Of a DNA stretch of 64,000 nucleotides, positions 1-64,000 are shown piece by piece (position 1 is the first letter of the stretch; every line of letters begins with the position of its first letter). The notes under the pieces are model-generated. The model did no database searches. It was not told the DNA's origin and worked only from the letters and a program-made list of their open reading frames with translations. The stretch is from a virus, in the IMG/VR virus record IMGVR_UViG_3300044675_005311, positions 8,653-72,652 of that record; one strand, 5' to 3'. The position numbers and the translations under genes are program-made.

Positions 1-417
1 TCAATTTCTAGCCAAACCAAGGTGGGTACAAAAACCATTATTGAGAAAGTGTTTGTGCCTTACGAAGTTGAAAAGAAAATCTATGTAGATAGCAATACTT
101 TTGATACGACATACTATGTGAAAACACCAATTCCCGTGAGTTGGAAAGACTCTTGGAATTTCTTTGGCGGTGTAGTTAAACACGATGGTTTTCACATTGA
201 TAGTTTTGGCTCGGAGAACAAAATGCGAATTACGATTGGAGAGAAAAAACGCGGGATATTCCGCAAGGCCGAACCGATTGTAGAAATCAAAAATGAGAAC
301 CCAAAAACACGGGTGACGGCGATGACTAACATCACCATAAAACAAAAACCGCCCTTTTATCAAAGGTGGTGGTTCGTTGGTAGTTTGGCTTTAATGATAG
401 GAAAAATTTTATTATGA
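1..417 (+). CDS. Membrane-anchored protein, possibly spanin-like (5' truncated by window edge)
   Basis: Frame open from base 1; C-terminal hydrophobic segment WWFVGSLALMIGKILL. Confidence 0.5.
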   Translation, partial: SISSQTKVGTKTIIEKVFVPYEVEKKIYVDSNTFDTTYYVKTPIPVSWKDSWNFFGGVVKHDGFHIDSFGSENKMRITIGEKKRGIFRKAEPIVEIKNENPKTRVTAMTNITIKQKPPFYQRWWFVGSLALMIGKILL

Positions 418-686
418 TACACGAACCACATAACCGAGTTGATGTCACCACACCCCAAGGGGATGGTGTAATTTGGCTAGTTACGGAGTACGGACACGAA
501 ACCGATACGATGTACACAATCATTTTGAACAATGGTGAAATTTGGCAATTCACCCATAAGGACATTCGCGTTAAAGACAATGTAACCTTTAACCGAGTGT
601 TTACAAAAACCGAAAAGCCTAAAGTTGGTACGGCGGTGTTGAATAAATATTTTTCATCCGAAAATCCCGCTAGTGGAACTAGGTAA
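414..686 (+). CDS. Hypothetical phage protein (90 aa)
   Basis: ATGA overlap with upstream stop; in operon. Confidence 0.6.
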   Translation: MIHEPHNRVDVTTPQGDGVIWLVTEYGHETDTMYTIILNNGEIWQFTHKDIRVKDNVTFNRVFTKTEKPKVGTAVLNKYFSSENPASGTR

Positions 687-689
687 ATT

Positions 690-1607
690 ATGAAGACGGC
701 AATAGTTATTGGTGCGAGTGGTATGGACGGCTCATTAATGAGTGAGTTATTGCTTCGCAAAGGGTATATGGTTCACGGAACTTACAATACCAACAAGCGT
801 TGGGTGGAGAACTTGTTTCACCCGAATTTCACTTTGCATCATTTTGACCTAGGACGGCAAGAGTTATTCCACCAATTTGTATTGAACATCAAGCCCGATG
901 AAATTTACAACTTTGGAGGTGTTACATTTTCACCCGATAGTGAGCGATTGCCCGACTACACCAAGGAGGTGAATTACAATGCCGTAATGAAGATTATGGA
1001 GGTTTGCTTTCACAACGACATCAAGTTTTTCCAAGCATCGTCGAGCGAAGTTTTTGGCAACATCAAGAATATGGAGTTGAACGAGCAAAGTGCAAAATTT
1101 GCACATACCCCATACGCCCAAGCCAAAAAGAATGTGGATTCGTATATGGCTTATATGAGAGAACAAGGTGCTAAATTCTACAATGCTATTTCATTCAACC
1201 ACGAGTGTGAACGAAGAGGTAAGCATTTCGTCACCGCTAAAATTTGCAACTTCGTCAAGGAGTTACGACACGGGGGTTCGCCCAACTTTTTGAAACTAGG
1301 GAGTCTTGATTCAAAACGCGATTGGGGTTACGCACCCGACTTTGTAGAAGGGTTCTATGCGCAAATGCAAGGAGAACCTACCGACTTGGTATTCGCTACG
1401 GGTATAGTCCATAGCGTACAAGACATATTGGAGTGCGCCTTTGCCCCGCACGGATATAAGTGGCAAGATTACGTCACCATCGATAGCACTTTCATTCGTA
1501 ATGATGAGAGAAACAATATTTGGGGTGATTATTCCAAAGCCAAAGAAACAATTGGGTGGCAACCAACAACTAAATTTGAAGACTTTATATACAAAATGAC
1601 ACTATGA
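690..1607 (+). CDS. gmd: GDP-mannose 4,6-dehydratase
   Basis: GASGMDGS Rossmann motif, FFQASSSEVFG, PYAQAK (YxxxK), FNHE, FVTAKI, LGSLDSKRDWGYAPDFVE. Confidence 0.9.
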   Translation: MKTAIVIGASGMDGSLMSELLLRKGYMVHGTYNTNKRWVENLFHPNFTLHHFDLGRQELFHQFVLNIKPDEIYNFGGVTFSPDSERLPDYTKEVNYNAVMKIMEVCFHNDIKFFQASSSEVFGNIKNMELNEQSAKFAHTPYAQAKKNVDSYMAYMREQGAKFYNAISFNHECERRGKHFVTAKICNFVKELRHGGSPNFLKLGSLDSKRDWGYAPDFVEGFYAQMQGEPTDLVFATGIVHSVQDILECAFAPHGYKWQDYVTIDSTFIRNDERNNIWGDYSKAKETIGWQPTTKFEDFIYKMTL

Positions 1608-2218
1608 GCATACATTCCTATTCCCAATTTGGCGAAGACGCATTCATCGCCCAACACTTTGACCCCGAATACAAAGGTATTTGCATTGACATTGGCGCAA
1701 CCGATGGAATTGGAATGTCCAACACTTACCACTTTGAGCAACACGGGTGGAAGGCGATTTGCGTAGAGGCCAACCCCGCTATGATTCCGTCGCTTACTCA
1801 AACACGAGCCAATGCCGTACATTGCGCGGTTGGGCAATACAACAACAAAGAGGTGGAGTTCAAAGTAGTCACGCTAGAAGGCGGAAACCAAACGGCAATT
1901 AGTGGATTAGAACTAGACCACCGATTGATGGAGAGCCACGCGTTCTTAAATCCACAAGTGAGCATCGTGAAAGTTCCCGAAAGAACCCTAGATAGCATTA
2001 TTGAGGATTTTGATTGGGTTACTCACATCGACTTTGTATCGATTGACACGGAGGGTACGGAATTGGATGTCCTAAAAGGATTTGATATTCCCAAATGGAA
2101 CGTGAAGATGTTTTGCATCGAGAACAATTTTAACGACCCCGAAATTGAACAATACCTAGCAATGTTTGGTTATCGCAAAGTAAGGCGACACGAAGTAAAC
2201 GACTTTTATACATTATGA
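1604..2218 (+). CDS. FkbM-family SAM methyltransferase
   Basis: YSQFGED, IDIGATDG, SNT, VEANP, SIDTEGTELDVLKG motifs. Confidence 0.85.
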   Translation: MSIHSYSQFGEDAFIAQHFDPEYKGICIDIGATDGIGMSNTYHFEQHGWKAICVEANPAMIPSLTQTRANAVHCAVGQYNNKEVEFKVVTLEGGNQTAISGLELDHRLMESHAFLNPQVSIVKVPERTLDSIIEDFDWVTHIDFVSIDTEGTELDVLKGFDIPKWNVKMFCIENNFNDPEIEQYLAMFGYRKVRRHEVNDFYTL

Positions 2219-3558
2219 GCAACAATTCAATAGACAAAGGAACACAAGGATATTTAAATTCTATGAGCCAAAAGGCGATGGAAGAATATGTAAATCCCAC
2301 AATGAATAATATGAGCCACAAATTAATAAATCTAGGAAGTATGTACACTTCCGACTTTATCGAGAATCCAAGCGAAGCGAATGGTCGTAAAACATATTCA
2401 CTTGATTTGGTTTGGAACGAAAAGTTAGGATGCCCAACTTTGACCGAGCAACCGAGCGGTGAAGAAATGTGGGGTAAATATTGGTATAAGAGCGGTACAA
2501 ATAGGTCAATGAAAATTGCTCTTTCGGATGTTGTTGAAGGTGTCTTATCGCACAAGAATATGAAACACTATTTGCTTGACAAAAAGAAAGTTTGGCTTGA
2601 TATTGCTTGTAACGATGGCACTCTTTTATCTTATGTAGATAGCAAAGCGTTTTTTCTTGTTGGAATTGACCCAATTGAAGATAAATACATAGACGAGGCT
2701 AAAAAATATGCGGATAGCGTAGTTCAAGATTATTTCACCTACGACGCTTGGGGAAGAGCCAACTCACCAAAGAAGGCCGACGTGGTTACGAGTATTGCGA
2801 TGTTCTACGATTTGCAAGACCCATTCACTTTTGCACAAGACGTGGAGAAAGTGTTGGATGACTATGGTATTTGGGTGTTACAACTTTCGTACACTCCGCT
2901 TATGATTAAGCAACTTGCCTTTGATAATATTTGCCACGAACATTGGGCTTACCACAACCTTTCTAGCGTTCAAAGAATCCTTGCTACGGCGAATATGAAG
3001 GTATTAAATGCCGAGTTAAACGATGTCAACGGCGGGTCAATTCGTATTTACGCGGTCAAGAACAATGCGAATATGAATCTTTTTGGTAGTGCGCCCAAGC
3101 GCGACGTATGGGCGATGAATGTCCAAGCGTTGTTTAATAACGAGCATCATTATGAGAATTTACCAACGTGGCTAGATTTTGCCAACAATGTTTCAATCTT
3201 GAGAATGAAAACTACCGACTTTATTGATAGGGCGAATCGTGAGGGTAAAAGCATTTGGGGTTATGGCGCAAGTACAAAAGGGAATACTTTGTTGCAATAC
3301 TTTGATTTGGATAATACCAAAATAGAGGCCATAGCCGAACGCAATCCCGACAAATGGGGATTGCACACGATTGGAACGAACATAGTCATTAAAAGCGAAG
3401 AGGATATGCGTGAAGCACAACCCGACTATGTGTTGGTATTACCTTGGCACTTTATTTCGGAGTTTTTAGTGCGCGAAAGTGAGTATTTGCAAAAGGGCGG
3501 TGCGTTCATCGTTCCTTGTCCAAACTTTAAAGTTTACACTAAGGAGGATTTGAAATGA
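2215..3558 (+). CDS. NDP-sugar C-methyltransferase (class I SAM)
   Basis: LDIACNDGTLL, SIAMFYDL, FDNICHEH, NGGSIR, WGYGASTKGNTLLQY, PDYVLVLPWHF. Confidence 0.85.
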   Translation: MSNNSIDKGTQGYLNSMSQKAMEEYVNPTMNNMSHKLINLGSMYTSDFIENPSEANGRKTYSLDLVWNEKLGCPTLTEQPSGEEMWGKYWYKSGTNRSMKIALSDVVEGVLSHKNMKHYLLDKKKVWLDIACNDGTLLSYVDSKAFFLVGIDPIEDKYIDEAKKYADSVVQDYFTYDAWGRANSPKKADVVTSIAMFYDLQDPFTFAQDVEKVLDDYGIWVLQLSYTPLMIKQLAFDNICHEHWAYHNLSSVQRILATANMKVLNAELNDVNGGSIRIYAVKNNANMNLFGSAPKRDVWAMNVQALFNNEHHYENLPTWLDFANNVSILRMKTTDFIDRANREGKSIWGYGASTKGNTLLQYFDLDNTKIEAIAERNPDKWGLHTIGTNIVIKSEEDMREAQPDYVLVLPWHFISEFLVRESEYLQKGGAFIVPCPNFKVYTKEDLK

Positions 3559-3806
3559 AAGTAACCATAGGAAACTTGATTGACCAATTGAGCATCGTCA
3601 ACATAAAGATTTGGATGGCGGAGGATGTGAAACGCGACCCCAATGCAACGGATGCCGACATTGCCAAGGCCACGCGAACGACCAACATTGCCAACCAACA
3701 ACGCAACGACTTGATTCAAGCCATTGATGAAGGTATGAATGCAATAGCCAAAGGAGAAACCCAAAAACTTTACAAGCAAGGGGAGAGCAAGATGTATGGC
3801 AAGTAG
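3555..3806 (+). CDS. Small helical protein (DUF4254-like) in glycosylation operon
   Basis: TIGNLIDQLSIVNIKIW...NQQRNDLIQAID pattern. Confidence 0.55.
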   Translation: MKVTIGNLIDQLSIVNIKIWMAEDVKRDPNATDADIAKATRTTNIANQQRNDLIQAIDEGMNAIAKGETQKLYKQGESKMYGK

Positions 3807-4512
3807 CATATTGGTAAGTGGCAAGTTGGGTGATTTGATTCATTCGATGTATGTTTCAAAGCACCTCATAGAGCGACACAACATCCGTACTAAAATATAC
3901 ATTACGGAAACCATAGAGCCGTTTGAAAACGGGGTGCATAACACAAGGGCGGAACTACGCCCCATAATCCGACAACAAAGAGGTAATGATGGTTTTGAAA
4001 TATGGGAAGGGCAACCGATTGAATACAACACAACGCTATTTCGCAATAGCCCACTTTTGTATCGTCGGTGTTGGACGGAAATAATGTGCAATTTATTTTT
4101 CCCAAACGAAGAGCCAATAAGCGGTGGATGGATGACTTACAATGAAGTTCGTAATTGGGATTCTACACTAGTCATTAATCGTCGCTACAAAAATCCAATG
4201 AGCGACCATATTCGGGATTCGTACTTATTGCAAATTCAACAACACGAAAATAGAATTTTTTTAGGAAGCCAAGCGGACTATGAAGCGTTCCCGTTAAAGG
4301 AGTATTGCAATTTGGTTATACCCGCAAATATGGAGGATTGGTTTACTTACATTGCCAAGTGTTCAAAGTTTATGGGAAATCAAAGCGCACCGCTTGCAAT
4401 AGCAAGTGCTTTAAACACACCAAGGGTGGCGGAATTGCTACCTACACAATACCCCGATTGGGTGCATTATTGGGGTGAAGAAAAGTATGGTGACATTTAT
4501 TTTGTGCAATAG
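3796..4512 (+). CDS. GT-B glycosyltransferase, GT9 (heptosyltransferase)-like
   Basis: SGKLGDLIHS start; C-terminal FMGNQSAPLAIASALNTP. Confidence 0.65.
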   Translation: MASSILVSGKLGDLIHSMYVSKHLIERHNIRTKIYITETIEPFENGVHNTRAELRPIIRQQRGNDGFEIWEGQPIEYNTTLFRNSPLLYRRCWTEIMCNLFFPNEEPISGGWMTYNEVRNWDSTLVINRRYKNPMSDHIRDSYLLQIQQHENRIFLGSQADYEAFPLKEYCNLVIPANMEDWFTYIAKCSKFMGNQSAPLAIASALNTPRVAELLPTQYPDWVHYWGEEKYGDIYFVQ

Positions 4513-4515
4513 TTT

Positions 4516-4533
4516 GTTATTTTCTAAAATAAC
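4516..4533. promoter_or_regulatory. Palindromic operator GTTATTTT-CT-AAAATAAC
   Basis: Perfect 8-bp inverted repeat immediately before a -7 promoter box; related sites recur in the window. Confidence 0.7.
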
Positions 4534-4534
4534 C

Positions 4535-4542
4535 TATATTTG
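4535..4542 (+). promoter_or_regulatory. Bacteroidota sigma-A -7 element TATATTTG
   Basis: Matches TAnnTTTG; TTTG upstream at 4513-4516; ATG 5 nt downstream. Confidence 0.75.
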
Positions 4543-4547
4543 CACCT

Positions 4548-4850
4548 ATGTCAACCAAATTAGAGTTTATACATAAGTATTCACTAGCGGAATATTCTAC
4601 CATCAAAGGTGGTAAAATGTTATTGAAAGATGGTCAACCTTGTAAGTGTCACAAGGTTGGCCCTAACATCCTACCCAACAATTTGTCGGGTGATTTAGTA
4701 CCCGTTTATGAGCATTGCACTACACATTGCACGAGGGCGTTATTGGCACTTGAAGAAGGTGTGATAATGTACATTCAAACGTGCGAAGTGCAAGCGCAAA
4801 AGTTTCCAATGGAAAATGCGGAAGCAAAATCCAAGATTGAAAAATTGTAA
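4548..4850 (+). CDS. Hypothetical protein, possible Zn-binding
   Basis: CKCH and HCTTHC clusters; own promoter. Confidence 0.6.
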   Translation: MSTKLEFIHKYSLAEYSTIKGGKMLLKDGQPCKCHKVGPNILPNNLSGDLVPVYEHCTTHCTRALLALEEGVIMYIQTCEVQAQKFPMENAEAKSKIEKL

Positions 4851-4869
4851 AAAACCACCTCCCTAAAAT

Positions 4870-5283
4870 ATGAAACAAATGAACTTATTCGGGTCATTGT
4901 TTGCGCCCAACAACGAAGAAAAAAAGTATTCTTCTAAAATTGAAGCACCCGTGTACGAACCAAAAAATGCAAAACCGCATATTTTAGAATTGGTCAACAA
5001 AGAGAAAACTCATAGGTTGATGCGAGAAATAGAAAACTCCAATTTACCCATAGAAGAAAAGACTTTTTTGATTGATTCGGCGAGAAGGCACAACGTATTT
5101 AATTATGCAAAAATCGCGGACTATTACGCACAAGCGTCACCCGAAATGCAACACTTGATGGAACGAAGTGCCTTGGTAATTATTGATTTTGAAAAAGCGG
5201 TGGAATATGGGTATGTGAAATTGTGTGATGAAATACGAACACAATATTTGGAGGAATACGGAGAAACCGATAATGGAGAATAA
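4870..5283 (+). CDS. Conserved phage protein typically paired with TAGT-like glycosyltransferase
   Basis: KYSSKIEAPVYEP...RRHNVFNYAKIADYYA...LMERSALVIIDF recognised from similar phage gene pairs. Confidence 0.6.
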   Translation: MKQMNLFGSLFAPNNEEKKYSSKIEAPVYEPKNAKPHILELVNKEKTHRLMREIENSNLPIEEKTFLIDSARRHNVFNYAKIADYYAQASPEMQHLMERSALVIIDFEKAVEYGYVKLCDEIRTQYLEEYGETDNGE

Positions 5284-6103
5284 AGATTTTGCGGTTTTTA
5301 TTATGGTGTATGGTAGACCCGAAAAAAATTGGACTTACGATACCTTAAAAAAATGCGGGTATAGTGGTAAAATTTATCTTGTAGGGGACAACACCGATAG
5401 CACTATTGATGCGTATAAATTAAAGTATGGGGAGGAGTTGTTGGTGTTTGATAAAAAAGAAGTAGCCAAAAAATATGATGCGGGTGATAATAGCGGTGAT
5501 TTGCGGAGTACGATGTATAGTGCCAACACAATATTTGAACTAGCGAAGGAAAACGGGGTCAAGTATTTTTGTTTGATGTGTGACGATTATTATTACTTTG
5601 GGTATCGTTACGATACGGGTGCAAGGATTATTAAAAACTTGGATGCGGTATTTGATAGTATGGTTGAATTTTACAAAAGCACCAATATAAAAACTATTGC
5701 GTTTTCGCAAGGTGGCGACCACATCGGCGGATTCAATAGTACTTTCCGTAGAAAGGCTATGAACTCTTTTTTTTGTTCGACGGATAGACCTTTTGAATTT
5801 ATGGGTAGACTTAATGAGGATGTAACCACCTACGTTAATTTAGGTGGTAAAGGGGATATTTTTTGCACTTTCCCATTTTTACAATTAGACCAAAAAGACA
5901 CGCAAAAGTCAAAGAGTGGATTGACCGATGTTTACCTAGACAATGGTACTTACGTAAAGTCGTTTTTTTCGGTGATGTACAATCCCTCTTGCGTTAAAGT
6001 TTCGGTGATGAATGCAAACAATAAACGGATTCACCACTCGATAAAATGGGTTAATACAACCCCAATGATAGTGAGCGATAAATACAAGAAAAAACAAATA
6101 TGA
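5273..6103 (+). CDS. TAGT/GREB1-like GT-A glycosyltransferase (candidate DNA base glycosylation)
   Basis: FIMVYGRP start, MCDDY (DxD-like), GRLNEDV, TQKSKSGLTDVY, GTYVKSF, RIHHSIKW; start taken at ATG 5273. Confidence 0.7.
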   Translation: MENKDFAVFIMVYGRPEKNWTYDTLKKCGYSGKIYLVGDNTDSTIDAYKLKYGEELLVFDKKEVAKKYDAGDNSGDLRSTMYSANTIFELAKENGVKYFCLMCDDYYYFGYRYDTGARIIKNLDAVFDSMVEFYKSTNIKTIAFSQGGDHIGGFNSTFRRKAMNSFFCSTDRPFEFMGRLNEDVTTYVNLGGKGDIFCTFPFLQLDQKDTQKSKSGLTDVYLDNGTYVKSFFSVMYNPSCVKVSVMNANNKRIHHSIKWVNTTPMIVSDKYKKKQI

Positions 6104-7362
6104 CAAAGAAAATATTAGCCTATATGGACTTTATGTGTCCCACGGGTTTCGGAACTGTTTCCCACAACGTAATGGATAGATTAACCCCTTGGTTCAAGCG
6201 GGTTGGTATTGAAGTTGATGTGGCTTGTTTGAATTATGGCAATCGTCAAACCGAACAATATAATGACCAAATTATGGCCGTCAATCCAAAGATGTTCGCT
6301 CGGAATGAAGAGGACTATTACTATCGTGATGGTATTCTCAAGATGTTGCAAGTGGGTGACTATGATTTGCTATGGTGTATGAATGATGTACCCGTGCTAG
6401 GGCCTATGTCACCAATTCTTCGCCACCTCCGTCAACAAAAGCAATTCCAAAAACAAAAGGAGTTCAAGATGCTAATGTACACCCCGATTGATAGCGTTCC
6501 ATTTGCGCGTTACTTTAAGGATTTAGATGTATGGGACGAAGTGTACACCTACACCGATTATGGTCGTAGAGAGGCGGAGAAAGCCTTTCAAAAGGTCAAT
6601 AAGCGCAAAATGAAGGTGGGCATTATTCCGCACGGAATGAATAGGTACGAATTTCAACCTTTGTTTGACAAGGAGTCATTGCGCGTCAAGTACGACATAC
6701 CACAAGGTATGTTTTTATTTGGAAATGTAAATAAGAACCAACCGCGTAAAGATATTGGAACTACCTTGTTAGCGTTCGCCGAATTTAAGAAGTGGTTTGA
6801 AGCCCAACCGCCTAATCCAAACTTGCCTAGCAAAGTAGGTTTGTATTTGCATTGTTACCACTCGGACAAAACGGGTATAAAATTGCACGTTGCTTGCGAA
6901 CGCCTAGATTTGATTATGGGCAAAGATGTGTTTTTGCCAATCGAGGATAAATACAACAACAATTCGTATTCGACCCAAGAAATCAATGAGGTGTATAATT
7001 GCTTAGATGCGTTTGTGAGTACGACGACCGCCGAAGGGTGGGGATTGACCATCACGGAGGCTATGAGCGTTGGTTTGCCCATTATTTGTGGCAATCATAC
7101 TTCGCTTACCGAAATGACCGATAATGGAGAATTGGTGTACATCGTGAACGACTTAATTCCTCACTTTCAAATTGAAGATGCGGAAAATGTGCGGATGGTG
7201 TTAAATCCAAAAGCCGTTACCGAACAAATGATAAACGTCTTTAATGATGCGCCGTTAAAAAAATGGTCGGTGAAAAACTACCAACACAAGTTTGAAGAAT
7301 ACAATTGGGATAAAATTGCCGACCAATGGAAAATTTCACTCAAAAGATTATTGAAGATATGA
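6100..7362 (+). CDS. GT4-family glycosyltransferase
   Basis: PTGFGTV, IIPHG, NVNKNQPRKD, EGWGLTITEAMSVGLP (EX7E). Confidence 0.85.
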   Translation: MTKKILAYMDFMCPTGFGTVSHNVMDRLTPWFKRVGIEVDVACLNYGNRQTEQYNDQIMAVNPKMFARNEEDYYYRDGILKMLQVGDYDLLWCMNDVPVLGPMSPILRHLRQQKQFQKQKEFKMLMYTPIDSVPFARYFKDLDVWDEVYTYTDYGRREAEKAFQKVNKRKMKVGIIPHGMNRYEFQPLFDKESLRVKYDIPQGMFLFGNVNKNQPRKDIGTTLLAFAEFKKWFEAQPPNPNLPSKVGLYLHCYHSDKTGIKLHVACERLDLIMGKDVFLPIEDKYNNNSYSTQEINEVYNCLDAFVSTTTAEGWGLTITEAMSVGLPIICGNHTSLTEMTDNGELVYIVNDLIPHFQIEDAENVRMVLNPKAVTEQMINVFNDAPLKKWSVKNYQHKFEEYNWDKIADQWKISLKRLLKI

Positions 7363-7502
7363 ATTACTTCTTAATCGGGTGTGGGATTGACAAAAGCAAT
7401 CACTTGGTGCTAGTAAAAGCGGACACCTACGAAGAAGCGTGTGCCAAAATAAAAGCAAAATGTGCCGACTACGAAGTGTTCGTGAACGCTACGATAGAAT
7501 AA
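7359..7502 (+). CDS. Small hypothetical protein (47 aa, not in ORF track)
   Basis: ATGA overlap with GT4 stop; MNYFLIGCGIDK...NATIE*. Confidence 0.5.
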   Translation: MNYFLIGCGIDKSNHLVLVKADTYEEACAKIKAKCADYEVFVNATIE

Positions 7503-7518
7503 TTTTTTGCAAAAGTTT

Positions 7519-7546
7519 GTTATTTTAGAAAATAACCATAAATTTG
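7519..7546 (+). promoter_or_regulatory. Operator GTTATTTT-AG-AAAATAAC plus -7 element TAAATTTG
   Basis: Same architecture as 4516-4542; upstream of ParB-like gene. Confidence 0.75.
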
Positions 7547-7568
7547 AATTGTCAAATAAATATTAAAT

Positions 7569-8336
7569 ATGTTCAATACTAAACAAGCACCAATGGAAAC
7601 GGAAGTAAACCAAGTGCGCGATGTTGTGGCAAACCAAGTTTACCGCACGACCAAGTACGAGAGGTTCTCGTTTTTAGACGGAAACCGCAACCTTAACCCA
7701 ATGCACTTCGAGAGATTGAAGACCGCAATTGCGACGATGGACTTAACCGAGTCTAATCCGATTCTAGTCAATGATGATTTTGAAATCATTGATGGCCAAC
7801 ACCGATTCGAGGTGTGTAAATATTTGAAAAAGCCAATTTACTATTTGCAAAAAAAAGGCTATGGATTGAGAGAGGTGCAAATGCTTAACGCCAATATGAA
7901 AAATTGGAGGTTAGAAGATTATGTAGAGGGATATTGCGATTTGGGTAATGAGGAATATTTGTATTTGCGTTCTTTCCTTGCACAACACAAATTGGGTATG
8001 ATGTCGTCCGTAACTATTCTTTCGTCTATGGGTGGCGGAAAGGCTTTGAGTATTACCGATGGAACACTACTACTACCAAACAAGGAACGTGGTGAAACTA
8101 TTGCAAAGTGGGTACAACAACTTGAGCCTTTGTATGCGGGTTGTAGAAGGAAGTCTTTTCTACTTGCGTTGGTAAAGATTTACTCAATTAGGCAATTTGA
8201 CTTTAGTCAATTGATGGCTAAACTTTCGTACCAACAAACCAAATTAGTGGATTGTACCGATATGAAAGGTTATTTAACTTTGCTAGAAGAAATTTACAAC
8301 TTTAAGGAAAGAGGCACTAAGTTGCGTTTTTTCTAA
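7569..8336 (+). CDS. ParB/Srx N-terminal-domain protein
   Basis: GNR...NPILVNDDFEIIDGQHRFE motif. Confidence 0.75.
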   Translation: MFNTKQAPMETEVNQVRDVVANQVYRTTKYERFSFLDGNRNLNPMHFERLKTAIATMDLTESNPILVNDDFEIIDGQHRFEVCKYLKKPIYYLQKKGYGLREVQMLNANMKNWRLEDYVEGYCDLGNEEYLYLRSFLAQHKLGMMSSVTILSSMGGGKALSITDGTLLLPNKERGETIAKWVQQLEPLYAGCRRKSFLLALVKIYSIRQFDFSQLMAKLSYQQTKLVDCTDMKGYLTLLEEIYNFKERGTKLRFF

Positions 8337-8343
8337 AATAGAG

Positions 8344-8417
8344 TGCGGGGTGGTGTAGCGGTAGCATAGGTGGCTCATAACCACTTGGTCGCAAGTTCAA
8401 ATCTTGCCCCCGCACCA
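8344..8417 (+). tRNA. tRNA-Met (CAT); initiator vs elongator/Ile2 identity uncertain
   Basis: Acceptor TGCGGGG/CCCCGCA; anticodon arm GGTGG-CTCATAA-CCACT; T-arm GCAAG-TTCAAAT-CTTGC; ends CCA. Confidence 0.9.
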
Positions 8418-8494
8418 AAGGCTATCCAATAGTGGCCCAAACACGAAAGGTGTTTAAACGGATGTAAATTATTTATCATAATGATTAATTTTAG

Positions 8495-8521
8495 AAGGGG
8501 GGGGTATTGGACTCCCTTTTT
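8495..8521 (+). terminator. Intrinsic terminator downstream of tRNA
   Basis: AAGGGGGGGG-TATTGGA-CTCCC-TTTTT hairpin plus T run. Confidence 0.55.
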
Positions 8522-8573
8522 GATTTAATGGGAAGATATTCATCGGAAGTATAACAACGTAAAAAGAGTAGTT

Positions 8574-9134
8574 ATGAGATTATGTGAATTTGATTGTTCA
8601 ACGGGTTTGATTAATGTTTTGTATCACGATAAAATAAAAGATATATCCGTTAGAACATCAACGATTGCGGATATGTTATTAATTGACAAACTGCAAAAAG
8701 AAAATAGTAAAGCCGTTGGATTTATTCAATCAACTATATGGGATAAATATGTGTTTGGTGGTGAACGGAATTTTGTTGTTTTAATATGCGAGGCAAACAA
8801 TGATGCCGTTGGTTATGTATTAATCACACCAGGTATATCATCATATCGGTATGCGAAAATTCAGCAAATATGTGTGCGTGACGACGCAAGAAGATTGCAT
8901 TACGGAACGGCATTGTTAGATGTGTGTAGACAATTTTGCGTTAAGTTCCATCGTCTTGGATTTACTTTAAGATGTCGTGTTGACCTCGATTCAAATAATT
9001 TTTGGAGGTCGTTGGGATTTACCAATTATGCAACTTGGGAAAAGGGCAAAATCAATCACGTTGGATTCAAAGCGTCAAACGACATTAATCTTTGGAAAAT
9101 TGAATTAAATAATAACATAATGCAACTACTATGA
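8574..9134 (+). CDS. GNAT-family acetyltransferase
   Basis: IQQICVRDDARRLHYGTALL (motif A), SNNFWRSLGF. Confidence 0.8.
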   Translation: MRLCEFDCSTGLINVLYHDKIKDISVRTSTIADMLLIDKLQKENSKAVGFIQSTIWDKYVFGGERNFVVLICEANNDAVGYVLITPGISSYRYAKIQQICVRDDARRLHYGTALLDVCRQFCVKFHRLGFTLRCRVDLDSNNFWRSLGFTNYATWEKGKINHVGFKASNDINLWKIELNNNIMQLL

Positions 9135-9203
9135 ACTATCATTAATAAGTCAAAGATGTCAACAAATTAATTTGGGGTATTGGAATCCTTTTTTTTATAT
9201 AAA

Positions 9204-9232
9204 AGAAAAGGGCGATACATTCCGCATCGCCC
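9204..9232 (-). terminator. Intrinsic terminator for the small minus-strand gene
   Basis: GGGCGAT...ATCGCCC stem followed by T-rich run on minus strand. Confidence 0.55.
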
Positions 9233-9277
9233 GACTTCCCAATCTTGGGTTTGCACAGACAAACATCCCAACAAGAA

Positions 9278-9382
9278 TTACTTCTTGTAGATGATGTAGC
9301 CGAGCAATCCGATAATTACAAGAGAGTGTACGTTAGAACCTCCCAAGAATTTGTCCGATTTGATGTCCAAAAAACCTGTCAT
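9278..9382 (-). CDS. 34-aa membrane peptide (not in ORF track)
   Basis: MTGFLDIKSDKFLGGSNVHSLVIIGLLGYIIYKK*; TM plus KK like the virion membrane proteins; A-rich upstream; terminator downstream. Confidence 0.65.
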   Translation of the reverse strand: MTGFLDIKSDKFLGGSNVHSLVIIGLLGYIIYKK

Positions 9383-9585
9383 ATTATTTCGTGTCAAATG
9401 ATTTATATTTGACATACAAATATGGTCAAACACAAATACAAATACGGCCACATTTTACGATATTATCATATAACTTAATGTTGATAAATTGCTAATCGTA
9501 CTATGTGATTGATATTCAAGAGAATTGTGATGTTGATAAACATATATAAGTGAAAACAAAAAATCGTAAAATCAACTAAAATCCA

Positions 9586-12500
9586 ATGGTTAAAAAATAT
9601 TTAAAGGGTGGCAAAAGCGAGGGTATGTCGCTAAGTGAAGTTGCAAAAGTTCACAATATGAATGCCGAGCAATTAAGACCCCAACTTCAAAAGGGAATTA
9701 AGCACGAACTTGAACACACGGACAAGATAACCGATGCACGAAGAATTGCCCTAGACCATTTGGTAGAGTTCCCCGATTATTACGACCGCTTGGATAAGAT
9801 TGAAAAGATGCACTTGGGCGGTGATATGTCAAAACACTTAGCACCCAACGGGAAACCTAGTAACCTTACACACGAGCAATGGCACTTGGTACGCACACCC
9901 GAATTTAAGAATTGGTTTGGGGATTGGGAAAACGACCCAAAGAACGCGAGTAAGGTTGTAGATGATAATGGTGAGCCGTTAGTGGTTTATAGAGGGGATA
10001 ATGCCAATGCTAAAAAAGGATTTGTTTTCAAAACGGGTTTCAATAGAATGGGATTTATTAATAAAGATAGATTGCCTAATCAATATTTCCATTATTTTGT
10101 AAACAACTATGATGTGGCTTTAGGTTATGGGCAAAATCAAATAGAAAGCCATAACGAAAAAGTTGAGGAAACGGGGAAAGGTAAATTGTGGGAAGCAAAA
10201 GTGACACCTTACTTTTTAAATATTCGGAATCTAATAGATATTACGCCTAATAATCCATCATTTCCCACTTTTAAAGAATTTGAGAATGAATTAAAAAATG
10301 AAATGGGGGAAGAGTGGTTTCAACATTGGAAATATCAACACCCTTATAATTATGGAACACGAATAAGCAATAGTTATTTGAATAAATTGTTTGAAGACAA
10401 GTTGGGTAAAGATTATTTAGAAGATAGGTACATTTCTAAATGGCAAAAGGAAGGATTCGCAAATAATAAAACAAATAAAGATTCATATGAATTTTTTATT
10501 GAATTTAAAAATAGGAGTTCTTCTAGCGATATTCTTAATAAAGTAGTTCGTAGTATGTTAGAAAAGAATGTTGATGGTCTTGTGTTTTTGGAATTAACTC
10601 ATTGGGATGGTGGATTTTGGGGCAATTATAAAAAATATGAATCGGGGGAATTAAAATATGATTACAAAAGATGGATAGAAAAGCCAAAAGTGTTTGCGAC
10701 TTTAAATTCCAATCAAATCAAGTTAGCCGATGGCACGAACACTACATTCGATGGTGAGAACCTCGATATTAGATATAAGCGTGGTGGACGCACAATATCG
10801 CAAACACCCGCACCCAAGTCGGATAGAGTCGTTGGTAGCAAAACAAACCCAAAAGGGAGTGCTAGTGATAGTAAACTAGGGAAATCAATTAAGTTCAACG
10901 ATAGCCTAGAAAAAGCCATCCAAAACAAAGTGGATGCGTATAACGAAAAGCATTCGAGCGACAAAGTGAGTTTGTCAACGGCTAAAGCGATTGTAAGGCG
11001 CGGTATGGGTGCATATTCGACATCACATAGACCAACCATAAGCGGAGGTGCGCCTAATAGTCGCCAAGCGTGGGGATTGGCTAGATTGAATAAGTTCTTG
11101 CTAAAAAAGGCGGGAGTGAAAGTGAAAAGTGCTTATATTCAAGATGATGATTTGTTGAAGTACGCCAATGGTGGCGAAGTAGTCGCAAAAAATGAGGATA
11201 TTCGTAGTAATTTTAATACAATGGACAAAGAAGTAAAACACACTATGGGAAAAGCGGGTGGCTATTTAGTTGGTCGTCGTCACACCGAAGGCGGTATAAA
11301 GGCAATGAACAAAGCAACGGGACAACCTTTGGAAATGGAGGGCGGTGAAGTTGTAATCACGCGCAATGCCGTGTCGGATTCAAAGACGAGAGAGTTTGAA
11401 GGGCAAATGCTAACAAACCGCGAAATTTTGTCAAAAATCAACGAGAGTGGTGGTGGTGTTTCTTTTGAAGACGGCGGTGAGGTGATGGTATGTGGCAACC
11501 AATACAACTATGGGGGTACTCTTATGTCCGACCACGATATATTGCATCAAATGGCCGTTGGTGGCGAATTAGATGATATGAATGAAATGGAGTTTGAGTA
11601 TGGCGGTGATGTATCGGATTTCAAACTAAAGAATAAGATTGTATTTCCAATCAACGATGTAGATAGCGCATATTATGTAAACATTTTTGAAGACCCTATG
11701 GACTTACAAATATTTAAGGTTGATGTAAGCGTTAGAGGTAGTGGAAGACCTATTTTTAAGGGATTTACAAAATGGTCAAAAGATGAGTTCGTATCGAAGA
11801 GAAGTTATCAATTCTACAACCGAAAAGATTTTTTGACTCTCATTGAACCGCAGGCGCAGACTTATGGGGTGATAACTCCAAGACCATTTACCCAAATACC
11901 AAAAAAATCTATGCTTATACCTAGGATGCCAAATACGAGGGCTATGTATGATAGGTTTACTTCAATTTTGGACGTTGGGATGCAAAATGTGCCATCTCAA
12001 TATAATACCGACGCTAAAACTAAATTTAATTGGCTTCTTGGTAATCCTACTTTCCAAGAGAATATTATCGAGTTTTTTGATGAGTGGGCAATACAAGAGC
12101 CGAACTTTATTTATGAAGAGGGTGTCAAAAAGAAAGTTGTCCGCGCTAAAAAAGAAGATAAGTTCCAATATGGTATTGAGTCTATAAAGTTTGGTAAAAG
12201 TTGGGAGGATGAATTGAAGCCTTACAACAATAAACTTGTAAAGAATGATGGTCAAAATTCATTGGTAAATTTACTTACAAAAGTAATTAAAGAATTTTAT
12301 CTAACCGATTTAACTAATCCTAATTTAAAATTATATGAAGATAGGACGATGGAAATACCCGTAAAAGAATTATCATTAATTCAAAAAAATGGGGGTGTTA
12401 AAATGGATTATGGTATAACGGCGGTTGGTTTGCGTAATATAGAAATGAGAACCACCGACCCCACAAGAAATAAATTACTTAATAAAAAATCGGGTTACAA

Positions 12501-14256
12501 TATTAAATTAGTCATAGATAATATTGAAGATTTAGGTGGCGCAAATATTTATTACTACCTATTTGATAAAATGGGTTATCAATATGGTAGCGGGGAATCT
12601 ACTTGGCAACAATGGTTTAAAAATGACAATATTGATTTTAACATAAAACTTTCTTTGGATGACTATTGTAGGGTGGTTGGGTATCTTTTGGCTAGATATT
12701 GTTATGAAAATGATTTACCCTCTATAAGACCAATATACAATATATCCGAAGAGCCTTTGATGATTGAGGATGTAAAAAATGTATTGGAATTTGATGACAC
12801 GGATTTAAACGTATATCAAGGGAGTCAATTTGGAGCGTGGCTTGCCATTTGTGTGCTTTATTATAGAGCCAATTATGTGAGCCAAACATCAAAGGCTAAA
12901 ACGAGCGCGGATGTCCGTATTGCCCAAAGTTTGAAAGTTGGTGATAAGGTTGAAATTTCCGAGCAAGAAATGAATGCAATTGGTTTTGATGGATTAGATG
13001 AGAATGGCGAATTGTTGAAAGGAGAGGTAATTGGAATCCGTTCCGTACCCGCAATGATGCGACCCGTAAATCCCGAAGGCAAAATGTACACGATTCGGTA
13101 TTATGTACAAGACCCCAATGGGACTCTTAAAAACGATTGGGAGGGCAAAGATTTGGTATTGCTAGAGCCTAGTGATGTTGTACAATTGGAAGGAGAGCCA
13201 ACGAGTACTAAAAAACAACCCGTTGGTAAAAACAAAAAAGCCTTGGGTAACTTGAGTGAGTTGGATAAAAATATTTACGACTTGCAATATCTTATTTCAA
13301 TGACTTCGGATTTTGACTTTGAGGTAAAGTTACAATTACGTCAACAATTGACCGAGTTCCAAAAGTTGAAAGATATTATGTATGCTTCCGAAAATTCCGA
13401 ACAATTGATGAAGACTACAAGTCCTAATTATGACGGCAAATACGCGGTCGCCATTATTGAAACGATGTTTAATGCCGATAGTATCACGCTAGATGAAAGA
13501 CCCAACTATTCACTTCCTAAAGCGGATGGATTTCAACCCAATGGCAACGAAACTTTATTGAATCAAACCAACTTCAATCTTATTCAAACACCAATGTTCA
13601 AAGAGTGGTTCGGTGATTATTTGAATGCGTATGATTTCAAAGGATTGAGCGGTTATGATAATATCATTCCCGTAAGTAAAACATTGACGGATGGGTATGA
13701 GCCATTGGTCGTTTATCAAGGATTAGGGAGGGTGTTTGAAAGACAAAGGTTTGACTCTTTCCCAACTTCTTATTTTGCGGTGAATCCCAATTATGCGGAA
13801 TGGTTTGCAACTACAAAAGGACAACGCACTCAAACCGATGGGTATGTGCTACCTTTCTTTTTGAATGTTAGAAACCCTTTAGATTTTACCTATTTTGGAA
13901 TTGACAAAGTAGCACCGAAAGACTTCTTTGATTACCTATTTGTCAAGACGGGTCAAACACCCGAACAACTAGGATTTGATGCTAGGTTCTTGCAACCAAA
14001 TGTGCCACCGATGGAAATATGGGCATATATTAGAAACTCCCCAAATGCAATTACGGCTATTGCAAAGCAAGGTATTTACGATGGATTTCATTTTTATGAA
14101 AATAACCCACAAGCGAGTGGCAATCAATATCAAACCGAAGTATGGACTACGTTCTTTTCAAATCAAGCAAAACTTGCAAGTGACCAACGAAGCAAAATGT
14201 TATATTCCGCCAACCAAGGTTTCTTAATGGCTAAAGGAGGCTTAGTAAAAAAATAA
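9586..14256 (+). CDS. Large polyvalent protein: DUF5661-like, ART-PolyVal-like ADP-ribosyltransferase x2, other modules, xxGG linkers
   Basis: GIKHELEH...ALDHL...DYY; two copies of F(K)xWFGD...EPLVVYxG...FLNxRN...DG...NQxK; RRGMGAY...HRP...AWGLARLN; GRRHTEGGI...EMEGGEVVI. Confidence 0.75.
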   Translation: MVKKYLKGGKSEGMSLSEVAKVHNMNAEQLRPQLQKGIKHELEHTDKITDARRIALDHLVEFPDYYDRLDKIEKMHLGGDMSKHLAPNGKPSNLTHEQWHLVRTPEFKNWFGDWENDPKNASKVVDDNGEPLVVYRGDNANAKKGFVFKTGFNRMGFINKDRLPNQYFHYFVNNYDVALGYGQNQIESHNEKVEETGKGKLWEAKVTPYFLNIRNLIDITPNNPSFPTFKEFENELKNEMGEEWFQHWKYQHPYNYGTRISNSYLNKLFEDKLGKDYLEDRYISKWQKEGFANNKTNKDSYEFFIEFKNRSSSSDILNKVVRSMLEKNVDGLVFLELTHWDGGFWGNYKKYESGELKYDYKRWIEKPKVFATLNSNQIKLADGTNTTFDGENLDIRYKRGGRTISQTPAPKSDRVVGSKTNPKGSASDSKLGKSIKFNDSLEKAIQNKVDAYNEKHSSDKVSLSTAKAIVRRGMGAYSTSHRPTISGGAPNSRQAWGLARLNKFLLKKAGVKVKSAYIQDDDLLKYANGGEVVAKNEDIRSNFNTMDKEVKHTMGKAGGYLVGRRHTEGGIKAMNKATGQPLEMEGGEVVITRNAVSDSKTREFEGQMLTNREILSKINESGGGVSFEDGGEVMVCGNQYNYGGTLMSDHDILHQMAVGGELDDMNEMEFEYGGDVSDFKLKNKIVFPINDVDSAYYVNIFEDPMDLQIFKVDVSVRGSGRPIFKGFTKWSKDEFVSKRSYQFYNRKDFLTLIEPQAQTYGVITPRPFTQIPKKSMLIPRMPNTRAMYDRFTSILDVGMQNVPSQYNTDAKTKFNWLLGNPTFQENIIEFFDEWAIQEPNFIYEEGVKKKVVRAKKEDKFQYGIESIKFGKSWEDELKPYNNKLVKNDGQNSLVNLLTKVIKEFYLTDLTNPNLKLYEDRTMEIPVKELSLIQKNGGVKMDYGITAVGLRNIEMRTTDPTRNKLLNKKSGYNIKLVIDNIEDLGGANIYYYLFDKMGYQYGSGESTWQQWFKNDNIDFNIKLSLDDYCRVVGYLLARYCYENDLPSIRPIYNISEEPLMIEDVKNVLEFDDTDLNVYQGSQFGAWLAICVLYYRANYVSQTSKAKTSADVRIAQSLKVGDKVEISEQEMNAIGFDGLDENGELLKGEVIGIRSVPAMMRPVNPEGKMYTIRYYVQDPNGTLKNDWEGKDLVLLEPSDVVQLEGEPTSTKKQPVGKNKKALGNLSELDKNIYDLQYLISMTSDFDFEVKLQLRQQLTEFQKLKDIMYASENSEQLMKTTSPNYDGKYAVAIIETMFNADSITLDERPNYSLPKADGFQPNGNETLLNQTNFNLIQTPMFKEWFGDYLNAYDFKGLSGYDNIIPVSKTLTDGYEPLVVYQGLGRVFERQRFDSFPTSYFAVNPNYAEWFATTKGQRTQTDGYVLPFFLNVRNPLDFTYFGIDKVAPKDFFDYLFVKTGQTPEQLGFDARFLQPNVPPMEIWAYIRNSPNAITAIAKQGIYDGFHFYENNPQASGNQYQTEVWTTFFSNQAKLASDQRSKMLYSANQGFLMAKGGLVKK

Positions 14257-14259
14257 ATT

Positions 14260-16656
14260 ATGTTACTAGATAAAAACAATATCGAGTCGGCTATCGTATC
14301 GTACACCCTTGATGGGTTTTCAATGACGGCGAAAGTATGGACTTATGACAACAAGGCTACAATTTTTGTTCTTGACAAAGACGCAAAGTATAATCAAGAC
14401 TTTTACTATGTCCTCAAGGGCGGTGCGCCCGATGCGGGAACTAGCGTTGAATCACTAAATGCCGAGGTATTTAGCAATCCATTTGATGCGTATAATAGGT
14501 TTCAAGATTTATTGAATGAGCAAGATTCTCAAACGCCACCACCGCCACCACCACCCGAAGACCAAAAGATACCAATTATCTTAAAGACCAAAAAGACCAA
14601 CGAATTTGAAATTCGCGAAGTTAATGGTTTAATGGAGGTCGGTGATGATGTCTTGGGTAATGGATTTATTCAAGAAGACAAAAAAATAAATTTCAAAAGT
14701 GAAGATGTTTTTGAAACTCAAATTTTTATTGCGGGGGAATCTACGGAGGCGATATTAATTAAAGCACCTCAATTAGATACTAATGGTAAGGATGCTTATT
14801 TTCTTATCCCAAAACAACCACAACCGCCCGAACCACAAACAATACTTCTTAAAAACCCTACTACGAACGAAGTTCAACTTAGAGAGGTGAATGAGAGTGG
14901 CGTTGTCGGTACTCAAAATATGGGTAATGGTTTCATTGTTGACCCTACCCTAATTAACCTTGCTAGTGAGGACACGTTTACAACTCAATTGTACGTTGGG
15001 GGACAACCTATGGATGTTACGTTGATTAGAAATGCGTCGATGGACACAAATGGTATGGATGCTTATGTGATGTCACAATCACCACCACCACCACCACCAC
15101 CGCCAAAACAAACTATTGTATTAAAGAATCCTACTACCAACGAAGTTCAACTTAGAGAGGTTGATGAAAATGGTGTAGTGGAAAGTCAAAATATGGGTAA
15201 TGCTTTCATTGTTCAACCAATGAGGATGGACTTAGCAAGTGAGGACACGTTTACTACTCAATTATATTTTGCGGGACAACCGATGGATGTTAATTTAGTT
15301 AGAAACGCATCATTTGACACGGATGGTATGGATGCCTATATGATGTCCGAAACACCACCACCCGAAGAGAAAAATGTAATTCTAAAAAACCCTCTTACAA
15401 ATGAAGTTCAAATTCGTGAGGTCGATGATAACAATGTCGTAAGTAACCAAATCAAAGCAAACGGATTTTTACTAGCACCAAGTCGCGTTAATTTAAGTAG
15501 CGACCCCACTTTTCAAACTCAATTGTATGTAAATGGACAACCAAGCGATGTAGAATTGGTTAGAACGCCATCGTTCGACACCGATGGTATGGATGCTTAT
15601 TCAATATCCGCAACTCCTCCACCCGAAGAGAAAAATGTAATTCTAAAAAACCCATTATCAAATCAAGTCCAAATTCGCGAGGTAGATGATAACAATGTCG
15701 TTAGCAATCAAATCAAAGCAAACGGATTTATCGTTCAAAATGGAGTTATGAGATTGGCTAGCGAGAATCAATTTGACACTCAATTGTATATCAATTCACA
15801 ATCCAATGATGTCAAGTTGGAAAGAACGCCATCGCTTGACACCGATGGTATGGATGCCTATCTTGTAGCAAGCAATGAAAAAACTAGCATTATCTTAAAA
15901 AATCCCGCCACTAATGAAGTTCAAATTAGGGAAGTTGATGAAGATGGTAATGTTACAAATGAAATTTTGGGTAATGGATTTATCGTACAACCAATGAGAA
16001 CACCGCTTGTTAGTGAAGATGAATTTGACACCCAATTATATATCAATGGTCAATCTAGTGATGTAAAATTGATTAAATCTTCGTCGTTTGATACCGATGG
16101 TTTGGATGCTTATCTTATCGAAGGTGATGGTGAGCCGAAAGAGAAAAAGCGTACAATTTTATTGAAAGATAAAACAACGAATGAGGGTCAATTTAGGGAA
16201 TTACAAGAAGATGGCGAGATAGGTAATGATATTTTAGCACAAGCATTTATTACCCAACCAAACCGAATGAATCTTGCAAGTGAAGACCGATTTGAAACGC
16301 AATTGTATGTGCAAGGTGAAACTTTGGAAGCGGTTTTAATCAAAAATACACTTTACGACAAAGATGGTATGGATGGTTATTCGGTTATGGTAGAGGGAGA
16401 TAAAAAAGACCCTACGGGGAAAAGTGGAGGCCCTCCACCCGATATTGAAAATGAAATTTTAAGCGATAGGGTTCGTATTATAAGTGAAGTAAGTGGTATT
16501 GACCAAGATATAGTAAAAAATAACTTTAGAAATGTTAATTTAGCGGTGAATTTCTTATCGGGAATAAATTTCAAAGAATTGCAAAATCGTTTGAACACCG
16601 ACAAGACCGCATACCAATTAGCGCAAGAGGTTGCACAAGAAATAAGAAATTCGTAA
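14260..16656 (+). CDS. Protein with seven tandem ~85-90-aa beta-rich repeats and poly-Pro linkers
   Basis: Repeat ILKNPxTNEVQ(I/L)REV...GNGFI...F.TQLY..GQ...DTDGMDAY. Confidence 0.8.
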   Translation: MLLDKNNIESAIVSYTLDGFSMTAKVWTYDNKATIFVLDKDAKYNQDFYYVLKGGAPDAGTSVESLNAEVFSNPFDAYNRFQDLLNEQDSQTPPPPPPPEDQKIPIILKTKKTNEFEIREVNGLMEVGDDVLGNGFIQEDKKINFKSEDVFETQIFIAGESTEAILIKAPQLDTNGKDAYFLIPKQPQPPEPQTILLKNPTTNEVQLREVNESGVVGTQNMGNGFIVDPTLINLASEDTFTTQLYVGGQPMDVTLIRNASMDTNGMDAYVMSQSPPPPPPPPKQTIVLKNPTTNEVQLREVDENGVVESQNMGNAFIVQPMRMDLASEDTFTTQLYFAGQPMDVNLVRNASFDTDGMDAYMMSETPPPEEKNVILKNPLTNEVQIREVDDNNVVSNQIKANGFLLAPSRVNLSSDPTFQTQLYVNGQPSDVELVRTPSFDTDGMDAYSISATPPPEEKNVILKNPLSNQVQIREVDDNNVVSNQIKANGFIVQNGVMRLASENQFDTQLYINSQSNDVKLERTPSLDTDGMDAYLVASNEKTSIILKNPATNEVQIREVDEDGNVTNEILGNGFIVQPMRTPLVSEDEFDTQLYINGQSSDVKLIKSSSFDTDGLDAYLIEGDGEPKEKKRTILLKDKTTNEGQFRELQEDGEIGNDILAQAFITQPNRMNLASEDRFETQLYVQGETLEAVLIKNTLYDKDGMDGYSVMVEGDKKDPTGKSGGPPPDIENEILSDRVRIISEVSGIDQDIVKNNFRNVNLAVNFLSGINFKELQNRLNTDKTAYQLAQEVAQEIRNS
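14572..16395 (+). repeat. Seven-fold intragenic tandem repeat (~260-285 bp units)
   Basis: DNA-level similarity, e.g. CCCGAAGAGAAAAATGTAATTCTAAAAAACCC at about 15361 and 15622. Confidence 0.8.
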
Positions 16657-16673
16657 AAAGTAAAAAAACACAA

Positions 16674-18065
16674 ATGGATAATCAATCAAACATAGCGAGA
16701 TTAGAGGATTTGGCAAAAAATTCTCCCGTTCCTTTAGTTCGTGAACAAGCACAAAAAGAATTAGACAAACTTGCCTCCATAGGTAGCGTTCAAGTTCAAT
16801 CCGTAAATGCGGGTGTAACGGGTTTAGACCCCGATGTACAAGCCGTTTTGGATGCCTTGAATATGGCCGTGCAAGGGGGTGGAGTAGCCAACATCAATGA
16901 TATTCGCCAAGTCGTAATAGATGAGTTAGCAAAACGAAAAATCAATTTCAATGATTTGTCCGATAGCCTTAAAGCATTGCTTAATTCTACTCGTAAAGTA
17001 GAATTGACCATTCGTAATATTGCCTCGGTTCAAACTACCACAACGACAAGTAATGATTTCTTGACGCGTCCTATCATTCAAAAGATTTTGAGTGATATGC
17101 AAGCGGAGAACAACGTGTATTTGTATGGTGGCGCGGGTACGGGAAAGACATTTAGTGCGGGGGGTATTGCCAAATTGTTGGGTTGGTCAATCATTACAAT
17201 CAATTGTAACCAATTTACATCGCCAATTGATATTATCGGTGGTCAAACCATTGATGGTTATCAAGAGGGTAAATTCACTATGGCGTGGTCGAATGAAATT
17301 ATTGACGACAACGGCAATATGAAAAAAGTAGATGGTTGCGTATTGCTATTGGATGAGTTGCCAAAAATTGACCCCAACACGGCGGGTTTGTTGAACGAAG
17401 GTTTAGCCAAAATCAAAGAATACGACTATGACCCGAATACGGGTACACGAATTCCTCCAAGCATTTTGAATGGTAGGGGCGAGAGAAAATACTTGGGTAA
17501 TTGTTTCATAATGGCTGCGGGTAACGTACCACTAAATACCATTGACCCCGATTACGAAGCCAACTTTAAGCAAGATTTGTCTTTGCAAGATAGATTCATC
17601 GGTAGTACATATAAAGTGTTTGTGGATTACTCTTATGAGTTTAGTTCAATTATGAAAGGTTATGCGTTCATTTGGATTTTTGGCACAAAACTTCGTGAGG
17701 CTATCATTCGTTTGAATGCAACAAACCAAGCGTTTGTTTCTATTCGTTTGATGCAAAACTTAAAGGCTACTTATGATGTTTATCGTATTGAAAAAGAGAA
17801 AAATGATAAGGGTATGGCGACGACAATTACAAGCCCGAAAACAATCATAGACTCTCTTAATACTTTCTTTGAATTGTTCAAACCATCCACCCGTTCCGCA
17901 CTATTAGCCGAATTGGATATTGACGGATTTAAGCGCGTTGTAGCCGAAAAAGATAAAATGCCGTTTGACAAAAAAGCACCTGACTTTAACACCCCATCGG
18001 AGGTGCAAGAGGCACAACAAATGATTTCCAATTACGAAGCGACACAACTTTCTAGAGTTATCTAA
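16674..18065 (+). CDS. MoxR/CbbQ-like AAA+ ATPase
   Basis: Walker A GGAGTGKT, Walker B LLLDE, AAGN sensor, QDLSLQDRF Arg finger, SIR. Confidence 0.85.
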   Translation: MDNQSNIARLEDLAKNSPVPLVREQAQKELDKLASIGSVQVQSVNAGVTGLDPDVQAVLDALNMAVQGGGVANINDIRQVVIDELAKRKINFNDLSDSLKALLNSTRKVELTIRNIASVQTTTTTSNDFLTRPIIQKILSDMQAENNVYLYGGAGTGKTFSAGGIAKLLGWSIITINCNQFTSPIDIIGGQTIDGYQEGKFTMAWSNEIIDDNGNMKKVDGCVLLLDELPKIDPNTAGLLNEGLAKIKEYDYDPNTGTRIPPSILNGRGERKYLGNCFIMAAGNVPLNTIDPDYEANFKQDLSLQDRFIGSTYKVFVDYSYEFSSIMKGYAFIWIFGTKLREAIIRLNATNQAFVSIRLMQNLKATYDVYRIEKEKNDKGMATTITSPKTIIDSLNTFFELFKPSTRSALLAELDIDGFKRVVAEKDKMPFDKKAPDFNTPSEVQEAQQMISNYEATQLSRVI

Positions 18066-19714
18066 TGGGATTTTTTAGTAGTTGGAGAGGCTTGCCCGTA
18101 TTTTGTTGGGCGTATGACACGCCCGAAGCGTGGCAAGATGCGTTTGGCAAAGATTTGTATAAAGATAGAATAAAGGATTACTCTAAAGTTTATGATGCCG
18201 AAATAGCACCTATTCTTTTTGAAATGGGAATGAAGTTTAACTTGGGTGGTGAGCAAGACAAAAGTCGTCTTGAAACAACATCAAGGCCCATAGGTGTATT
18301 TGATTTTTCGTTGGCGAGTAAAGGACTATATCGTGTTCAAGAATATTACTCTCAAGAACTTGCCATAGACCATCCCAATTTATTTGATACATTTGAATTG
18401 CCGTCGGGAATTGTGCCACCCAATTTAGTCGACAATATTACGATAGGCGGTGTTAAGAATTTTGTTTATAACCACAATGGTAAAATGTATGTTCTTGACA
18501 AAAGGCAAAAAGGCACAACCGCTATCAATGATGGAGAAAAAGATGCTAAATTAAAATTTGCCACATCTACTAAAGACGTTTATTTGAAATTTAAACGTGT
18601 TGGTGGTAAAGTAAAGTATGCGGAAATTTATTCTTTATTTTACTATACAAGCCTTGATGGTAATGATGAATTTGCTATAAGACACCTACCCGCATTGATG
18701 ACGGCCGAATACTTTGAAAGTATGGGTATTAAGACACGTGTTTATATGACAAGATTTTGCAACCCCGAAGAAACGGGTACATTACGTCAAAATGATTTGC
18801 TAACAAATGCCGAGTTACCTATGTACACTCAACAAGTAAATTATAGTGGCTCGTCGCGATTTGACGACGAGATTATTTTCGCACCGATTATAGTTAAAGA
18901 TTTTGGTCAAGAACTCGATTGGAAGTCTTGTTTAGTGGTTAGTCAAAATGACTCGCACGCAATTTACGATGGCGTAGTAAAGAATATGTTGAGGAACGAA
19001 ATTGATGGTAGAATTATTTCACCTTATGGTAGCCCCGACCAAACTCAAGAAAGATATCTAGAAGCATTTGCAAGGTACAAGGAGAAATACCAATTGTATG
19101 TAAAAGCGGGGATTTGGAAGAGTAAAGAAATTCAAGAGGACTCTCAATTATTGTTTCACTCACAAAGTATTAGACGACATTTGTCGGATGTTAGGGATAG
19201 TATGCAACGCGCATACTCCAATAATAATAAAAATCAAGTACGAAGGTGGAAAGACATTCTTGAAGGAAGCGTAGTTGCAAGAACTTTTTTTGAATGGTGG
19301 ATGAAAACCGCTGCGGGTCGTTGTCGTGACACCCTTATGATTATGAATGCAAAAGAGCCACGCAAAGAAATGCAAAAGGTCATTGATGAATTAAAGGCTA
19401 GAATTGATGACATTAATTCTTATTTGCTAATTGTTGTTCCTCAAACCTATGCAACTAATAATGCGAAAAATGATTTAGAGAAAGAAATTGCTAGAATAAT
19501 AGTCCAAAATGATTTCGTTAAAGAAATTCTTCAAAGTGAGGGATTGATGATGGATTTTAATGGAGAATACAAATATGAAACCTATTTGAACCGAATTATT
19601 ACCGACGCTACTACCTATGCGAGTAACCCTTTGTTTGCAACCGATGATGATACGATAGAGCGATTGAATGAAAGAGCGGATTTATTGTATAACGACATTA
19701 AGTTAAGGAGTTAA
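18065..19714 (+). CDS. Probable AAA+ partner protein (degenerate VWA-like?)
   Basis: TAATG-coupled to MoxR AAA; AEYFESMGIKTRVY segment; no clear MIDAS motif. Confidence 0.45.
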   Translation: MGFFSSWRGLPVFCWAYDTPEAWQDAFGKDLYKDRIKDYSKVYDAEIAPILFEMGMKFNLGGEQDKSRLETTSRPIGVFDFSLASKGLYRVQEYYSQELAIDHPNLFDTFELPSGIVPPNLVDNITIGGVKNFVYNHNGKMYVLDKRQKGTTAINDGEKDAKLKFATSTKDVYLKFKRVGGKVKYAEIYSLFYYTSLDGNDEFAIRHLPALMTAEYFESMGIKTRVYMTRFCNPEETGTLRQNDLLTNAELPMYTQQVNYSGSSRFDDEIIFAPIIVKDFGQELDWKSCLVVSQNDSHAIYDGVVKNMLRNEIDGRIISPYGSPDQTQERYLEAFARYKEKYQLYVKAGIWKSKEIQEDSQLLFHSQSIRRHLSDVRDSMQRAYSNNNKNQVRRWKDILEGSVVARTFFEWWMKTAAGRCRDTLMIMNAKEPRKEMQKVIDELKARIDDINSYLLIVVPQTYATNNAKNDLEKEIARIIVQNDFVKEILQSEGLMMDFNGEYKYETYLNRIITDATTYASNPLFATDDDTIERLNERADLLYNDIKLRS

Positions 19715-19732
19715 AAAATATAATTAAACACT

Positions 19733-20044
19733 ATGGAAATTACCCAAGTACAAGAATTAGGATTAAAAAAGTTGATGGCAAATATTGCCACATTTTCTAA
19801 TCTATATGGTAGCATTACCAATTTGATGATAATGACCAACCCAAGTTTTTCCACATCAATTTTTGTGAAATATGATAAGCAATTTGGATTGGTAAAAGAT
19901 AGAAGGCTAGAAATAAACATTGTCGAAATAAACGATAGGGGTGAAATTGTGGTTTTGAACGATGTATTTAAAGGGATATATGAGCGGTACACATTCTTAG
20001 GTGAGTGCTTACCGATTGAAGCAAACGAACTAATTGTAATGTAA
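19733..20044 (+). CDS. Hypothetical protein
   Basis: In-operon ORF with A-rich upstream. Confidence 0.6.
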   Translation: MEITQVQELGLKKLMANIATFSNLYGSITNLMIMTNPSFSTSIFVKYDKQFGLVKDRRLEINIVEINDRGEIVVLNDVFKGIYERYTFLGECLPIEANELIVM

Positions 20045-21828
20045 TGGACGTAATAGAAGCATTGGGAGGTTGGAGAAATGTCAACCAAGAAAAACTAGAA
20101 CAAATCAAGGTGGATAACCCACCCTTGTATAATGCCATTACAAAAGCAATTAACTTGTTGGCAAAAAAGTATGGGGGCGAAGATATTGTAATTGAAAAAC
20201 CAATGGAGGTAGTTGAGGAAAAGGCAACTACTATTGAAAGCGAAGTGGAATCCGATTATGCCTTTCTTAAAAGAATGGAAATATTAAATTTAACCAAAGG
20301 AGAATATATTTTTAGGAGTGATATTGTCGACTCTATGATGAGAGAGATTAATGTAGATTTTATTTCCGTTAGAGAAAAGTATGAATCATCCGTGCAACAA
20401 AAACTTGACGATTTAGATGCGCGGGGTTTAGTATCAGAATTATCACTTGACATATATAAAATTAGTAATGCGGGTAAAGCATTGATTGATAGTTTTGAAT
20501 TGAAAAACAAACAACTTGAGGAATTAGGGCCGAGTGACGAAGACCTCAAATTGGAAATATTGCAACGGATGGCGGATTATTATGATGGTAATGAATTTCA
20601 ATCATTAAGCCAAGATGATATAATTACAAACGCCGTAAAACACCAATTTGATATTCCATCAAATAAATATTTTGGTATTGTCGTAAAATTATTACGAGAT
20701 GGATTTGTTGAAAAAGACCCAAATGGGCCAACGGATTCTATTAGCCTTACAATGGAAGGGTATGATAAATCACAAGGTTGGTTTGAAGTAAATCCAAACG
20801 AAGAAGAACCAAGTGAAAATTTGGATGTCCCATACTTGCGAATGATTCAAAAATTGAAAGAGAGAAAAGGTGATTGGGTAACTATTGAAGATATTGTAGC
20901 GGAAAAGGGTGTTCCCAATATGCTTACAAGACAAGAATATATCGATGCTCAAAAGACTATATTGGATGATTTAGAGAAAAGAGATTTGGTAAATAGAGTA
21001 GCGAACGAATATATTTTAAGTTATAATGGTCAAAAATTATTAGCCTTAAACCCCGAAATAGAAACCCCAATAGAAGAACCTGCTCAAGCGCAATTAAGCG
21101 ATTTACTAATAAGCATTTTAGAAGCGGTGCAAGAAGTGAGTGCAATAAAACGTGGGGGTGGTTTTGTTTCAATAAAAGAAATTTGGCCATACAATATGGG
21201 AATAATGCCTATAAATTATGCGGTTTATCAAATGGATTTGACTACCCCAAGTTTACAACAAGATTTGGCAATTTTATATTTGGGAGGATATTTGGAACAA
21301 ACAAATTATGGAGGGACTAATGAACCAAAAAATTATAGGTATCGTTTGAGCCAAAAAGGTAAGGACTTTTTGAACTTTGTAAATGTTTTGAAAAAAACAC
21401 AACCAACACCGCCAACAACCACAACCAATTTACGACCATCGCCTACCGATAGCGCAACTATGTACCCTACGGGAAGAATTAAAGTCGGTAACGATGCAAA
21501 TCTATGGAAAGTTACGGAGAACAAGAATGGTGTGAAGCGTTGGGTAAAGGTTGGTGGTATTCCGAGTGAATTACCCGACCCAACGAATGTAGATTTAGGT
21601 ACTTACACAATGGACAAAGCGGGTCAAACTTATAGAGTTTCGCTTGTTAAAGGCAATAAAAAAGAATGGGTAGAAGTTGACTCAATTGCCAACCCTACAC
21701 CCGTAGAAACACCCATTTCCGAAATTGACGAAGATGAAGTAGATTTGGATATTTTAGAACAACAATTAAATGACGACTCTTTGGAGTTTGATTTAACCGA
21801 CGAAGACTTAGACAATTTAGAATTTTAA
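20044..21828 (+). CDS. Multi winged-helix protein with RPSP...GND...W...NG.KRW module and acidic tail
   Basis: Four segments ending L...G(L/F/Y)V/L...Y.(I/L)(S/T)..G; LRPSPTDSATMYPTGRIKVGNDANLWKV. Confidence 0.6.
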   Translation: MDVIEALGGWRNVNQEKLEQIKVDNPPLYNAITKAINLLAKKYGGEDIVIEKPMEVVEEKATTIESEVESDYAFLKRMEILNLTKGEYIFRSDIVDSMMREINVDFISVREKYESSVQQKLDDLDARGLVSELSLDIYKISNAGKALIDSFELKNKQLEELGPSDEDLKLEILQRMADYYDGNEFQSLSQDDIITNAVKHQFDIPSNKYFGIVVKLLRDGFVEKDPNGPTDSISLTMEGYDKSQGWFEVNPNEEEPSENLDVPYLRMIQKLKERKGDWVTIEDIVAEKGVPNMLTRQEYIDAQKTILDDLEKRDLVNRVANEYILSYNGQKLLALNPEIETPIEEPAQAQLSDLLISILEAVQEVSAIKRGGGFVSIKEIWPYNMGIMPINYAVYQMDLTTPSLQQDLAILYLGGYLEQTNYGGTNEPKNYRYRLSQKGKDFLNFVNVLKKTQPTPPTTTTNLRPSPTDSATMYPTGRIKVGNDANLWKVTENKNGVKRWVKVGGIPSELPDPTNVDLGTYTMDKAGQTYRVSLVKGNKKEWVEVDSIANPTPVETPISEIDEDEVDLDILEQQLNDDSLEFDLTDEDLDNLEF

Positions 21829-21832
21829 ACCG

Positions 21833-24800
21833 ATGAAAGAATCAATAAAAAAGAAGTTCGACTCTATCGACAAATCAAAAATAAAGGTAGAATCAACAAA
21901 AGAATTTTTAGGAAAACTTGAGAAAGGACTCAATAGTAAAACACAAGAAAATGCTGACAAGGCGGAAGCATTGCTAGACAAATTCATTGCCCAAGCAAAG
22001 GCAAAGAACGCGGATATTTTCGTATCTAATAAGCCCGCACCTACACTTACACCTACCGCTAAGAAAAAGGCCAACCAAGTCGTTAAAAGCAAATTGGATT
22101 CCCTTATGGACACCATTGCTAATGACCCGTTGTTGAAGGACTTTAACAACTCGCGTAGGACAAAAGGCGGTGGAAAGAGCGACCCATTGATTGATAGCGA
22201 AAGAAAGGCTATTCAAAGTGGCCCTAGGATATCTAAGCAAGGTTGGAAGAACCAATATGGTAAAAGCACGGGTGGTCGTAAGTACTACGAGTACCGCGAA
22301 AACCGCATTGATAGAAAAGCACCAAATTACGGAAGTAGGCCGTGGCTAAAAGAGGGCGGATTCATTCACCCTAGCGATGCCAATGCCGACAAATACGTCG
22401 TGGTTGAAATCAAAGCGGATGGTTCAAGAAGAGAACACAACCATTTCGGTGATTTGGAAACGGCTAGGATGTTTGCGTCATTGAAGCGTGAGTTTTTACC
22501 AAAGGGTAGCCAATTGATGATTGAGGACAAAAACGGAAAGAATTTGTATCGTAGTTTCAAGAGTGGTGGCTATATGGCCGATGGTGGAATGATGGCTAAA
22601 GGTGGTGTAATTGAGGAGGGTGATGATGTTTTTGTAAAACCCGAAAAATTGAATGCGGAAGTAGTTCGTATTACGGGGGAAAATGTTGTAGTAGAATTTT
22701 ATAATAGAAGACCCGAAGGTGGTGAGAAGAGAGGGAATTATAAAATTAAAGACCTTAAAAAGATGGCCAATGGTGGTATGATGGCAAAGGGTGGAAAGGC
22801 TTATTATTTAAAGCCTCAGGAGAATATTGACAAGTTGTTTGAGCGTCAGAAAAAACGACTCGCTGATATGAAACGAAATGATGACCAATTGATGTTGTTG
22901 CAAGGCATAAATTACTTAAATAAAAAAAATGATGAAGATGAAGAAAAGTATGTCATTTTGTTTTTTGAGTCTGAAACACCATTTACTCGATTTGATTTAG
23001 AGTATCATAGAGAAAAATTAATCAAATTAGGGTATTTAGCAGATATAGATGAAACATATTTGGTAACACCGAAAGGTGAAGAGTATTTAAAACAACATAA
23101 TGAAAAAGAGTTGGCGAGAAAAATGGCCAATGGTGGAATGATGGCCAAAGGTGGTGTAATTGAGGAGGGTGATGATGTTTTTGTAAAACCCGAAAAATTG
23201 AATGCGGAAGTAGTTCGTATTACGGGGGAAAATGTTGTAGTAGAATTTTACGATAGAAGACCCGAAGGTGGTGAGAAGAGAGGAAATTATAAAATTAAAG
23301 ACCTAAAGAAATTGGCCAATGGTGGTATGATGGCCGATGGTGGCAAAGTTAGATGGCAAGATGTTTATGTTGGTGACAACGCATTGGTGATAGCCGAAAA
23401 CAAGATGGGTATGGTAGTGAAGCCTTATGGCCGTAGATTCCATTTGAAGTTCCCCGATGGTTCGGAAAAAACCTATTCGGCGGAAGAGTTGGAGTTTTTC
23501 AAGGATGAGGAATTTGCCAAAGGTGGTTATACCAACAAACGAAATGTACTTAGTTTGGTTGTCAAAAACCCAAATAAGAATGGGATTAAAAAATATTTGT
23601 CTATTAATCCAAAAGACTTTTTAGATGGATTGCACGAATATGCCAAAGGTGGTAAATTAACCGATGATTATACTTACATCAAGCGTAGCGAAGTTGAACA
23701 CGTCATATATCGCGATAGCAATGGTAAAGAGCAATTAGATTTCAAACCCAAGAATGGATTTTGGGTAAGCAAAAAGGCACTTGTTGATGCGGGTATGAAT
23801 GAAACAAAAGCCAAGTTTGATGCTAAAGAGGTTGCCAACGAATTAACTGCTTTATCCAACAAAGCGTGGGACACTTTATCAATTCAAAGCGGAAGTGAAA
23901 TTTATGCCTCCGACGATTTGCAAGAGAATTTAGCCGATGAATATCGAAAAGTAGGTATTGATAAAATTTACGGACAACTTACCCAACCCGAACGCAAAAA
24001 AGTAAGCGCGGTACTTACCGATGAGAACGAGCATAGTTTGAGAAACTACCTTGCGTTACGCGGTTATAATGGCGAAGCGGAATTTAAGAATTATGCAAAA
24101 ATGTACGACGAGTCATTTGCAAAATTTGGATATAGGTCAAATTGGAATCCCAAAAATGTAGATTTAAAACTTGGGTCATTTGCCAAAGGTGGTATGATGA
24201 CCGATGATGAAGGAAATTCAATTAATTTAAAAGTTGGAGATAAAGTTGTTGAATACAAAAGACCAAGTTCGGATAAACCGAAAAAACAATATGGTGGTCA
24301 AGGTGAGATAATTTCAATTAATGGCGCAATGGCTAAAGTATTTTTTGATTCAACGAACTATGAAAAATTTTATCCTTTGAAAGACCTTAAAAAGATGGCT
24401 AATGGTGGAATGATGGCCAAAGGCGGGACTATTGCCGATGGAGAAAAACTACCCGAAGATATGGGTAGGTACTTTATCAAGACTAGCAAGACCAAAGTGG
24501 TGAATATGTCCGATTTGATTCCGTTGCGCAAACGTGCTACGGGTATCGCTAATGCCGAGAAAAATATGAAGATGGCTTACGATGGAGAAATGGATAAGCG
24601 TAAGCCTATCACTATCTACAAGAGCCAACGCAAGTATCGCATAATGGATGGTAACTCTACCTATGCGGTTGCAAAAGCAAACGGATGGGAAACCATTTGG
24701 GCCGAGATTGTCAAGAACCCCAATATGAAAAACGGACTTAAACGCACCGATGATATTTTTTCAAGAGCAAAATCAATTCGTAAAGAAGGAGAGGCTTGGA

Positions 24801-24835
24801 AAGATGCGTTACAACGTGCAAAAGCAATGAAATAA
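21833..24835 (+). CDS. Modular protein with about 15 [MFYL]xxGG linkers; KOW/SH3-like, wHTH and C-terminal ParB-like modules
   Basis: MADGG/MAKGG/MANGG/FAKGG/YAKGG; IEEGDDVFV, LKVGDKVV; RKPITIY...YRIMDGNSTYAVAK. Confidence 0.8.
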   Translation: MKESIKKKFDSIDKSKIKVESTKEFLGKLEKGLNSKTQENADKAEALLDKFIAQAKAKNADIFVSNKPAPTLTPTAKKKANQVVKSKLDSLMDTIANDPLLKDFNNSRRTKGGGKSDPLIDSERKAIQSGPRISKQGWKNQYGKSTGGRKYYEYRENRIDRKAPNYGSRPWLKEGGFIHPSDANADKYVVVEIKADGSRREHNHFGDLETARMFASLKREFLPKGSQLMIEDKNGKNLYRSFKSGGYMADGGMMAKGGVIEEGDDVFVKPEKLNAEVVRITGENVVVEFYNRRPEGGEKRGNYKIKDLKKMANGGMMAKGGKAYYLKPQENIDKLFERQKKRLADMKRNDDQLMLLQGINYLNKKNDEDEEKYVILFFESETPFTRFDLEYHREKLIKLGYLADIDETYLVTPKGEEYLKQHNEKELARKMANGGMMAKGGVIEEGDDVFVKPEKLNAEVVRITGENVVVEFYDRRPEGGEKRGNYKIKDLKKLANGGMMADGGKVRWQDVYVGDNALVIAENKMGMVVKPYGRRFHLKFPDGSEKTYSAEELEFFKDEEFAKGGYTNKRNVLSLVVKNPNKNGIKKYLSINPKDFLDGLHEYAKGGKLTDDYTYIKRSEVEHVIYRDSNGKEQLDFKPKNGFWVSKKALVDAGMNETKAKFDAKEVANELTALSNKAWDTLSIQSGSEIYASDDLQENLADEYRKVGIDKIYGQLTQPERKKVSAVLTDENEHSLRNYLALRGYNGEAEFKNYAKMYDESFAKFGYRSNWNPKNVDLKLGSFAKGGMMTDDEGNSINLKVGDKVVEYKRPSSDKPKKQYGGQGEIISINGAMAKVFFDSTNYEKFYPLKDLKKMANGGMMAKGGTIADGEKLPEDMGRYFIKTSKTKVVNMSDLIPLRKRATGIANAEKNMKMAYDGEMDKRKPITIYKSQRKYRIMDGNSTYAVAKANGWETIWAEIVKNPNMKNGLKRTDDIFSRAKSIRKEGEAWKDALQRAKAMK
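22581..22785 (+). repeat. Direct repeat copy 1 (~205 bp; KOW module with flanking linkers)
   Basis: Near-identical to 23130-23334. Confidence 0.9.
23130..23334 (+). repeat. Direct repeat copy 2
   Basis: Offset 549 bp from copy 1; few, mostly synonymous differences. Confidence 0.9.
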
Positions 24836-25950
24836 TGAAACTATTTACTAAAGCCGACCAAACACTACTACAAAGCCAATGGGGTTTCGGAAGTGACCTT
24901 AAATCCCAAATGGTGTTTGTTAAAATATTCGAGCCTATGCGTAGGGTGTTTTACTATGTAGTGAACCAAGACCCGAACGACCCCGAAAAGATATTCGCGC
25001 TAGAAAAAAGCAATAAGGATGTCAAGTTGGGTTTCTTTCGCAAGAGTGCTATCGAGAATGCCAAATTACCGCCTTACGGATTGCGATTTGAACGCGATAT
25101 GTATTTCAAGCCCGTTTCCGCCCAAGAGTTGTTGGACGGCTTGATAGAGGGTAAGTATTACGCTAAGGGCGGTGAAATCGTTGTGGACATAAACGAAAAG
25201 GTGTACGACAAAGGAAATTACAAAGCAATATTCGGTGACTTCGATAAGGATGGTGTTCCTAACGTAGATGACCCAAACCCGTATAGAAGCGGGGATGAAA
25301 AGTCAATCGAGCAAGTTAGGTTTAGCAAAGTTTTCGCCAAGGTGTTAGACACCAAGATGCAAATGGATAGGCCAATGTATGACATTGTTGAAAAACTAAA
25401 AACAATAGCGCCCAAGGGTTCTAAAATTATCGCTAGGACAAAAACACCTTTTAGCATATTGAATAAGTTGGTCAACAAAAAAATGAATAACATCGAGCCT
25501 AGTATAGCGGGTGACGTGGATGGTTTGACCGACCTAGTGGGAACTACAATCCTAGTAAGCAATTTCCGTTCACTTGACTCTTTGAAGAACAAAATTCTCA
25601 AAGGCGCAATAGGGCAAATATTGGAGTTCAAAGATTATTACGCACATCCAAAAGCGGGGTATATGGCTTACCACTTTATTACTCTTTTCGAGGGCGTGGC
25701 GATAGAAGTTCAAATTAAGACCAAGCGTATGAAACTTTTGAACCAAGCGTCACACTTTGCCTACAAGGAAGAAACATTGGATGCAAAGAAGTTGTTGTAC
25801 TACTCTCAAGTGATGGATAGAGCCGATAAAGGTGATAGAGAAGCCATTCAAGAAGCGAACGATATATTAAGGGATAGGGACAAACTTGCGTATGATTTTT
25901 TCATAAACAAGGCGGAGTATAACCCAAAGAAGCATATTTTTGAAGATTAA
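24835..25950 (+). CDS. DUF2958-like domain fused via YAKGG to RelA/SpoT (small alarmone synthetase) domain
   Basis: N-term ...FERDMYFKP; RTKTPFSILNK, DLVG, GYMAYH, EVQIKT, HFAYK synthetase motifs; start ATG 24835 overlaps upstream TAA. Confidence 0.8.
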   Translation: MKLFTKADQTLLQSQWGFGSDLKSQMVFVKIFEPMRRVFYYVVNQDPNDPEKIFALEKSNKDVKLGFFRKSAIENAKLPPYGLRFERDMYFKPVSAQELLDGLIEGKYYAKGGEIVVDINEKVYDKGNYKAIFGDFDKDGVPNVDDPNPYRSGDEKSIEQVRFSKVFAKVLDTKMQMDRPMYDIVEKLKTIAPKGSKIIARTKTPFSILNKLVNKKMNNIEPSIAGDVDGLTDLVGTTILVSNFRSLDSLKNKILKGAIGQILEFKDYYAHPKAGYMAYHFITLFEGVAIEVQIKTKRMKLLNQASHFAYKEETLDAKKLLYYSQVMDRADKGDREAIQEANDILRDRDKLAYDFFINKAEYNPKKHIFED

Positions 25951-25967
25951 TTATAAAAAAAGACAAT

Positions 25968-26402
25968 ATGAAACGGATTAACGAAACATTGGCTAAAATC
26001 GGGTGTGGCATCACCGATTTGCCCGAACAAATTCAAGAGCGCATCACTTCAATTGAAAAATTGAAAGTGCAAATTGACGAAGCACAAAAAGAGTATGACG
26101 AAAACCCAACCGAAGAGGTGAAAGCCAAATTGGATGATGTTTCCGATTACTACGAAGATTACATTCTAGAAACGTGCGAAACCATTGAAGAGTGGAACGA
26201 ATGGATGATTACTAAAAAGGAAGAAGCCAAAGCGAAAGCAAAAGCCGATGCCGAGCGTAAACAAGCACCCGCACCCGCACCCGTGGTTACCCCCGTCCCC
26301 GAACCCGTTAAGAAAAAAGGAATCGGATTGGGTGGAATCATTATTGGAGTAGCGGTACTTGCCATCACCTTGGGGGCGGTAAATGTAATGAAAGATAAAT
26401 AA
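25968..26402 (+). CDS. Coiled-coil protein with C-terminal TM
   Basis: KKKGIGLGGIIIGVAVLAITLGAV. Confidence 0.7.
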   Translation: MKRINETLAKIGCGITDLPEQIQERITSIEKLKVQIDEAQKEYDENPTEEVKAKLDDVSDYYEDYILETCETIEEWNEWMITKKEEAKAKAKADAERKQAPAPAPVVTPVPEPVKKKGIGLGGIIIGVAVLAITLGAVNVMKDK

Positions 26403-26608
26403 TGGAAGTAACGGCTAATCAAGTATATCACATTTTTGACCCGCAACCTATAAGGTTGTTGGATGTGGTATTTGTTGGCCCACTTATGATTTATGCGGGT
26501 GTGGAAGGAAACTTTCACCCCACAATAAAATTATCACTTATTGTCGTTGGATTTGCAACAATATATTACAACGGAGTCAATTATCACAAGAACTACAATG
26601 GCATATAG
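26402..26608 (+). CDS. Small two-TM membrane protein
   Basis: IRLLDVVFVGPLMIYAG...TIYYNG. Confidence 0.65.
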   Translation: MEVTANQVYHIFDPQPIRLLDVVFVGPLMIYAGVEGNFHPTIKLSLIVVGFATIYYNGVNYHKNYNGI

Positions 26609-26891
26609 GATAACAAATTATACAAAGGCTCAAGCCAAGAAACTCGGAGTTAGTGTTCGAGCATCGTCGGTTAAAGGCAAGAAAATAGATGTTGTCAAGG
26701 ACGGCAAAAAAGTAGCATCCGTTGGTGCAATTGGGTACAACGACTTTCCAACTTTTAAGCGATTAGAAGAAAGAGGTCAAGTACCCAAAGGAACGGCGGA
26801 TAAGCGAAGAGCATTGTATAAAAATAGACACGACAAAGACCGAAAAAAGGTTGGTAGTCGTGGTTATTATGCTGACAAATTGCTTTGGTAA
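26598..26891 (+). CDS. Basic DUF5754-like protein
   Basis: GKKIDV...GAIGYNDF...RRALYKNRH...GYYADKLLW; start ATG 26598. Confidence 0.65.
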   Translation: MAYRITNYTKAQAKKLGVSVRASSVKGKKIDVVKDGKKVASVGAIGYNDFPTFKRLEERGQVPKGTADKRRALYKNRHDKDRKKVGSRGYYADKLLW

Positions 26892-26903
26892 ACAAACAAG
26901 AAT

Positions 26904-27482
26904 ATGAATTTTAGCAACGATAAAATTGGAAAAGCCGTCAAGTTAAAAGGGTATGCCTTTTTCGAGGACGGAGAATTTAATGTTAACATCGTCGGTGTAC
27001 GCAATAGCGCAACGGGTAAAAGAGTGACTAACGCATTCGACGATTGGATGACTTTGAGTTACAAAAAAGACGGAGTATGGAAATACCACGAGTGGCCTTG
27101 TACGACGGACAATGGCGCGGGTACGGCCCGTGTTGTAGAAGGTCAATATCGCGGTTCTCATATCATTCGTAAACATCAAGGAAAGTACGACGCGGTGTGC
27201 CAAGATAGGCCCATCAAAGTTTATCGCGACTATGTAGCGGACGGAGTCTATGATGAATCAAAAATTCAAGAGGGTGTATTCGGTATCAACATTCACAAAG
27301 CGGGTGCGGATAGCATTCAAGTAAATGATTGGTCACACGGATGCCAAGTGTTCAAGCGTGAAAAGGACTTTAACGAGTTCTTGGAAATTTGCAAAAAAGC
27401 GATGGCAATTCACGGAAACCGATTTACCTATACTTTGATTAATAGCAATGACATCGCTATCGCCAACCCACCTATGGTATGA
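26904..27482 (+). CDS. Putative endolysin, L,D-transpeptidase-like His/Cys
   Basis: NIVGVR, NAFDD, GQY, GINIHKAG, WSHGCQV. Confidence 0.65.
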   Translation: MNFSNDKIGKAVKLKGYAFFEDGEFNVNIVGVRNSATGKRVTNAFDDWMTLSYKKDGVWKYHEWPCTTDNGAGTARVVEGQYRGSHIIRKHQGKYDAVCQDRPIKVYRDYVADGVYDESKIQEGVFGINIHKAGADSIQVNDWSHGCQVFKREKDFNEFLEICKKAMAIHGNRFTYTLINSNDIAIANPPMV

Positions 27483-27631
27483 CCACAAATCAAAAAACCA
27501 TAGCACTTGTATCGTTCGTCATTTTGGTGGCGGGTGGTTTTGCATATTTTTATTTTCGTAAAGTATCAGTTCCATTGGAGGGCGTGGATAAAAAGGACAT
27601 TGAGGAATTAAAACAAATTAGAATGGTATGA
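27479..27631 (+). CDS. 50-aa N-terminal TM protein (not in ORF track)
   Basis: MTTNQKTIALVSFVILVAGGFAYFYFRK; ATGA overlaps at both ends. Confidence 0.65.
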   Translation: MTTNQKTIALVSFVILVAGGFAYFYFRKVSVPLEGVDKKDIEELKQIRMV

Positions 27632-28386
27632 GTTACGACATAAAAATTCCCGCAATTAATAAAGAACATAAAGTTCCTAGCAATCAGCCCTCGTGGAAAG
27701 ACCAAGCCATTTCCATAGTGAAAAAATACAAAGGTTTGTATGGTAAGCAATTTCAAGATGCTAGTAACTTAACGGGTATTCCCGTGTGGATGTTAGTAGG
27801 ATTTGCTAGTGTTGAAGGTATGGGTGCAAAGAATGAAACTTTGACAAACGCAACGCCATCAATTATGCAAATGAATCCACGAACCGCGTGGCAAACAATG
27901 AAAGACCAACTTGCTAAAACAAGCGTTACGATTGGAGATTTTTATCCTTTGTATTCCTTGTTACCTACTATTTTTGTGGTTAAAAGAGCAATACCAAAGA
28001 ATTTTTGGGATAGTTCTAATATTAATGTTCGTCAAAATTCGGCTCAAAGTTATCTAGATATAAAGCCCGAAGAAACATCAATTGCATTGATAAGGGCTAA
28101 AATGTTGAGCGATGTGTATTTTGCAATCTTATTAGGTGGAACGCACTTAGCGCAGTTGGGCGCAAAAACAATTAAAGAATCGGGTAAGTTTAGATTAGAC
28201 CATATCATCATTCAATATAATGCGGGTACGGGTAGATTTAAAAGTGCGGTGACGAATAGGAATTTAATTAACGCAGATACTACAAGCCTAGTCAATCAAT
28301 TAGGTATTCCCGTTAGTGAAGCCTACATTATCAAACTAATGGGTACAAATGGCTTTCTAGACGTACAAAAAAAACAATTAGCATAA
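27628..28386 (+). CDS. Lytic transglycosylase (SLT)-like protein
   Basis: GIPVWMLVGFASVE (catalytic E), SIMQM, YNAG. Confidence 0.65.
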   Translation: MSYDIKIPAINKEHKVPSNQPSWKDQAISIVKKYKGLYGKQFQDASNLTGIPVWMLVGFASVEGMGAKNETLTNATPSIMQMNPRTAWQTMKDQLAKTSVTIGDFYPLYSLLPTIFVVKRAIPKNFWDSSNINVRQNSAQSYLDIKPEETSIALIRAKMLSDVYFAILLGGTHLAQLGAKTIKESGKFRLDHIIIQYNAGTGRFKSAVTNRNLINADTTSLVNQLGIPVSEAYIIKLMGTNGFLDVQKKQLA

Positions 28387-28387
28387 T

Positions 28388-28672
28388 ATGACCGCCGTAA
28401 AAAAACCATCAACAAATCCACTGCCAATTTCGTTTGAACAATTCCGCAAGAACCCCGTAGCGGGCGTGGCGTTTCTCGCATTAGTGGGCGTATCTTATTT
28501 GTACTATGATGTAAAATCAAGTTATACGGAACAACTTGAAAATAGCAACAAAAAAATAGATGCGTTGGATTTGAAAATTGACAAATTAGGGTATGCTTTG
28601 AAAAAGTCGGATTCCGCCCTTTCAAGTGCAATTACCGAACTTCGTATCATTAACACAATGAAAAAATTATGA
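28388..28672 (+). CDS. TM plus coiled-coil protein (holin/spanin-like)
   Basis: PVAGVAFLALVGVSYLYY followed by heptads. Confidence 0.55.
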   Translation: MTAVKKPSTNPLPISFEQFRKNPVAGVAFLALVGVSYLYYDVKSSYTEQLENSNKKIDALDLKIDKLGYALKKSDSALSSAITELRIINTMKKL

Positions 28673-29091
28673 AACACATTCTATTAGTATTCGTTACAAT
28701 ATTGTTGTGTATTGAAATATTTACCCCGTTGCGCGCGGTAAATCAACCGCCCGTGGATGAAATTGAAACAATGCTTAAAAAAGTAGAGGGTAACTTGAAA
28801 ATGGCTTCCGCCGTAACATCAGTGGCTAAAGCACAAGGAGAGGCACTTGTAGAAAGTAAAATTGAAGAGAAAAAAGAACTACAAGAAACTTTAGCGAAAG
28901 CCACCGATGAGTTGAAAGTCGCCACCGAAAAGGTAGAGGTATTTTCAACCCGTATGGCGGAGGTTGGCTTAGATACATCAACAACAAGTGATGTGGCTAG
29001 GTTAAGTGGCCCACTATATGAAGAATGGTTAGCATACAAAAAGAACGGCGGAGAGTCGGATTTTGAGTACTATCGCCTATATAAAAAGTAA
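28669..29091 (+). CDS. Signal/TM plus coiled-coil protein
   Basis: MKHILLVFVTILLC; coiled coil. Confidence 0.6.
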   Translation: MKHILLVFVTILLCIEIFTPLRAVNQPPVDEIETMLKKVEGNLKMASAVTSVAKAQGEALVESKIEEKKELQETLAKATDELKVATEKVEVFSTRMAEVGLDTSTTSDVARLSGPLYEEWLAYKKNGGESDFEYYRLYKK

Positions 29092-29094
29092 TTG

Positions 29095-29102
29095 TATATT
29101 TG
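29095..29102 (+). promoter_or_regulatory. -7 element TATATTTG
   Basis: TAnnTTTG 5 nt before ATG 29108. Confidence 0.65.
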
Positions 29103-29107
29103 TAATT

Positions 29108-29389
29108 ATGACTACTAATCAAAAAATATTAATGTACACGGGAATTACCGCCGTCGTGCTATTCGTCGGATATAAATTATTGAAGAAACCCAACGCAAAT
29201 GTTGTGGACGATAGACCCCGCAAACCCGATGGAACGCTTGTAGAAGAAATTCCGCAATCTTTGATTGACCAAGGTTTAGCGAAGGCTAACGAGAGGTTGC
29301 AAACGAAAAAGGCAAAGTACGAAGCCTTATGGAAAAAGTCGGGTAGCAAACTTTCTTTCAAAGAGTGGTATATCGAAAACGCGGATTAA
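29108..29389 (+). CDS. N-terminal TM protein
   Basis: MTTNQKILMYTGITAVVLFVGYKLLKK; C-terminal WKKSGSKLSFKEW resembles the N-terminus of 37643. Confidence 0.7.
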   Translation: MTTNQKILMYTGITAVVLFVGYKLLKKPNANVVDDRPRKPDGTLVEEIPQSLIDQGLAKANERLQTKKAKYEALWKKSGSKLSFKEWYIENAD

Positions 29390-29399
29390 AAAAAGAACT

Positions 29400-29624
29400 A
29401 TGAAATTTCTAGAACTACTAACCAAATACTCAACCCCCATTATAGCATTCTTAACATTGTTTTTGGGGTTTGCAATCCTATTCTCAATTATATTTTGGGA
29501 TTTCCCAAGTGACCAAAAAGACATCTATTATTCCATTAGTGGAGGCGTAGTGTCAATCATAATTATGATTGTGTCTTACTATTTTGGCGCAAGTAAAACC
29601 GACACCCCTAACACGGATAAATAA
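29400..29624 (+). CDS. Two-TM holin-like protein
   Basis: Two TMs; IVSYYFGAS motif. Confidence 0.6.
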   Translation: MKFLELLTKYSTPIIAFLTLFLGFAILFSIIFWDFPSDQKDIYYSISGGVVSIIIMIVSYYFGASKTDTPNTDK

Positions 29625-29625
29625 T

Positions 29626-29799
29626 ATGCCATACAAAGTAAAAGTTGGAAAGACCGATATGTTTGATGAAACATTCAAAACGGAAGGTGAAGCAAAGACC
29701 GCCAAGTATTATGCAATACTAGGGGCTAAGACAAACCGAAGTGCATTCAAGACTATGGATGCGAAAATTGTGAAAGTAGCAAAAACTAAAAAGAAATAA
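29626..29799 (+). CDS. Small basic protein
   Basis: ATG 29626 directly after upstream stop. Confidence 0.55.
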   Translation: MPYKVKVGKTDMFDETFKTEGEAKTAKYYAILGAKTNRSAFKTMDAKIVKVAKTKKK

Positions 29800-29800
29800 T

Positions 29801-29914
29801 ATGGAAACTAACGGAAAATTTAATTTGCCAATGGCATTACTCGGCGTTGCGTTGAGTTTAGGTGCAATCTACGTTACCTTTTATGTAGCGGGAAAAGCGT
29901 GGAAGAAGTCTTAA
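29801..29914 (+). CDS. 37-aa membrane peptide (not in ORF track)
   Basis: METNGKFNLPMALLGVALSLGAIYVTFYVAGKAWKKS*; fills the intergenic gap exactly. Confidence 0.65.
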   Translation: METNGKFNLPMALLGVALSLGAIYVTFYVAGKAWKKS

Positions 29915-30409
29915 ATGCACAAGATATTCCAAGACATATCGAACGCATCGGAAGGTAGATATTCCAATGGCTTACTCTATGCGGGTGCGGTAGGACTTAT
30001 ATTGTCCGATATTATACCGACCCCCGCCGACGCACTTTACTTTCATAGCGAAAAGCGATTGAGGGATAAGTGGAAAGCGGGAGAGATAACATCCAAGCAA
30101 TATTGGGAGAGAACATCAATGGCCTACTACTTATACAACCCTATTTGGTGGACGTTGGTACTAGGTGCGATGTACTACACTAAAGGCGATGTGAAGCAAA
30201 AAGCAAAAGTTGGTGTCGCTATAATTGGTGTTGGTGCGGTGATAGGAGTTATCTATCGGAACTACACACTAGACATCAAAGGAATCAAAAGAGAAATTAT
30301 CGCCGAAAACGAACCCAAGGTAAACTTTGAGGGTAACAAAAAACCCGTAAAGCCTAATCAATATCGTGGAGTTTTTCGTAGAGGCAACACAATCAAATTC
30401 GTAGCATAA
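29915..30409 (+). CDS. Multi-TM membrane protein
   Basis: Three hydrophobic segments; VNFEG motif. Confidence 0.7.
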   Translation: MHKIFQDISNASEGRYSNGLLYAGAVGLILSDIIPTPADALYFHSEKRLRDKWKAGEITSKQYWERTSMAYYLYNPIWWTLVLGAMYYTKGDVKQKAKVGVAIIGVGAVIGVIYRNYTLDIKGIKREIIAENEPKVNFEGNKKPVKPNQYRGVFRRGNTIKFVA

Positions 30410-30780
30410 TGGAAGCACAAGCACAAGCACAACCGACGGGTCAAGCACCCGCACAATCAAGCGGAATGGGAGAGGCGGTTAACGCATCCACTATCGCATC
30501 ACCTATGAATGTAGTTTCACCCGTACCAAACGCCAATGAAATGGCAAGTGGTGGAGAAACCGCGCCCGAAACAAACAATGATGCAAGTCACGATTTTGGC
30601 CAATGGGTAGCAATAGGCATTATTGGATTGACGATTGTTTCGTTGGTGATGAATATTTATTACAACCGAAAGGCTATGCTCAAGTTGGATAAAGATGATG
30701 CCGACGCAAGAAGGGACATCAACGAATTGAAGTTGAACCTCAAAAAGCAAATGGGCGACAAGTATGAGTCCTTGGCTTAA
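30409..30780 (+). CDS. Membrane protein with MASGG motif
   Basis: Low-complexity N-terminus, EMASGG, TM, coiled coil. Confidence 0.7.
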   Translation: MEAQAQAQPTGQAPAQSSGMGEAVNASTIASPMNVVSPVPNANEMASGGETAPETNNDASHDFGQWVAIGIIGLTIVSLVMNIYYNRKAMLKLDKDDADARRDINELKLNLKKQMGDKYESLA

Positions 30781-31411
30781 TAACGTAACTTACGGAAACC
30801 CCGTCGATGAAATTTTGCCGTACCTTAAAGCGGGTGCTTACGAATCCGTATACGAGCAACTCAAAGACAATCCATTTCCACCCAACGATAGCGAAGCCAC
30901 GCAAGATGAATTGCGGGAGTTAATTGCTTATCAAAATTTACCCGAACAAAAAGATGAAAAAATCATTTCACGTTATATGGGGTATAACCAAGATTTAGTC
31001 ACAATTTTCAAAAAATATGTGACGGACAAGATTGGTGAAAACCTAGATAGCGAAATAGATGGATTGATTGAAGATTCAAAGTTTTTATTAATGAAGTTGA
31101 AGTTCTTTTACCAAAGACCTCGCCCATATCAAGTGGCTCAATATTACAAGGCGAAGTTGTTTCCGTTTAAGAGTGGAAGCGCGATTAGTCCGTCTTATCC
31201 AAGTGGACATTCTTTTCAAGCGCGATTACTCACGGAATTAATTGGTAACAAGTACCCCGAACATTATGAGTTCCTTAAAAGTTTGACACACGATATTTCA
31301 ATGAGTAGAATGTTTTTAGGATTACACTTTGCAAGCGATATTGATTTTGCGGTGTATTGCGCGAAAGCGGTTGCTCAATCGAAAGAATTTACGAGCAAAT
31401 ATGGAATATGA
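30764..31411 (+). CDS. PAP2/acid phosphatase-haloperoxidase family protein
   Basis: KFFYQRPRP, PSYPSGH, SRMFLGLHFASD. Confidence 0.85.
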   Translation: MSPWLNNVTYGNPVDEILPYLKAGAYESVYEQLKDNPFPPNDSEATQDELRELIAYQNLPEQKDEKIISRYMGYNQDLVTIFKKYVTDKIGENLDSEIDGLIEDSKFLLMKLKFFYQRPRPYQVAQYYKAKLFPFKSGSAISPSYPSGHSFQARLLTELIGNKYPEHYEFLKSLTHDISMSRMFLGLHFASDIDFAVYCAKAVAQSKEFTSKYGI

Positions 31412-31799
31412 ATTTGGAGTGACCCCAATGGGGAAACCTAGAATGACCCAACGGGATAAGTGGCTTAATCCACCTAGAGTTCCCATTACCAAGTATCGTT
31501 TAGTGAAGCAAGGAATCGAGGCTTATGCTTTGATGCACAAATTTGTTTTGAAAGACGAAGTAAATGTTATATTTGTAATGCCAATGCCGAGTTCTTGGTC
31601 AAACAAAAAGCGTTTGACGATGAATGGAAAGCCACATCAAGTAAAACCCGACATAGACAATATGTTAAAAGCGGTGTTTGACGTGTTGTGTCCGCAAGGC
31701 GACCAATCGATTCACTCCGTAGTGGCAAAAAAAATATGGGGCGAAGAGGGAAAAATAATTTTTATTGACGATGACAACGAGCAAAAATCGGGAGATTGA
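31401..31799 (+). CDS. rusA: RusA-family Holliday junction resolvase
   Basis: PMGKPRMTQRDKW, KPDIDNMLKAVFD, KKIWG. Confidence 0.8.
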   Translation: MEYEFGVTPMGKPRMTQRDKWLNPPRVPITKYRLVKQGIEAYALMHKFVLKDEVNVIFVMPMPSSWSNKKRLTMNGKPHQVKPDIDNMLKAVFDVLCPQGDQSIHSVVAKKIWGEEGKIIFIDDDNEQKSGD

Positions 31800-32220
31800 A
31801 AATCTATTTAGCGCAATTAGTGACACCCTTGCCGAAGTAGGCTTGGTTCAAACTATATCAATCCTTAAAAAAGGAAGCCAAGGAGTCTTATGGAAAAGTG
31901 ATTTAGCCGTGGCTGCGAAAGCCGTTTGCGAAGCCTACGACATACCGACCGAAGTACTTTTTGGTAAAAGCCGAAAATACCCTCGCAAGTATGCGTTCGC
32001 GTGTTGGGTTTACATATCCTACATTGACTTGAATTATGGGTTGTCGGATTTAAGTGCCTACACTCACGCTTCGATGTCTACCATATCTAAGGCGAAACAA
32101 CTCATTGAAGATTACCCGAACGAAACTACTTTTGACAAAAAGATTCACGAAAAACTTATGTTTAGTAGAACCAATTTGAACAAGCACCTAGAAAAAATTC
32201 CCGAAAATATTCAATCTTAA
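31771..32220 (+). CDS. HTH protein, DnaA C-terminal-like
   Basis: AVCEAYDIPTEVLFGKSR...LSDLSAYTHASMSTISKA. Confidence 0.55.
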   Translation: MTTSKNREIENLFSAISDTLAEVGLVQTISILKKGSQGVLWKSDLAVAAKAVCEAYDIPTEVLFGKSRKYPRKYAFACWVYISYIDLNYGLSDLSAYTHASMSTISKAKQLIEDYPNETTFDKKIHEKLMFSRTNLNKHLEKIPENIQS

Positions 32221-32231
32221 AAAATACATAT

Positions 32232-33242
32232 ATGGACAATACAATATCCTTTGACAACCAACCCGCGTTGGATGCGGACTACAATCCGTTACAAGAGAAT
32301 GTAAAGCAAAGACCTTACACAAGACCTAATGTAGAAGTTACCGATGCTACACCAATAGCCGAACCCGTGTTCACACCCCCATCGTTTGATGAATTACAAA
32401 ATGGGTTTGAGGCGGATATGAATGGTAGTGGTGCAAAGACGGACGATAGGACGGCTTGGGGTTTGAACGATGATGATGTTTCAAGCGCGAACCCGTATGT
32501 AGAGAATTTGGATAAGAAAGACCAACGCGCAGCCTCCGCTGCGTTAACCGATGCCGTGCTTGATGGCTACTCGCAACTAAACGGATTCGGAAACAAGTTG
32601 GTTCAATTCGACCCCGCTAAGTTTGAAGAAATGATGCGTAAAGGGGAAATTGACCCCAACATCGCGTTGCCCGTTAATGGCCAAGAAATAGGGATTCTTG
32701 ATTACATCAATGAGTACAATTCGCAAACGGCGGAAGTAATTAGCGTTTCCCAAGAATTTAAGGACAAAGTTCGTCCCGTAATGATTCGGGTAATGATGAA
32801 GCGCGGTATCGGTATGACCGATGAGCAATTACTCGCTTACTATTTCGGTGTCGATATGTTAACCAAGGGTGCTATGATTTACGGATTGCGTAAACAAAAC
32901 GCCTCGTTGATTGAAACACTTAAAGAAATGAGTAGCGGTTATACCCGACCAAGTACTCCCCCGCCCGCGCGTGAAAGTCAACCCACCCAACCTACATACG
33001 AAGAACCCGCGCCACAACCCCGTCAAGAAGCGAAGTCCGAGCGTCAATATGTAGAACCCGAAGAGGTGCAAGTGATTAAAGAAGAACCCGTACAAGATGC
33101 GGTAGTCGTTGATGAGTCAATTAGAAAAGCCCGTCAAAGACGACCCGCGCCACAATTCGGCGATACCGCTATTTTGTCGCAAATGGAAGATATTGCAAGT
33201 GGTAAAGTCAAAGGCGCACGAGGACGGAGGAAGAAAGAATGA
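32232..33242 (+). CDS. Hypothetical protein coupled to packaging ATPase
   Basis: ATGA overlap with ATPase; acidic N-terminus, Pro-rich C-terminus. Confidence 0.7.
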   Translation: MDNTISFDNQPALDADYNPLQENVKQRPYTRPNVEVTDATPIAEPVFTPPSFDELQNGFEADMNGSGAKTDDRTAWGLNDDDVSSANPYVENLDKKDQRAASAALTDAVLDGYSQLNGFGNKLVQFDPAKFEEMMRKGEIDPNIALPVNGQEIGILDYINEYNSQTAEVISVSQEFKDKVRPVMIRVMMKRGIGMTDEQLLAYYFGVDMLTKGAMIYGLRKQNASLIETLKEMSSGYTRPSTPPPARESQPTQPTYEEPAPQPRQEAKSERQYVEPEEVQVIKEEPVQDAVVVDESIRKARQRRPAPQFGDTAILSQMEDIASGKVKGARGRRKKE

Positions 33243-34051
33243 GAGAACCGCTATTAGGGGTTGCGGTTGGCCGTAAGGGCGTGGGCAAGTCTTGGACTAC
33301 CGACAAACTTATTGCCAATTATGTGTCGGGAAACCCCGCTAGTGGTATCTTAGGGCGTAAAGCGTTAATACTAGATGTTAACGATGAATATACCCACATT
33401 AAGGGTATAGCAATTAAAGACTTGATTCGTTTTTCCGTACACCCAATGGTGGAGGCTAGAAGGGTGCGACCTTTTCATCCTAACGGAAAAAAGATGACTT
33501 TGGATGACCTCGCCACTACGTTAAATATAATTCTAGACACATTTAGTGGTGGGTTGTTATTGATTGAAGATATTAACCGATTTGTAAGCGATATGATGCC
33601 TCAAGATTTAATGGGTGCTATCGCAACAAACCGACATAGGGATTTGGACATTATTCTCCACTATCAAGGTATTGGTCGTATAGGGCCGAAGGTGTGGCAA
33701 AACATCAATTGGTTGCGTTTCCATAAAATTACGGAAAGTTCCAAAAGACACCAACGTAAATATGAAGACAAATATGAGTTAATTCGTATTACCGAAATAA
33801 TGGTCGACACTCAATATTTTGGTGGCAATGAAAGATTCTACCAATATGTAGATTGTGAGAATATGAAGTTGCAAGGAAAGGTGGATGATAAAATGTTTAG
33901 CGACGCTTGTAAAGCGTATTTGAATGAGAATTATCGACGAACTATTACTCCAATGTTACAATTACGCGGTGTTGGTGGTAAAAAGCAATATACACACGAT
34001 TCCGCAATCACTCACGAGTTGGGTAGATTGAAGAAAATGTACTTAAAATAA
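33239..34051 (+). CDS. A32/P9-like FtsK-HerA genome packaging ATPase
   Basis: Walker A GRKGVGKS near the N-terminus, ILDVNDEY, Walker B LLLIED, NRHRDLDIILHYQ; 270 aa. Confidence 0.75.
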   Translation: MREPLLGVAVGRKGVGKSWTTDKLIANYVSGNPASGILGRKALILDVNDEYTHIKGIAIKDLIRFSVHPMVEARRVRPFHPNGKKMTLDDLATTLNIILDTFSGGLLLIEDINRFVSDMMPQDLMGAIATNRHRDLDIILHYQGIGRIGPKVWQNINWLRFHKITESSKRHQRKYEDKYELIRITEIMVDTQYFGGNERFYQYVDCENMKLQGKVDDKMFSDACKAYLNENYRRTITPMLQLRGVGGKKQYTHDSAITHELGRLKKMYLK

Positions 34052-34164
34052 AAGTACTTACACCCTATATTCTCATAGGGATAACTATGTTAAGTGAAAT
34101 TAAATTACATAGTTTCATTTTCGTTTATTGATTTCCGATACCATTACTACTAATTTATAGTAAA

Positions 34165-34172
34165 TAAATTTG
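34165..34172 (+). promoter_or_regulatory. -7 element TAAATTTG driving capsid operon
   Basis: TAnnTTTG upstream of 34227 and 34387. Confidence 0.65.
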
Positions 34173-34226
34173 CTATCGACTTGCGAATGGTCTGTGCTAT
34201 TTAATGCAAGGAAAAAGAACAATAAA

Positions 34227-34349
34227 ATGAAAACCGAATTAATCAAAGGAATTTTGTACGGAGTTACAATTACTATCGTGGGTGTGTTAGTCGCCAATCA
34301 AATTCAAAAGGCAATCGACAAAGCCCGTGTATCTACACCAAATCCATAA
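34227..34349 (+). CDS. 40-aa membrane protein preceding capsid gene (not in ORF track)
   Basis: MKTELIKGILYGVTITIVGVLVANQIQKAIDK...*. Confidence 0.7.
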   Translation: MKTELIKGILYGVTITIVGVLVANQIQKAIDKARVSTPNP

Positions 34350-34386
34350 TTTTCACAAACACAACTAAAAACTAAAAAATAAAACT

Positions 34387-35088
34387 ATGAGTATTCGCAA
34401 GTATCTCGCAGACGCACAAAGAAGTGCGCACGAGGGTTTCGTAAATGCCGACGGGTTCTTTGACGATGATTTGTCATTCACCGCAGGCGAAGATTTTATG
34501 TCCGCTAATGGCGGTGATGGGGCAATGAGTCCTATGGCCCCAACTTCTCAACCTTACATCATCACTGTAACCAACACGGGTTCGGCGGTAAGTAACTTTG
34601 ACATCCTTGGTTCTTATGAGTATATCAACTCGGCTAACTTTAACTCAAGTGGTAATTACGTAACGGGTGCTTTGACGATTTCGTCTTCTATCCCTAACGT
34701 AACTTACCAACAAGCGTTAAACCAATTTATGATTCAACCTTTTAGCGTAGGTTTGACTTATATTCAGTCTTCTTCACAGACTCAATTGTTGCAAACTTTA
34801 AGCGTTCAAACTAAAGACGCGAATGGTAATTTGGCTCAAAAGCCCCTCATCCCAACAATCGATCCGTACCAGCAACAGACGGGCGTTTTAGCGATGCGGT
34901 ATGGGTATAGAATTGATGGTTACACAAAAATTATCATCAACTCTATCTTGGCTTCTACCACTGTTAACTTCTACTTGTACCCAAGTGATAACATCAACTT
35001 GAGTCGTGGATTAGCGGGTAAGGCGGTATCTCGTGACTTCGCTTCCCCTGGAATCGTGCGTTCACAGCCCGTTAAATTGGTAGGTTAA
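34387..35088 (+). CDS. Putative major capsid protein (single jelly-roll-like) with acidic N-terminal propeptide
   Basis: Next to packaging ATPase; own promoter and strong terminator; high-expression codons; beta-strand rich; paralogs at 50231 and 54678. Confidence 0.6.
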   Translation: MSIRKYLADAQRSAHEGFVNADGFFDDDLSFTAGEDFMSANGGDGAMSPMAPTSQPYIITVTNTGSAVSNFDILGSYEYINSANFNSSGNYVTGALTISSSIPNVTYQQALNQFMIQPFSVGLTYIQSSSQTQLLQTLSVQTKDANGNLAQKPLIPTIDPYQQQTGVLAMRYGYRIDGYTKIIINSILASTTVNFYLYPSDNINLSRGLAGKAVSRDFASPGIVRSQPVKLVG

Positions 35089-35108
35089 TCCAACCAACTT
35101 TTAAATCC

Positions 35109-35144
35109 AAAAAAGGGTGGGTGTATTTCGCCCACCCTTTTTTT
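35109..35144 (+). terminator. Intrinsic terminator
   Basis: AAAAAAGGGTGGG-N9-CCCACCCTTTTTTT. Confidence 0.85.
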
Positions 35145-35166
35145 ATTAAAACCGAAAAAAGAAACA

Positions 35167-35565
35167 ATGAATTTTTACGAATATATCGCAAAGACCAACC
35201 CTAGCGGGTCTAAAAAGGTCATCAACGAGTTCGGCTATCGTGTCGTAGATGGTAGACGAATGGGCGAAAATCTTCGTATGTTGGTAGCACAAGAAGGCGA
35301 ACCCGCATTACGAGCAATTGCCGAAATGCACCCCGATAAAGAATTACTACTAGAAGTATTCGCACCCAAGGATGGGGAATGCGGATGCAAAAAGAAAGGT
35401 GAGTCGTTTATGGGCGCGGATGGAGTTCTTTCAAGTGCCGTTTTGAGTAACAATCAACAGCAACAAGTGCAAAGCGATAGTACGAAACTCGCTATGCAAA
35501 CGAATGCAATGTTAATCGCGGCGACGATAATTATCGCCGCAGCAATAATCGTAAATAAGAAATGA
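35167..35565 (+). CDS. Virion membrane protein candidate
   Basis: FMGADG motif; C-terminal TM plus KK. Confidence 0.7.
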   Translation: MNFYEYIAKTNPSGSKKVINEFGYRVVDGRRMGENLRMLVAQEGEPALRAIAEMHPDKELLLEVFAPKDGECGCKKKGESFMGADGVLSSAVLSNNQQQQVQSDSTKLAMQTNAMLIAATIIIAAAIIVNKK

Positions 35566-36182
35566 CAAACAATATAGCACCGAATGATGTCTATGCAATT
35601 ACGGCATTGACTATTGATAGCCGTCCCAACGATGTGGTGGCTATTATTCGTAAACACGGGGTAATGTTACCAAACAACCCAAGCACTAAGCAAATTGAAA
35701 CCGCATTTGGTTCTTTATTGACAAAGAGTGAAGGATTCCGTAAAGACTTTGGGGTTTTGGCTTCGGAGGTTGCAAGTGAGGGGTATTCCAATCTTGTTGA
35801 TGATTTGCCATCGGGTAAGGGAATTGCGACTACGCCATCGAACCAATTGACATTAAATAATATCCCAACGAACATCACTTCTACGGGGCGTGCTTCTACC
35901 ACGGGTGATGAGGGACGTACAAGAGGGAGATTCGGTTCGTTTTTATCAAGCGTATTCACCGCCGACACAATTCAAAACTTGATTAACACGGGTTTGAATG
36001 TATGGTCGGTCAAGCAAACGGGTCAACCCGCTAACTTGGTGAGTGGCGACTTGAATACGGGTCGTGACCAATTGAACCAACCACCACCAACTAAAGGTAC
36101 GAGTACCACAACGATGGTATTAATCGGTGTGGGTGCGCTTGTATTAATTGGTGTTGCCGTTTACTTCTATAAAAAGAAATAA
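35562..36182 (+). CDS. Virion membrane protein candidate
   Basis: C-terminal TM VLIGVGALVLIGVAVYFYKKK. Confidence 0.7.
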   Translation: MTNNIAPNDVYAITALTIDSRPNDVVAIIRKHGVMLPNNPSTKQIETAFGSLLTKSEGFRKDFGVLASEVASEGYSNLVDDLPSGKGIATTPSNQLTLNNIPTNITSTGRASTTGDEGRTRGRFGSFLSSVFTADTIQNLINTGLNVWSVKQTGQPANLVSGDLNTGRDQLNQPPPTKGTSTTTMVLIGVGALVLIGVAVYFYKKK

Positions 36183-36565
36183 TGAGTCAGAGAGCGGGTC
36201 AAGGTGAGTTCGTAAATTCAATAGATATAATTGAAGCCTTGAAAAATAAAAATCCATCGCCACGCAATAGTATGAAAGCGCGGTTACTCAAAGATTTTGG
36301 AACTAAAGGAATGCTTGGTGGTTTTGGTGGTTCTAAAGGCGATATTATCGATGTCGATGTACTCGATGGGGGCAATAAAGTCTATACCTTTAACACAAGT
36401 ACGGGAAAAAAAGATTTGGCATTAACTATTGGTACGGATGTGGAATTGATTTTAGATGAACCTAAAAAAGAAATAGTGACCAAAGAACAAAAAGGCGGTG
36501 TGTTGTTTTATGGCGCACTTGCCGTATTGGGTTACATCGTATATAGAGTTTTAACAACAAAATAA
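36182..36565 (+). CDS. Membrane protein
   Basis: C-terminal TM; TAATG coupling. Confidence 0.7.
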   Translation: MSQRAGQGEFVNSIDIIEALKNKNPSPRNSMKARLLKDFGTKGMLGGFGGSKGDIIDVDVLDGGNKVYTFNTSTGKKDLALTIGTDVELILDEPKKEIVTKEQKGGVLFYGALAVLGYIVYRVLTTK

Positions 36566-36789
36566 TGAGCGAGTTCCAAGATGCACTAGACAATGTCAAG
36601 ACTTTAAAAAGTCAAGACACGCACGACACTTTCATCCAAAAGAGTAGGTCTACTATTAAAGGTAGCGCGGTTGGATTGATAGTGGGTTTAATGTATGGTT
36701 GGTATGCAAAAAAGAACCTTTATGTAAGTGGCATTTTGGGTGCTATTGGTGGGGGTGCGGTAAACTATTTTATATTTCAAAGAAATTGA
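36565..36789 (+). CDS. Gly-zipper two-TM membrane protein
   Basis: GSAVGLIVGLMYG; GILGAIGGG. Confidence 0.7.
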   Translation: MSEFQDALDNVKTLKSQDTHDTFIQKSRSTIKGSAVGLIVGLMYGWYAKKNLYVSGILGAIGGGAVNYFIFQRN

Positions 36790-36790
36790 T

Positions 36791-37009
36791 ATGACTATTA
36801 AAAAAGAGTATATGATTGGCGGATTAGTATTGGTGGGTATCGCCATATACTTAATTTCCCAAAAGGATGGTGTGCTATCAAGCGCAACTATTAACGGCGA
36901 TACATCGTTTAGCGATTTTTCGGGTGAAGATGATTCATACGCGGATATGGCGGATGCGAATGTATTTCCAACAACAAGAACATTGAACTTAAACAATCTA
37001 ACAAAATAA
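36791..37009 (+). CDS. N-terminal TM protein
   Basis: TM then FSDFSG. Confidence 0.65.
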   Translation: MTIKKEYMIGGLVLVGIAIYLISQKDGVLSSATINGDTSFSDFSGEDDSYADMADANVFPTTRTLNLNNLTK

Positions 37010-37013
37010 AACT

Positions 37014-37103
37014 ATGAACAAAACCACTAAAACTGTATTGACCCTTGCCGTTGTTGCGGGTGTACTTTACTTCGTTTTCAAGAAGCCGAAAACCGACGCT
37101 TAA
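37014..37103 (+). CDS. 29-aa membrane peptide (not in ORF track)
   Basis: MNKTTKTVLTLAVVAGVLYFVFKKPKTDA*. Confidence 0.6.
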   Translation: MNKTTKTVLTLAVVAGVLYFVFKKPKTDA

Positions 37104-37179
37104 TTGAACGAAAAGCCGTGAATTAGGGTGGGTTTCGACCCATCCTAATTTTTCATTAAAAAACACTAATTTTGAAAAG

Positions 37180-37638
37180 ATGACAAATAATAATTTATTG
37201 ATGTATGGTGCGGTTGCCGTTGGTGCAATCTACTTGTATAATCGCTATACTAAAAAAGAAAAACCACTAGGTGAAGAGCCACAAGGCGGTGGCGGTGGTG
37301 GTGGCGGAGGATTTTTCCCTCCTATGCCTCCAACTCCAAACCCTAATTTAGTCATTCAAGATATACCACGTGGCGGTATTGTGACACCAACTACTCCAAC
37401 GAATCCCGTTGTTTTATCGGGTTTGGGTGGTGCAAAGCCCGTTGTAACGGCTAGTACTTCATCCACGGGTGTAGGTGCTACTACGAATGCACCCTCTAAC
37501 ACGGGTATCACGGGTATTGGTACTCCTACATCAAGTACAACTACGCAAGGTGGAAATATATTCAAGCCTTTTGATGGTTACAATTTCAATGGTGGTTTGA
37601 GTTTAGACCAAATCCGTCGTTCTTGGAATCGTCCTTAA
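37180..37638 (+). CDS. N-terminal TM, Gly/Pro/Thr-rich protein
   Basis: TM, poly-G, T/P-rich stalk; promoter TAATTTTG at 37167-37174. Confidence 0.7.
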   Translation: MTNNNLLMYGAVAVGAIYLYNRYTKKEKPLGEEPQGGGGGGGGGFFPPMPPTPNPNLVIQDIPRGGIVTPTTPTNPVVLSGLGGAKPVVTASTSSTGVGATTNAPSNTGITGIGTPTSSTTTQGGNIFKPFDGYNFNGGLSLDQIRRSWNRP

Positions 37639-37642
37639 TAAA

Positions 37643-37927
37643 ATGAGTATGGTAAGTGCAAATCGTCTATGGAAACAAAGTGGCTCTAATTTGCCATTTA
37701 AAGATTGGTTGGAACGCGAAAAAGCCAAGGGAGAGTTTATTCCTAACATCCAAGCGCAAGAAGAATACAACAACGCGGATGGTGACAACACCACCAACGG
37801 GGATTCTAGCGACTTCTTTAAGGACAAACTACAAACGGGTAGCATTTTCGGTAAGAACCTATTAATCATTGGCGCATTAGCAATTGGCGTTTATTTTATT
37901 TACAAGACATACAAAAAAAATGCTTAA
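37643..37927 (+). CDS. Membrane protein
   Basis: YNNADG motif; C-terminal TM. Confidence 0.7.
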   Translation: MSMVSANRLWKQSGSNLPFKDWLEREKAKGEFIPNIQAQEEYNNADGDNTTNGDSSDFFKDKLQTGSIFGKNLLIIGALAIGVYFIYKTYKKNA

Positions 37928-38129
37928 AAAGAAGGACATAGTGACCCTATTAGCCGTAACGGCCGTTTTGATAGTTATCTATTCAAATAGGGGAACTTTG
38001 AACCCTAGTAAAGCACCCTTGGATGCCGATAAAGGAACGGACGATGCAATTACCCGCGCATTGAACAAATTAAAAGTTGGTGGTGTGGATGTTAAAGAAA
38101 CACCCGAAGAGGTAAAACAAGCCGTATGA
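37920..38129 (+). CDS. N-terminal TM protein
   Basis: MLKKKDIVTLLAVTAVLIVIY. Confidence 0.6.
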   Translation: MLKKKDIVTLLAVTAVLIVIYSNRGTLNPSKAPLDADKGTDDAITRALNKLKVGGVDVKETPEEVKQAV

Positions 38130-38914
38130 AATACAAAGTAACCACGGACTATGCCCCCCTCACACTTTTAGTGAAAATCACTACGCCAAAAGCGGAGAAG
38201 ATTCATTTGCGGGTATATGATGCCTCAAACCCCGAACGTAAATTTACCGAAAGGTGGAAAACCATTACGGGCGAAGAAACTTTTCATATTCGTATGCCAC
38301 TTACACCCGAAATTGCGGTTGTAGAGGCTTATAGCGATAGAATGGGGCAAGGTGTAAAGAAAGATGCGGAAACGTCTTTTAGCATAACCTCCGTGTCTAA
38401 AGCACCACTAGAGCGAAGGATTGACCTTGGCGATATTGGAAATGCACAAATAAGAAATTTCGTTGACTTTGCTCAAAAGTTTTGTTTCAATGCGGGTACA
38501 CTTGCAACGGACACAACGTATCAAAGTGACGATGGCAATTATTTTATCAACTACGTGAAAAACATCGTTGGTAACAATGGCCAAATATTAACCACCCCCG
38601 CCCGTATCGGACGGAAGAGTGGAATGATTCAAGTAGCAAAAACTTCGTTTGACAAATTCACTATCCCTATGCGGATGGCAATTTTATTACACGAGTTCTC
38701 GCATTTTTACTTGAACGAGAAAATTGATGATGAAATGGAAGCGGACTTGAACGGCTTATTGATTTACCTAGGACTTGGTTATCCAAGGATTGAGGCTTAT
38801 CAAGCGTTCCTAGAAACTTTCAAAGAGAAACCAACCCAACAAAACAAAGCGCGTTACGACTTGATTAACAAGTTTATAAACGACTTTGAAAAAATGAACA
38901 TCGTAATACAATAA
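38126..38914 (+). CDS. Zn metallopeptidase (HExxH)
   Basis: AILLHEFSH...EMEAD (M48/M78-like). Confidence 0.75.
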   Translation: MKYKVTTDYAPLTLLVKITTPKAEKIHLRVYDASNPERKFTERWKTITGEETFHIRMPLTPEIAVVEAYSDRMGQGVKKDAETSFSITSVSKAPLERRIDLGDIGNAQIRNFVDFAQKFCFNAGTLATDTTYQSDDGNYFINYVKNIVGNNGQILTTPARIGRKSGMIQVAKTSFDKFTIPMRMAILLHEFSHFYLNEKIDDEMEADLNGLLIYLGLGYPRIEAYQAFLETFKEKPTQQNKARYDLINKFINDFEKMNIVIQ

Positions 38915-38916
38915 CA

Positions 38917-39378
38917 ATGGCGGTAACAACTTGGAATATAGCACCCGACTACGACCAATGGGGTAGTGACACTTGGTGGAAATGTGACGAATGGATAGCG
39001 TGGCACAAACGCTTGAAAGAACATTTTGGCTCGGAAAGGGCTAAACTTATTTTTAACTATGCTTACGCCCAAGGTTCGGAATTTTCGGGTCATCGTGATT
39101 GTAGAACTTTCAATAGTGCATTTCGTAAATACGCGAGAGAAGAAGGTTTAGACACTTACGCGAGTGTTACGATTCCTATTTTACCACAAATATTGAATCT
39201 TACGGGTAGTGGTCTTGAATTGCTTGATGACACATCAAATGTTGTATCGGGTATTGGTGAGAGTATTGGGAGTATATTCGGTGGCAATGGCAAAACATTG
39301 AAAGTAATTATTTTTGGCGCATTGGGTTTGTCGGTTGGATATTTAATGTATCGTGGTTATAAATTGGTAAACAAATGA
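38917..39378 (+). CDS. Membrane protein, Trp-rich N-domain
   Basis: C-terminal TM. Confidence 0.7.
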   Translation: MAVTTWNIAPDYDQWGSDTWWKCDEWIAWHKRLKEHFGSERAKLIFNYAYAQGSEFSGHRDCRTFNSAFRKYAREEGLDTYASVTIPILPQILNLTGSGLELLDDTSNVVSGIGESIGSIFGGNGKTLKVIIFGALGLSVGYLMYRGYKLVNK

Positions 39379-39560
39379 ACGAGAATACAAAAACAATATT
39401 GACTTATGTTTCGCTTGGATTAGTAGTAGGTATTGGCGGTGCGGTTTTGTATCGTAGATATAAAATCAAAAAAGGACAATATCAATCAAACGCAAGTACT
39501 AACAAGTTGGATGCGGAAATGGAAGCGTTGTTCAAAAAAATTGAGGAGGTTAAAAAATGA
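39375..39560 (+). CDS. Small TM protein
   Basis: N-terminal TM plus RRYK. Confidence 0.65.
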   Translation: MNENTKTILTYVSLGLVVGIGGAVLYRRYKIKKGQYQSNASTNKLDAEMEALFKKIEEVKK

Positions 39561-40072
39561 AAATCAATAAGAAGTACATATACCCTTTAATCGCCGTCGC
39601 TATTGCGGGTGGCATTTTTTTGTTGGTGACTAAAAAGAAACCCAAAAGTGGTGGCAATGGTAGTACACCGCCCGAACCCCCACAAGATGCTAGTGAAATT
39701 AGTGCGGAACAAAAGAAAATTGATGCGCCTTTAAACACAATATTGGCTAATAAAAATGCCAATGTGCTTATCAAAAACAAAAAGATATTGTCTAAAATTC
39801 CAAATGCAAAGGGTAGATATTCACCTTATGTGAATGATGGTTTTGTAGAGAACATATATGCGAGTGTGGCCAATGCAAATACATTGATAGGTACGGCGGT
39901 TGGTGCGGTGAACGATAAGGGTTCAACAATCAATCCAAGTACAAATAGACCTTTTGTATGGGTGCAAGTTAAATTGTCAAAAGCGGTGTTTGACGCGTTT
40001 CAAGAACAAAGAAGTTTTTACGAACGCGCCGATGAAACCGCATATTTTAGAGAGGACGTAATCAAATTATAA
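39557..40072 (+). CDS. N-terminal TM protein
   Basis: TM plus KKK; soluble domain. Confidence 0.7.
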   Translation: MKINKKYIYPLIAVAIAGGIFLLVTKKKPKSGGNGSTPPEPPQDASEISAEQKKIDAPLNTILANKNANVLIKNKKILSKIPNAKGRYSPYVNDGFVENIYASVANANTLIGTAVGAVNDKGSTINPSTNRPFVWVQVKLSKAVFDAFQEQRSFYERADETAYFREDVIKL

Positions 40073-40073
40073 T

Positions 40074-40748
40074 ATGAAAATTGATAAAAACATAAAATAC
40101 GCTTTGTATTTCGGTGGTGCATTACTTGCAACTTATGTAGTAATAAAACTAGTACAAAATGCCAAAGGTGGTGATGGTGATGCCGATGCTACACCCACGC
40201 CCGAAACACCAACTACACCTAAAAAGATGGGATTAACCCCATTACAAATCAAACAAGAAGAGTTACAATCTTTGTTGGGTTTTGTAGGGGCGGACGTTGA
40301 CCACATTATTGGGAAAAACACCATTTCGGCTTATAACAAGTTGAACTTGGGATTGGGAATTACCCTTTCTCAAACTACGCCTATATCCGATTTGCAAAAA
40401 ATCATCGACACTATCGTTGCCAAAAATAGAAGCGCAAAAGCAAATGCAACGGGAACGGCTTTAAGACAACGCTCGGCGGATATGGTACAAGCGTGGTCAA
40501 AGAACCCAACGGGTGTTTTGAGTGCATTGAGAACAACTAAATTGATTTTGGTGAACTTGGATAAGACAACGAACAAATACGTTGCCACGGCTCAAGCATA
40601 CACTTATAGCCCTAGCGATAAATTCACTAGAGCGCAGTTGGGTGTACTTAGCCAAGCGGTAGGTTTTAACCAACCTTGGTATATCGTATTCAAGAATAGT
40701 AACGGAACAACATTGTTAGCAAATCCAAACGATTGGATTATTAAATAA
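40074..40748 (+). CDS. TM protein with peptidoglycan-binding-like domain
   Basis: LQSLLG...VDHIIGKNTISAY resembles PG_binding_1. Confidence 0.55.
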   Translation: MKIDKNIKYALYFGGALLATYVVIKLVQNAKGGDGDADATPTPETPTTPKKMGLTPLQIKQEELQSLLGFVGADVDHIIGKNTISAYNKLNLGLGITLSQTTPISDLQKIIDTIVAKNRSAKANATGTALRQRSADMVQAWSKNPTGVLSALRTTKLILVNLDKTTNKYVATAQAYTYSPSDKFTRAQLGVLSQAVGFNQPWYIVFKNSNGTTLLANPNDWIIK

Positions 40749-40755
40749 AAACGAA

Positions 40756-41340
40756 ATGGAAATAGATGTATTTTACCAAAACGACGATATGGCCTTTGGC
40801 TTTACGGGTGACGAAAAGCCAATGAATGACGATTATGCGTTCGCAAAAAACGCGATTGACGGATTCGTTGATGTAGACTATTCGTATGCTAATGGTGGGC
40901 CATTTAAACAAAGCGGATTCAACGATGTAAGCGATAGCGTTAATGCTACGGGTCGTGAAGGAGAAGTTGAAAAGTGGTGGCCATTAACGGATGCCGATAA
41001 AAAGGATTGCAAAGTCTTGGAGGGTAAAATGACCGCATTGCAACGCACGATTGCCACCGAAGAAAAGAATATGAGTACTTATAAGGCGGGTGATAAGCGT
41101 GTTAAGCAAGAATACTTGAACCTTTATAAGAAGCGTTTGGATTTTTTTAAGACGGCTTACGATAATGCGGGTTGCGAACTTGCAAAGACGGAAGCGGAAA
41201 ACAAAGAGTTCGATAAGTTATTGAGCCAAGTAACGGGTTCAACCGATAATTCTAAAACGGGTACATACGTCCTTGTTATTGGCGGTGTGTTGGTTTTGGG
41301 TATCGTAGGATTCCTAATGTATAGAAAGTTTAAAAAATAA
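40756..41340 (+). CDS. Membrane protein with acidic N-terminal motif region
   Basis: YSYANGG, VNATG; coiled coil; C-terminal TM. Confidence 0.7.
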   Translation: MEIDVFYQNDDMAFGFTGDEKPMNDDYAFAKNAIDGFVDVDYSYANGGPFKQSGFNDVSDSVNATGREGEVEKWWPLTDADKKDCKVLEGKMTALQRTIATEEKNMSTYKAGDKRVKQEYLNLYKKRLDFFKTAYDNAGCELAKTEAENKEFDKLLSQVTGSTDNSKTGTYVLVIGGVLVLGIVGFLMYRKFKK

Positions 41341-41341
41341 G

Positions 41342-42133
41342 ATGATGAAATTGACTTGGACAAATACGGAGTGGGACAACTTTAGTGGTGTCGCCTCACA
41401 AGATAACTTATTGATGCTTAATGCGGGTAATGACTTTTTAAACGCCACGGGTGACAATACAATGTTGGACGACAAGGAAATCAAACGTAGGATTAATAAT
41501 TTGAATCCGTTGGCTAAAAAAGATACTAAATGGAACATAGTTACCGACCCTACCCAAACTCAAATTAATGGTGCAAAAGACTATTATAACGGGATATTAA
41601 AGTATGATGCAAAAACGTCTTTGGATGTTTTAAATTCATTGTTGGAAAAAGCCAACTACGAAAAAGTACAATGGCAAAACCAAGAAAATACGGGTAAAGA
41701 CGGAATACGATATGCTAACTCGACCGATAAAAGTGAAATTAGCACCATTCAAAGCGCGGGTAAGGCTAAAGCGAATATAAAAGCATTGACCGATTATATC
41801 ATTCCCAATTTAGAAAAGGCTATTGCCCAAGCGGTTGCTCTTAAAGAAAAGGCCGATGCGTTAAAAGCGAAAGCCGAAGCGGATGCTAAAGCAAAAGCGG
41901 AAGCGGATGCTAAAGCAAAAGAAGAGGCGGATGCAAAAGCAAAAATGAAAGGTTTAACCGACCAATTGCTTACCGCTAAAACGCCCGAAGATAGAGCGCG
42001 TATTCAAGCGGAAATTGATGCGTTGGCGGGTAATGTGGCAAAAACAACGGGAACGTCTAAATTAGTTATTTATGCGGTTGCGGGACTTGCTATCATTGGA
42101 GTTGCTTATATGTTGTTAAAAAGAAAAGCGTAA
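41342..42133 (+). CDS. Membrane protein with AKAKAEAD repeats
   Basis: WDNFSG, FLNATG; C-terminal TM. Confidence 0.7.
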   Translation: MMKLTWTNTEWDNFSGVASQDNLLMLNAGNDFLNATGDNTMLDDKEIKRRINNLNPLAKKDTKWNIVTDPTQTQINGAKDYYNGILKYDAKTSLDVLNSLLEKANYEKVQWQNQENTGKDGIRYANSTDKSEISTIQSAGKAKANIKALTDYIIPNLEKAIAQAVALKEKADALKAKAEADAKAKAEADAKAKEEADAKAKMKGLTDQLLTAKTPEDRARIQAEIDALAGNVAKTTGTSKLVIYAVAGLAIIGVAYMLLKRKA

Positions 42134-42399
42134 TGACACAAGATTTTGAAGCATTTTTTGCAAACACGGGTGTTGACGAAGCGAAATTCGCCAACGATGT
42201 AGCCACGGCCAAAACTTTCGGAATGAAGTTTGAAGAAACTTTTAAGCCCGAAATTTCTAGTCGAATTGAAGAAATCAAACAACGCTCGGAAAGGCTTAAC
42301 GCCAAAGAACCCGTTGTGTTAGGATTGCCAAATGGTTTTCTTTACACCCTAATCGGAACGGCTATTGTTTATTTTGCTTGGAAACTAATTTTAGACTAA
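42133..42399 (+). CDS. Membrane protein
   Basis: C-terminal TM. Confidence 0.65.
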   Translation: MTQDFEAFFANTGVDEAKFANDVATAKTFGMKFEETFKPEISSRIEEIKQRSERLNAKEPVVLGLPNGFLYTLIGTAIVYFAWKLILD

Positions 42400-42899
42400 T
42401 GAAAGCGGACAAAGTATTACTAGTAGTCGGTGCGGGACTTGCGGGTGCTACAATCGTGCGATATATCTATCGTAACGTGTTACTAGCAAACCAATGGGAT
42501 TATAGCGTTGATGGGTTTGTATTGACCCAAATAGTTCCCCAAGCGCAAGGTATCGTATATCTTACATTCATCAATAAGAGTAACTTTAAAGCGGTTATCA
42601 AAGACATTGATGTAAAGGTGTTCACCAACAATGCGCAAATCGGTTCTATTACCGAACCCAATGAAACCACTATCGAACCAAACGGCAAGTCAAGGGTTAA
42701 ATTAACTTTATCTTTTGACCCAAAGTCGGTATTGAACAATTGGCGTTCTTTAATAGCAAGTGCATTGACTACCAAGGATGTTCCTTTAGATTTTGTTGGT
42801 ACGTTCAAGGTTAAGACGTTATTCGGATTCACCGCTATTCCTATTCGTTTTTCAACAACGGGAAAAGAGTTGAAGTCGCTTTACGATACTTATTATTAA
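42399..42899 (+). CDS. LEA_2/WHy-domain membrane protein
   Basis: TM, INKSNF...IKDIDVKVFTN..IG...TIEPNGKS. Confidence 0.65.
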   Translation: MKADKVLLVVGAGLAGATIVRYIYRNVLLANQWDYSVDGFVLTQIVPQAQGIVYLTFINKSNFKAVIKDIDVKVFTNNAQIGSITEPNETTIEPNGKSRVKLTLSFDPKSVLNNWRSLIASALTTKDVPLDFVGTFKVKTLFGFTAIPIRFSTTGKELKSLYDTYY

Positions 42900-42904
42900 G
42901 AGTT

Positions 42905-42912
42905 TATATTTG
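42905..42912 (+). promoter_or_regulatory. -7 element TATATTTG
   Basis: Intergenic TAnnTTTG. Confidence 0.6.
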
Positions 42913-42937
42913 TAGTAAATATTTAAAAATATAAGAT

Positions 42938-43339
42938 ATGTTAGGAGAAATGTTTGGAGGTAAGATTGCAAATGACTTTGTTAAAGGCATCAAGTCAATT
43001 GCAAAAACCCACGAAGTAGAGTACACAAATGTTCAAATCCGTTTGACCTTTAGTGGAAATGAGGAAAGTCCAATCAAGTATGAAAAATGCTTAGAATGGC
43101 AACCAAAAGGTGAAGTCACCTACAAGCGCATAATGAATATCAATATGGACTTGTTGGGGCAAGAGAATATGGTTACTCCGATTATTCTACAAAGTATGGT
43201 TAAGCAAGGCGAAGAGAATGAAATAGACCCAAGTGAATTGAGTGTCTATCTTTTTGCAAAGGATGAGAAAATAGGTGTTGCGATATTCAAAGGGTTAACT
43301 CACGTTAAAGTATGCCCTATCGCAAAACTATTTGAATAA
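42938..43339 (+). CDS. Hypothetical protein
   Basis: ORF with upstream promoter. Confidence 0.65.
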   Translation: MLGEMFGGKIANDFVKGIKSIAKTHEVEYTNVQIRLTFSGNEESPIKYEKCLEWQPKGEVTYKRIMNINMDLLGQENMVTPIILQSMVKQGEENEIDPSELSVYLFAKDEKIGVAIFKGLTHVKVCPIAKLFE

Positions 43340-43340
43340 T

Positions 43341-45110
43341 ATGCCACAAGTAACCAAATCACTATCGGGAAATATCGAGGTACTAAGTGCCAACGGGTTG
43401 TCAACTTTTGTAGACGATAACGACGGCCTACTCAAAATCAAAGATACAAATGGTATCGTTCAACCTATAACCGACTACACGGGCGGTGGGAGTGGTGGAG
43501 GTGTTGCGGGTTCATTGAGAACCTATAATTGTTTACCATTGACCTCGTCGCTAACGTGTATTAGTGATGGTTGTGGGAATATAAGCCCACTTAAATTGTC
43601 AACTTGCTTTATGACCAACTATGGTAATGGTGGCGTTACAAGTAATGTGGTTTTTGGAGATGGCGTTTTACAAGCAAATACAACGGGTAGTGAATTGAGC
43701 GCATTCGGTAATGATGCGTTGAAGTGCAATAGTACGGGTACGGCAAATAGCGCGTTTGGTAGAGGGGCATTGTTGTCTACTACAAGCGGTTCTTATAACA
43801 CGGCTTTTGGTGTTGTGGCCTTAGAAAATAATACAACGGGTGCATTAAATAATGCGGTCGGAGTTTCTTCATTACGATACAATACAACGGGTAGTTTTAA
43901 CAATGCTTTTGGTACTTTAGCATTAAGACAAAATACCACGGGTGATAACAACAATGCTTTTGGATTAAGTGCATTACAAAACAATGTATCGGGAACTCAA
44001 AATGTTGCGATAGGTACACAAAGTTTATTGAGTAACACAACGGGTAGCAATAATATTGGAGTAGGTACAGCGTCATTGGGTGCAAATCTTGTGGGTAGTG
44101 GTAATACCGCCGTTGGTAGGAATGCTCTTAGTAGTAATACTAATTCAAGCAATAGTGCATTTGGTTTTTGTGCTTTGACAACTAATTCAAGTGGAGGATT
44201 TAACACGGCAATAGGCACACAATCCTTATTCTCAAATACTACCGCATCTTGTAACACCGCTATGGGCTATCAAGCGGGATATTCAAACACAACCGCCGTT
44301 AACAACTCATTCTTCGGTTCTAATGCGGGTCGTACAAATACCACGGGTGGTGGGAACACCGCAATTGGTACTTGTGCCTTTAATTTGAACTCTACGGGAA
44401 CGGGTAATACGGCATTGGGTTACGTAGCGTTGCAAAACAATACCAACTCGAATAACACGGGTCTTGGCTATCGCTCTCTTATTTGTAACACAAGCGGTTC
44501 TCAAAATACGGGGGTTGGTGTGGATGCTCTTTTTGGCAATACAACCGCATCGGGTAGTGTGGCCGTCGGGTATCAAGCGTTAAATTTTAATAACGCGGAT
44601 TGTAATACCGCCGTAGGTTATCAAGCGGGATTTAACAATAGCACGGGAAGTATTGTTGCTTTTGGCAATAAAGCGGGATTCTCAAATTGTACGGGAATAA
44701 ATAATACCGCAATAGGATTTCAATCGTTGTGTGCAAACAGCACGAACAACAATAATAGCGCAGTGGGGTATCAAGCATTATTATGCACCACTGGCGCTAA
44801 TAACACCGCTTTTGGATATCAAGCAGGTTGTGGCAATACGGGAGGGGGGAGTAATGTTTTTATAGGATTACAAGCGGGGGCTACTAATATGTTGGGGGCA
44901 AGTAATTCACTTCTAGGCTATCAGACAGATACAGGCACGTTTAGCGGTAGTGTTATTTTAGGTCGAAATGCAACAGCAACAGCAAATAACCAATTTGTAG
45001 TAGGTAGTGCTGCAATAAACGCAGGTGCAGTTACGACGGAAGTCAATACCTCTTCTAAAGTATGGAACGTAGTAATTAACGGAGTAGCACAAAAGATTTT
45101 ATTAGCATAA
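43341..45110 (+). CDS. Beta-helical fibre/spike protein (NTAxG repeats), Cys-rich
   Basis: About 14-aa repeats N(T/S)A(F/V/I)GxxAL..NT(T)G. Confidence 0.75.
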   Translation: MPQVTKSLSGNIEVLSANGLSTFVDDNDGLLKIKDTNGIVQPITDYTGGGSGGGVAGSLRTYNCLPLTSSLTCISDGCGNISPLKLSTCFMTNYGNGGVTSNVVFGDGVLQANTTGSELSAFGNDALKCNSTGTANSAFGRGALLSTTSGSYNTAFGVVALENNTTGALNNAVGVSSLRYNTTGSFNNAFGTLALRQNTTGDNNNAFGLSALQNNVSGTQNVAIGTQSLLSNTTGSNNIGVGTASLGANLVGSGNTAVGRNALSSNTNSSNSAFGFCALTTNSSGGFNTAIGTQSLFSNTTASCNTAMGYQAGYSNTTAVNNSFFGSNAGRTNTTGGGNTAIGTCAFNLNSTGTGNTALGYVALQNNTNSNNTGLGYRSLICNTSGSQNTGVGVDALFGNTTASGSVAVGYQALNFNNADCNTAVGYQAGFNNSTGSIVAFGNKAGFSNCTGINNTAIGFQSLCANSTNNNNSAVGYQALLCTTGANNTAFGYQAGCGNTGGGSNVFIGLQAGATNMLGASNSLLGYQTDTGTFSGSVILGRNATATANNQFVVGSAAINAGAVTTEVNTSSKVWNVVINGVAQKILLA

Positions 45111-45133
45111 AAAAAACAAATTAACTTAGCAAT

Positions 45134-45460
45134 ATGACAAATTATACTTGGCTCGTAAACACACTTTGGACACAAACCATTGATGGTGAGCAAAACTATG
45201 TAGTAATCGCTTCTTACGATGTAACGGGCGTAGATGGTACTTACACCGCTTCTTTGGGCAATACCGCTCAATTTTCAACCGCATCCGTGTCGCCTTTCAT
45301 TCCTTACGAGGACTTGACTAATGACATCGTTGTTGGATGGATTCAACAAGAGTTGGGTGAAAATGGAATCATTTCCGTTGAAGCGTGTATTCAAGGGCAA
45401 ATTGATTCTCAAAAGAATCCCCCCGTTTCACCACAAGTGACCCCATTGCCTTGGGCCTAA
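45134..45460 (+). CDS. Fibre-associated small protein (chaperone-like)
   Basis: YTW...FIPYEDLT..IVVGW...LPW, a pattern typical downstream of phage fibres. Confidence 0.6.
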   Translation: MTNYTWLVNTLWTQTIDGEQNYVVIASYDVTGVDGTYTASLGNTAQFSTASVSPFIPYEDLTNDIVVGWIQQELGENGIISVEACIQGQIDSQKNPPVSPQVTPLPWA

Positions 45461-45629
45461 TTGCCCAACAACCGATAAGCCATAGTTATACAAAACGACT
45501 TGCCCACCTTGTTTAAGACATCGTGGGTTTTGTTGTTTATATAGTGTCTATAATATCTTTGGCAATAACGAAATTACTATTGTTTACTTTCTAACTAATT
45601 CATAACTTGCGACATCAAATGTTGCATAT

Positions 45630-46505
45630 ATGAATATTATCTTTCAAATTGATGGGGGATTGGGTAAGTGCATTATGGCTACCGCCATTTGCGAAACAAT
45701 CAAAAGACATCACCCCGAAGCACGACTTATCGTCGTTAGCGGTTATCCCGAAGTGTTTATTAACAACCCTTGGGTTGATAGAACCTACGCTTTCGGCCAA
45801 CAACAATACTTTTACGAAGAGTTTATCGCCAATCAAGAGGTAAAGGTTCACGCCCACAACCCTTATTTGGAAACGGCTCACATTCAACGTAGCGAACACT
45901 TGCTTAAAACTTGGGCAAAAATGTTTGGCTACCAATACAATGGCGAATACCCGCAACTTTATTTCACCAATCGTGAGAAAGAGTTCTTCGCGCAAAAGTA
46001 CACGTCGGATAGGCCGATTATGGTGATTCAAACCAATGGTGGTGCGCCTAACCAAGAAACAAAGTATTCTTGGGCTAGGGATATTCCACAAGCGACGGCT
46101 CAAAAGGTAGTTGACCATTTTGCAAAAGACTATCTAGTATGTCACATTCGTAGGGACGACCAACCCGCATTGAATAATACTATTCAAGTTTCGGACAATT
46201 TCCGTTCTATGTGTGTGCTATTGATGGTGAGTAAAAAGAGGTTGTTGATTGATTCATTCGCCCAACACGCTTGTGCTTCGCTTCACCTACCATCCGTGGT
46301 ATGTTGGATAGGGAATAGCGAAGGTTGTTTCGGTTTTGACACTCACGTCAACATCAAATCAAACCCTTGGACAAAGAAACCCGAATTGCGTAATGCTTAC
46401 CTTGGGTTGTTCGATATTAGCGGAAATCCACTTGAAATTCCTTACACAAACGAATCTGAGATATTCGATGCGGATGTTTTAATTGAGGCCGTAGAGAAAT
46501 TATAA
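45630..46505 (+). CDS. GT9-like glycosyltransferase
   Basis: GGLGKCIMAT, YPEVFINNP, LLIDSFAQHACASL..PSVVCW. Confidence 0.7.
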   Translation: MNIIFQIDGGLGKCIMATAICETIKRHHPEARLIVVSGYPEVFINNPWVDRTYAFGQQQYFYEEFIANQEVKVHAHNPYLETAHIQRSEHLLKTWAKMFGYQYNGEYPQLYFTNREKEFFAQKYTSDRPIMVIQTNGGAPNQETKYSWARDIPQATAQKVVDHFAKDYLVCHIRRDDQPALNNTIQVSDNFRSMCVLLMVSKKRLLIDSFAQHACASLHLPSVVCWIGNSEGCFGFDTHVNIKSNPWTKKPELRNAYLGLFDISGNPLEIPYTNESEIFDADVLIEAVEKL

Positions 46506-47083
46506 TGGAAAACGAGGTTTGGAAAGACGTTGCCATTGAGCCTTGGGGTGAATTTTACCAAGTAAGTAATTTAGGTAGGGTTCGTTCAAAACAAAGAAGG
46601 GGTGTAAAAAAATATAAAAATGGATTAGAGCAAAAGTTTCTTGTAAAATCAAAAATTTTGAAAAATAGATTTTTACTTGGTTATGACCGAGTTAATTTTT
46701 ATCATAAAAACTATGGTTACAAGCATTATTTTGTACATAGAATCATATATATGACTTTTGTAGGCAATCCAATCAATAATAATATGCAAATCAATCATAA
46801 AAATGGAAACAAAAGTGATAATCGGTTGGAAAATTTAGAGTGGGTAACTCCGTCGGATAATATTTATCACGCATATAATAATGGTCTCATAAAAAAGAGA
46901 TTTGGTAAAGACAACTATGCGTCAAAAAGAGTTCAACAACTATCTATTGATGGGCAATTGATACAAGAATTTGACGCAATTAACGATATAAAAAGGATTA
47001 CAAAATTTGATGGTCATTATATTATTAGTGCATTAAAAGGTAGACGGGCAACCGCTTACGGATTCAAATGGAAATATATTTAA
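46505..47083 (+). mobile_element. Free-standing NUMOD4-HNH homing endonuclease
   Basis: EVWKDV..YQVSNLGRVRS, VHR, INHKNGNKSDNRLENLEW, TAYGFKW; more AT-rich than neighbours. Confidence 0.85.
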
Positions 47084-47086
47084 GAT

Positions 47087-47908
47087 ATGGTAGAAGAAAT
47101 ATTTTTTAACTCTAGCCTACCCCGAAGTGGGTCGACTTTGATTCAAAACATCCTTGCAACACGCGAGGATATGTACGCCTCCCCAACAGAAGGCCTTTTG
47201 GAGTTGTGGTATGGTGCGCGCGCCAACTACACGGAGAGTCCCGAATTTAAAGCGCAAGATTCCGAAACAATGAAACGAGCGTTTGCAAGTTTTTGTTATG
47301 AAGGTTCATTCGGGTTTTATCGTGCAATTACGGACAAGAAGTATGTAATAAGCAAAAGTAGAGGGTACGGAATTTATCGACCTTTCATCGAAACCTTTAT
47401 GGAAAACCCCAAGGTCATTTGTATGGTTCGTGACCTACGCGACGTATTTAATTCGTATGAGAAAATTTATCGCCGTAGCCCCGAACGACACGATGGAATT
47501 GTTAACCACGCGCAAATGACGGGAACGACGACACCAAAACGGATTGATGTATGGGCAAATAGCCAACCTATCGGCCTCGCTATTGAACGCTTATCGGAAA
47601 TCATACGCCAAGGGTACGATAGTAAAATATTGTTTGTTAAATACGAGGATTTATGTTTACATCCCGAAAATGAATTATTCCGCATTGAAGAGTACCTAGG
47701 TATTCCACACGCTAAATATGATTTTGACAATATCCCACAATTAACGAAGGAAGAGGATGGCGCGTTCGGCATAGAAGGTTTGCACACTATTAGACAAAAG
47801 GTCGAGCCGTTAATTAGCGATGCTAAACAAGTGTTGGGTCGCGATGTAACGAATTGGATTTTCGATAATTACAAATGGTTTTACGATTACTTTAGATATT
47901 CAAAATGA
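47087..47908 (+). CDS. Sulfotransferase
   Basis: SLPRSGSTL (5'-PSB), MVRDLRDVFNS (3'-PB), VKYEDL. Confidence 0.85.
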   Translation: MVEEIFFNSSLPRSGSTLIQNILATREDMYASPTEGLLELWYGARANYTESPEFKAQDSETMKRAFASFCYEGSFGFYRAITDKKYVISKSRGYGIYRPFIETFMENPKVICMVRDLRDVFNSYEKIYRRSPERHDGIVNHAQMTGTTTPKRIDVWANSQPIGLAIERLSEIIRQGYDSKILFVKYEDLCLHPENELFRIEEYLGIPHAKYDFDNIPQLTKEEDGAFGIEGLHTIRQKVEPLISDAKQVLGRDVTNWIFDNYKWFYDYFRYSK

Positions 47909-48270
47909 TAACACTAGGAAACAAAGTGGTGATGGTTCGTTTCAATACGGACTATCCCGAAAATTCGCCAAAGAAATGGCGCGTATTGGTCGGAGAAGTA
48001 ATCTTTGACGAAGAACTAAAAGTTGAAAGACTTCTTGAAGGTGAAGCGTATTTGGTTGACCACGTTAAATCAATTTGCGAAATGACTACTTGGAGTGGAA
48101 TTGTACCGAGCGGGGCGTTCAAACACCATTTATTGCTTATGGGCGAACACTTTGATGTTAGAGAAGATGAGCAAGGGCAATTGATGGCTATCGTTGGTAC
48201 TATCAAGCAAGAAGAGGCCAAAGAAGAACCTACGCCCGTAAATCCCGAACTAGAACTAGACGCGGAATGA
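47905..48270 (+). CDS. Hypothetical protein
   Basis: Coupled ORF; VRFNT...WRV. Confidence 0.6.
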   Translation: MITLGNKVVMVRFNTDYPENSPKKWRVLVGEVIFDEELKVERLLEGEAYLVDHVKSICEMTTWSGIVPSGAFKHHLLLMGEHFDVREDEQGQLMAIVGTIKQEEAKEEPTPVNPELELDAE

Positions 48271-48752
48271 TTTTAGCGTTCATCGGACAACCTACGAGTG
48301 GCAAAACCACGTTGTGCAAAGCATTTTTCGCTTGGATTAAAACCAAGGGTAATTTCCCCGTGCGTACTCATTACATTGACGGCGACAAACTTCGTTTGAT
48401 TTTCCAAAACAAAAATTACACACGCGAGGGTAGGATGCAAAACCTTACCCTTGCTTCTAATATCGCCAAATACGAAAAGTCTTTGAATGACATAGTAATA
48501 ATGGCGTTGGTGTACCCATACAAAGAGGCTAGAGAGCATTTGCGGTCGTTGGGTGAACACGTTGTAACTATTTACTTGGAGTACGATAAGAACGAAAATA
48601 GAGGCCGTGAATCGTTTTGGGTAGAGGACTTTGAATCACCATTAGGCGAAGAGAATGTTTACACGATTAACACGAGTGAAAATAATGAGAGTGAAGCCTT
48701 GCAAGAGGTAATTAACATTTACAAATTACATATTAGACATATAAAAAGATGA
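48267..48752 (+). CDS. cysC: Adenylyl-sulfate kinase
   Basis: GQPTSGKTT, IDGDKLR, YTREGRMQN, VYPY...R, FESP. Confidence 0.8.
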   Translation: MILAFIGQPTSGKTTLCKAFFAWIKTKGNFPVRTHYIDGDKLRLIFQNKNYTREGRMQNLTLASNIAKYEKSLNDIVIMALVYPYKEAREHLRSLGEHVVTIYLEYDKNENRGRESFWVEDFESPLGEENVYTINTSENNESEALQEVINIYKLHIRHIKR

Positions 48753-49093
48753 ATAAAAGATACGCATTGTTCGTAGGAAGATACCAAATGCCCCATAAGG
48801 GACATCGGTATTTGTTTGAAACTAAAATTAACCAAGGAATCCCCGTTTTGATAGCCATTCGGGATGTACCAACGGATGAAAAAAACCCATTCACCGCCGA
48901 AGAGGTGGAACGAATGCTACACAAAGAGTTTTTTGACCATTTAATTTCGGGAATGATGAAAATCATTGTTATTCCCGACATCATAGCAATATGCTATGGT
49001 AGAGAGGTTGGCTACTCAATTGAACACATTGAAGCACCCGAAGAAATTAAAGCCATTAGTGCCACCCAATTACGCAAAGAAGCGGGATTGTGA
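48749..49093 (+). CDS. Small HxGH nucleotidyltransferase (cytidylyltransferase-like; possible minimal ATP sulfurylase)
   Basis: GRYQMPHKGH, NPF, YGREVGY, ISATQLR. Confidence 0.7.
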   Translation: MNKRYALFVGRYQMPHKGHRYLFETKINQGIPVLIAIRDVPTDEKNPFTAEEVERMLHKEFFDHLISGMMKIIVIPDIIAICYGREVGYSIEHIEAPEEIKAISATQLRKEAGL

Positions 49094-49278
49094 AACGCGC
49101 CATATTCAAAACAATAACCTACCGAATTTTTGGTAGTATTAGCACCTTTGCGATTACCTATCTTTTTACGGGTGAAATGCGAACTAGTGCAATTGTTGGG
49201 GTTTCCGAATTGCTATGGAAACCCATTTTATACTTAGCACACGAACTCGTTTGGGAAAAACTACCCGAAAAACGATAG
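49090..49278 (+). CDS. DUF2061-like membrane protein
   Basis: KTITYRIFG...LYLAHELVW. Confidence 0.75.
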   Translation: MKRAIFKTITYRIFGSISTFAITYLFTGEMRTSAIVGVSELLWKPILYLAHELVWEKLPEKR

Positions 49279-49320
49279 TATTGTTTAATCAATAGAATAG
49301 TATATTTTTGCAATGACCTT

Positions 49321-49602
49321 ATGTTATTGCTTAGTAGAACTATGTCTATTCAAAAAGAGAACGAATTTACCACCTCCGCGTTATGGACGTGGTTTTTAAG
49401 AATCACGATGGGCGTGGTTTCTTTTTTAATTGTAGAGTTATATCAAGACTTAAAGACTTTGATGGTGTCGGTGAACGATATGAAAATTATGGTAGCCGAA
49501 CAAAAGAAGGATATTGAGTACTTGAAAGACAATTATCAAGACTTTAGGGAAGATTCTAGAGCAACAAAGGTCACACTAACTAAAATGGAGGAAACAAAAT
49601 GA
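49321..49602 (+). CDS. TM plus coiled-coil protein (start may be 49342)
   Basis: Single TM; promoter TATTTTTG at 49303-49310. Confidence 0.6.
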   Translation: MLLLSRTMSIQKENEFTTSALWTWFLRITMGVVSFLIVELYQDLKTLMVSVNDMKIMVAEQKKDIEYLKDNYQDFREDSRATKVTLTKMEETK

Positions 49603-49904
49603 TAGACCCTATAACACTAACCGCACTACTAAAAACTGTCGGCGACACGGGAGTTGGAATTTATAACGCTAAACAACAAGCCAAAATACAAGAAAAGTTG
49701 GGTTTGTTGACTTTGGAGGAACAAGCGAAACTAAACGCCCAACTACTTAAAACCCAAGACAAGAATGCGAAACTTGCATTGATTGAAAATACTATCAAAG
49801 AGAAGGAGAGAACTAAAAGGCTACCCTTGTACATTGGTATCGGTGTTTTCGTATTGGTGTTAGGTGTAGCGACTTTCGTATTGCTACGTCGTAAAAAGGC
49901 TTAA
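49599..49904 (+). CDS. Membrane protein
   Basis: C-terminal TM plus RRKK. Confidence 0.7.
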   Translation: MIDPITLTALLKTVGDTGVGIYNAKQQAKIQEKLGLLTLEEQAKLNAQLLKTQDKNAKLALIENTIKEKERTKRLPLYIGIGVFVLVLGVATFVLLRRKKA

Positions 49905-49910
49905 CCACAA

Positions 49911-50231
49911 ATGACTATCCCACAAAACATAAAAGAGGGTTTGATTATCGTCGGCATAGTTGTCGTCGGTCTTTGGATTTTATTGCCCAAAGCCAAAAAA
50001 GGAATCAACTCACCTAAAGTTGCGGATGACAAAAAGTTAAAAGACATCGACAACGCGAAAGTGGTGTTGGATGCTTACTTGAATGCGGTTGAAGCGGGAG
50101 AGCGTAAATCCGAATTAGACAAATTAAACTCAATCTTTGCCGATGAATATGGGTTGCGTGTTTTCCGTACAAAAGACGGAAAGTATGTAGCGCGTACATC
50201 TAGCGGTAAGGATGTATTAATGACGAAGTAA
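49911..50231 (+). CDS. N-terminal TM protein
   Basis: GLIIVGIVVVGLWILLPK. Confidence 0.7.
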   Translation: MTIPQNIKEGLIIVGIVVVGLWILLPKAKKGINSPKVADDKKLKDIDNAKVVLDAYLNAVEAGERKSELDKLNSIFADEYGLRVFRTKDGKYVARTSSGKDVLMTK

Positions 50232-50680
50232 TGGCAACCACTATTGCACCTATAATTAACGTGGCCACGTCGCCTATTGTAAGCGTTACGGGGGCAAGTG
50301 GTGTTTCATACGATAGCATTAACAATTCTATTGGTATGTCGATGTTCTATAAGGTCAATTCTATTTACCAATACGCGACTAACCTACAACAATTGCTATC
50401 GCCCGTTGTATTAAAGAAGTTTGACAAAGTAGGTAATAGACAAAATACGACCTTGCAAATGACGATTGACCCGTATCAAGACCAAGCATCGTTGACACAA
50501 GAAATGTTGGGTTACAATTACGCGTTTGATAGTAACAATGCTTTCTTTCCTTTTATCTTGGCAAATACGACTGTGAATTACCAAATCAAAGTAACGGAAC
50601 TCACGGCAAGTCAATTTTTATCGGGTGCTAGTAACTTCGATAACATCGAGTTTCTACAAGATTACATTAATGATTTTTAA
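50231..50680 (+). CDS. Paralog of putative capsid protein (minor capsid/penton candidate)
   Basis: Shares QLL...D..GN, TIDPYQ.Q and ILA.TTVN with 34387. Confidence 0.65.
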   Translation: MATTIAPIINVATSPIVSVTGASGVSYDSINNSIGMSMFYKVNSIYQYATNLQQLLSPVVLKKFDKVGNRQNTTLQMTIDPYQDQASLTQEMLGYNYAFDSNNAFFPFILANTTVNYQIKVTELTASQFLSGASNFDNIEFLQDYINDF

Positions 50681-50725
50681 TTATATTTGAACAAACAATT
50701 AAACTAAAACAAAAACTATACTATT

Positions 50726-51037
50726 ATGGCAATTCAAATTGACAAAACATTAACTACGCAAGAAGGTTTCGTAGTTGACCAATGCTTCGGCTTTCTTTCT
50801 ATCTATCTTTTAGATAGTTCTTGGGTGAACATCGCTTACTACAAGAGCGAAGCGGACTTTGAAGCGGGTAAGCAATCCTTGAACATTCAAGAATTACCCT
50901 CACGTTGCGGTTTAACTTTAAGCGCACAACAATTTTGGGGTAACGCTTTGGCTTCGGACATCACCAACCAATGTATCGCTCAAATCGAAGCGGTTATCGG
51001 TGCGGGTACTTGCACAATCATCACTTTAGAGCCTTAA
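50726..51037 (+). CDS. Fibre-associated hypothetical protein
   Basis: MAIQIDKTLTT..G; promoter TATATTTG at 50682-50689. Confidence 0.65.
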   Translation: MAIQIDKTLTTQEGFVVDQCFGFLSIYLLDSSWVNIAYYKSEADFEAGKQSLNIQELPSRCGLTLSAQQFWGNALASDITNQCIAQIEAVIGAGTCTIITLEP

Positions 51038-51041
51038 TCTA

Positions 51042-51308
51042 ATGCCGACTAACACATTTCAAGGATTCAACGCTTCGGATGTAACGCCAAGCGATTCAAC
51101 GAACATTACTCTCGGTGGTACAATCATCGATGGACTTGACAATGGTGTTTGTTTGTATGTTGGTTCGGGCGGTGACATCAAAGTCACAATGATAGGCGGT
51201 CAAACAGTGACTTTTGCAAACGTACCAAATGGTTCTTTTTTACCCATTCAAGTAAACAAGGTATTTGCAACGGGAACGGGTGCTAGTGACATATTAGCAC
51301 TATATTGA
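51042..51308 (+). CDS. Spike-base protein (Rcc01079-like)
   Basis: VTPSD, LYVGSGGDIKV, VTFANVPNG..LPIQV.KV.ATGT.A..I.AL. Confidence 0.75.
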   Translation: MPTNTFQGFNASDVTPSDSTNITLGGTIIDGLDNGVCLYVGSGGDIKVTMIGGQTVTFANVPNGSFLPIQVNKVFATGTGASDILALY

Positions 51309-51309
51309 T

Positions 51310-51462
51310 ATGCCTATCGTAATAGGAATGGGAAACGCTATTGGGTGGACATCCGTTGATGCGGATGCCCCCTTAGAGTTTAGTTTCCTTTTATGGCAAG
51401 AAACCGCCGATTTTCTCCTCATTGATAGTGGGGGAGGAAGGATATTGCTATTTAACCCATAA
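51310..51462 (+). CDS. 50-aa spike adaptor candidate (not in ORF track)
   Basis: MPIVIGMGNAIG...FLLWQETADFLLIDSGGGRILL; fills the gap between spike base and fibre. Confidence 0.55.
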   Translation: MPIVIGMGNAIGWTSVDADAPLEFSFLLWQETADFLLIDSGGGRILLFNP

Positions 51463-51488
51463 TACTATCGCTTAATTAAGAAAAGAAA

Positions 51489-54400
51489 ATGAGTACTAAC
51501 AAAACCATTGGTGGACTTTCCGTCCTATCAAGTGCTAATATAAAAGGATGCTATTCGTTACCCGTATGGAATAGTGATGCGGAAACTACACAAAGCGCGT
51601 GTATTACGGATATTCTAGCGGGTGTATCTTCAATTTATACATTAGGAAGCGGGACTTGTTCTTCGCTTCGTTGTGGGGTAAGCAACACCGCAAGTGGTAA
51701 TTACTCGGCATCGTTAGGAGGTCGTTTGAATTGCGCTACGGGAGTATTCTCTTCGGTTGTTGGTGGTTGTGCAAACAAGTCAATAGGTTACGGCTCTTCT
51801 ATTGGAGGTGGTGTAAATAATTGTGTTTCACTTGCTTGTTATTCAACAATTGGTGGAGGAGTAAATAATTTTATAAATATTCCATATGGAACTTCTACGG
51901 GGTCATTTATTGGGGCGGGTTCGGGAAATACCATTTGTTCAAATTGTGCTTTTATTGGCGGGGGGTCGGGAAATGTAGTAACAGGTAATGATGGTTTTCA
52001 AGTCATTACGGGGGGGCAAAATAATAATATTAACGCAGCGGGATATTCTTTTATTGGTAATGGATTGTCTAATAGCATTGCGGGTGGCGGATTAGGATTT
52101 AATGTTATTGGAGGGGGAAGAACTAATACCGCAAGTGGTGGGTATGCCCTAATTACTGGTGGTTTATCAAATACCGCCACGGGAATTTCGTCCGCTATTT
52201 TAGGAGGAGGAAGTAACACCGCAAGTGGTGCTTGTTCAATCGTTGGTGGTGGTAATATTAACTGTGCTACATCAAATTGGTCATCAGTAGTAGGAGGGGA
52301 AAATAACAGGGCTACGAATTCATTATCTTCTGTTGTAGGCGGATTTGGAAATATTGCATCAGGTTATGCAAGTTCAATAAGTGGTGGAGTAAGTAATAAT
52401 ACAACTTGTCATAATTCTTTTATTGGTAATGGTAAATTAAATACTGCAAGTAATTATTATGCAGCAGTAGTAGGAGGATGCGGTAATATAGCATCGGGTA
52501 ATAGTTCAATAATTGCAGGTGGTCGTTGTAACGTAACTACGGGGTCATTTTCGGGAATTTTAGCGGGTCAATTAAATTGCGCCACAAATTCTTGGTCATC
52601 GGTTTTAGGTGGTTGTAACAATTGCGCCACGGGAGTATTCTCATCGGTAGTTGGCGGTTGTGGAAACCAAGCCACGGGTTATGGTAGTTTTGTTGGGGGT
52701 GGTATAAGTAACTGCGCCACGGGTCAATGTTCAACTGTATTGGGTGGTTTTTGCTCTAAAGCCACGGGAGATTGTTCTACGGCATTAGGAGTTCAATCTT
52801 GTGCTACAAGTCTTAGTAATGCCTTTGGTATTCAAGCAAGGGCAACGGGATTTAATTCATTGGCAATAGGAACTTCTGCTAGTGCTACAAGTACGGGTGG
52901 TGTTGCTTTAGGTATTAATGTTCAGACCGCAAGTGGCATAGCAATAGGGTCTAGTGCGTTATCAAGCGGTTTGGGTTCAATTGCAATAGGTGAATCAACA
53001 GCATCAGGGGGTTGTGCGGTTGCAATAGGTGCTTTCAACTGTGCAACTGGACTAGGTGCATTAGTTATTGGAGGTAATTGCAACAAAGCCCTTGGTTCTC
53101 CATATAGTTCCGTAACGGGCGGTTTTTCAAATTGCGCGGTTGGTTGTTTGTCTTTCATTGGCGGTGGTCGTAACAATTTAGCGTGTGGCGTTTGTTCTTT
53201 CATAGGAGGTGGTCACGATAATACGACTACGGGTCGTGATAGCGGTGTGGCGTTTGGTCATACTAACATTGCGGGTGGATGTTGTTCGGCGGTTTTAGGA
53301 GGTAATAACAATTGCGCGTGTGGAATTAGGTCAATCGTTGTAGGAGGATTTTCAAACGCTTCTACTTGTGATGATTCGGTTGTTGTTGGCGGTTATGATA
53401 ATTTATCAAGTGGGGCGGAAAGTTTTGTAGGCGGTGGTTGTGTAAACCAAGCAACAAACAATTGGTCATCCGTTTTAGGCGGTTGTGTTAACTGCGCCAC
53501 GGGAGTATTCTCATCGGTAGTAGGTGGTTGTGGGAATAGAGTAAGCCAATATGGTGGATTTGTTGGAGGAGGTATTGGAAATAATGTGTGCCTTGTTTAT
53601 ACTGCTGATTTAGGACTAGGTAATCAAGGCGTAATTGTCGGTGGTAACAATAATACAGTTTGTAGATTTGGAGGAATCCTTACGGGGAATACTAATAGTG
53701 TATATAACGGAGGTGTTGTTTTACAAGGTTCAAATAATTTTGCACAAAATGGTGGAACAGTGTTAAGCGGGTATTCAAGTTGTGCAAATGGAGGTAATAG
53801 CATCGCAAATGGTCAATGTGTTTGTGCATTGGGAGGTTTTAGCATTGCAAATGGTTTATTGTCAACCGCAAGTTGTAATTATTCTTTTGCTTGGGGTAGA
53901 AATCAATCGGCAAGTTGTAAATCAATGGCTTTTGGTGGATTTAATACCGCGAGTGGTTGTTATTCTATTGCCTTAGGAGGCGCATTTTCACAAGGACATC
54001 AAGTAACGGGAAATTATAGTAATGTAGTTGGGGGTCAAAATAATTGCACTACAAATACATATACATCGGTATTAGGTGGATGTGGTAATACGGCATCGGC
54101 ATACGCTTCAAGTGTATTGGGTGGATATGGAAATATCGCTTGTGGTTGTTTTTCATCAACGATAGGTTCAAATTCTTTGGCTTACTTATATGGTCAAAAC
54201 GCTTTGGCAAGTGGTCAATTTAGTGCTAGGGGTGATGCTCAATCTTCTACATTGATAAGTCGTAGGTCGGCGGGTTCTTTAACAAGTGGTGCGACTATGA
54301 CACTTTCGTTGGATGGAACGGGTACTACCAACTTAATTATTCCACCAACGGGTAAAACTTGGGCGGTAAAAATTCAATATGCATCGAGAGTAGTAGGTGT

Positions 54401-54674
54401 TTCGGGTTCGGCTACGGGTGTTACCAACAACGATAGTAAAACACAAACACAAGAAATTGGTGTTAAAAACATCGGTGGCGTGACTACAATCCTTTCGGGT
54501 TCTCCTAACAATGGTATAGCCCTTGAAGACCCAAGTATGAACACGGCATCTATGAGTTATAGCGTAGGCGGAAGTAATGAAATAGTAATGACGTTCACCG
54601 CCCCAATATTTGCGGGTGGCGGAAGTTTGACTATAAAAGCGGTTGCAACATTAAGTATCACGGAGGTTCTATAA
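51489..54674 (+). CDS. Long Cys/Gly-rich beta-helical fibre
   Basis: Repeats S(S/F)(V/I)xGGxxNxAxG; NCATGVFSSVVGGC occurs three times. Confidence 0.8.
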   Translation: MSTNKTIGGLSVLSSANIKGCYSLPVWNSDAETTQSACITDILAGVSSIYTLGSGTCSSLRCGVSNTASGNYSASLGGRLNCATGVFSSVVGGCANKSIGYGSSIGGGVNNCVSLACYSTIGGGVNNFINIPYGTSTGSFIGAGSGNTICSNCAFIGGGSGNVVTGNDGFQVITGGQNNNINAAGYSFIGNGLSNSIAGGGLGFNVIGGGRTNTASGGYALITGGLSNTATGISSAILGGGSNTASGACSIVGGGNINCATSNWSSVVGGENNRATNSLSSVVGGFGNIASGYASSISGGVSNNTTCHNSFIGNGKLNTASNYYAAVVGGCGNIASGNSSIIAGGRCNVTTGSFSGILAGQLNCATNSWSSVLGGCNNCATGVFSSVVGGCGNQATGYGSFVGGGISNCATGQCSTVLGGFCSKATGDCSTALGVQSCATSLSNAFGIQARATGFNSLAIGTSASATSTGGVALGINVQTASGIAIGSSALSSGLGSIAIGESTASGGCAVAIGAFNCATGLGALVIGGNCNKALGSPYSSVTGGFSNCAVGCLSFIGGGRNNLACGVCSFIGGGHDNTTTGRDSGVAFGHTNIAGGCCSAVLGGNNNCACGIRSIVVGGFSNASTCDDSVVVGGYDNLSSGAESFVGGGCVNQATNNWSSVLGGCVNCATGVFSSVVGGCGNRVSQYGGFVGGGIGNNVCLVYTADLGLGNQGVIVGGNNNTVCRFGGILTGNTNSVYNGGVVLQGSNNFAQNGGTVLSGYSSCANGGNSIANGQCVCALGGFSIANGLLSTASCNYSFAWGRNQSASCKSMAFGGFNTASGCYSIALGGAFSQGHQVTGNYSNVVGGQNNCTTNTYTSVLGGCGNTASAYASSVLGGYGNIACGCFSSTIGSNSLAYLYGQNALASGQFSARGDAQSSTLISRRSAGSLTSGATMTLSLDGTGTTNLIIPPTGKTWAVKIQYASRVVGVSGSATGVTNNDSKTQTQEIGVKNIGGVTTILSGSPNNGIALEDPSMNTASMSYSVGGSNEIVMTFTAPIFAGGGSLTIKAVATLSITEVL

Positions 54675-54677
54675 TAT

Positions 54678-55034
54678 ATGCCCACCAAGGAAATAAATAT
54701 AAGTGTCACCAACACCCAAGCGTACACAACGCAAATTTCTATCTTTGGTGGGCCACAAGACCCGAATAAAAATAGTGTCAATGCGTTCACGTCTTACACT
54801 TGGGACACCAACTTAGTAAACTTTTCGGCAAACTATTCATTTACAATTGAATCTAAGCGTTCTTTTGAGCCAACATTCACAATCATAGAGGGAACTATGA
54901 GAAACTCTTTCCTAGGACTTGTGTATGGCTTAAATCAATTAAATATTGGTATGTTTTGGTACGACACGGCTAGTAGTACAATATATGCTAGTTCGGATGC
55001 GTTCGTATTTGGCAATTTGGTATTCCCCGTGTAA
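54678..55034 (+). CDS. Beta-rich structural protein, N-terminus resembles capsid first strands
   Basis: INISVTNT...ISIFG vs YIITVTNT...FDILG in 34387. Confidence 0.55.
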   Translation: MPTKEINISVTNTQAYTTQISIFGGPQDPNKNSVNAFTSYTWDTNLVNFSANYSFTIESKRSFEPTFTIIEGTMRNSFLGLVYGLNQLNIGMFWYDTASSTIYASSDAFVFGNLVFPV

Positions 55035-55040
55035 AAAAAT

Positions 55041-55067
55041 AAAACCACCTTTTTTAAGGGTGGTTTT
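55041..55067. terminator. Bidirectional terminator between convergent blocks
   Basis: AAAACCACCTTT/AAGGGTGGTTTT inverted repeat. Confidence 0.75.
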
Positions 55068-55155
55068 GAAGAAGGAACAGTCACTTCAAAAAAGAAAGTG
55101 AATAAATCAAACATAGTAGTTTTATTACTTCACTATCGGAATCTACATCACAAAT

Positions 55156-55929
55156 TTACATCGTATCTATTAGATTATCATATATTGAGGCGACTTTTTG
55201 TTCCTCAACAACGATTTGGTTATCCTCATCCAACGATAGGATTTTACCGCCCTCAACCGCATCGTCATACTTAACCGCCATCTTACCTACATAGTCCTTG
55301 GGGAGTAGTTTTGCCAATTGCTTCAACACAATCTTTTTAACCATCCACAAGTTTGGGTCTTTCTTTTGATTCCAATATAAGTCGTTGGGGTTCTTACCCG
55401 AATCTATATGCGATTGTAGTTCCGCTTTGCTCATCACCTTGAATTGTTTTGAGCCGTTTGATAGCGTGGCAACCACATAGACATAAGTAAGCGTAAATGC
55501 GTTCCTAATGGGGTCTTTTGGCCTATGTATTAACTTGGGTTCTAATCCCAACTCATATTCAAAGTCATCGCCCTCACAAACGATTTCCGCGCTAATGGAT
55601 TTTACCAACCCACTACGAAGTAGAATTGTTACAATACCTTGGTAGCCAATGATAGGTTTGATAGCATCCTTGAAAGGCACAAAGTAAAATTCGCCAAGGG
55701 TGTCACTCGGCATTAAACCCAATTGGGCGCAAAAAATAATACTAGCAAACAATGACGATGGGTTCTTTACAAACGCATCCATCATCTTGGGGTTCTTTTT
55801 GATTTCCGTTAACACCACTTGCTTGAATTGAGCCGTGTTGATGTTGTGGCTTGATAGTAAGTCTTTGAATACTTTTTGTTCGTAAACATCCATTTGGGAA
55901 TTAAGGAGGGATAGGGTTTCTTTGCTCAT
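55156..55929 (-). CDS. recT: RecT recombinase
   Basis: SLFASIIFCAQLGL.P..LGEFYFVPF, IGYQG, VCEGDDFEYELG, MVKKIVLKQLAK.LP. Confidence 0.9.
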   Translation of the reverse strand: MSKETLSLLNSQMDVYEQKVFKDLLSSHNINTAQFKQVVLTEIKKNPKMMDAFVKNPSSLFASIIFCAQLGLMPSDTLGEFYFVPFKDAIKPIIGYQGIVTILLRSGLVKSISAEIVCEGDDFEYELGLEPKLIHRPKDPIRNAFTLTYVYVVATLSNGSKQFKVMSKAELQSHIDSGKNPNDLYWNQKKDPNLWMVKKIVLKQLAKLLPKDYVGKMAVKYDDAVEGGKILSLDEDNQIVVEEQKVASIYDNLIDTM

Positions 55930-56108
55930 TTTTCTATTATTAGTTTTTTGGTTTCTTTTAGTAGTCGCTCTTCGGATAAATCTTCGGGGGTGAATCCGTT
56001 CTTATTCATTTTAGCATCTAGTTGTATTAACTTGGCTTCAATGATGCCCCGCGCTTGTATTTTGGTATGACGGCTCATTAACGCCTCAAAATATTCTTGT
56101 GCGCTCAT
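55926..56108 (-). CDS. Small hypothetical protein
   Basis: Coupled ORF starting MSAQEYF. Confidence 0.55.
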   Translation of the reverse strand: MSAQEYFEALMSRHTKIQARGIIEAKLIQLDAKMNKNGFTPEDLSEERLLKETKKLIIEK

Positions 56109-56413
56109 TATTTGCATTTGGCGTTAAATGTTTCAATGATTGTGTTGGTGAATAGTCCGTAACGGACTTCGTAGCAAACCGAATCACCCATATCAATCAA
56201 CGGGTAGTCTTCTTCTTGGGTTTGTACATCCACAATACCGCTATCTCCTTTGACATAAATACGATAAAACCTTTTGCCATCCGCGCCTTGTAGCGTGTGT
56301 TTGCCGTGTGATACACCGCACTTTTTTGTGCATTGACCTCCGAAAGCGTTAACCAAAGAAAACACCGCAAAAAGGCCAATACAAATCATAATGAATCTAA
56401 TTATTTTTTCCAT
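56108..56413 (-). CDS. TM plus OB-like hypothetical protein
   Basis: MEKIIRFIMICIGLFAVFSLV; YPLIDMGDSV. Confidence 0.55.
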   Translation of the reverse strand: MEKIIRFIMICIGLFAVFSLVNAFGGQCTKKCGVSHGKHTLQGADGKRFYRIYVKGDSGIVDVQTQEEDYPLIDMGDSVCYEVRYGLFTNTIIETFNAKCK

Positions 56414-56417
56414 AGTC

Positions 56418-57218
56418 TTAATAGTAAATTGGTACAATATTAGGGAGTAAGGATGCACTTGGGCAAGTGTCTACAAGGGGGCAATCCATACATTTTTGTA
56501 AAGACGGCCTTGCCTTAAACGAATCGTTTTGAACCATTGCATTAAAAGTTTCGTACACTTGGTTCACCGCCCGTTTATGGATTTCGGTTTTGGTGTCGTC
56601 AATGATTTCTTTAAACACCCGCACGTCGCGTGGGTCTTGCGTAGCAAACACCCAAAAGTAAAAGTCAACGGGTTCACCAAGGATTTGTTCGGCTAAGATT
56701 GAGTAGTGGACACCTTGCATCATAATCTTGTCTTTTTGGCCAAGAAAGTCTTGATGCCACCCCATATCATTCCACTTGTCGTCTACCAACCCACTATACT
56801 TTAAGTCAATGATAGCATACCTACCATCCCACTTTACAAGTAGGTCGGCCGTGCCTCTCATTTTATCGTGTTCCATTTTCCAACCCACCTCGACTATTTC
56901 AATGTTCCAAGTTTTGATAAGGGCTTCAAATAGTTGCGCACTACCATTCGCCCGTTCGTATGCGGTTGATAGTTTCTCGTTGGCTTTGCCTTTGTACACA
57001 AATTCCGCTTCGGGAGGTGTGCCATCGCCGTAAGCGGGAAGTCCGCCCGTTGCGATATACTCAAAGTATTGTCCTAGGCGCATCGCATCGCTAGAGGGAA
57101 ATTGAATCCCGTCAACGTGTTTTGCTTTTAATACCAACCCACACTCGTTTCCTTGCGTGTAGTCGGATAGGCTTTTCATTAGCGATTGGCTAACTTTAAT
57201 TAGTCCATTGTTGTCCAT
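56418..57218 (-). CDS. PD-(D/E)XK nuclease (RecE/Cas4/AddB-like)
   Basis: SQSLMK, GTADL...IIDLKYS, QGVHY, C-terminal CxxC....C; same block as RecT. Confidence 0.8.
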   Translation of the reverse strand: MDNNGLIKVSQSLMKSLSDYTQGNECGLVLKAKHVDGIQFPSSDAMRLGQYFEYIATGGLPAYGDGTPPEAEFVYKGKANEKLSTAYERANGSAQLFEALIKTWNIEIVEVGWKMEHDKMRGTADLLVKWDGRYAIIDLKYSGLVDDKWNDMGWHQDFLGQKDKIMMQGVHYSILAEQILGEPVDFYFWVFATQDPRDVRVFKEIIDDTKTEIHKRAVNQVYETFNAMVQNDSFKARPSLQKCMDCPLVDTCPSASLLPNIVPIYY

Positions 57219-57435
57219 TCCAAGTGTATGTTTGATTGTTTTGTGTCTTTTCGGAAACCCCCGCCACCAATGTTTCGGTGGTTTCAAGGCGTATGTTCAT
57301 AATCGTATAACCGCGTTCCATATAAGTCGGGTCGTTGCAAATATCTTCAAGTTTTGTACGGGCGGAAAGTTTGTTGGTCGCCTCAATGCTAATCGGTTTA
57401 TCAATATCGTTAAAGTAGTACCGATAGCGTTTCAT
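57196..57435 (-). CDS. Hypothetical protein
   Basis: In-operon ORF. Confidence 0.55.
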   Translation of the reverse strand: MKRYRYYFNDIDKPISIEATNKLSARTKLEDICNDPTYMERGYTIMNIRLETTETLVAGVSEKTQNNQTYTWNGQQWTN

Positions 57436-57564
57436 TTAGTAGTATTTTAAGCAATTGTTAATCGTGGTATAAGATGTAGTTTTGGAAATGCGTCCGTAAG
57501 GCTCGTGTTGTCAAAAAAAAGGGGAATAGGAGAGCCACCCTATCCCCTTTTAAAAAAGAGTCCG

Positions 57565-58008
57565 TTACCAAGAAGTAACGGAAATTGTCGGTTGATAATT
57601 GTCAAAAAAATCCTTTTCAAGAAATGAAACGTGTTGTTTCAAAATCTCGATAGGTAAAGTGTAGTCACTAAACTCTTGACCACCCTCTTCACTTTCGATG
57701 TTACCAAAAATCAAAGCGTTTCCGCAAAAGGGTTGTTCCATTGAACCCAACTTGAATCCACCCTTGATAGGTCGGTAAAGACCCTCTTCGTCGACCCACA
57801 TAGAGTCGCCGTGGCGTTGATTTCTTGCGGGGGCAAAAGTCATCCCGATTTGAACCATATCGCAACCATTTCCGATTGCATCATACATACCTTGAAGTCC
57901 ATTAGACGCGACTTCTACTTCGTAAATTCTGCGTGAGGCAACATCAATCTTGATGGCCTTCACAATAGGTGAGGAACTCATTTCTTTTTTATCTTGTTTT
58001 TCAATCAC
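57565..58008 (-). CDS. DUF3846-like protein
   Basis: LQGMYDAIG.GC..VQ...MWVDEEGL...GNALIFG; GTG start 4 nt after promoter. Confidence 0.7.
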   Translation of the reverse strand: MIEKQDKKEMSSSPIVKAIKIDVASRRIYEVEVASNGLQGMYDAIGNGCDMVQIGMTFAPARNQRHGDSMWVDEEGLYRPIKGGFKLGSMEQPFCGNALIFGNIESEEGGQEFSDYTLPIEILKQHVSFLEKDFFDNYQPTISVTSW

Positions 58009-58012
58009 AATT

Positions 58013-58040
58013 CAAAACTAAGGTTATTTTTGAGAATAAC
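58013..58040 (-). promoter_or_regulatory. Operator (58023-58040) plus -7 element TAGTTTTG (58013-58020)
   Basis: GTTATTTT-TG-AGAATAAC; same layout as the 4516 and 7519 sites. Confidence 0.7.
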
Positions 58041-58051
58041 AATAAAATAAA

Positions 58052-58264
58052 TCAAAAACTTTGTGAATGGACGTTTCTTTTAGTGAGTTTACGCTTTTGC
58101 TCATTTTTGAACTCTAGCATCACCCGTCCGAACTCTTCCATTTTAGGATTGAAAGTGTCTTTGGGAAACATTTGGTTGTACCATTCTTCAAAGCGCGGGG
58201 CTTCTTGGATTTCTTGAGAGGGTTGCTTGAATAAGCGTTGGGTTAGGGAGAGTATATTTTTCAT
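58052..58264 (-). CDS. Small hypothetical protein
   Basis: ATGA overlap with upstream gene. Confidence 0.55.
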   Translation of the reverse strand: MKNILSLTQRLFKQPSQEIQEAPRFEEWYNQMFPKDTFNPKMEEFGRVMLEFKNEQKRKLTKRNVHSQSF

Positions 58265-58680
58265 AGTTTTATTGCGAAAGGTTTGATGTGTGACAATTCT
58301 TCTTTACAATATGTCACCAATGCGTTGTAGACCTTGATAGCGGTCAATCGGTCTTTGGTGGTCGGTACACCCCCGAAAAACATATAAAGTTTGTTGGTGT
58401 TTACTTCGTACCCGCCAAACCCAAATTGTCGCTTGGGTGCTTTAAGCGGTGTAGCGCGATAAGGAGTCAATATCGTAAAGGGCATATTTGATTCAATAAA
58501 TGTCACCATACCAAAGTAACGACCATCAACAACGATTTCCTTGCCTCCCTCAAAAGTTGATTTATTCATCTTCACCAATAGGTCGGTAAGGTCGCGTTCG
58601 TAAAATCCAAGGGTGTCTTTATCCAAGACTTTTTTCATTGGAAAGTCGGTAATATCAAATTTGCTTTTCGTGGTTTCCAT
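58261..58680 (-). CDS. Hypothetical protein
   Basis: Start ATG 58680; operator overlaps the start; promoter at 58701-58708. Confidence 0.6.
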   Translation of the reverse strand: METTKSKFDITDFPMKKVLDKDTLGFYERDLTDLLVKMNKSTFEGGKEIVVDGRYFGMVTFIESNMPFTILTPYRATPLKAPKRQFGFGGYEVNTNKLYMFFGGVPTTKDRLTAIKVYNALVTYCKEELSHIKPFAIKL

Positions 58681-58716
58681 TATTTTTGAGAATAACAATT
58701 CAAATATACAACTTTT

Positions 58717-59490
58717 TTATTTGGTTGTATCATTTTCTAAAGTTTCTTCTTCGCCAAACACCAATTGCTTGTACTCAAATCCGCGCTCATCTAGGTAGGC
58801 ATACACCTTTTTCCGATTTTCCATCGTGTCACGATAGTAGATACAATCCGTTCGGTAGGCTTCAAAGTCTTTGCCCAACACCATTGACAATTCACCCATC
58901 ATTTCGTAACACTTATATCTTATCCATCGGTAGATTGACTTGAGCCTATCATCCTCCGCTTCTATCGTCAAATTCGTTGACTTAACCCCCTCCTTATAAT
59001 TTTCGTAGGTAAAACTCCTTCCAAGAACGGCTAATGACGCTAATCGAACAACTTTAAATTTTGGGTCTTTGCATTTTTCCATCAAGCGTTCCGAAATAAT
59101 TCCCAAGTTGTAAGCGATTACCCAATATGCACTATTCACATCCGTACCCGTCACTTCGCCATACGAGTCATCATAATCGTAGTTGGTTACGTTCACGGGT
59201 AATTTTTGTGGCAACTTAAAATTGGGATTGGTTTCCAAGTATCGCATCACATCTAGTTTCACCGCATTAAAAATCCACAATTGGTTAGTAGCGAAATTGA
59301 TGTTGTTGGCTTTCACCCGTGGCTTGTACACATACTCCACACCATCGGTGACAACGCTAACCATATAATTGGTCTTACGGAAGAAGAAGTCCTTTTTGGA
59401 TTTCTTGAGCCTATCTAATAAGATTTCGTAGTTCGCGTTCTTTTTGAAAACTTGGGTTACAATATCAAGTTGGTCTTTTTTCTTGGTCAT
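58717..59490 (-). CDS. Miniature family-B DNA polymerase palm-like protein
   Basis: GTDVNSAYW (motif A-like), KVVRLASLAVLG (B-like), YRTDCIYY (C-like). Confidence 0.45.
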   Translation of the reverse strand: MTKKKDQLDIVTQVFKKNANYEILLDRLKKSKKDFFFRKTNYMVSVVTDGVEYVYKPRVKANNINFATNQLWIFNAVKLDVMRYLETNPNFKLPQKLPVNVTNYDYDDSYGEVTGTDVNSAYWVIAYNLGIISERLMEKCKDPKFKVVRLASLAVLGRSFTYENYKEGVKSTNLTIEAEDDRLKSIYRWIRYKCYEMMGELSMVLGKDFEAYRTDCIYYRDTMENRKKVYAYLDERGFEYKQLVFGEEETLENDTTK

Positions 59491-59541
59491 CTTTATTTAT
59501 TTTCAAAGATAACAAAGAAATGTAAAAAGTCAAGCGGAATT

Positions 59542-60594
59542 TTAGATTTCTCCGCCCCGTTTGAACTTGCTTAACGCTAAGTTGGTTTGCTCGGTGATTT
59601 CCTTAATACGCGCCTTTAATTCTTTGGCATCATAAACACCTTTTTCAAAATATCCATCCGCCGTCGCAAGCAATTTGTCTTGCTTGTCCATAATTTCTTT
59701 GATATTCTCTTGACGTTGCAACGCTTCGGTCTTCACTTCGGTGGCGGGGGCTTCTTTCGTCTTAGGACGTTCACGGAGGCGCATCGACCTTTCTTTAGAT
59801 TTTTTACGACGTTCCGACGCTAACTCTTTTTTACGCGCAATTACATCCTTTAATCTAGCACGTCTTTGTTCTTGGGTTTCTTTTGGTATTTCAAAACCAA
59901 CACTTTCTTCGAGGCTTTCTACGGGTGGAATTTCTTGACCGCCCGCACTCAAAATAAATTGCAAAAAATAACTATCCGCGTTTCCATCATCCGTAAAACC
60001 TTTACGAACCATTACACGCCCATTCCATTCCGCGTTAGAATCATTGTCGATTACTTCACGAATACCCTCATAGATTTCGTTTACTTGGGTGGCTTCGTAT
60101 TGGTAGTCTTGTAAGTTGAATATCCCCGTTGAACCAAATTCACCCGCATTGATTTCTACACGCAAAGGTTGTGGTACGGACGCTCTTAGGTCAACATCTA
60201 AATAGTCATCCAAGTCCGCCCACATAATACCCGTGATTTCACCAACGGGAATAAAGAGTGGGTTATAGTATTGCGTAGGTGACGTTGTTGTGAGTGCTTC
60301 TACAACATACTCACGAATTTGTTTTACCAACACATCCCTAGGATTCAATCCTCGGAATACGGGTAACACCATTGTTTTAACGAACTCTAAAGTTTCCTTT
60401 TCGTTCTTGTATATTTTTTGACTCTTGAACTCACGGGTGGTGTGCCTAAGAAGTTTTGCTAAGAGTTTAGTCGCCCATACATCTTTTCTATCTTCAAGAG
60501 CCTTTTTTTTCTTTTCGGCTTGCTCTTGCTTTTTATCGGAAACGGGCTTTTTGATTTCCTTTGGTAAGGGTTCGGATTTTGATTTTTTAGCCAT
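59542..60594 (-). CDS. Hypothetical protein with basic coiled coils; terminal FKRGG motif
   Basis: 350-aa ORF; promoter TACTTTTG at 60605-60612. Confidence 0.7.
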   Translation of the reverse strand: MAKKSKSEPLPKEIKKPVSDKKQEQAEKKKKALEDRKDVWATKLLAKLLRHTTREFKSQKIYKNEKETLEFVKTMVLPVFRGLNPRDVLVKQIREYVVEALTTTSPTQYYNPLFIPVGEITGIMWADLDDYLDVDLRASVPQPLRVEINAGEFGSTGIFNLQDYQYEATQVNEIYEGIREVIDNDSNAEWNGRVMVRKGFTDDGNADSYFLQFILSAGGQEIPPVESLEESVGFEIPKETQEQRRARLKDVIARKKELASERRKKSKERSMRLRERPKTKEAPATEVKTEALQRQENIKEIMDKQDKLLATADGYFEKGVYDAKELKARIKEITEQTNLALSKFKRGGEI

Positions 60595-60785
60595 AGGGGG
60601 AGAGCAAAAGTAATTTAGATTTTTGTTTTTCTATAAAATATTTTCAAAAACCAAACAATCCTCCCTCCAAACAATTCGTAATCAATCAACTAATTAGGCA
60701 AATATATGAAAGTAAAATATCATCTTTTCGTGTATTTTAAGCACTTTATACTTGTAGATATGAAACCTAACCTTATATTTGCATC

Positions 60786-60859
60786 CTTGTAAGTCAATAG
60801 GGAGGCTTCGGATATTTTTCAATCACAAAAAAAGGGGGGTGTTAAACCTCCCTTTTTTT
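60786..60859 (+). ncRNA. Candidate small RNA (~75 nt)
   Basis: Promoter TATATTTG at 60774-60781, no ORF, terminator AAAAAAAGGGGGGT/ACCTCCCTTTTTTT. Confidence 0.45.
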
Positions 60860-60879
60860 ATTTCTCGTATTTTTGCCTT

Positions 60880-61296
60880 ATGACTACATTATTGCTAATC
60901 GTCTTAGCGGGATTTTTCAACGCCATTATGGACACCCTATTCACTCACTACAATCAAAGTATCTTCAAGAACTTGAACCCTTTGTTTTGGAATCCCGAAG
61001 TGTCTTGGCAAAACAAGTGGGCGCAACCTTTTTCCCAACCCTACGAACCCAAGTGGTATTACTTTGGTTTTCCCCCGCCATACAAAGAACGCTTTCCCTA
61101 CTCTAGCACAATTTTCGTATTCTTAACCGACGCGTGGCACTTAGCCAAGGCGTTGATGTTGGCTTGTATTATGGGCGGTATAGTCCTTTATGAACCAATA
61201 TTGGGCGGGTGGGGTGACTTCTTCTTGTACTATTGCTCATTCACGTTTACGTTCACGATGTTTTACACCTATATTTTCCTCGGTCAAAAACCTTAA
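60880..61296 (+). CDS. Multi-TM membrane protein
   Basis: NAIMD...SW.NKW...TDAWHLAK. Confidence 0.7.
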   Translation: MTTLLLIVLAGFFNAIMDTLFTHYNQSIFKNLNPLFWNPEVSWQNKWAQPFSQPYEPKWYYFGFPPPYKERFPYSSTIFVFLTDAWHLAKALMLACIMGGIVLYEPILGGWGDFFLYYCSFTFTFTMFYTYIFLGQKP

Positions 61297-61305
61297 ATTT
61301 GCTCT

Positions 61306-61953
61306 ATGGGATTTTTTGCAAACTTAATTACCGACCCTTATAAGCCAAGTAACGGCAAGTGGTTATTCGTTGGCGATTCACAAACCAATAAAATGGCGAC
61401 CAACTATGTTGCGCAATTGAAAAATTCCGTAGGCTTTACCAATTTCAAAATCGTTCAAAAGGATGGTGCTACAACCGATTGGATTCTTGCCGAACTCAAA
61501 AAGGAATTGGCTAGTAACCCTACCTACGACTATGTGGTGGTATGGGGTGGTTACAATGATATGTACGGGCGTGTATTACCCGAAAGGGCAAGAGTAACCG
61601 CCATCGCTAATATCAAGCAAATGGTATCTCTTATAAGGGCGGGCAAGGGCGCATTCGGATTGCCTCGAAAAGCAATTGTTGTCAACTTGCATTGCGACTC
61701 GTTAAGAGCGGAGAGTGCGCGATTTGCAAACAACGAGGCTCAAACCTCACTATTGTATGCCGACATTTTGAAGTCGGGTGCAAACTACGTTGTTCCAACA
61801 CGCGCTATCACGGGCGGTTGCCCCAAAGACTTAAACGCTTTGAAAACCAATCGCGCTACCTATTGTACCAAGGGCGACCCTATATGTCACCTTAACTCCG
61901 TTGGCAATAAAGCCATCGCTACTAACATCGCACAAAAACTCAAATGGATTTAA
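61306..61953 (+). CDS. SGNH/GDSL hydrolase
   Basis: FVGDSQT, GATT, WGGYND, DPICHLN. Confidence 0.8.
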   Translation: MGFFANLITDPYKPSNGKWLFVGDSQTNKMATNYVAQLKNSVGFTNFKIVQKDGATTDWILAELKKELASNPTYDYVVVWGGYNDMYGRVLPERARVTAIANIKQMVSLIRAGKGAFGLPRKAIVVNLHCDSLRAESARFANNEAQTSLLYADILKSGANYVVPTRAITGGCPKDLNALKTNRATYCTKGDPICHLNSVGNKAIATNIAQKLKWI

Positions 61954-62561
61954 GAAATGTCGTAATAGCGTTGGGTGTAGTAGTCGGCATTTATATTGCT
62001 ACTACTTTGACCAAGATAAACCCCAAGGGCAAGCGTGTCGCCGTCATCGGTGATTCGCATTCCGCATTGTTCGGAAATGGTTGGCAAGACACTCTTGCTT
62101 CAAAATACAACTTTAAATTACAAAACCTCGCTATCGGTGGTAAGTCAACACCTTGGATGGTGACGACATTAAGTAAATTCTACAAAGACGGCAACAAAGC
62201 GGACATCGTATTTATTTATGGGGGCGCAAACGATTCATTTAGTTTGGTTAAATCAAGCGATACTCTTAAAAACATTCAAACAATGGTGGACTTGGTTCGT
62301 TCCAAAGGGGGTAAGCCAATTGTAATAGCGGGATTCAATTATGAAAAAGCGGTTAAACCTAAAGTGGTTGAGAAATACGATGAGGGTATTGCCAAATTTA
62401 TGAAATTGCAAGACGACATAAAGTCTAATATCAAGGGCGCAACAATTGTCGCCCGTTGGGAAGAGGTCGATGCAAAAAGCACGGGCGGTGATGGTTTCCA
62501 TTTGCCAAAATCTAGTCAAACGCTATTTGCGGATTACGTTGCTAAAAAGGTATTTATATGA
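61944..62561 (+). CDS. Membrane-anchored SGNH/GDSL hydrolase
   Basis: TM, IGDSHS, AIGG, YGGAND, DGFHL. Confidence 0.85.
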   Translation: MDLRNVVIALGVVVGIYIATTLTKINPKGKRVAVIGDSHSALFGNGWQDTLASKYNFKLQNLAIGGKSTPWMVTTLSKFYKDGNKADIVFIYGGANDSFSLVKSSDTLKNIQTMVDLVRSKGGKPIVIAGFNYEKAVKPKVVEKYDEGIAKFMKLQDDIKSNIKGATIVARWEEVDAKSTGGDGFHLPKSSQTLFADYVAKKVFI

Positions 62562-63229
62562 ACGCGGAACAAAAGAAAATATTAGCCATTGGCGTAGTAG
62601 TCGCGGGTGTGGTTATCGGCGCAAGTTTTGCGGGTTCACCAATTATTTCTTTGGGAACTAAAAGTCGCAAATACAAGTATAGCAAGTACCCTTTATTGTG
62701 GGATGTCGTACTCCAAGGTGAGGCTAAAACATTTAACGACTACAATTATTATACATCAAGCGGATTGGTGTCACGGGTGAACGCTAAGAACACTTTGCCA
62801 TTTAGCAATAAACTCCTTACCGAAATGACGATAGGAGAGGTTATGGGCTATCAAAATCAATCTAGGTCGGGTATGGGTCAACTATGGGCGACGGGTCAAT
62901 TCCAAGTTATTCCAAGTACTCTTAAAGGTATGTATGCAAAAGCGGGATTAAACTTGGATTCGGTGTACAATGAAAAAAACCAACAAAAGATTGCCGATGC
63001 TTTGATTGATGCGGAAAGTATATTGCCTAAATACTTGAATCGTAAAATTGAAGATACGGACGCAAACTTAAAAAGGGCATCATTGGATATTGCAACGATA
63101 TGGTCAAGTTTGGGAATACCTTACGCAACCAACGGGCGTGCATACAATCAATCGTACTATTCTAAGGATAGGGCAAGTGTAGACACCGCCGATGTTCAAG
63201 CGGTGTTACGCAAACAACGGAATGGGTAA
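62558..63229 (+). CDS. TM-anchored lysozyme-like muramidase
   Basis: QGEA..DYN, LTEMTIGEV, ATGQFQVIPSTLK, NQQKIA, WSSL. Confidence 0.75.
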   Translation: MNAEQKKILAIGVVVAGVVIGASFAGSPIISLGTKSRKYKYSKYPLLWDVVLQGEAKTFNDYNYYTSSGLVSRVNAKNTLPFSNKLLTEMTIGEVMGYQNQSRSGMGQLWATGQFQVIPSTLKGMYAKAGLNLDSVYNEKNQQKIADALIDAESILPKYLNRKIEDTDANLKRASLDIATIWSSLGIPYATNGRAYNQSYYSKDRASVDTADVQAVLRKQRNG

Positions 63230-63230
63230 T

Positions 63231-63584
63231 CTACAATAACTTTTGCAAGTCTTCTCTAAGTTTATCGAACGTAAGCATTGACGCTTCAAAGGCGCAATAA
63301 TCCAAAACATCCAAGTTTTTAGATTCAATTTGAGTTTCAATATTTTTCATTGCAACTTCAAATCCACTAATCAAAATTCTCCTATGAAATGTATTGCTTG
63401 CGTTTTCAACGGAATGTAGGAGTGCGCCTCCCATTCCGATAACTCGTGTTTCGCAACACTTCAAATAGTTAAAACTAACACCCTCGTCGTCGTAGGTGTA
63501 AAATTGCTCTTTGGATTCATACTCGTGCCAAATTTGTTCTAGTGCTTCGGCTACTACATTGATAAGGTTGTCGTTTGATTTCAT
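63231..63584 (-). CDS. Hypothetical protein
   Basis: ORF convergent on lysozyme gene. Confidence 0.55.
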   Translation of the reverse strand: MKSNDNLINVVAEALEQIWHEYESKEQFYTYDDEGVSFNYLKCCETRVIGMGGALLHSVENASNTFHRRILISGFEVAMKNIETQIESKNLDVLDYCAFEASMLTFDKLREDLQKLL

Positions 63585-63794
63585 CTTATGGTGTCTTAAA
63601 TACAAAACAAACTAACATCACAAACCCTTGATTTACAAGCGAAACTTAGTGAATGACACTTTTTTGTTTGTAAATTATGGTTATTATAAAAAATAATCAT
63701 AAATCGTATATAATTCGGATATTTACGTCTATATTCGTATCGCTTTTGAAGTTCTCTTGAGTGGTGTCAAGAGAGGATTGTTTCATCATAGAGA

Positions 63795-63822
63795 AAGGGG
63801 TAAGAGGTTGCCCCTTTTTTTT
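63795..63822 (+). terminator. Intrinsic terminator
   Basis: AAAGGGGTAA/TTGCCCCTTT stem plus T run. Confidence 0.6.
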
Positions 63823-63834
63823 TATCTTTGAATT

Positions 63835-64000
63835 ATGAAAGTTTATTCAATTAACGATAGCACCAATGTTCGCGATAACAATTATGTCAACAACGGGTTC
63901 TTCATCAATAATGTATTCGTAAGGGTTTATGGCAAGAACAAATTGTTGGGTAAGGTCAGTAAGGTCGTGAATGACTATTTCTACGAAGAGGAGCAGAGAG
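63835..64000 (+). CDS. Hypothetical protein (3' truncated)
   Basis: ATG 4 nt after TATCTTTG; frame open to window end. Confidence 0.55.
   Translation, partial: MKVYSINDSTNVRDNNYVNNGFFINNVFVRVYGKNKLLGKVSKVVNDYFYEEEQR

What the first reader, a model, noticed from the sequence alone, without database searches (positions are those of the whole stretch)
33239..55034. Large tailless, membrane-containing Bacteroidota virus with a single-jelly-roll-like capsid family
Seen: an A32-like packaging ATPase followed by a 40-aa TM gene and a 233-aa beta-rich, highly expressed gene; about 30 small TM proteins; fibres on a spike base; no terminase, portal or tail genes in 64 kb. Established: FtsK/A32 ATPase plus jelly-roll capsid plus internal membrane characterises Varidnaviria such as PRD1, PM2 and sphaerolipoviruses, whose prokaryotic genomes are usually much smaller than this. 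Inference: an under-described large lineage. At 233 aa including a propeptide, the capsid candidate fits one jelly roll rather than two.
Basis: partly seen in the sequence, partly recalled or inferred. Interest (0 to 1): 0.85.

Follow-up and report, generated by a model that had tools for sequence, protein, structure and literature searches.

The report
Large tailless-type lake phage assembly module
This stretch looks like the particle-building block of an uncultured lake-water bacterial virus that seems to build a tailless, membrane-lined shell from a small jelly-roll protein, on a genome several times larger than any such phage grown so far.

The parts
30764..31411 (+). PAP2-superfamily phosphatase-like protein (215 aa), a core gene of the lineage
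   Evidence: Pfam PAP2 E 6.8e-10. tblastn match in 49 of 55 IMG/VR loci.
32232..33242 (+). Conserved 336-aa protein with an acidic N-terminus, a Pro-rich stretch and a basic C-terminus. Its stop overlaps the ATPase start. Assembly or scaffold candidate (inferred).
   Evidence: No Pfam or PHROG hit. Match in 52 of 55 loci. Sequence read.
33239..34051 (+). 270-aa P-loop ATPase, candidate genome-packaging ATPase
   Evidence: Walker A and B motifs. Pfam DUF87 matched by 15 of 25 family members, Zot by 3 of 25. hhalign to the P23-77 ORF13 ATPase: 89.4%, E 2.1e-6, 156 columns. Controls 1.5% and 4.4%. Match in 53 of 55 loci, same strand and upstream of the jelly-roll gene.
34165..34172 (+). TAnnTTTG element (Bacteroidota -7 type) in the gap ahead of the peptide gene
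   Evidence: Genome-wide, 17 of 87 such motifs fall in the 5.5% of DNA that is intergenic.
34227..34349 (+). 40-aa single-pass membrane peptide between the ATPase and the jelly-roll gene
   Evidence: Sequence. KD 2.12. Same position as PM2 P7 and PRD1 P20 in their records.
34387..35088 (+). 233-aa single jelly-roll protein, major capsid protein candidate. N-terminal helix 3-15, disordered leader 16-42, sandwich core about 53-205.
   Evidence: AF2 mean pLDDT 84.6. Fold searches. 1697 homologues. Match in 55 of 55 loci.
35115..35133 (+). Terminator-like hairpin followed by a T run, just after the jelly-roll gene
   Evidence: This is a consensus scan only.
35167..36565 (+). Three proteins with C-terminal membrane anchors (132, 206 and 127 aa)
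   Evidence: KD scan. The 132-aa protein matches in 51 of 55 loci, directly after the jelly-roll gene.
37643..37927 (+). 94-aa membrane-anchored core protein
   Evidence: KD scan. Match in 47 of 55 loci.
38126..38914 (+). 262-aa soluble protein with an HExxH motif (LLHEFSH), candidate maturation metalloprotease (inferred)
   Evidence: Sequence. No Pfam or PHROG hit. Match in 48 of 55 loci.
38917..42899 (+). Run of small membrane-anchored proteins, including a LEA_2/Ig-like one at 42378-42899
   Evidence: KD scan. LEA_2 E 1.2e-10.
43332..45110 (+). 592-aa fibre or spike protein
   Evidence: PHROG 23837, 6002 and 4636. tblastn matches in 80 phage records, annotated mostly as tail fibres.
45630..49093 (+). 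Variable island: HNH endonuclease, sulfotransferase, APS-kinase-like protein and ORFs without a family
   Evidence: Pfam hits. Few of the 55 loci match these genes (1-3 each).
49911..50231 (+). 106-aa membrane-anchored protein kept next to the 149-aa paralogue in relatives
   Evidence: KD scan. 48% identical homologue adjacent to the paralogue in G005.
50231..50680 (+). 149-aa paralogue of the jelly-roll protein, vertex (penton) candidate (inferred)
   Evidence: BLASTP E 7e-7. Family HMM E 4.9e-10, profile positions 87-190. Also present in G005 and in the 132-kb contig.
51489..54674 (+). 1061-aa Gly/Ser/Cys-rich repeat fibre
   Evidence: Sequence. YadA_head only weak, E 0.0012 and below the cut-off. 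G005 has a 5338-aa ORF at this position.
54678..55034 (+). 118-aa conserved protein. It lies directly after the 149-aa paralogue in G005. Function unknown.
   Evidence: Not significantly like 34387 (BLASTP E 4.6; no family-HMM hit).

Best explanation
The stretch is the morphogenesis module of an uncultured lake-water virus, probably of Bacteroidota, from a lineage whose records run from 72 kb to at least 132 kb. The lineage most likely builds a tailless icosahedral particle with an internal membrane. Proposed mechanism (inferred unless marked): the 233-aa protein forms the shell from single jelly-roll subunits. Its N-terminal helix and flexible leader either tether it to the membrane or are removed during maturation. 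The roughly 25 small membrane proteins, together with the 40-aa peptide encoded between the ATPase and the capsid gene, populate a lipid vesicle under the shell. The 149-aa paralogue, with its conserved 106-aa and 118-aa neighbours, builds the fivefold vertices that carry the 592-aa and 1061-aa fibres. The 270-aa ATPase pumps DNA into preformed particles through a membrane-embedded vertex, as proposed for PRD1 P9 and the P23-77 ATPase. The HExxH protein may cleave the shared aromatic-x-[NSG]-[AFM]-x-G motif. Shown here: the gene order, the jelly-roll fold model, the relation of the ATPase to the P23-77 ATPase, the paralogy, the conservation across relatives, and the failure to find any tailed-phage hallmark family.
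Confidence: 0.6

Rival explanations
1. The element is a non-tailed or otherwise unusual virus, but the 233-aa jelly-roll protein is not the major capsid protein. It would be a vertex, receptor-binding, glycan-binding or decoration protein, and the shell (or an envelope) would be built from proteins that are still unrecognised.
For: The jelly-roll matches are generic. CBM, HA70, C1q/TNF and collagen-C1q proteins score as well as capsid chains. Extra paralogues in the 102-kb relative lie next to a glycosyltransferase rather than in the morphogenesis block. The genomes are rich in glycosyltransferases, methyltransferases and sulfation genes.
Against: The 233-aa gene is the best-kept gene of the block (55 of 55 loci, median 61% identity). 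It sits exactly where PRD1 and PM2 keep their capsid gene. It has its own promoter-like and terminator-like flanks. No other membrane-free, beta-rich core protein is left in the block: the other core proteins are PAP2, HExxH, the ATPase, membrane-anchored proteins, or the largely non-beta 336-aa protein.
Confidence: 0.18
2. It is a tailed phage (Caudoviricetes) whose HK97-fold capsid, portal, terminase and tail genes are too divergent to detect, or lie in the missing part of the record.
For: The 592-aa fibre resembles tail fibres of podoviruses and myoviruses. The record is cut at both ends and rated 86% complete. ESM Atlas neighbour clusters carry automatic Uroviricota labels. The ATPase gives a weak hit to phrog_2666, named 'terminase large subunit' (E 0.0027).
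Against: Eight hallmark Pfam families gave 0 of 5 records, four of them rated complete, while controls rang. The collinear 84.7-kb relative adds only glycosyltransferases, methyltransferases, collagen-like proteins and a giant ORF. No G000 ORF of 200 aa or more has a head or tail hit apart from the fibre and the ATPase's weak P-loop match to phrog_2666 (E 0.0027). The only portal-sized unknown does not model as a portal. No ORF of TerL size carries a Walker A motif apart from the AAA_5 protein.
Confidence: 0.12
3. It is a non-viral mobile element, such as a plasmid or a conjugative or secretion-type element. The small ATPase and the membrane proteins would form a transfer or secretion apparatus, and the jelly-roll protein would be a surface adhesin.
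For: It encodes polyvalent proteins with ART-PolyVal and DUF5661 domains, which occur in both conjugative elements and phages (the distribution is recalled). It has a ParB-like gene. The ATPase resembles HerA/DUF87 and Zot. It encodes many membrane proteins.
Against: No relaxase, coupling protein, VirB4-sized ATPase or integrase turned up in the Pfam and PHROG scans. It carries phage-type fibres, an endolysin-like protein and a RecT plus PD-(D/E)XK recombination pair. IMG/VR holds 55 related contigs classed as viral. The ATPase's best known match is a virus packaging ATPase.
Confidence: 0.07

Closest known systems
Thermus phage P23-77 and IN93 (Matshushitaviridae, Helvetiavirae): tailless, internal membrane, single jelly-roll capsid proteins
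   Same: The ATPase profile matches the P23-77 putative packaging ATPase (hhalign 89.4%, E 2.1e-6, 156 columns). The ATPase is followed by a small ORF and then capsid genes of single jelly-roll size, with membrane proteins downstream. Both genomes carry a PAPS-reductase-type gene.
   Different: P23-77 has 17,036 bp and two adjacent capsid genes, VP16 and VP17. Here the records are 72.6 kb to at least 132 kb, with one 233-aa gene next to the ATPase and a 149-aa paralogue about 15 kb away. No profile similarity to VP16 or VP17 was found (0.1% and 0.7%).
PRD1 (Tectiviridae) and PM2 (Corticoviridae), Bamfordvirae
   Different: Their capsid proteins are double jelly rolls of 395 and 269 aa, on genomes of 14.9 and 10.1 kb. 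The ATPase is only weakly like PM2 P9 (34%, 44 columns) and PRD1 P9 (7.4%). No profile similarity to PM2 P2 was found.
[quoted passage not shown]
   Same: It is a membrane-containing tailless phage of a halophilic bacterium, with almost no database similarity and a large genome for its type (43,788 bp). Passages of two papers describe it as having PRD1-type architecture and two capsid protein types.
   Different: No tblastn match appeared in the phage collection, which holds SSIP-1. hhalign of the ATPase and jelly-roll profiles against 11 SSIP-1 proteins gave at most 6%, and that only at the Walker A motif. The genomes here are 1.7 to 3 times larger.
Zot/pI-type assembly ATPases of filamentous phages
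   Same: They share the motif block after Walker B (hhalign 60%, 48 columns, against Ralstonia phage Rs551 ORF10). Pfam Zot is matched by 3 of 25 family members. Zot also appears in 11-14% of members of four neighbouring ESM Atlas clusters.
   Different: The match covers only 48 columns. This ATPase has no hydrophobic segment, and the element is a 72-kb genome with fibres and a jelly-roll gene, not a filamentous phage of 5-19 kb.

Membership tests
Helvetiavirae-type viruses (single jelly-roll capsid, internal membrane) | [quoted passage not shown] | tested here: met
Helvetiavirae-type viruses (single jelly-roll capsid, internal membrane) | Two different capsid proteins encoded side by side | tested here: not met
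   The family HMM finds only two members in G000, G005 and the 132-kb contig: the 233-aa gene and a roughly 149-aa paralogue about 15 kb or more away.
Helvetiavirae-type viruses (single jelly-roll capsid, internal membrane) | Sequence or profile relation of the capsid protein to VP16/VP17-type proteins | tested here: inconclusive
   hhalign gave 0.1% and 0.7%. These chains are not among the 50 VIA rows shown.
Helvetiavirae-type viruses (single jelly-roll capsid, internal membrane) | Packaging ATPase homologous to that of P23-77 and its relatives | tested here: met
   hhalign 89.4%, E 2.1e-6, 156 columns. Repeated in a script at 87.4% (first line only). Controls gave 1.5% and 4.4%.
Helvetiavirae-type viruses (single jelly-roll capsid, internal membrane) | Internal lipid membrane in the virion | not testable with these tools
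   Indirect only: 26 ORFs with strong hydrophobic segments in the structural array and a conserved PAP2 gene.
A32-like packaging ATPases (Pfam Pox_A32) | Match to the Pox_A32 model | tested here: not met
   0 of 5 records at E <= 0.05, with the control ringing in 3 of 14 genomes. Pox_A32 is not among the 12 families matched by the 25 members.
FtsK/HerA-superfamily ATPases | Match to the HerA central domain (DUF87) with Walker A and B motifs | tested here: inconclusive
   DUF87 is matched by 15 of 25 members (best E 1.1e-5). The window's own protein scores 23.0 bits against a cut-off of 23.2. A profile search of PDB sequences gave HerA at E 0.054 only.
Caudoviricetes (tailed phages) | HK97-fold capsid protein, portal and large terminase | tested here: not met
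   Phage_capsid, Phage_portal, SPP1_portal, Terminase_6N, TerL_ATPase and Terminase_3 each gave 0 of 5 records, and controls rang. Pfam and PHROG scans of all G000 ORFs of 200 aa or more found none. Very divergent versions cannot be excluded.
Caudoviricetes (tailed phages) | Tail genes (tape measure, sheath) | tested here: not met
   PhageMin_Tail and Phage_sheath_1 gave 0 of 5 records, and controls rang in 8 and 3 of 14 genomes.
Bamfordvirae-type phages (Tectiviridae, Corticoviridae and relatives) | [quoted passage not shown] | tested here: not met
   The gene next to the ATPase encodes one jelly roll. Capsid_NCLDV gave 0 of 5 records, but its control rang nowhere, so that search says nothing. 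Tandem two-domain paralogues exist in some relatives.

The most novel reading that the evidence does not exclude
This is an undescribed high-rank lineage of large (72 to over 130 kb) tailless, membrane-containing phages of freshwater Bacteroidota. Its shell would be built from one single jelly-roll protein. The same protein family holds single, truncated and tandem-double jelly-roll members, sometimes within one genome. That would make it a living series for the step from single to double jelly-roll capsid proteins, in viruses that have independently reached genome sizes so far seen only in double jelly-roll viruses of eukaryotes.
Probability: 0.35. Interest if true: 0.9.

Novelty: new variant of a known kind. 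Interest (0 to 1): 0.78.

Why it matters
Known prokaryotic viruses with jelly-roll capsids and internal membranes have genomes of about 10 to 44 kb: PM2 10.1 kb, PRD1 14.9 kb, P23-77 17.0 kb and SSIP-1 43.8 kb, and sphaerolipoviruses about 30 kb (abstract listed). A widespread lake-water lineage of 72 to at least 132 kb with this kind of module would show that the architecture scales far beyond what is known in bacteria. It would also show that a large part of the 'unclassified' freshwater virome is not tailed, and it would give a system in which single and tandem-double jelly-roll forms of one family can be compared directly. The family is abundant enough to make isolation and cryo-EM realistic: 1697 homologues, 599 clusters at 50% identity, and near-identical DNA in 13 lake or freshwater runs not marked as a possible source.

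Tried and rejected
Sequence searches of the 233-aa protein found nothing in Pfam, PHROGs, PDB sequences or the phage collection. The ATPase found nothing in PDB sequences or the phage collection. Its profile against PDB gave only P-loop-level rows: ClpB E 0.013, HerA E 0.054.

I considered the 262-aa core protein 38126 as an alternative capsid protein and dropped the idea. It carries an HExxH motif and is more likely a protease.

54678 as a second partial paralogue of 34387 is not supported (BLASTP E 4.6; no HMM hit).

TAnnTTTG is not enriched in the window as a whole (74 found, 82.7 expected). Only its concentration in intergenic DNA is notable.

The six MAG contigs that carry the gene are binned to unrelated taxa: Planktophila, Bathyarchaeia, Sediminibacterium, Chlamydiales, Ignavibacteria and Legionellales. 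Binning therefore gives no firm host. The 132-kb 'Sediminibacterium' contig is viral along nearly its whole length and is not an integrated prophage.

Complex prediction with two copies of residues 46-233 returned no verdict. It is not used either way.

The look-up of sequencing runs listed no RNA holder, so expression stays untested.

The ESM Atlas search of the 233-aa protein gave only unnamed clusters at score 0.85, which is chance level.

Five literature searches (listings and abstracts only) showed no paper on a lineage like this. I read passages of PMC6356626 and PMC4958249 on SSIP-1. PMC3344969 is not held. Supplementary files were not opened and may hold contigs of this kind in virome surveys.

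The SSIP-1 rows printed came from a stale output file in my script and are void. Only its Walker A lines and its first hhalign line stand. The comparison was redone correctly for 11 SSIP-1 proteins. One search used a crude ORF caller that misses real genes in the high-GC genomes, so its single row (PM2) is not a complete survey.
Full report
What is there. The window is bases 8653-72652 of a single 72,652-bp virus record. The record has no terminal direct or inverted repeats, and genes are cut at both ends. CheckV rates it 86% complete. Genes run on the + strand from the window start to 55034, followed by a - strand block with RecT and a PD-(D/E)XK nuclease.

The flagged stretch starts with a 270-aa ORF (33239-34051) carrying Walker A and B motifs. 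Next come a 40-aa ORF with one strong hydrophobic segment (34227-34349) and a 233-aa ORF (34387-35088). After that comes a long series of small proteins with single hydrophobic anchors. By a Kyte-Doolittle scan, 25 ORFs starting between 25968 and 51037 pass 1.6. The peptide makes 26, and three more lie at 1.42-1.57. Eighteen of the 26 lie inside the stated range.

The 592-aa protein at 43332 is a fibre. It hits PHROG virion-structural and tail-spike families, and tail-fibre genes in 80 phage records. The 1061-aa protein at 51489 is a Gly/Ser/Cys-rich repeat protein.

The 233-aa protein. It has no Pfam, PHROG or PDB-sequence match and no tblastn match in 50,697 phage records. Even so, it has 1697 homologues at E <= 0.001 in the 5.8-billion-protein set, many on contigs of 45-100 kb. 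It also has 599 matches among 50%-identity representatives.

With an alignment of 114 sequences, AlphaFold gives mean pLDDT 84.6 and pTM 0.75. The model has a helix at 3-15, a disordered stretch at 16-42 and a beta sandwich from about 53 to 205. Foldseek against PDB gives no match at E <= 0.001. Its best rows (from 1.1e-3) are mostly jelly-roll capsid chains of picorna-like viruses, STMV and CPMV, mixed with a CBM16 module, TNF-family and C1q domains.

In BFVD, many of the top rows are collagen/C1q proteins of giant viruses, with some picorna-like capsids. The structure searches alone cannot say that it is a capsid protein.

The ATPase. The window's protein hits Pfam DUF87 (HerA central domain) just under the cut-off. 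Among 25 family members, 15 hit DUF87, 20 hit AAA_22, 3 hit Zot and none hits Pox_A32. Pox_A32 is also absent from all 5 records searched.

A profile of the 25 sequences matches the putative packaging ATPase of Thermus phage P23-77 at 89.4% probability, E 2.1e-6, over 156 columns that run from Walker A past Walker B. The other comparisons gave:
- the window's own AAA_5 protein 1.5% and APS-kinase-like protein 4.4% (controls);
- PRD1 P9 7.4% and PM2 P9 34% over 44 columns;
- SSIP-1 gp40 6%;
- a Zot-type ATPase of Ralstonia phage Rs551 60% over 48 columns after Walker B.

P23-77's own ATPase also finds those Zot-type genes by tblastn. The label that the data support is therefore a small P23-77-like/Zot-like P-loop ATPase, not A32-like.

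Gene order and conservation. In 55 IMG/VR loci found with the 233-aa protein (contigs up to 102 kb), tblastn finds:
- the 233-aa gene in 55;
- the ATPase in 53, always upstream on the same strand;
- the 336-aa protein in 52;
- the 132-aa anchored protein in 51, directly downstream;
- a PAP2-family protein in 49;
- the HExxH protein in 48;
- the 94-aa anchored protein in 47.

Some loci are short contigs, so the misses include truncated records. The order ATPase, tiny membrane protein, capsid gene, membrane proteins is the order annotated in PRD1 (P9, gpi, P20, P3) and PM2 (P9, P7, P2). P23-77 has ORF13, ORF14, VP15, VP16, VP17.

The 149-aa protein at 50231 is a paralogue of the 233-aa protein (BLASTP E 7e-7; family HMM E 4.9e-10). 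It is kept in the 84.7-kb relative and in the 132-kb contig. It lies at the fibre end of the module, next to conserved 106-aa and 118-aa proteins. I read it as the vertex protein, by analogy with PRD1 P31. This is an inference.

Are tailed-phage genes hiding? Every G000 ORF of 200 aa or more was scanned with Pfam and/or PHROGs. The only 'head and packaging' hits are the fibre and a weak P-loop match of the ATPase to phrog_2666 (E 0.0027).

Six-frame family searches covered G000 and four relatives of 84.7-102 kb that CheckV rates 100% complete. Terminase_6N, TerL_ATPase, Terminase_3, Phage_portal, SPP1_portal, Phage_capsid, PhageMin_Tail and Phage_sheath_1 each gave 0 of 5. The same searches rang in 1 to 8 of 14 control genomes. 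Capsid_NCLDV also gave 0 of 5, but its control rang nowhere, so that search says nothing.

The only unexplained portal-sized protein (549 aa, 18065) is conserved in 5 of 5 records. Its model is good (pLDDT 84.1), with no portal, terminase or capsid match.

The 84.7-kb relative is collinear with G000. What it adds are glycosyltransferases, FkbM methyltransferases, collagen-like proteins and a 5338-aa ORF at the fibre position. A 132,486-bp contig binned into a Sediminibacterium MAG is collinear with both from about 3 to 124 kb, with even G+C (0.30-0.35). It is therefore a virus genome of the same lineage, not a prophage in a chromosome.

Further features. The family contains tandem two-domain members: P0127 (397 aa) and P0256 (456 aa) each have two full hits to the core of the profile, and P0194 (411 aa) has one full copy and a second copy split by an insert (three hits). 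A protein 86% identical to P0127 lies in the 102-kb record. That record also has the ordinary 233-aa gene next to its ATPase. The double form sits beside a glycosyltransferase, with a further 154-aa paralogue nearby. This is interesting for the evolution of double jelly rolls, but it also weakens a simple 'capsid only' reading of the family.

The motif aromatic-x-[NSG]-[AFM]-x-G was proposed by earlier notes of this scan on other genomes. I searched a slightly wider form that also allows D at the third position. It occurs 8 times in the 42 + strand proteins of 28-51 kb, against 1.64 expected (0 of 500 shuffles reach 8). It occurs 4 times in the other 78 proteins, against 3.97 expected. None of the 8 structural hits has D there; two of the 4 others do. 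Two copies lie in the disordered leader of the 233-aa protein. With the conserved HExxH protein this suggests maturation cleavage, which is an inference.

Host and habitat. Three weak lines point to Bacteroidota. First, 17 of 87 TAnnTTTG motifs lie in the 5.5% of the genome that is intergenic, mostly 3-40 nt ahead of starts on the right strand; that this motif is the Bacteroidota -7 promoter element is recalled. Second, only 15 of 120 ORFs have a Shine-Dalgarno-like core. Third, the 132-kb relative was binned with a Sediminibacterium MAG. Near-identical DNA (0.71-0.96 of sampled words) is held by 13 lake-water or freshwater runs that are not marked as a possible source, dated 2016, 2024 and 2025.

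Comparison and verdict. The module works like that of tailless, membrane-containing viruses. It is nearest to the single jelly-roll group (P23-77) by its ATPase and its capsid-size protein, and nearest to PRD1 and PM2 by local gene order. It is not a member of any described family, for three reasons. The two-capsid-gene feature of Helvetiavirae is not met. No capsid sequence relation is detectable. The genomes are 4 to 8 times the 17 kb of P23-77 and 1.7 to 3 times the 43,788 bp of SSIP-1.

Two follow-up notes of this scan on other genomes reached the same reading. They are not independent evidence. Five literature searches found no description. I put 0.6 on the tailless, membrane-containing, single jelly-roll capsid reading. 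The capsid role, the membrane and the lack of a tail remain to be shown on particles.

Noticed in passing
window 9586-14256, 21833-24835, 24796-25950: Just upstream of the structural genes lie a 1556-aa polyvalent protein (DUF5661 plus ART-PolyVal), a 1000-aa protein without any family, and a 384-aa protein with a RelA/SpoT domain. They may be effectors carried in the particle.
   Followed up: partly
window 16674-18065 and 18065-19714: An AAA_5 (MoxR-type) ATPase is followed by a conserved 549-aa protein. The latter's model gives weak NorD-VWA and integrin-type rows. The pair is kept in G005 and in the 132-kb contig.
   Followed up: partly
window 14260-16656: A 798-aa protein is made of about eight tandem copies of a roughly 90-aa module separated by proline-rich linkers (sequence read). 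Its only family row is a weak CBM_26 match over about 30 residues (whole-protein E 8.5e-7, no stretch passing on its own).
   Followed up: no
window 47087-48752; L082 1-276 (start of the record): A sulfation set: a sulfotransferase, an APS-kinase-like protein, and a PAPS-reductase-type gene cut by the contig start. P23-77 also carries a PAPS reductase gene. Many glycosyltransferase and methyltransferase genes lie elsewhere in the genome.
   Followed up: partly
window 46505-47083: An HNH/NUMOD4 homing-endonuclease-type gene sits inside the structural array, in a segment that few relatives share.
   Followed up: no
L083 7424-7888 and 10001-11194 (102-kb IMG/VR record): A 397-aa tandem double jelly-roll paralogue and a 154-aa paralogue of the capsid candidate lie beside a glycosyltransferase. 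The same genome also has the normal 233-aa gene.
   Followed up: partly
G005 52323-68339 (L072-L073): The 84.7-kb relative has a 5338-aa ORF at the position where this window has its 1061-aa fibre.
   Followed up: no
window 58717-59490 (- strand): A 257-aa protein without any family hit is conserved in G005 and in the 132-kb contig. It lies in the block with RecT and the PD-(D/E)XK nuclease. No DNA polymerase, primase or helicase family was recognised anywhere in the record.
   Followed up: no
window 34387-42133: The motif aromatic-x-[NSG]-[AFM]-x-G is enriched in the capsid leader and the membrane-protein ectodomains: 8 seen against 1.64 expected. A conserved HExxH protein lies at 38126.
   Followed up: partly
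window 8344-8416: A tRNA-Met gene (anticodon CAT) is the only tRNA in the window.
   Followed up: no
G001 contig C9 (L075-L081): A 132,486-bp contig binned into a Sediminibacterium MAG is collinear with this virus over about 3-124 kb. It is the largest member of the lineage that I saw.
   Followed up: partly
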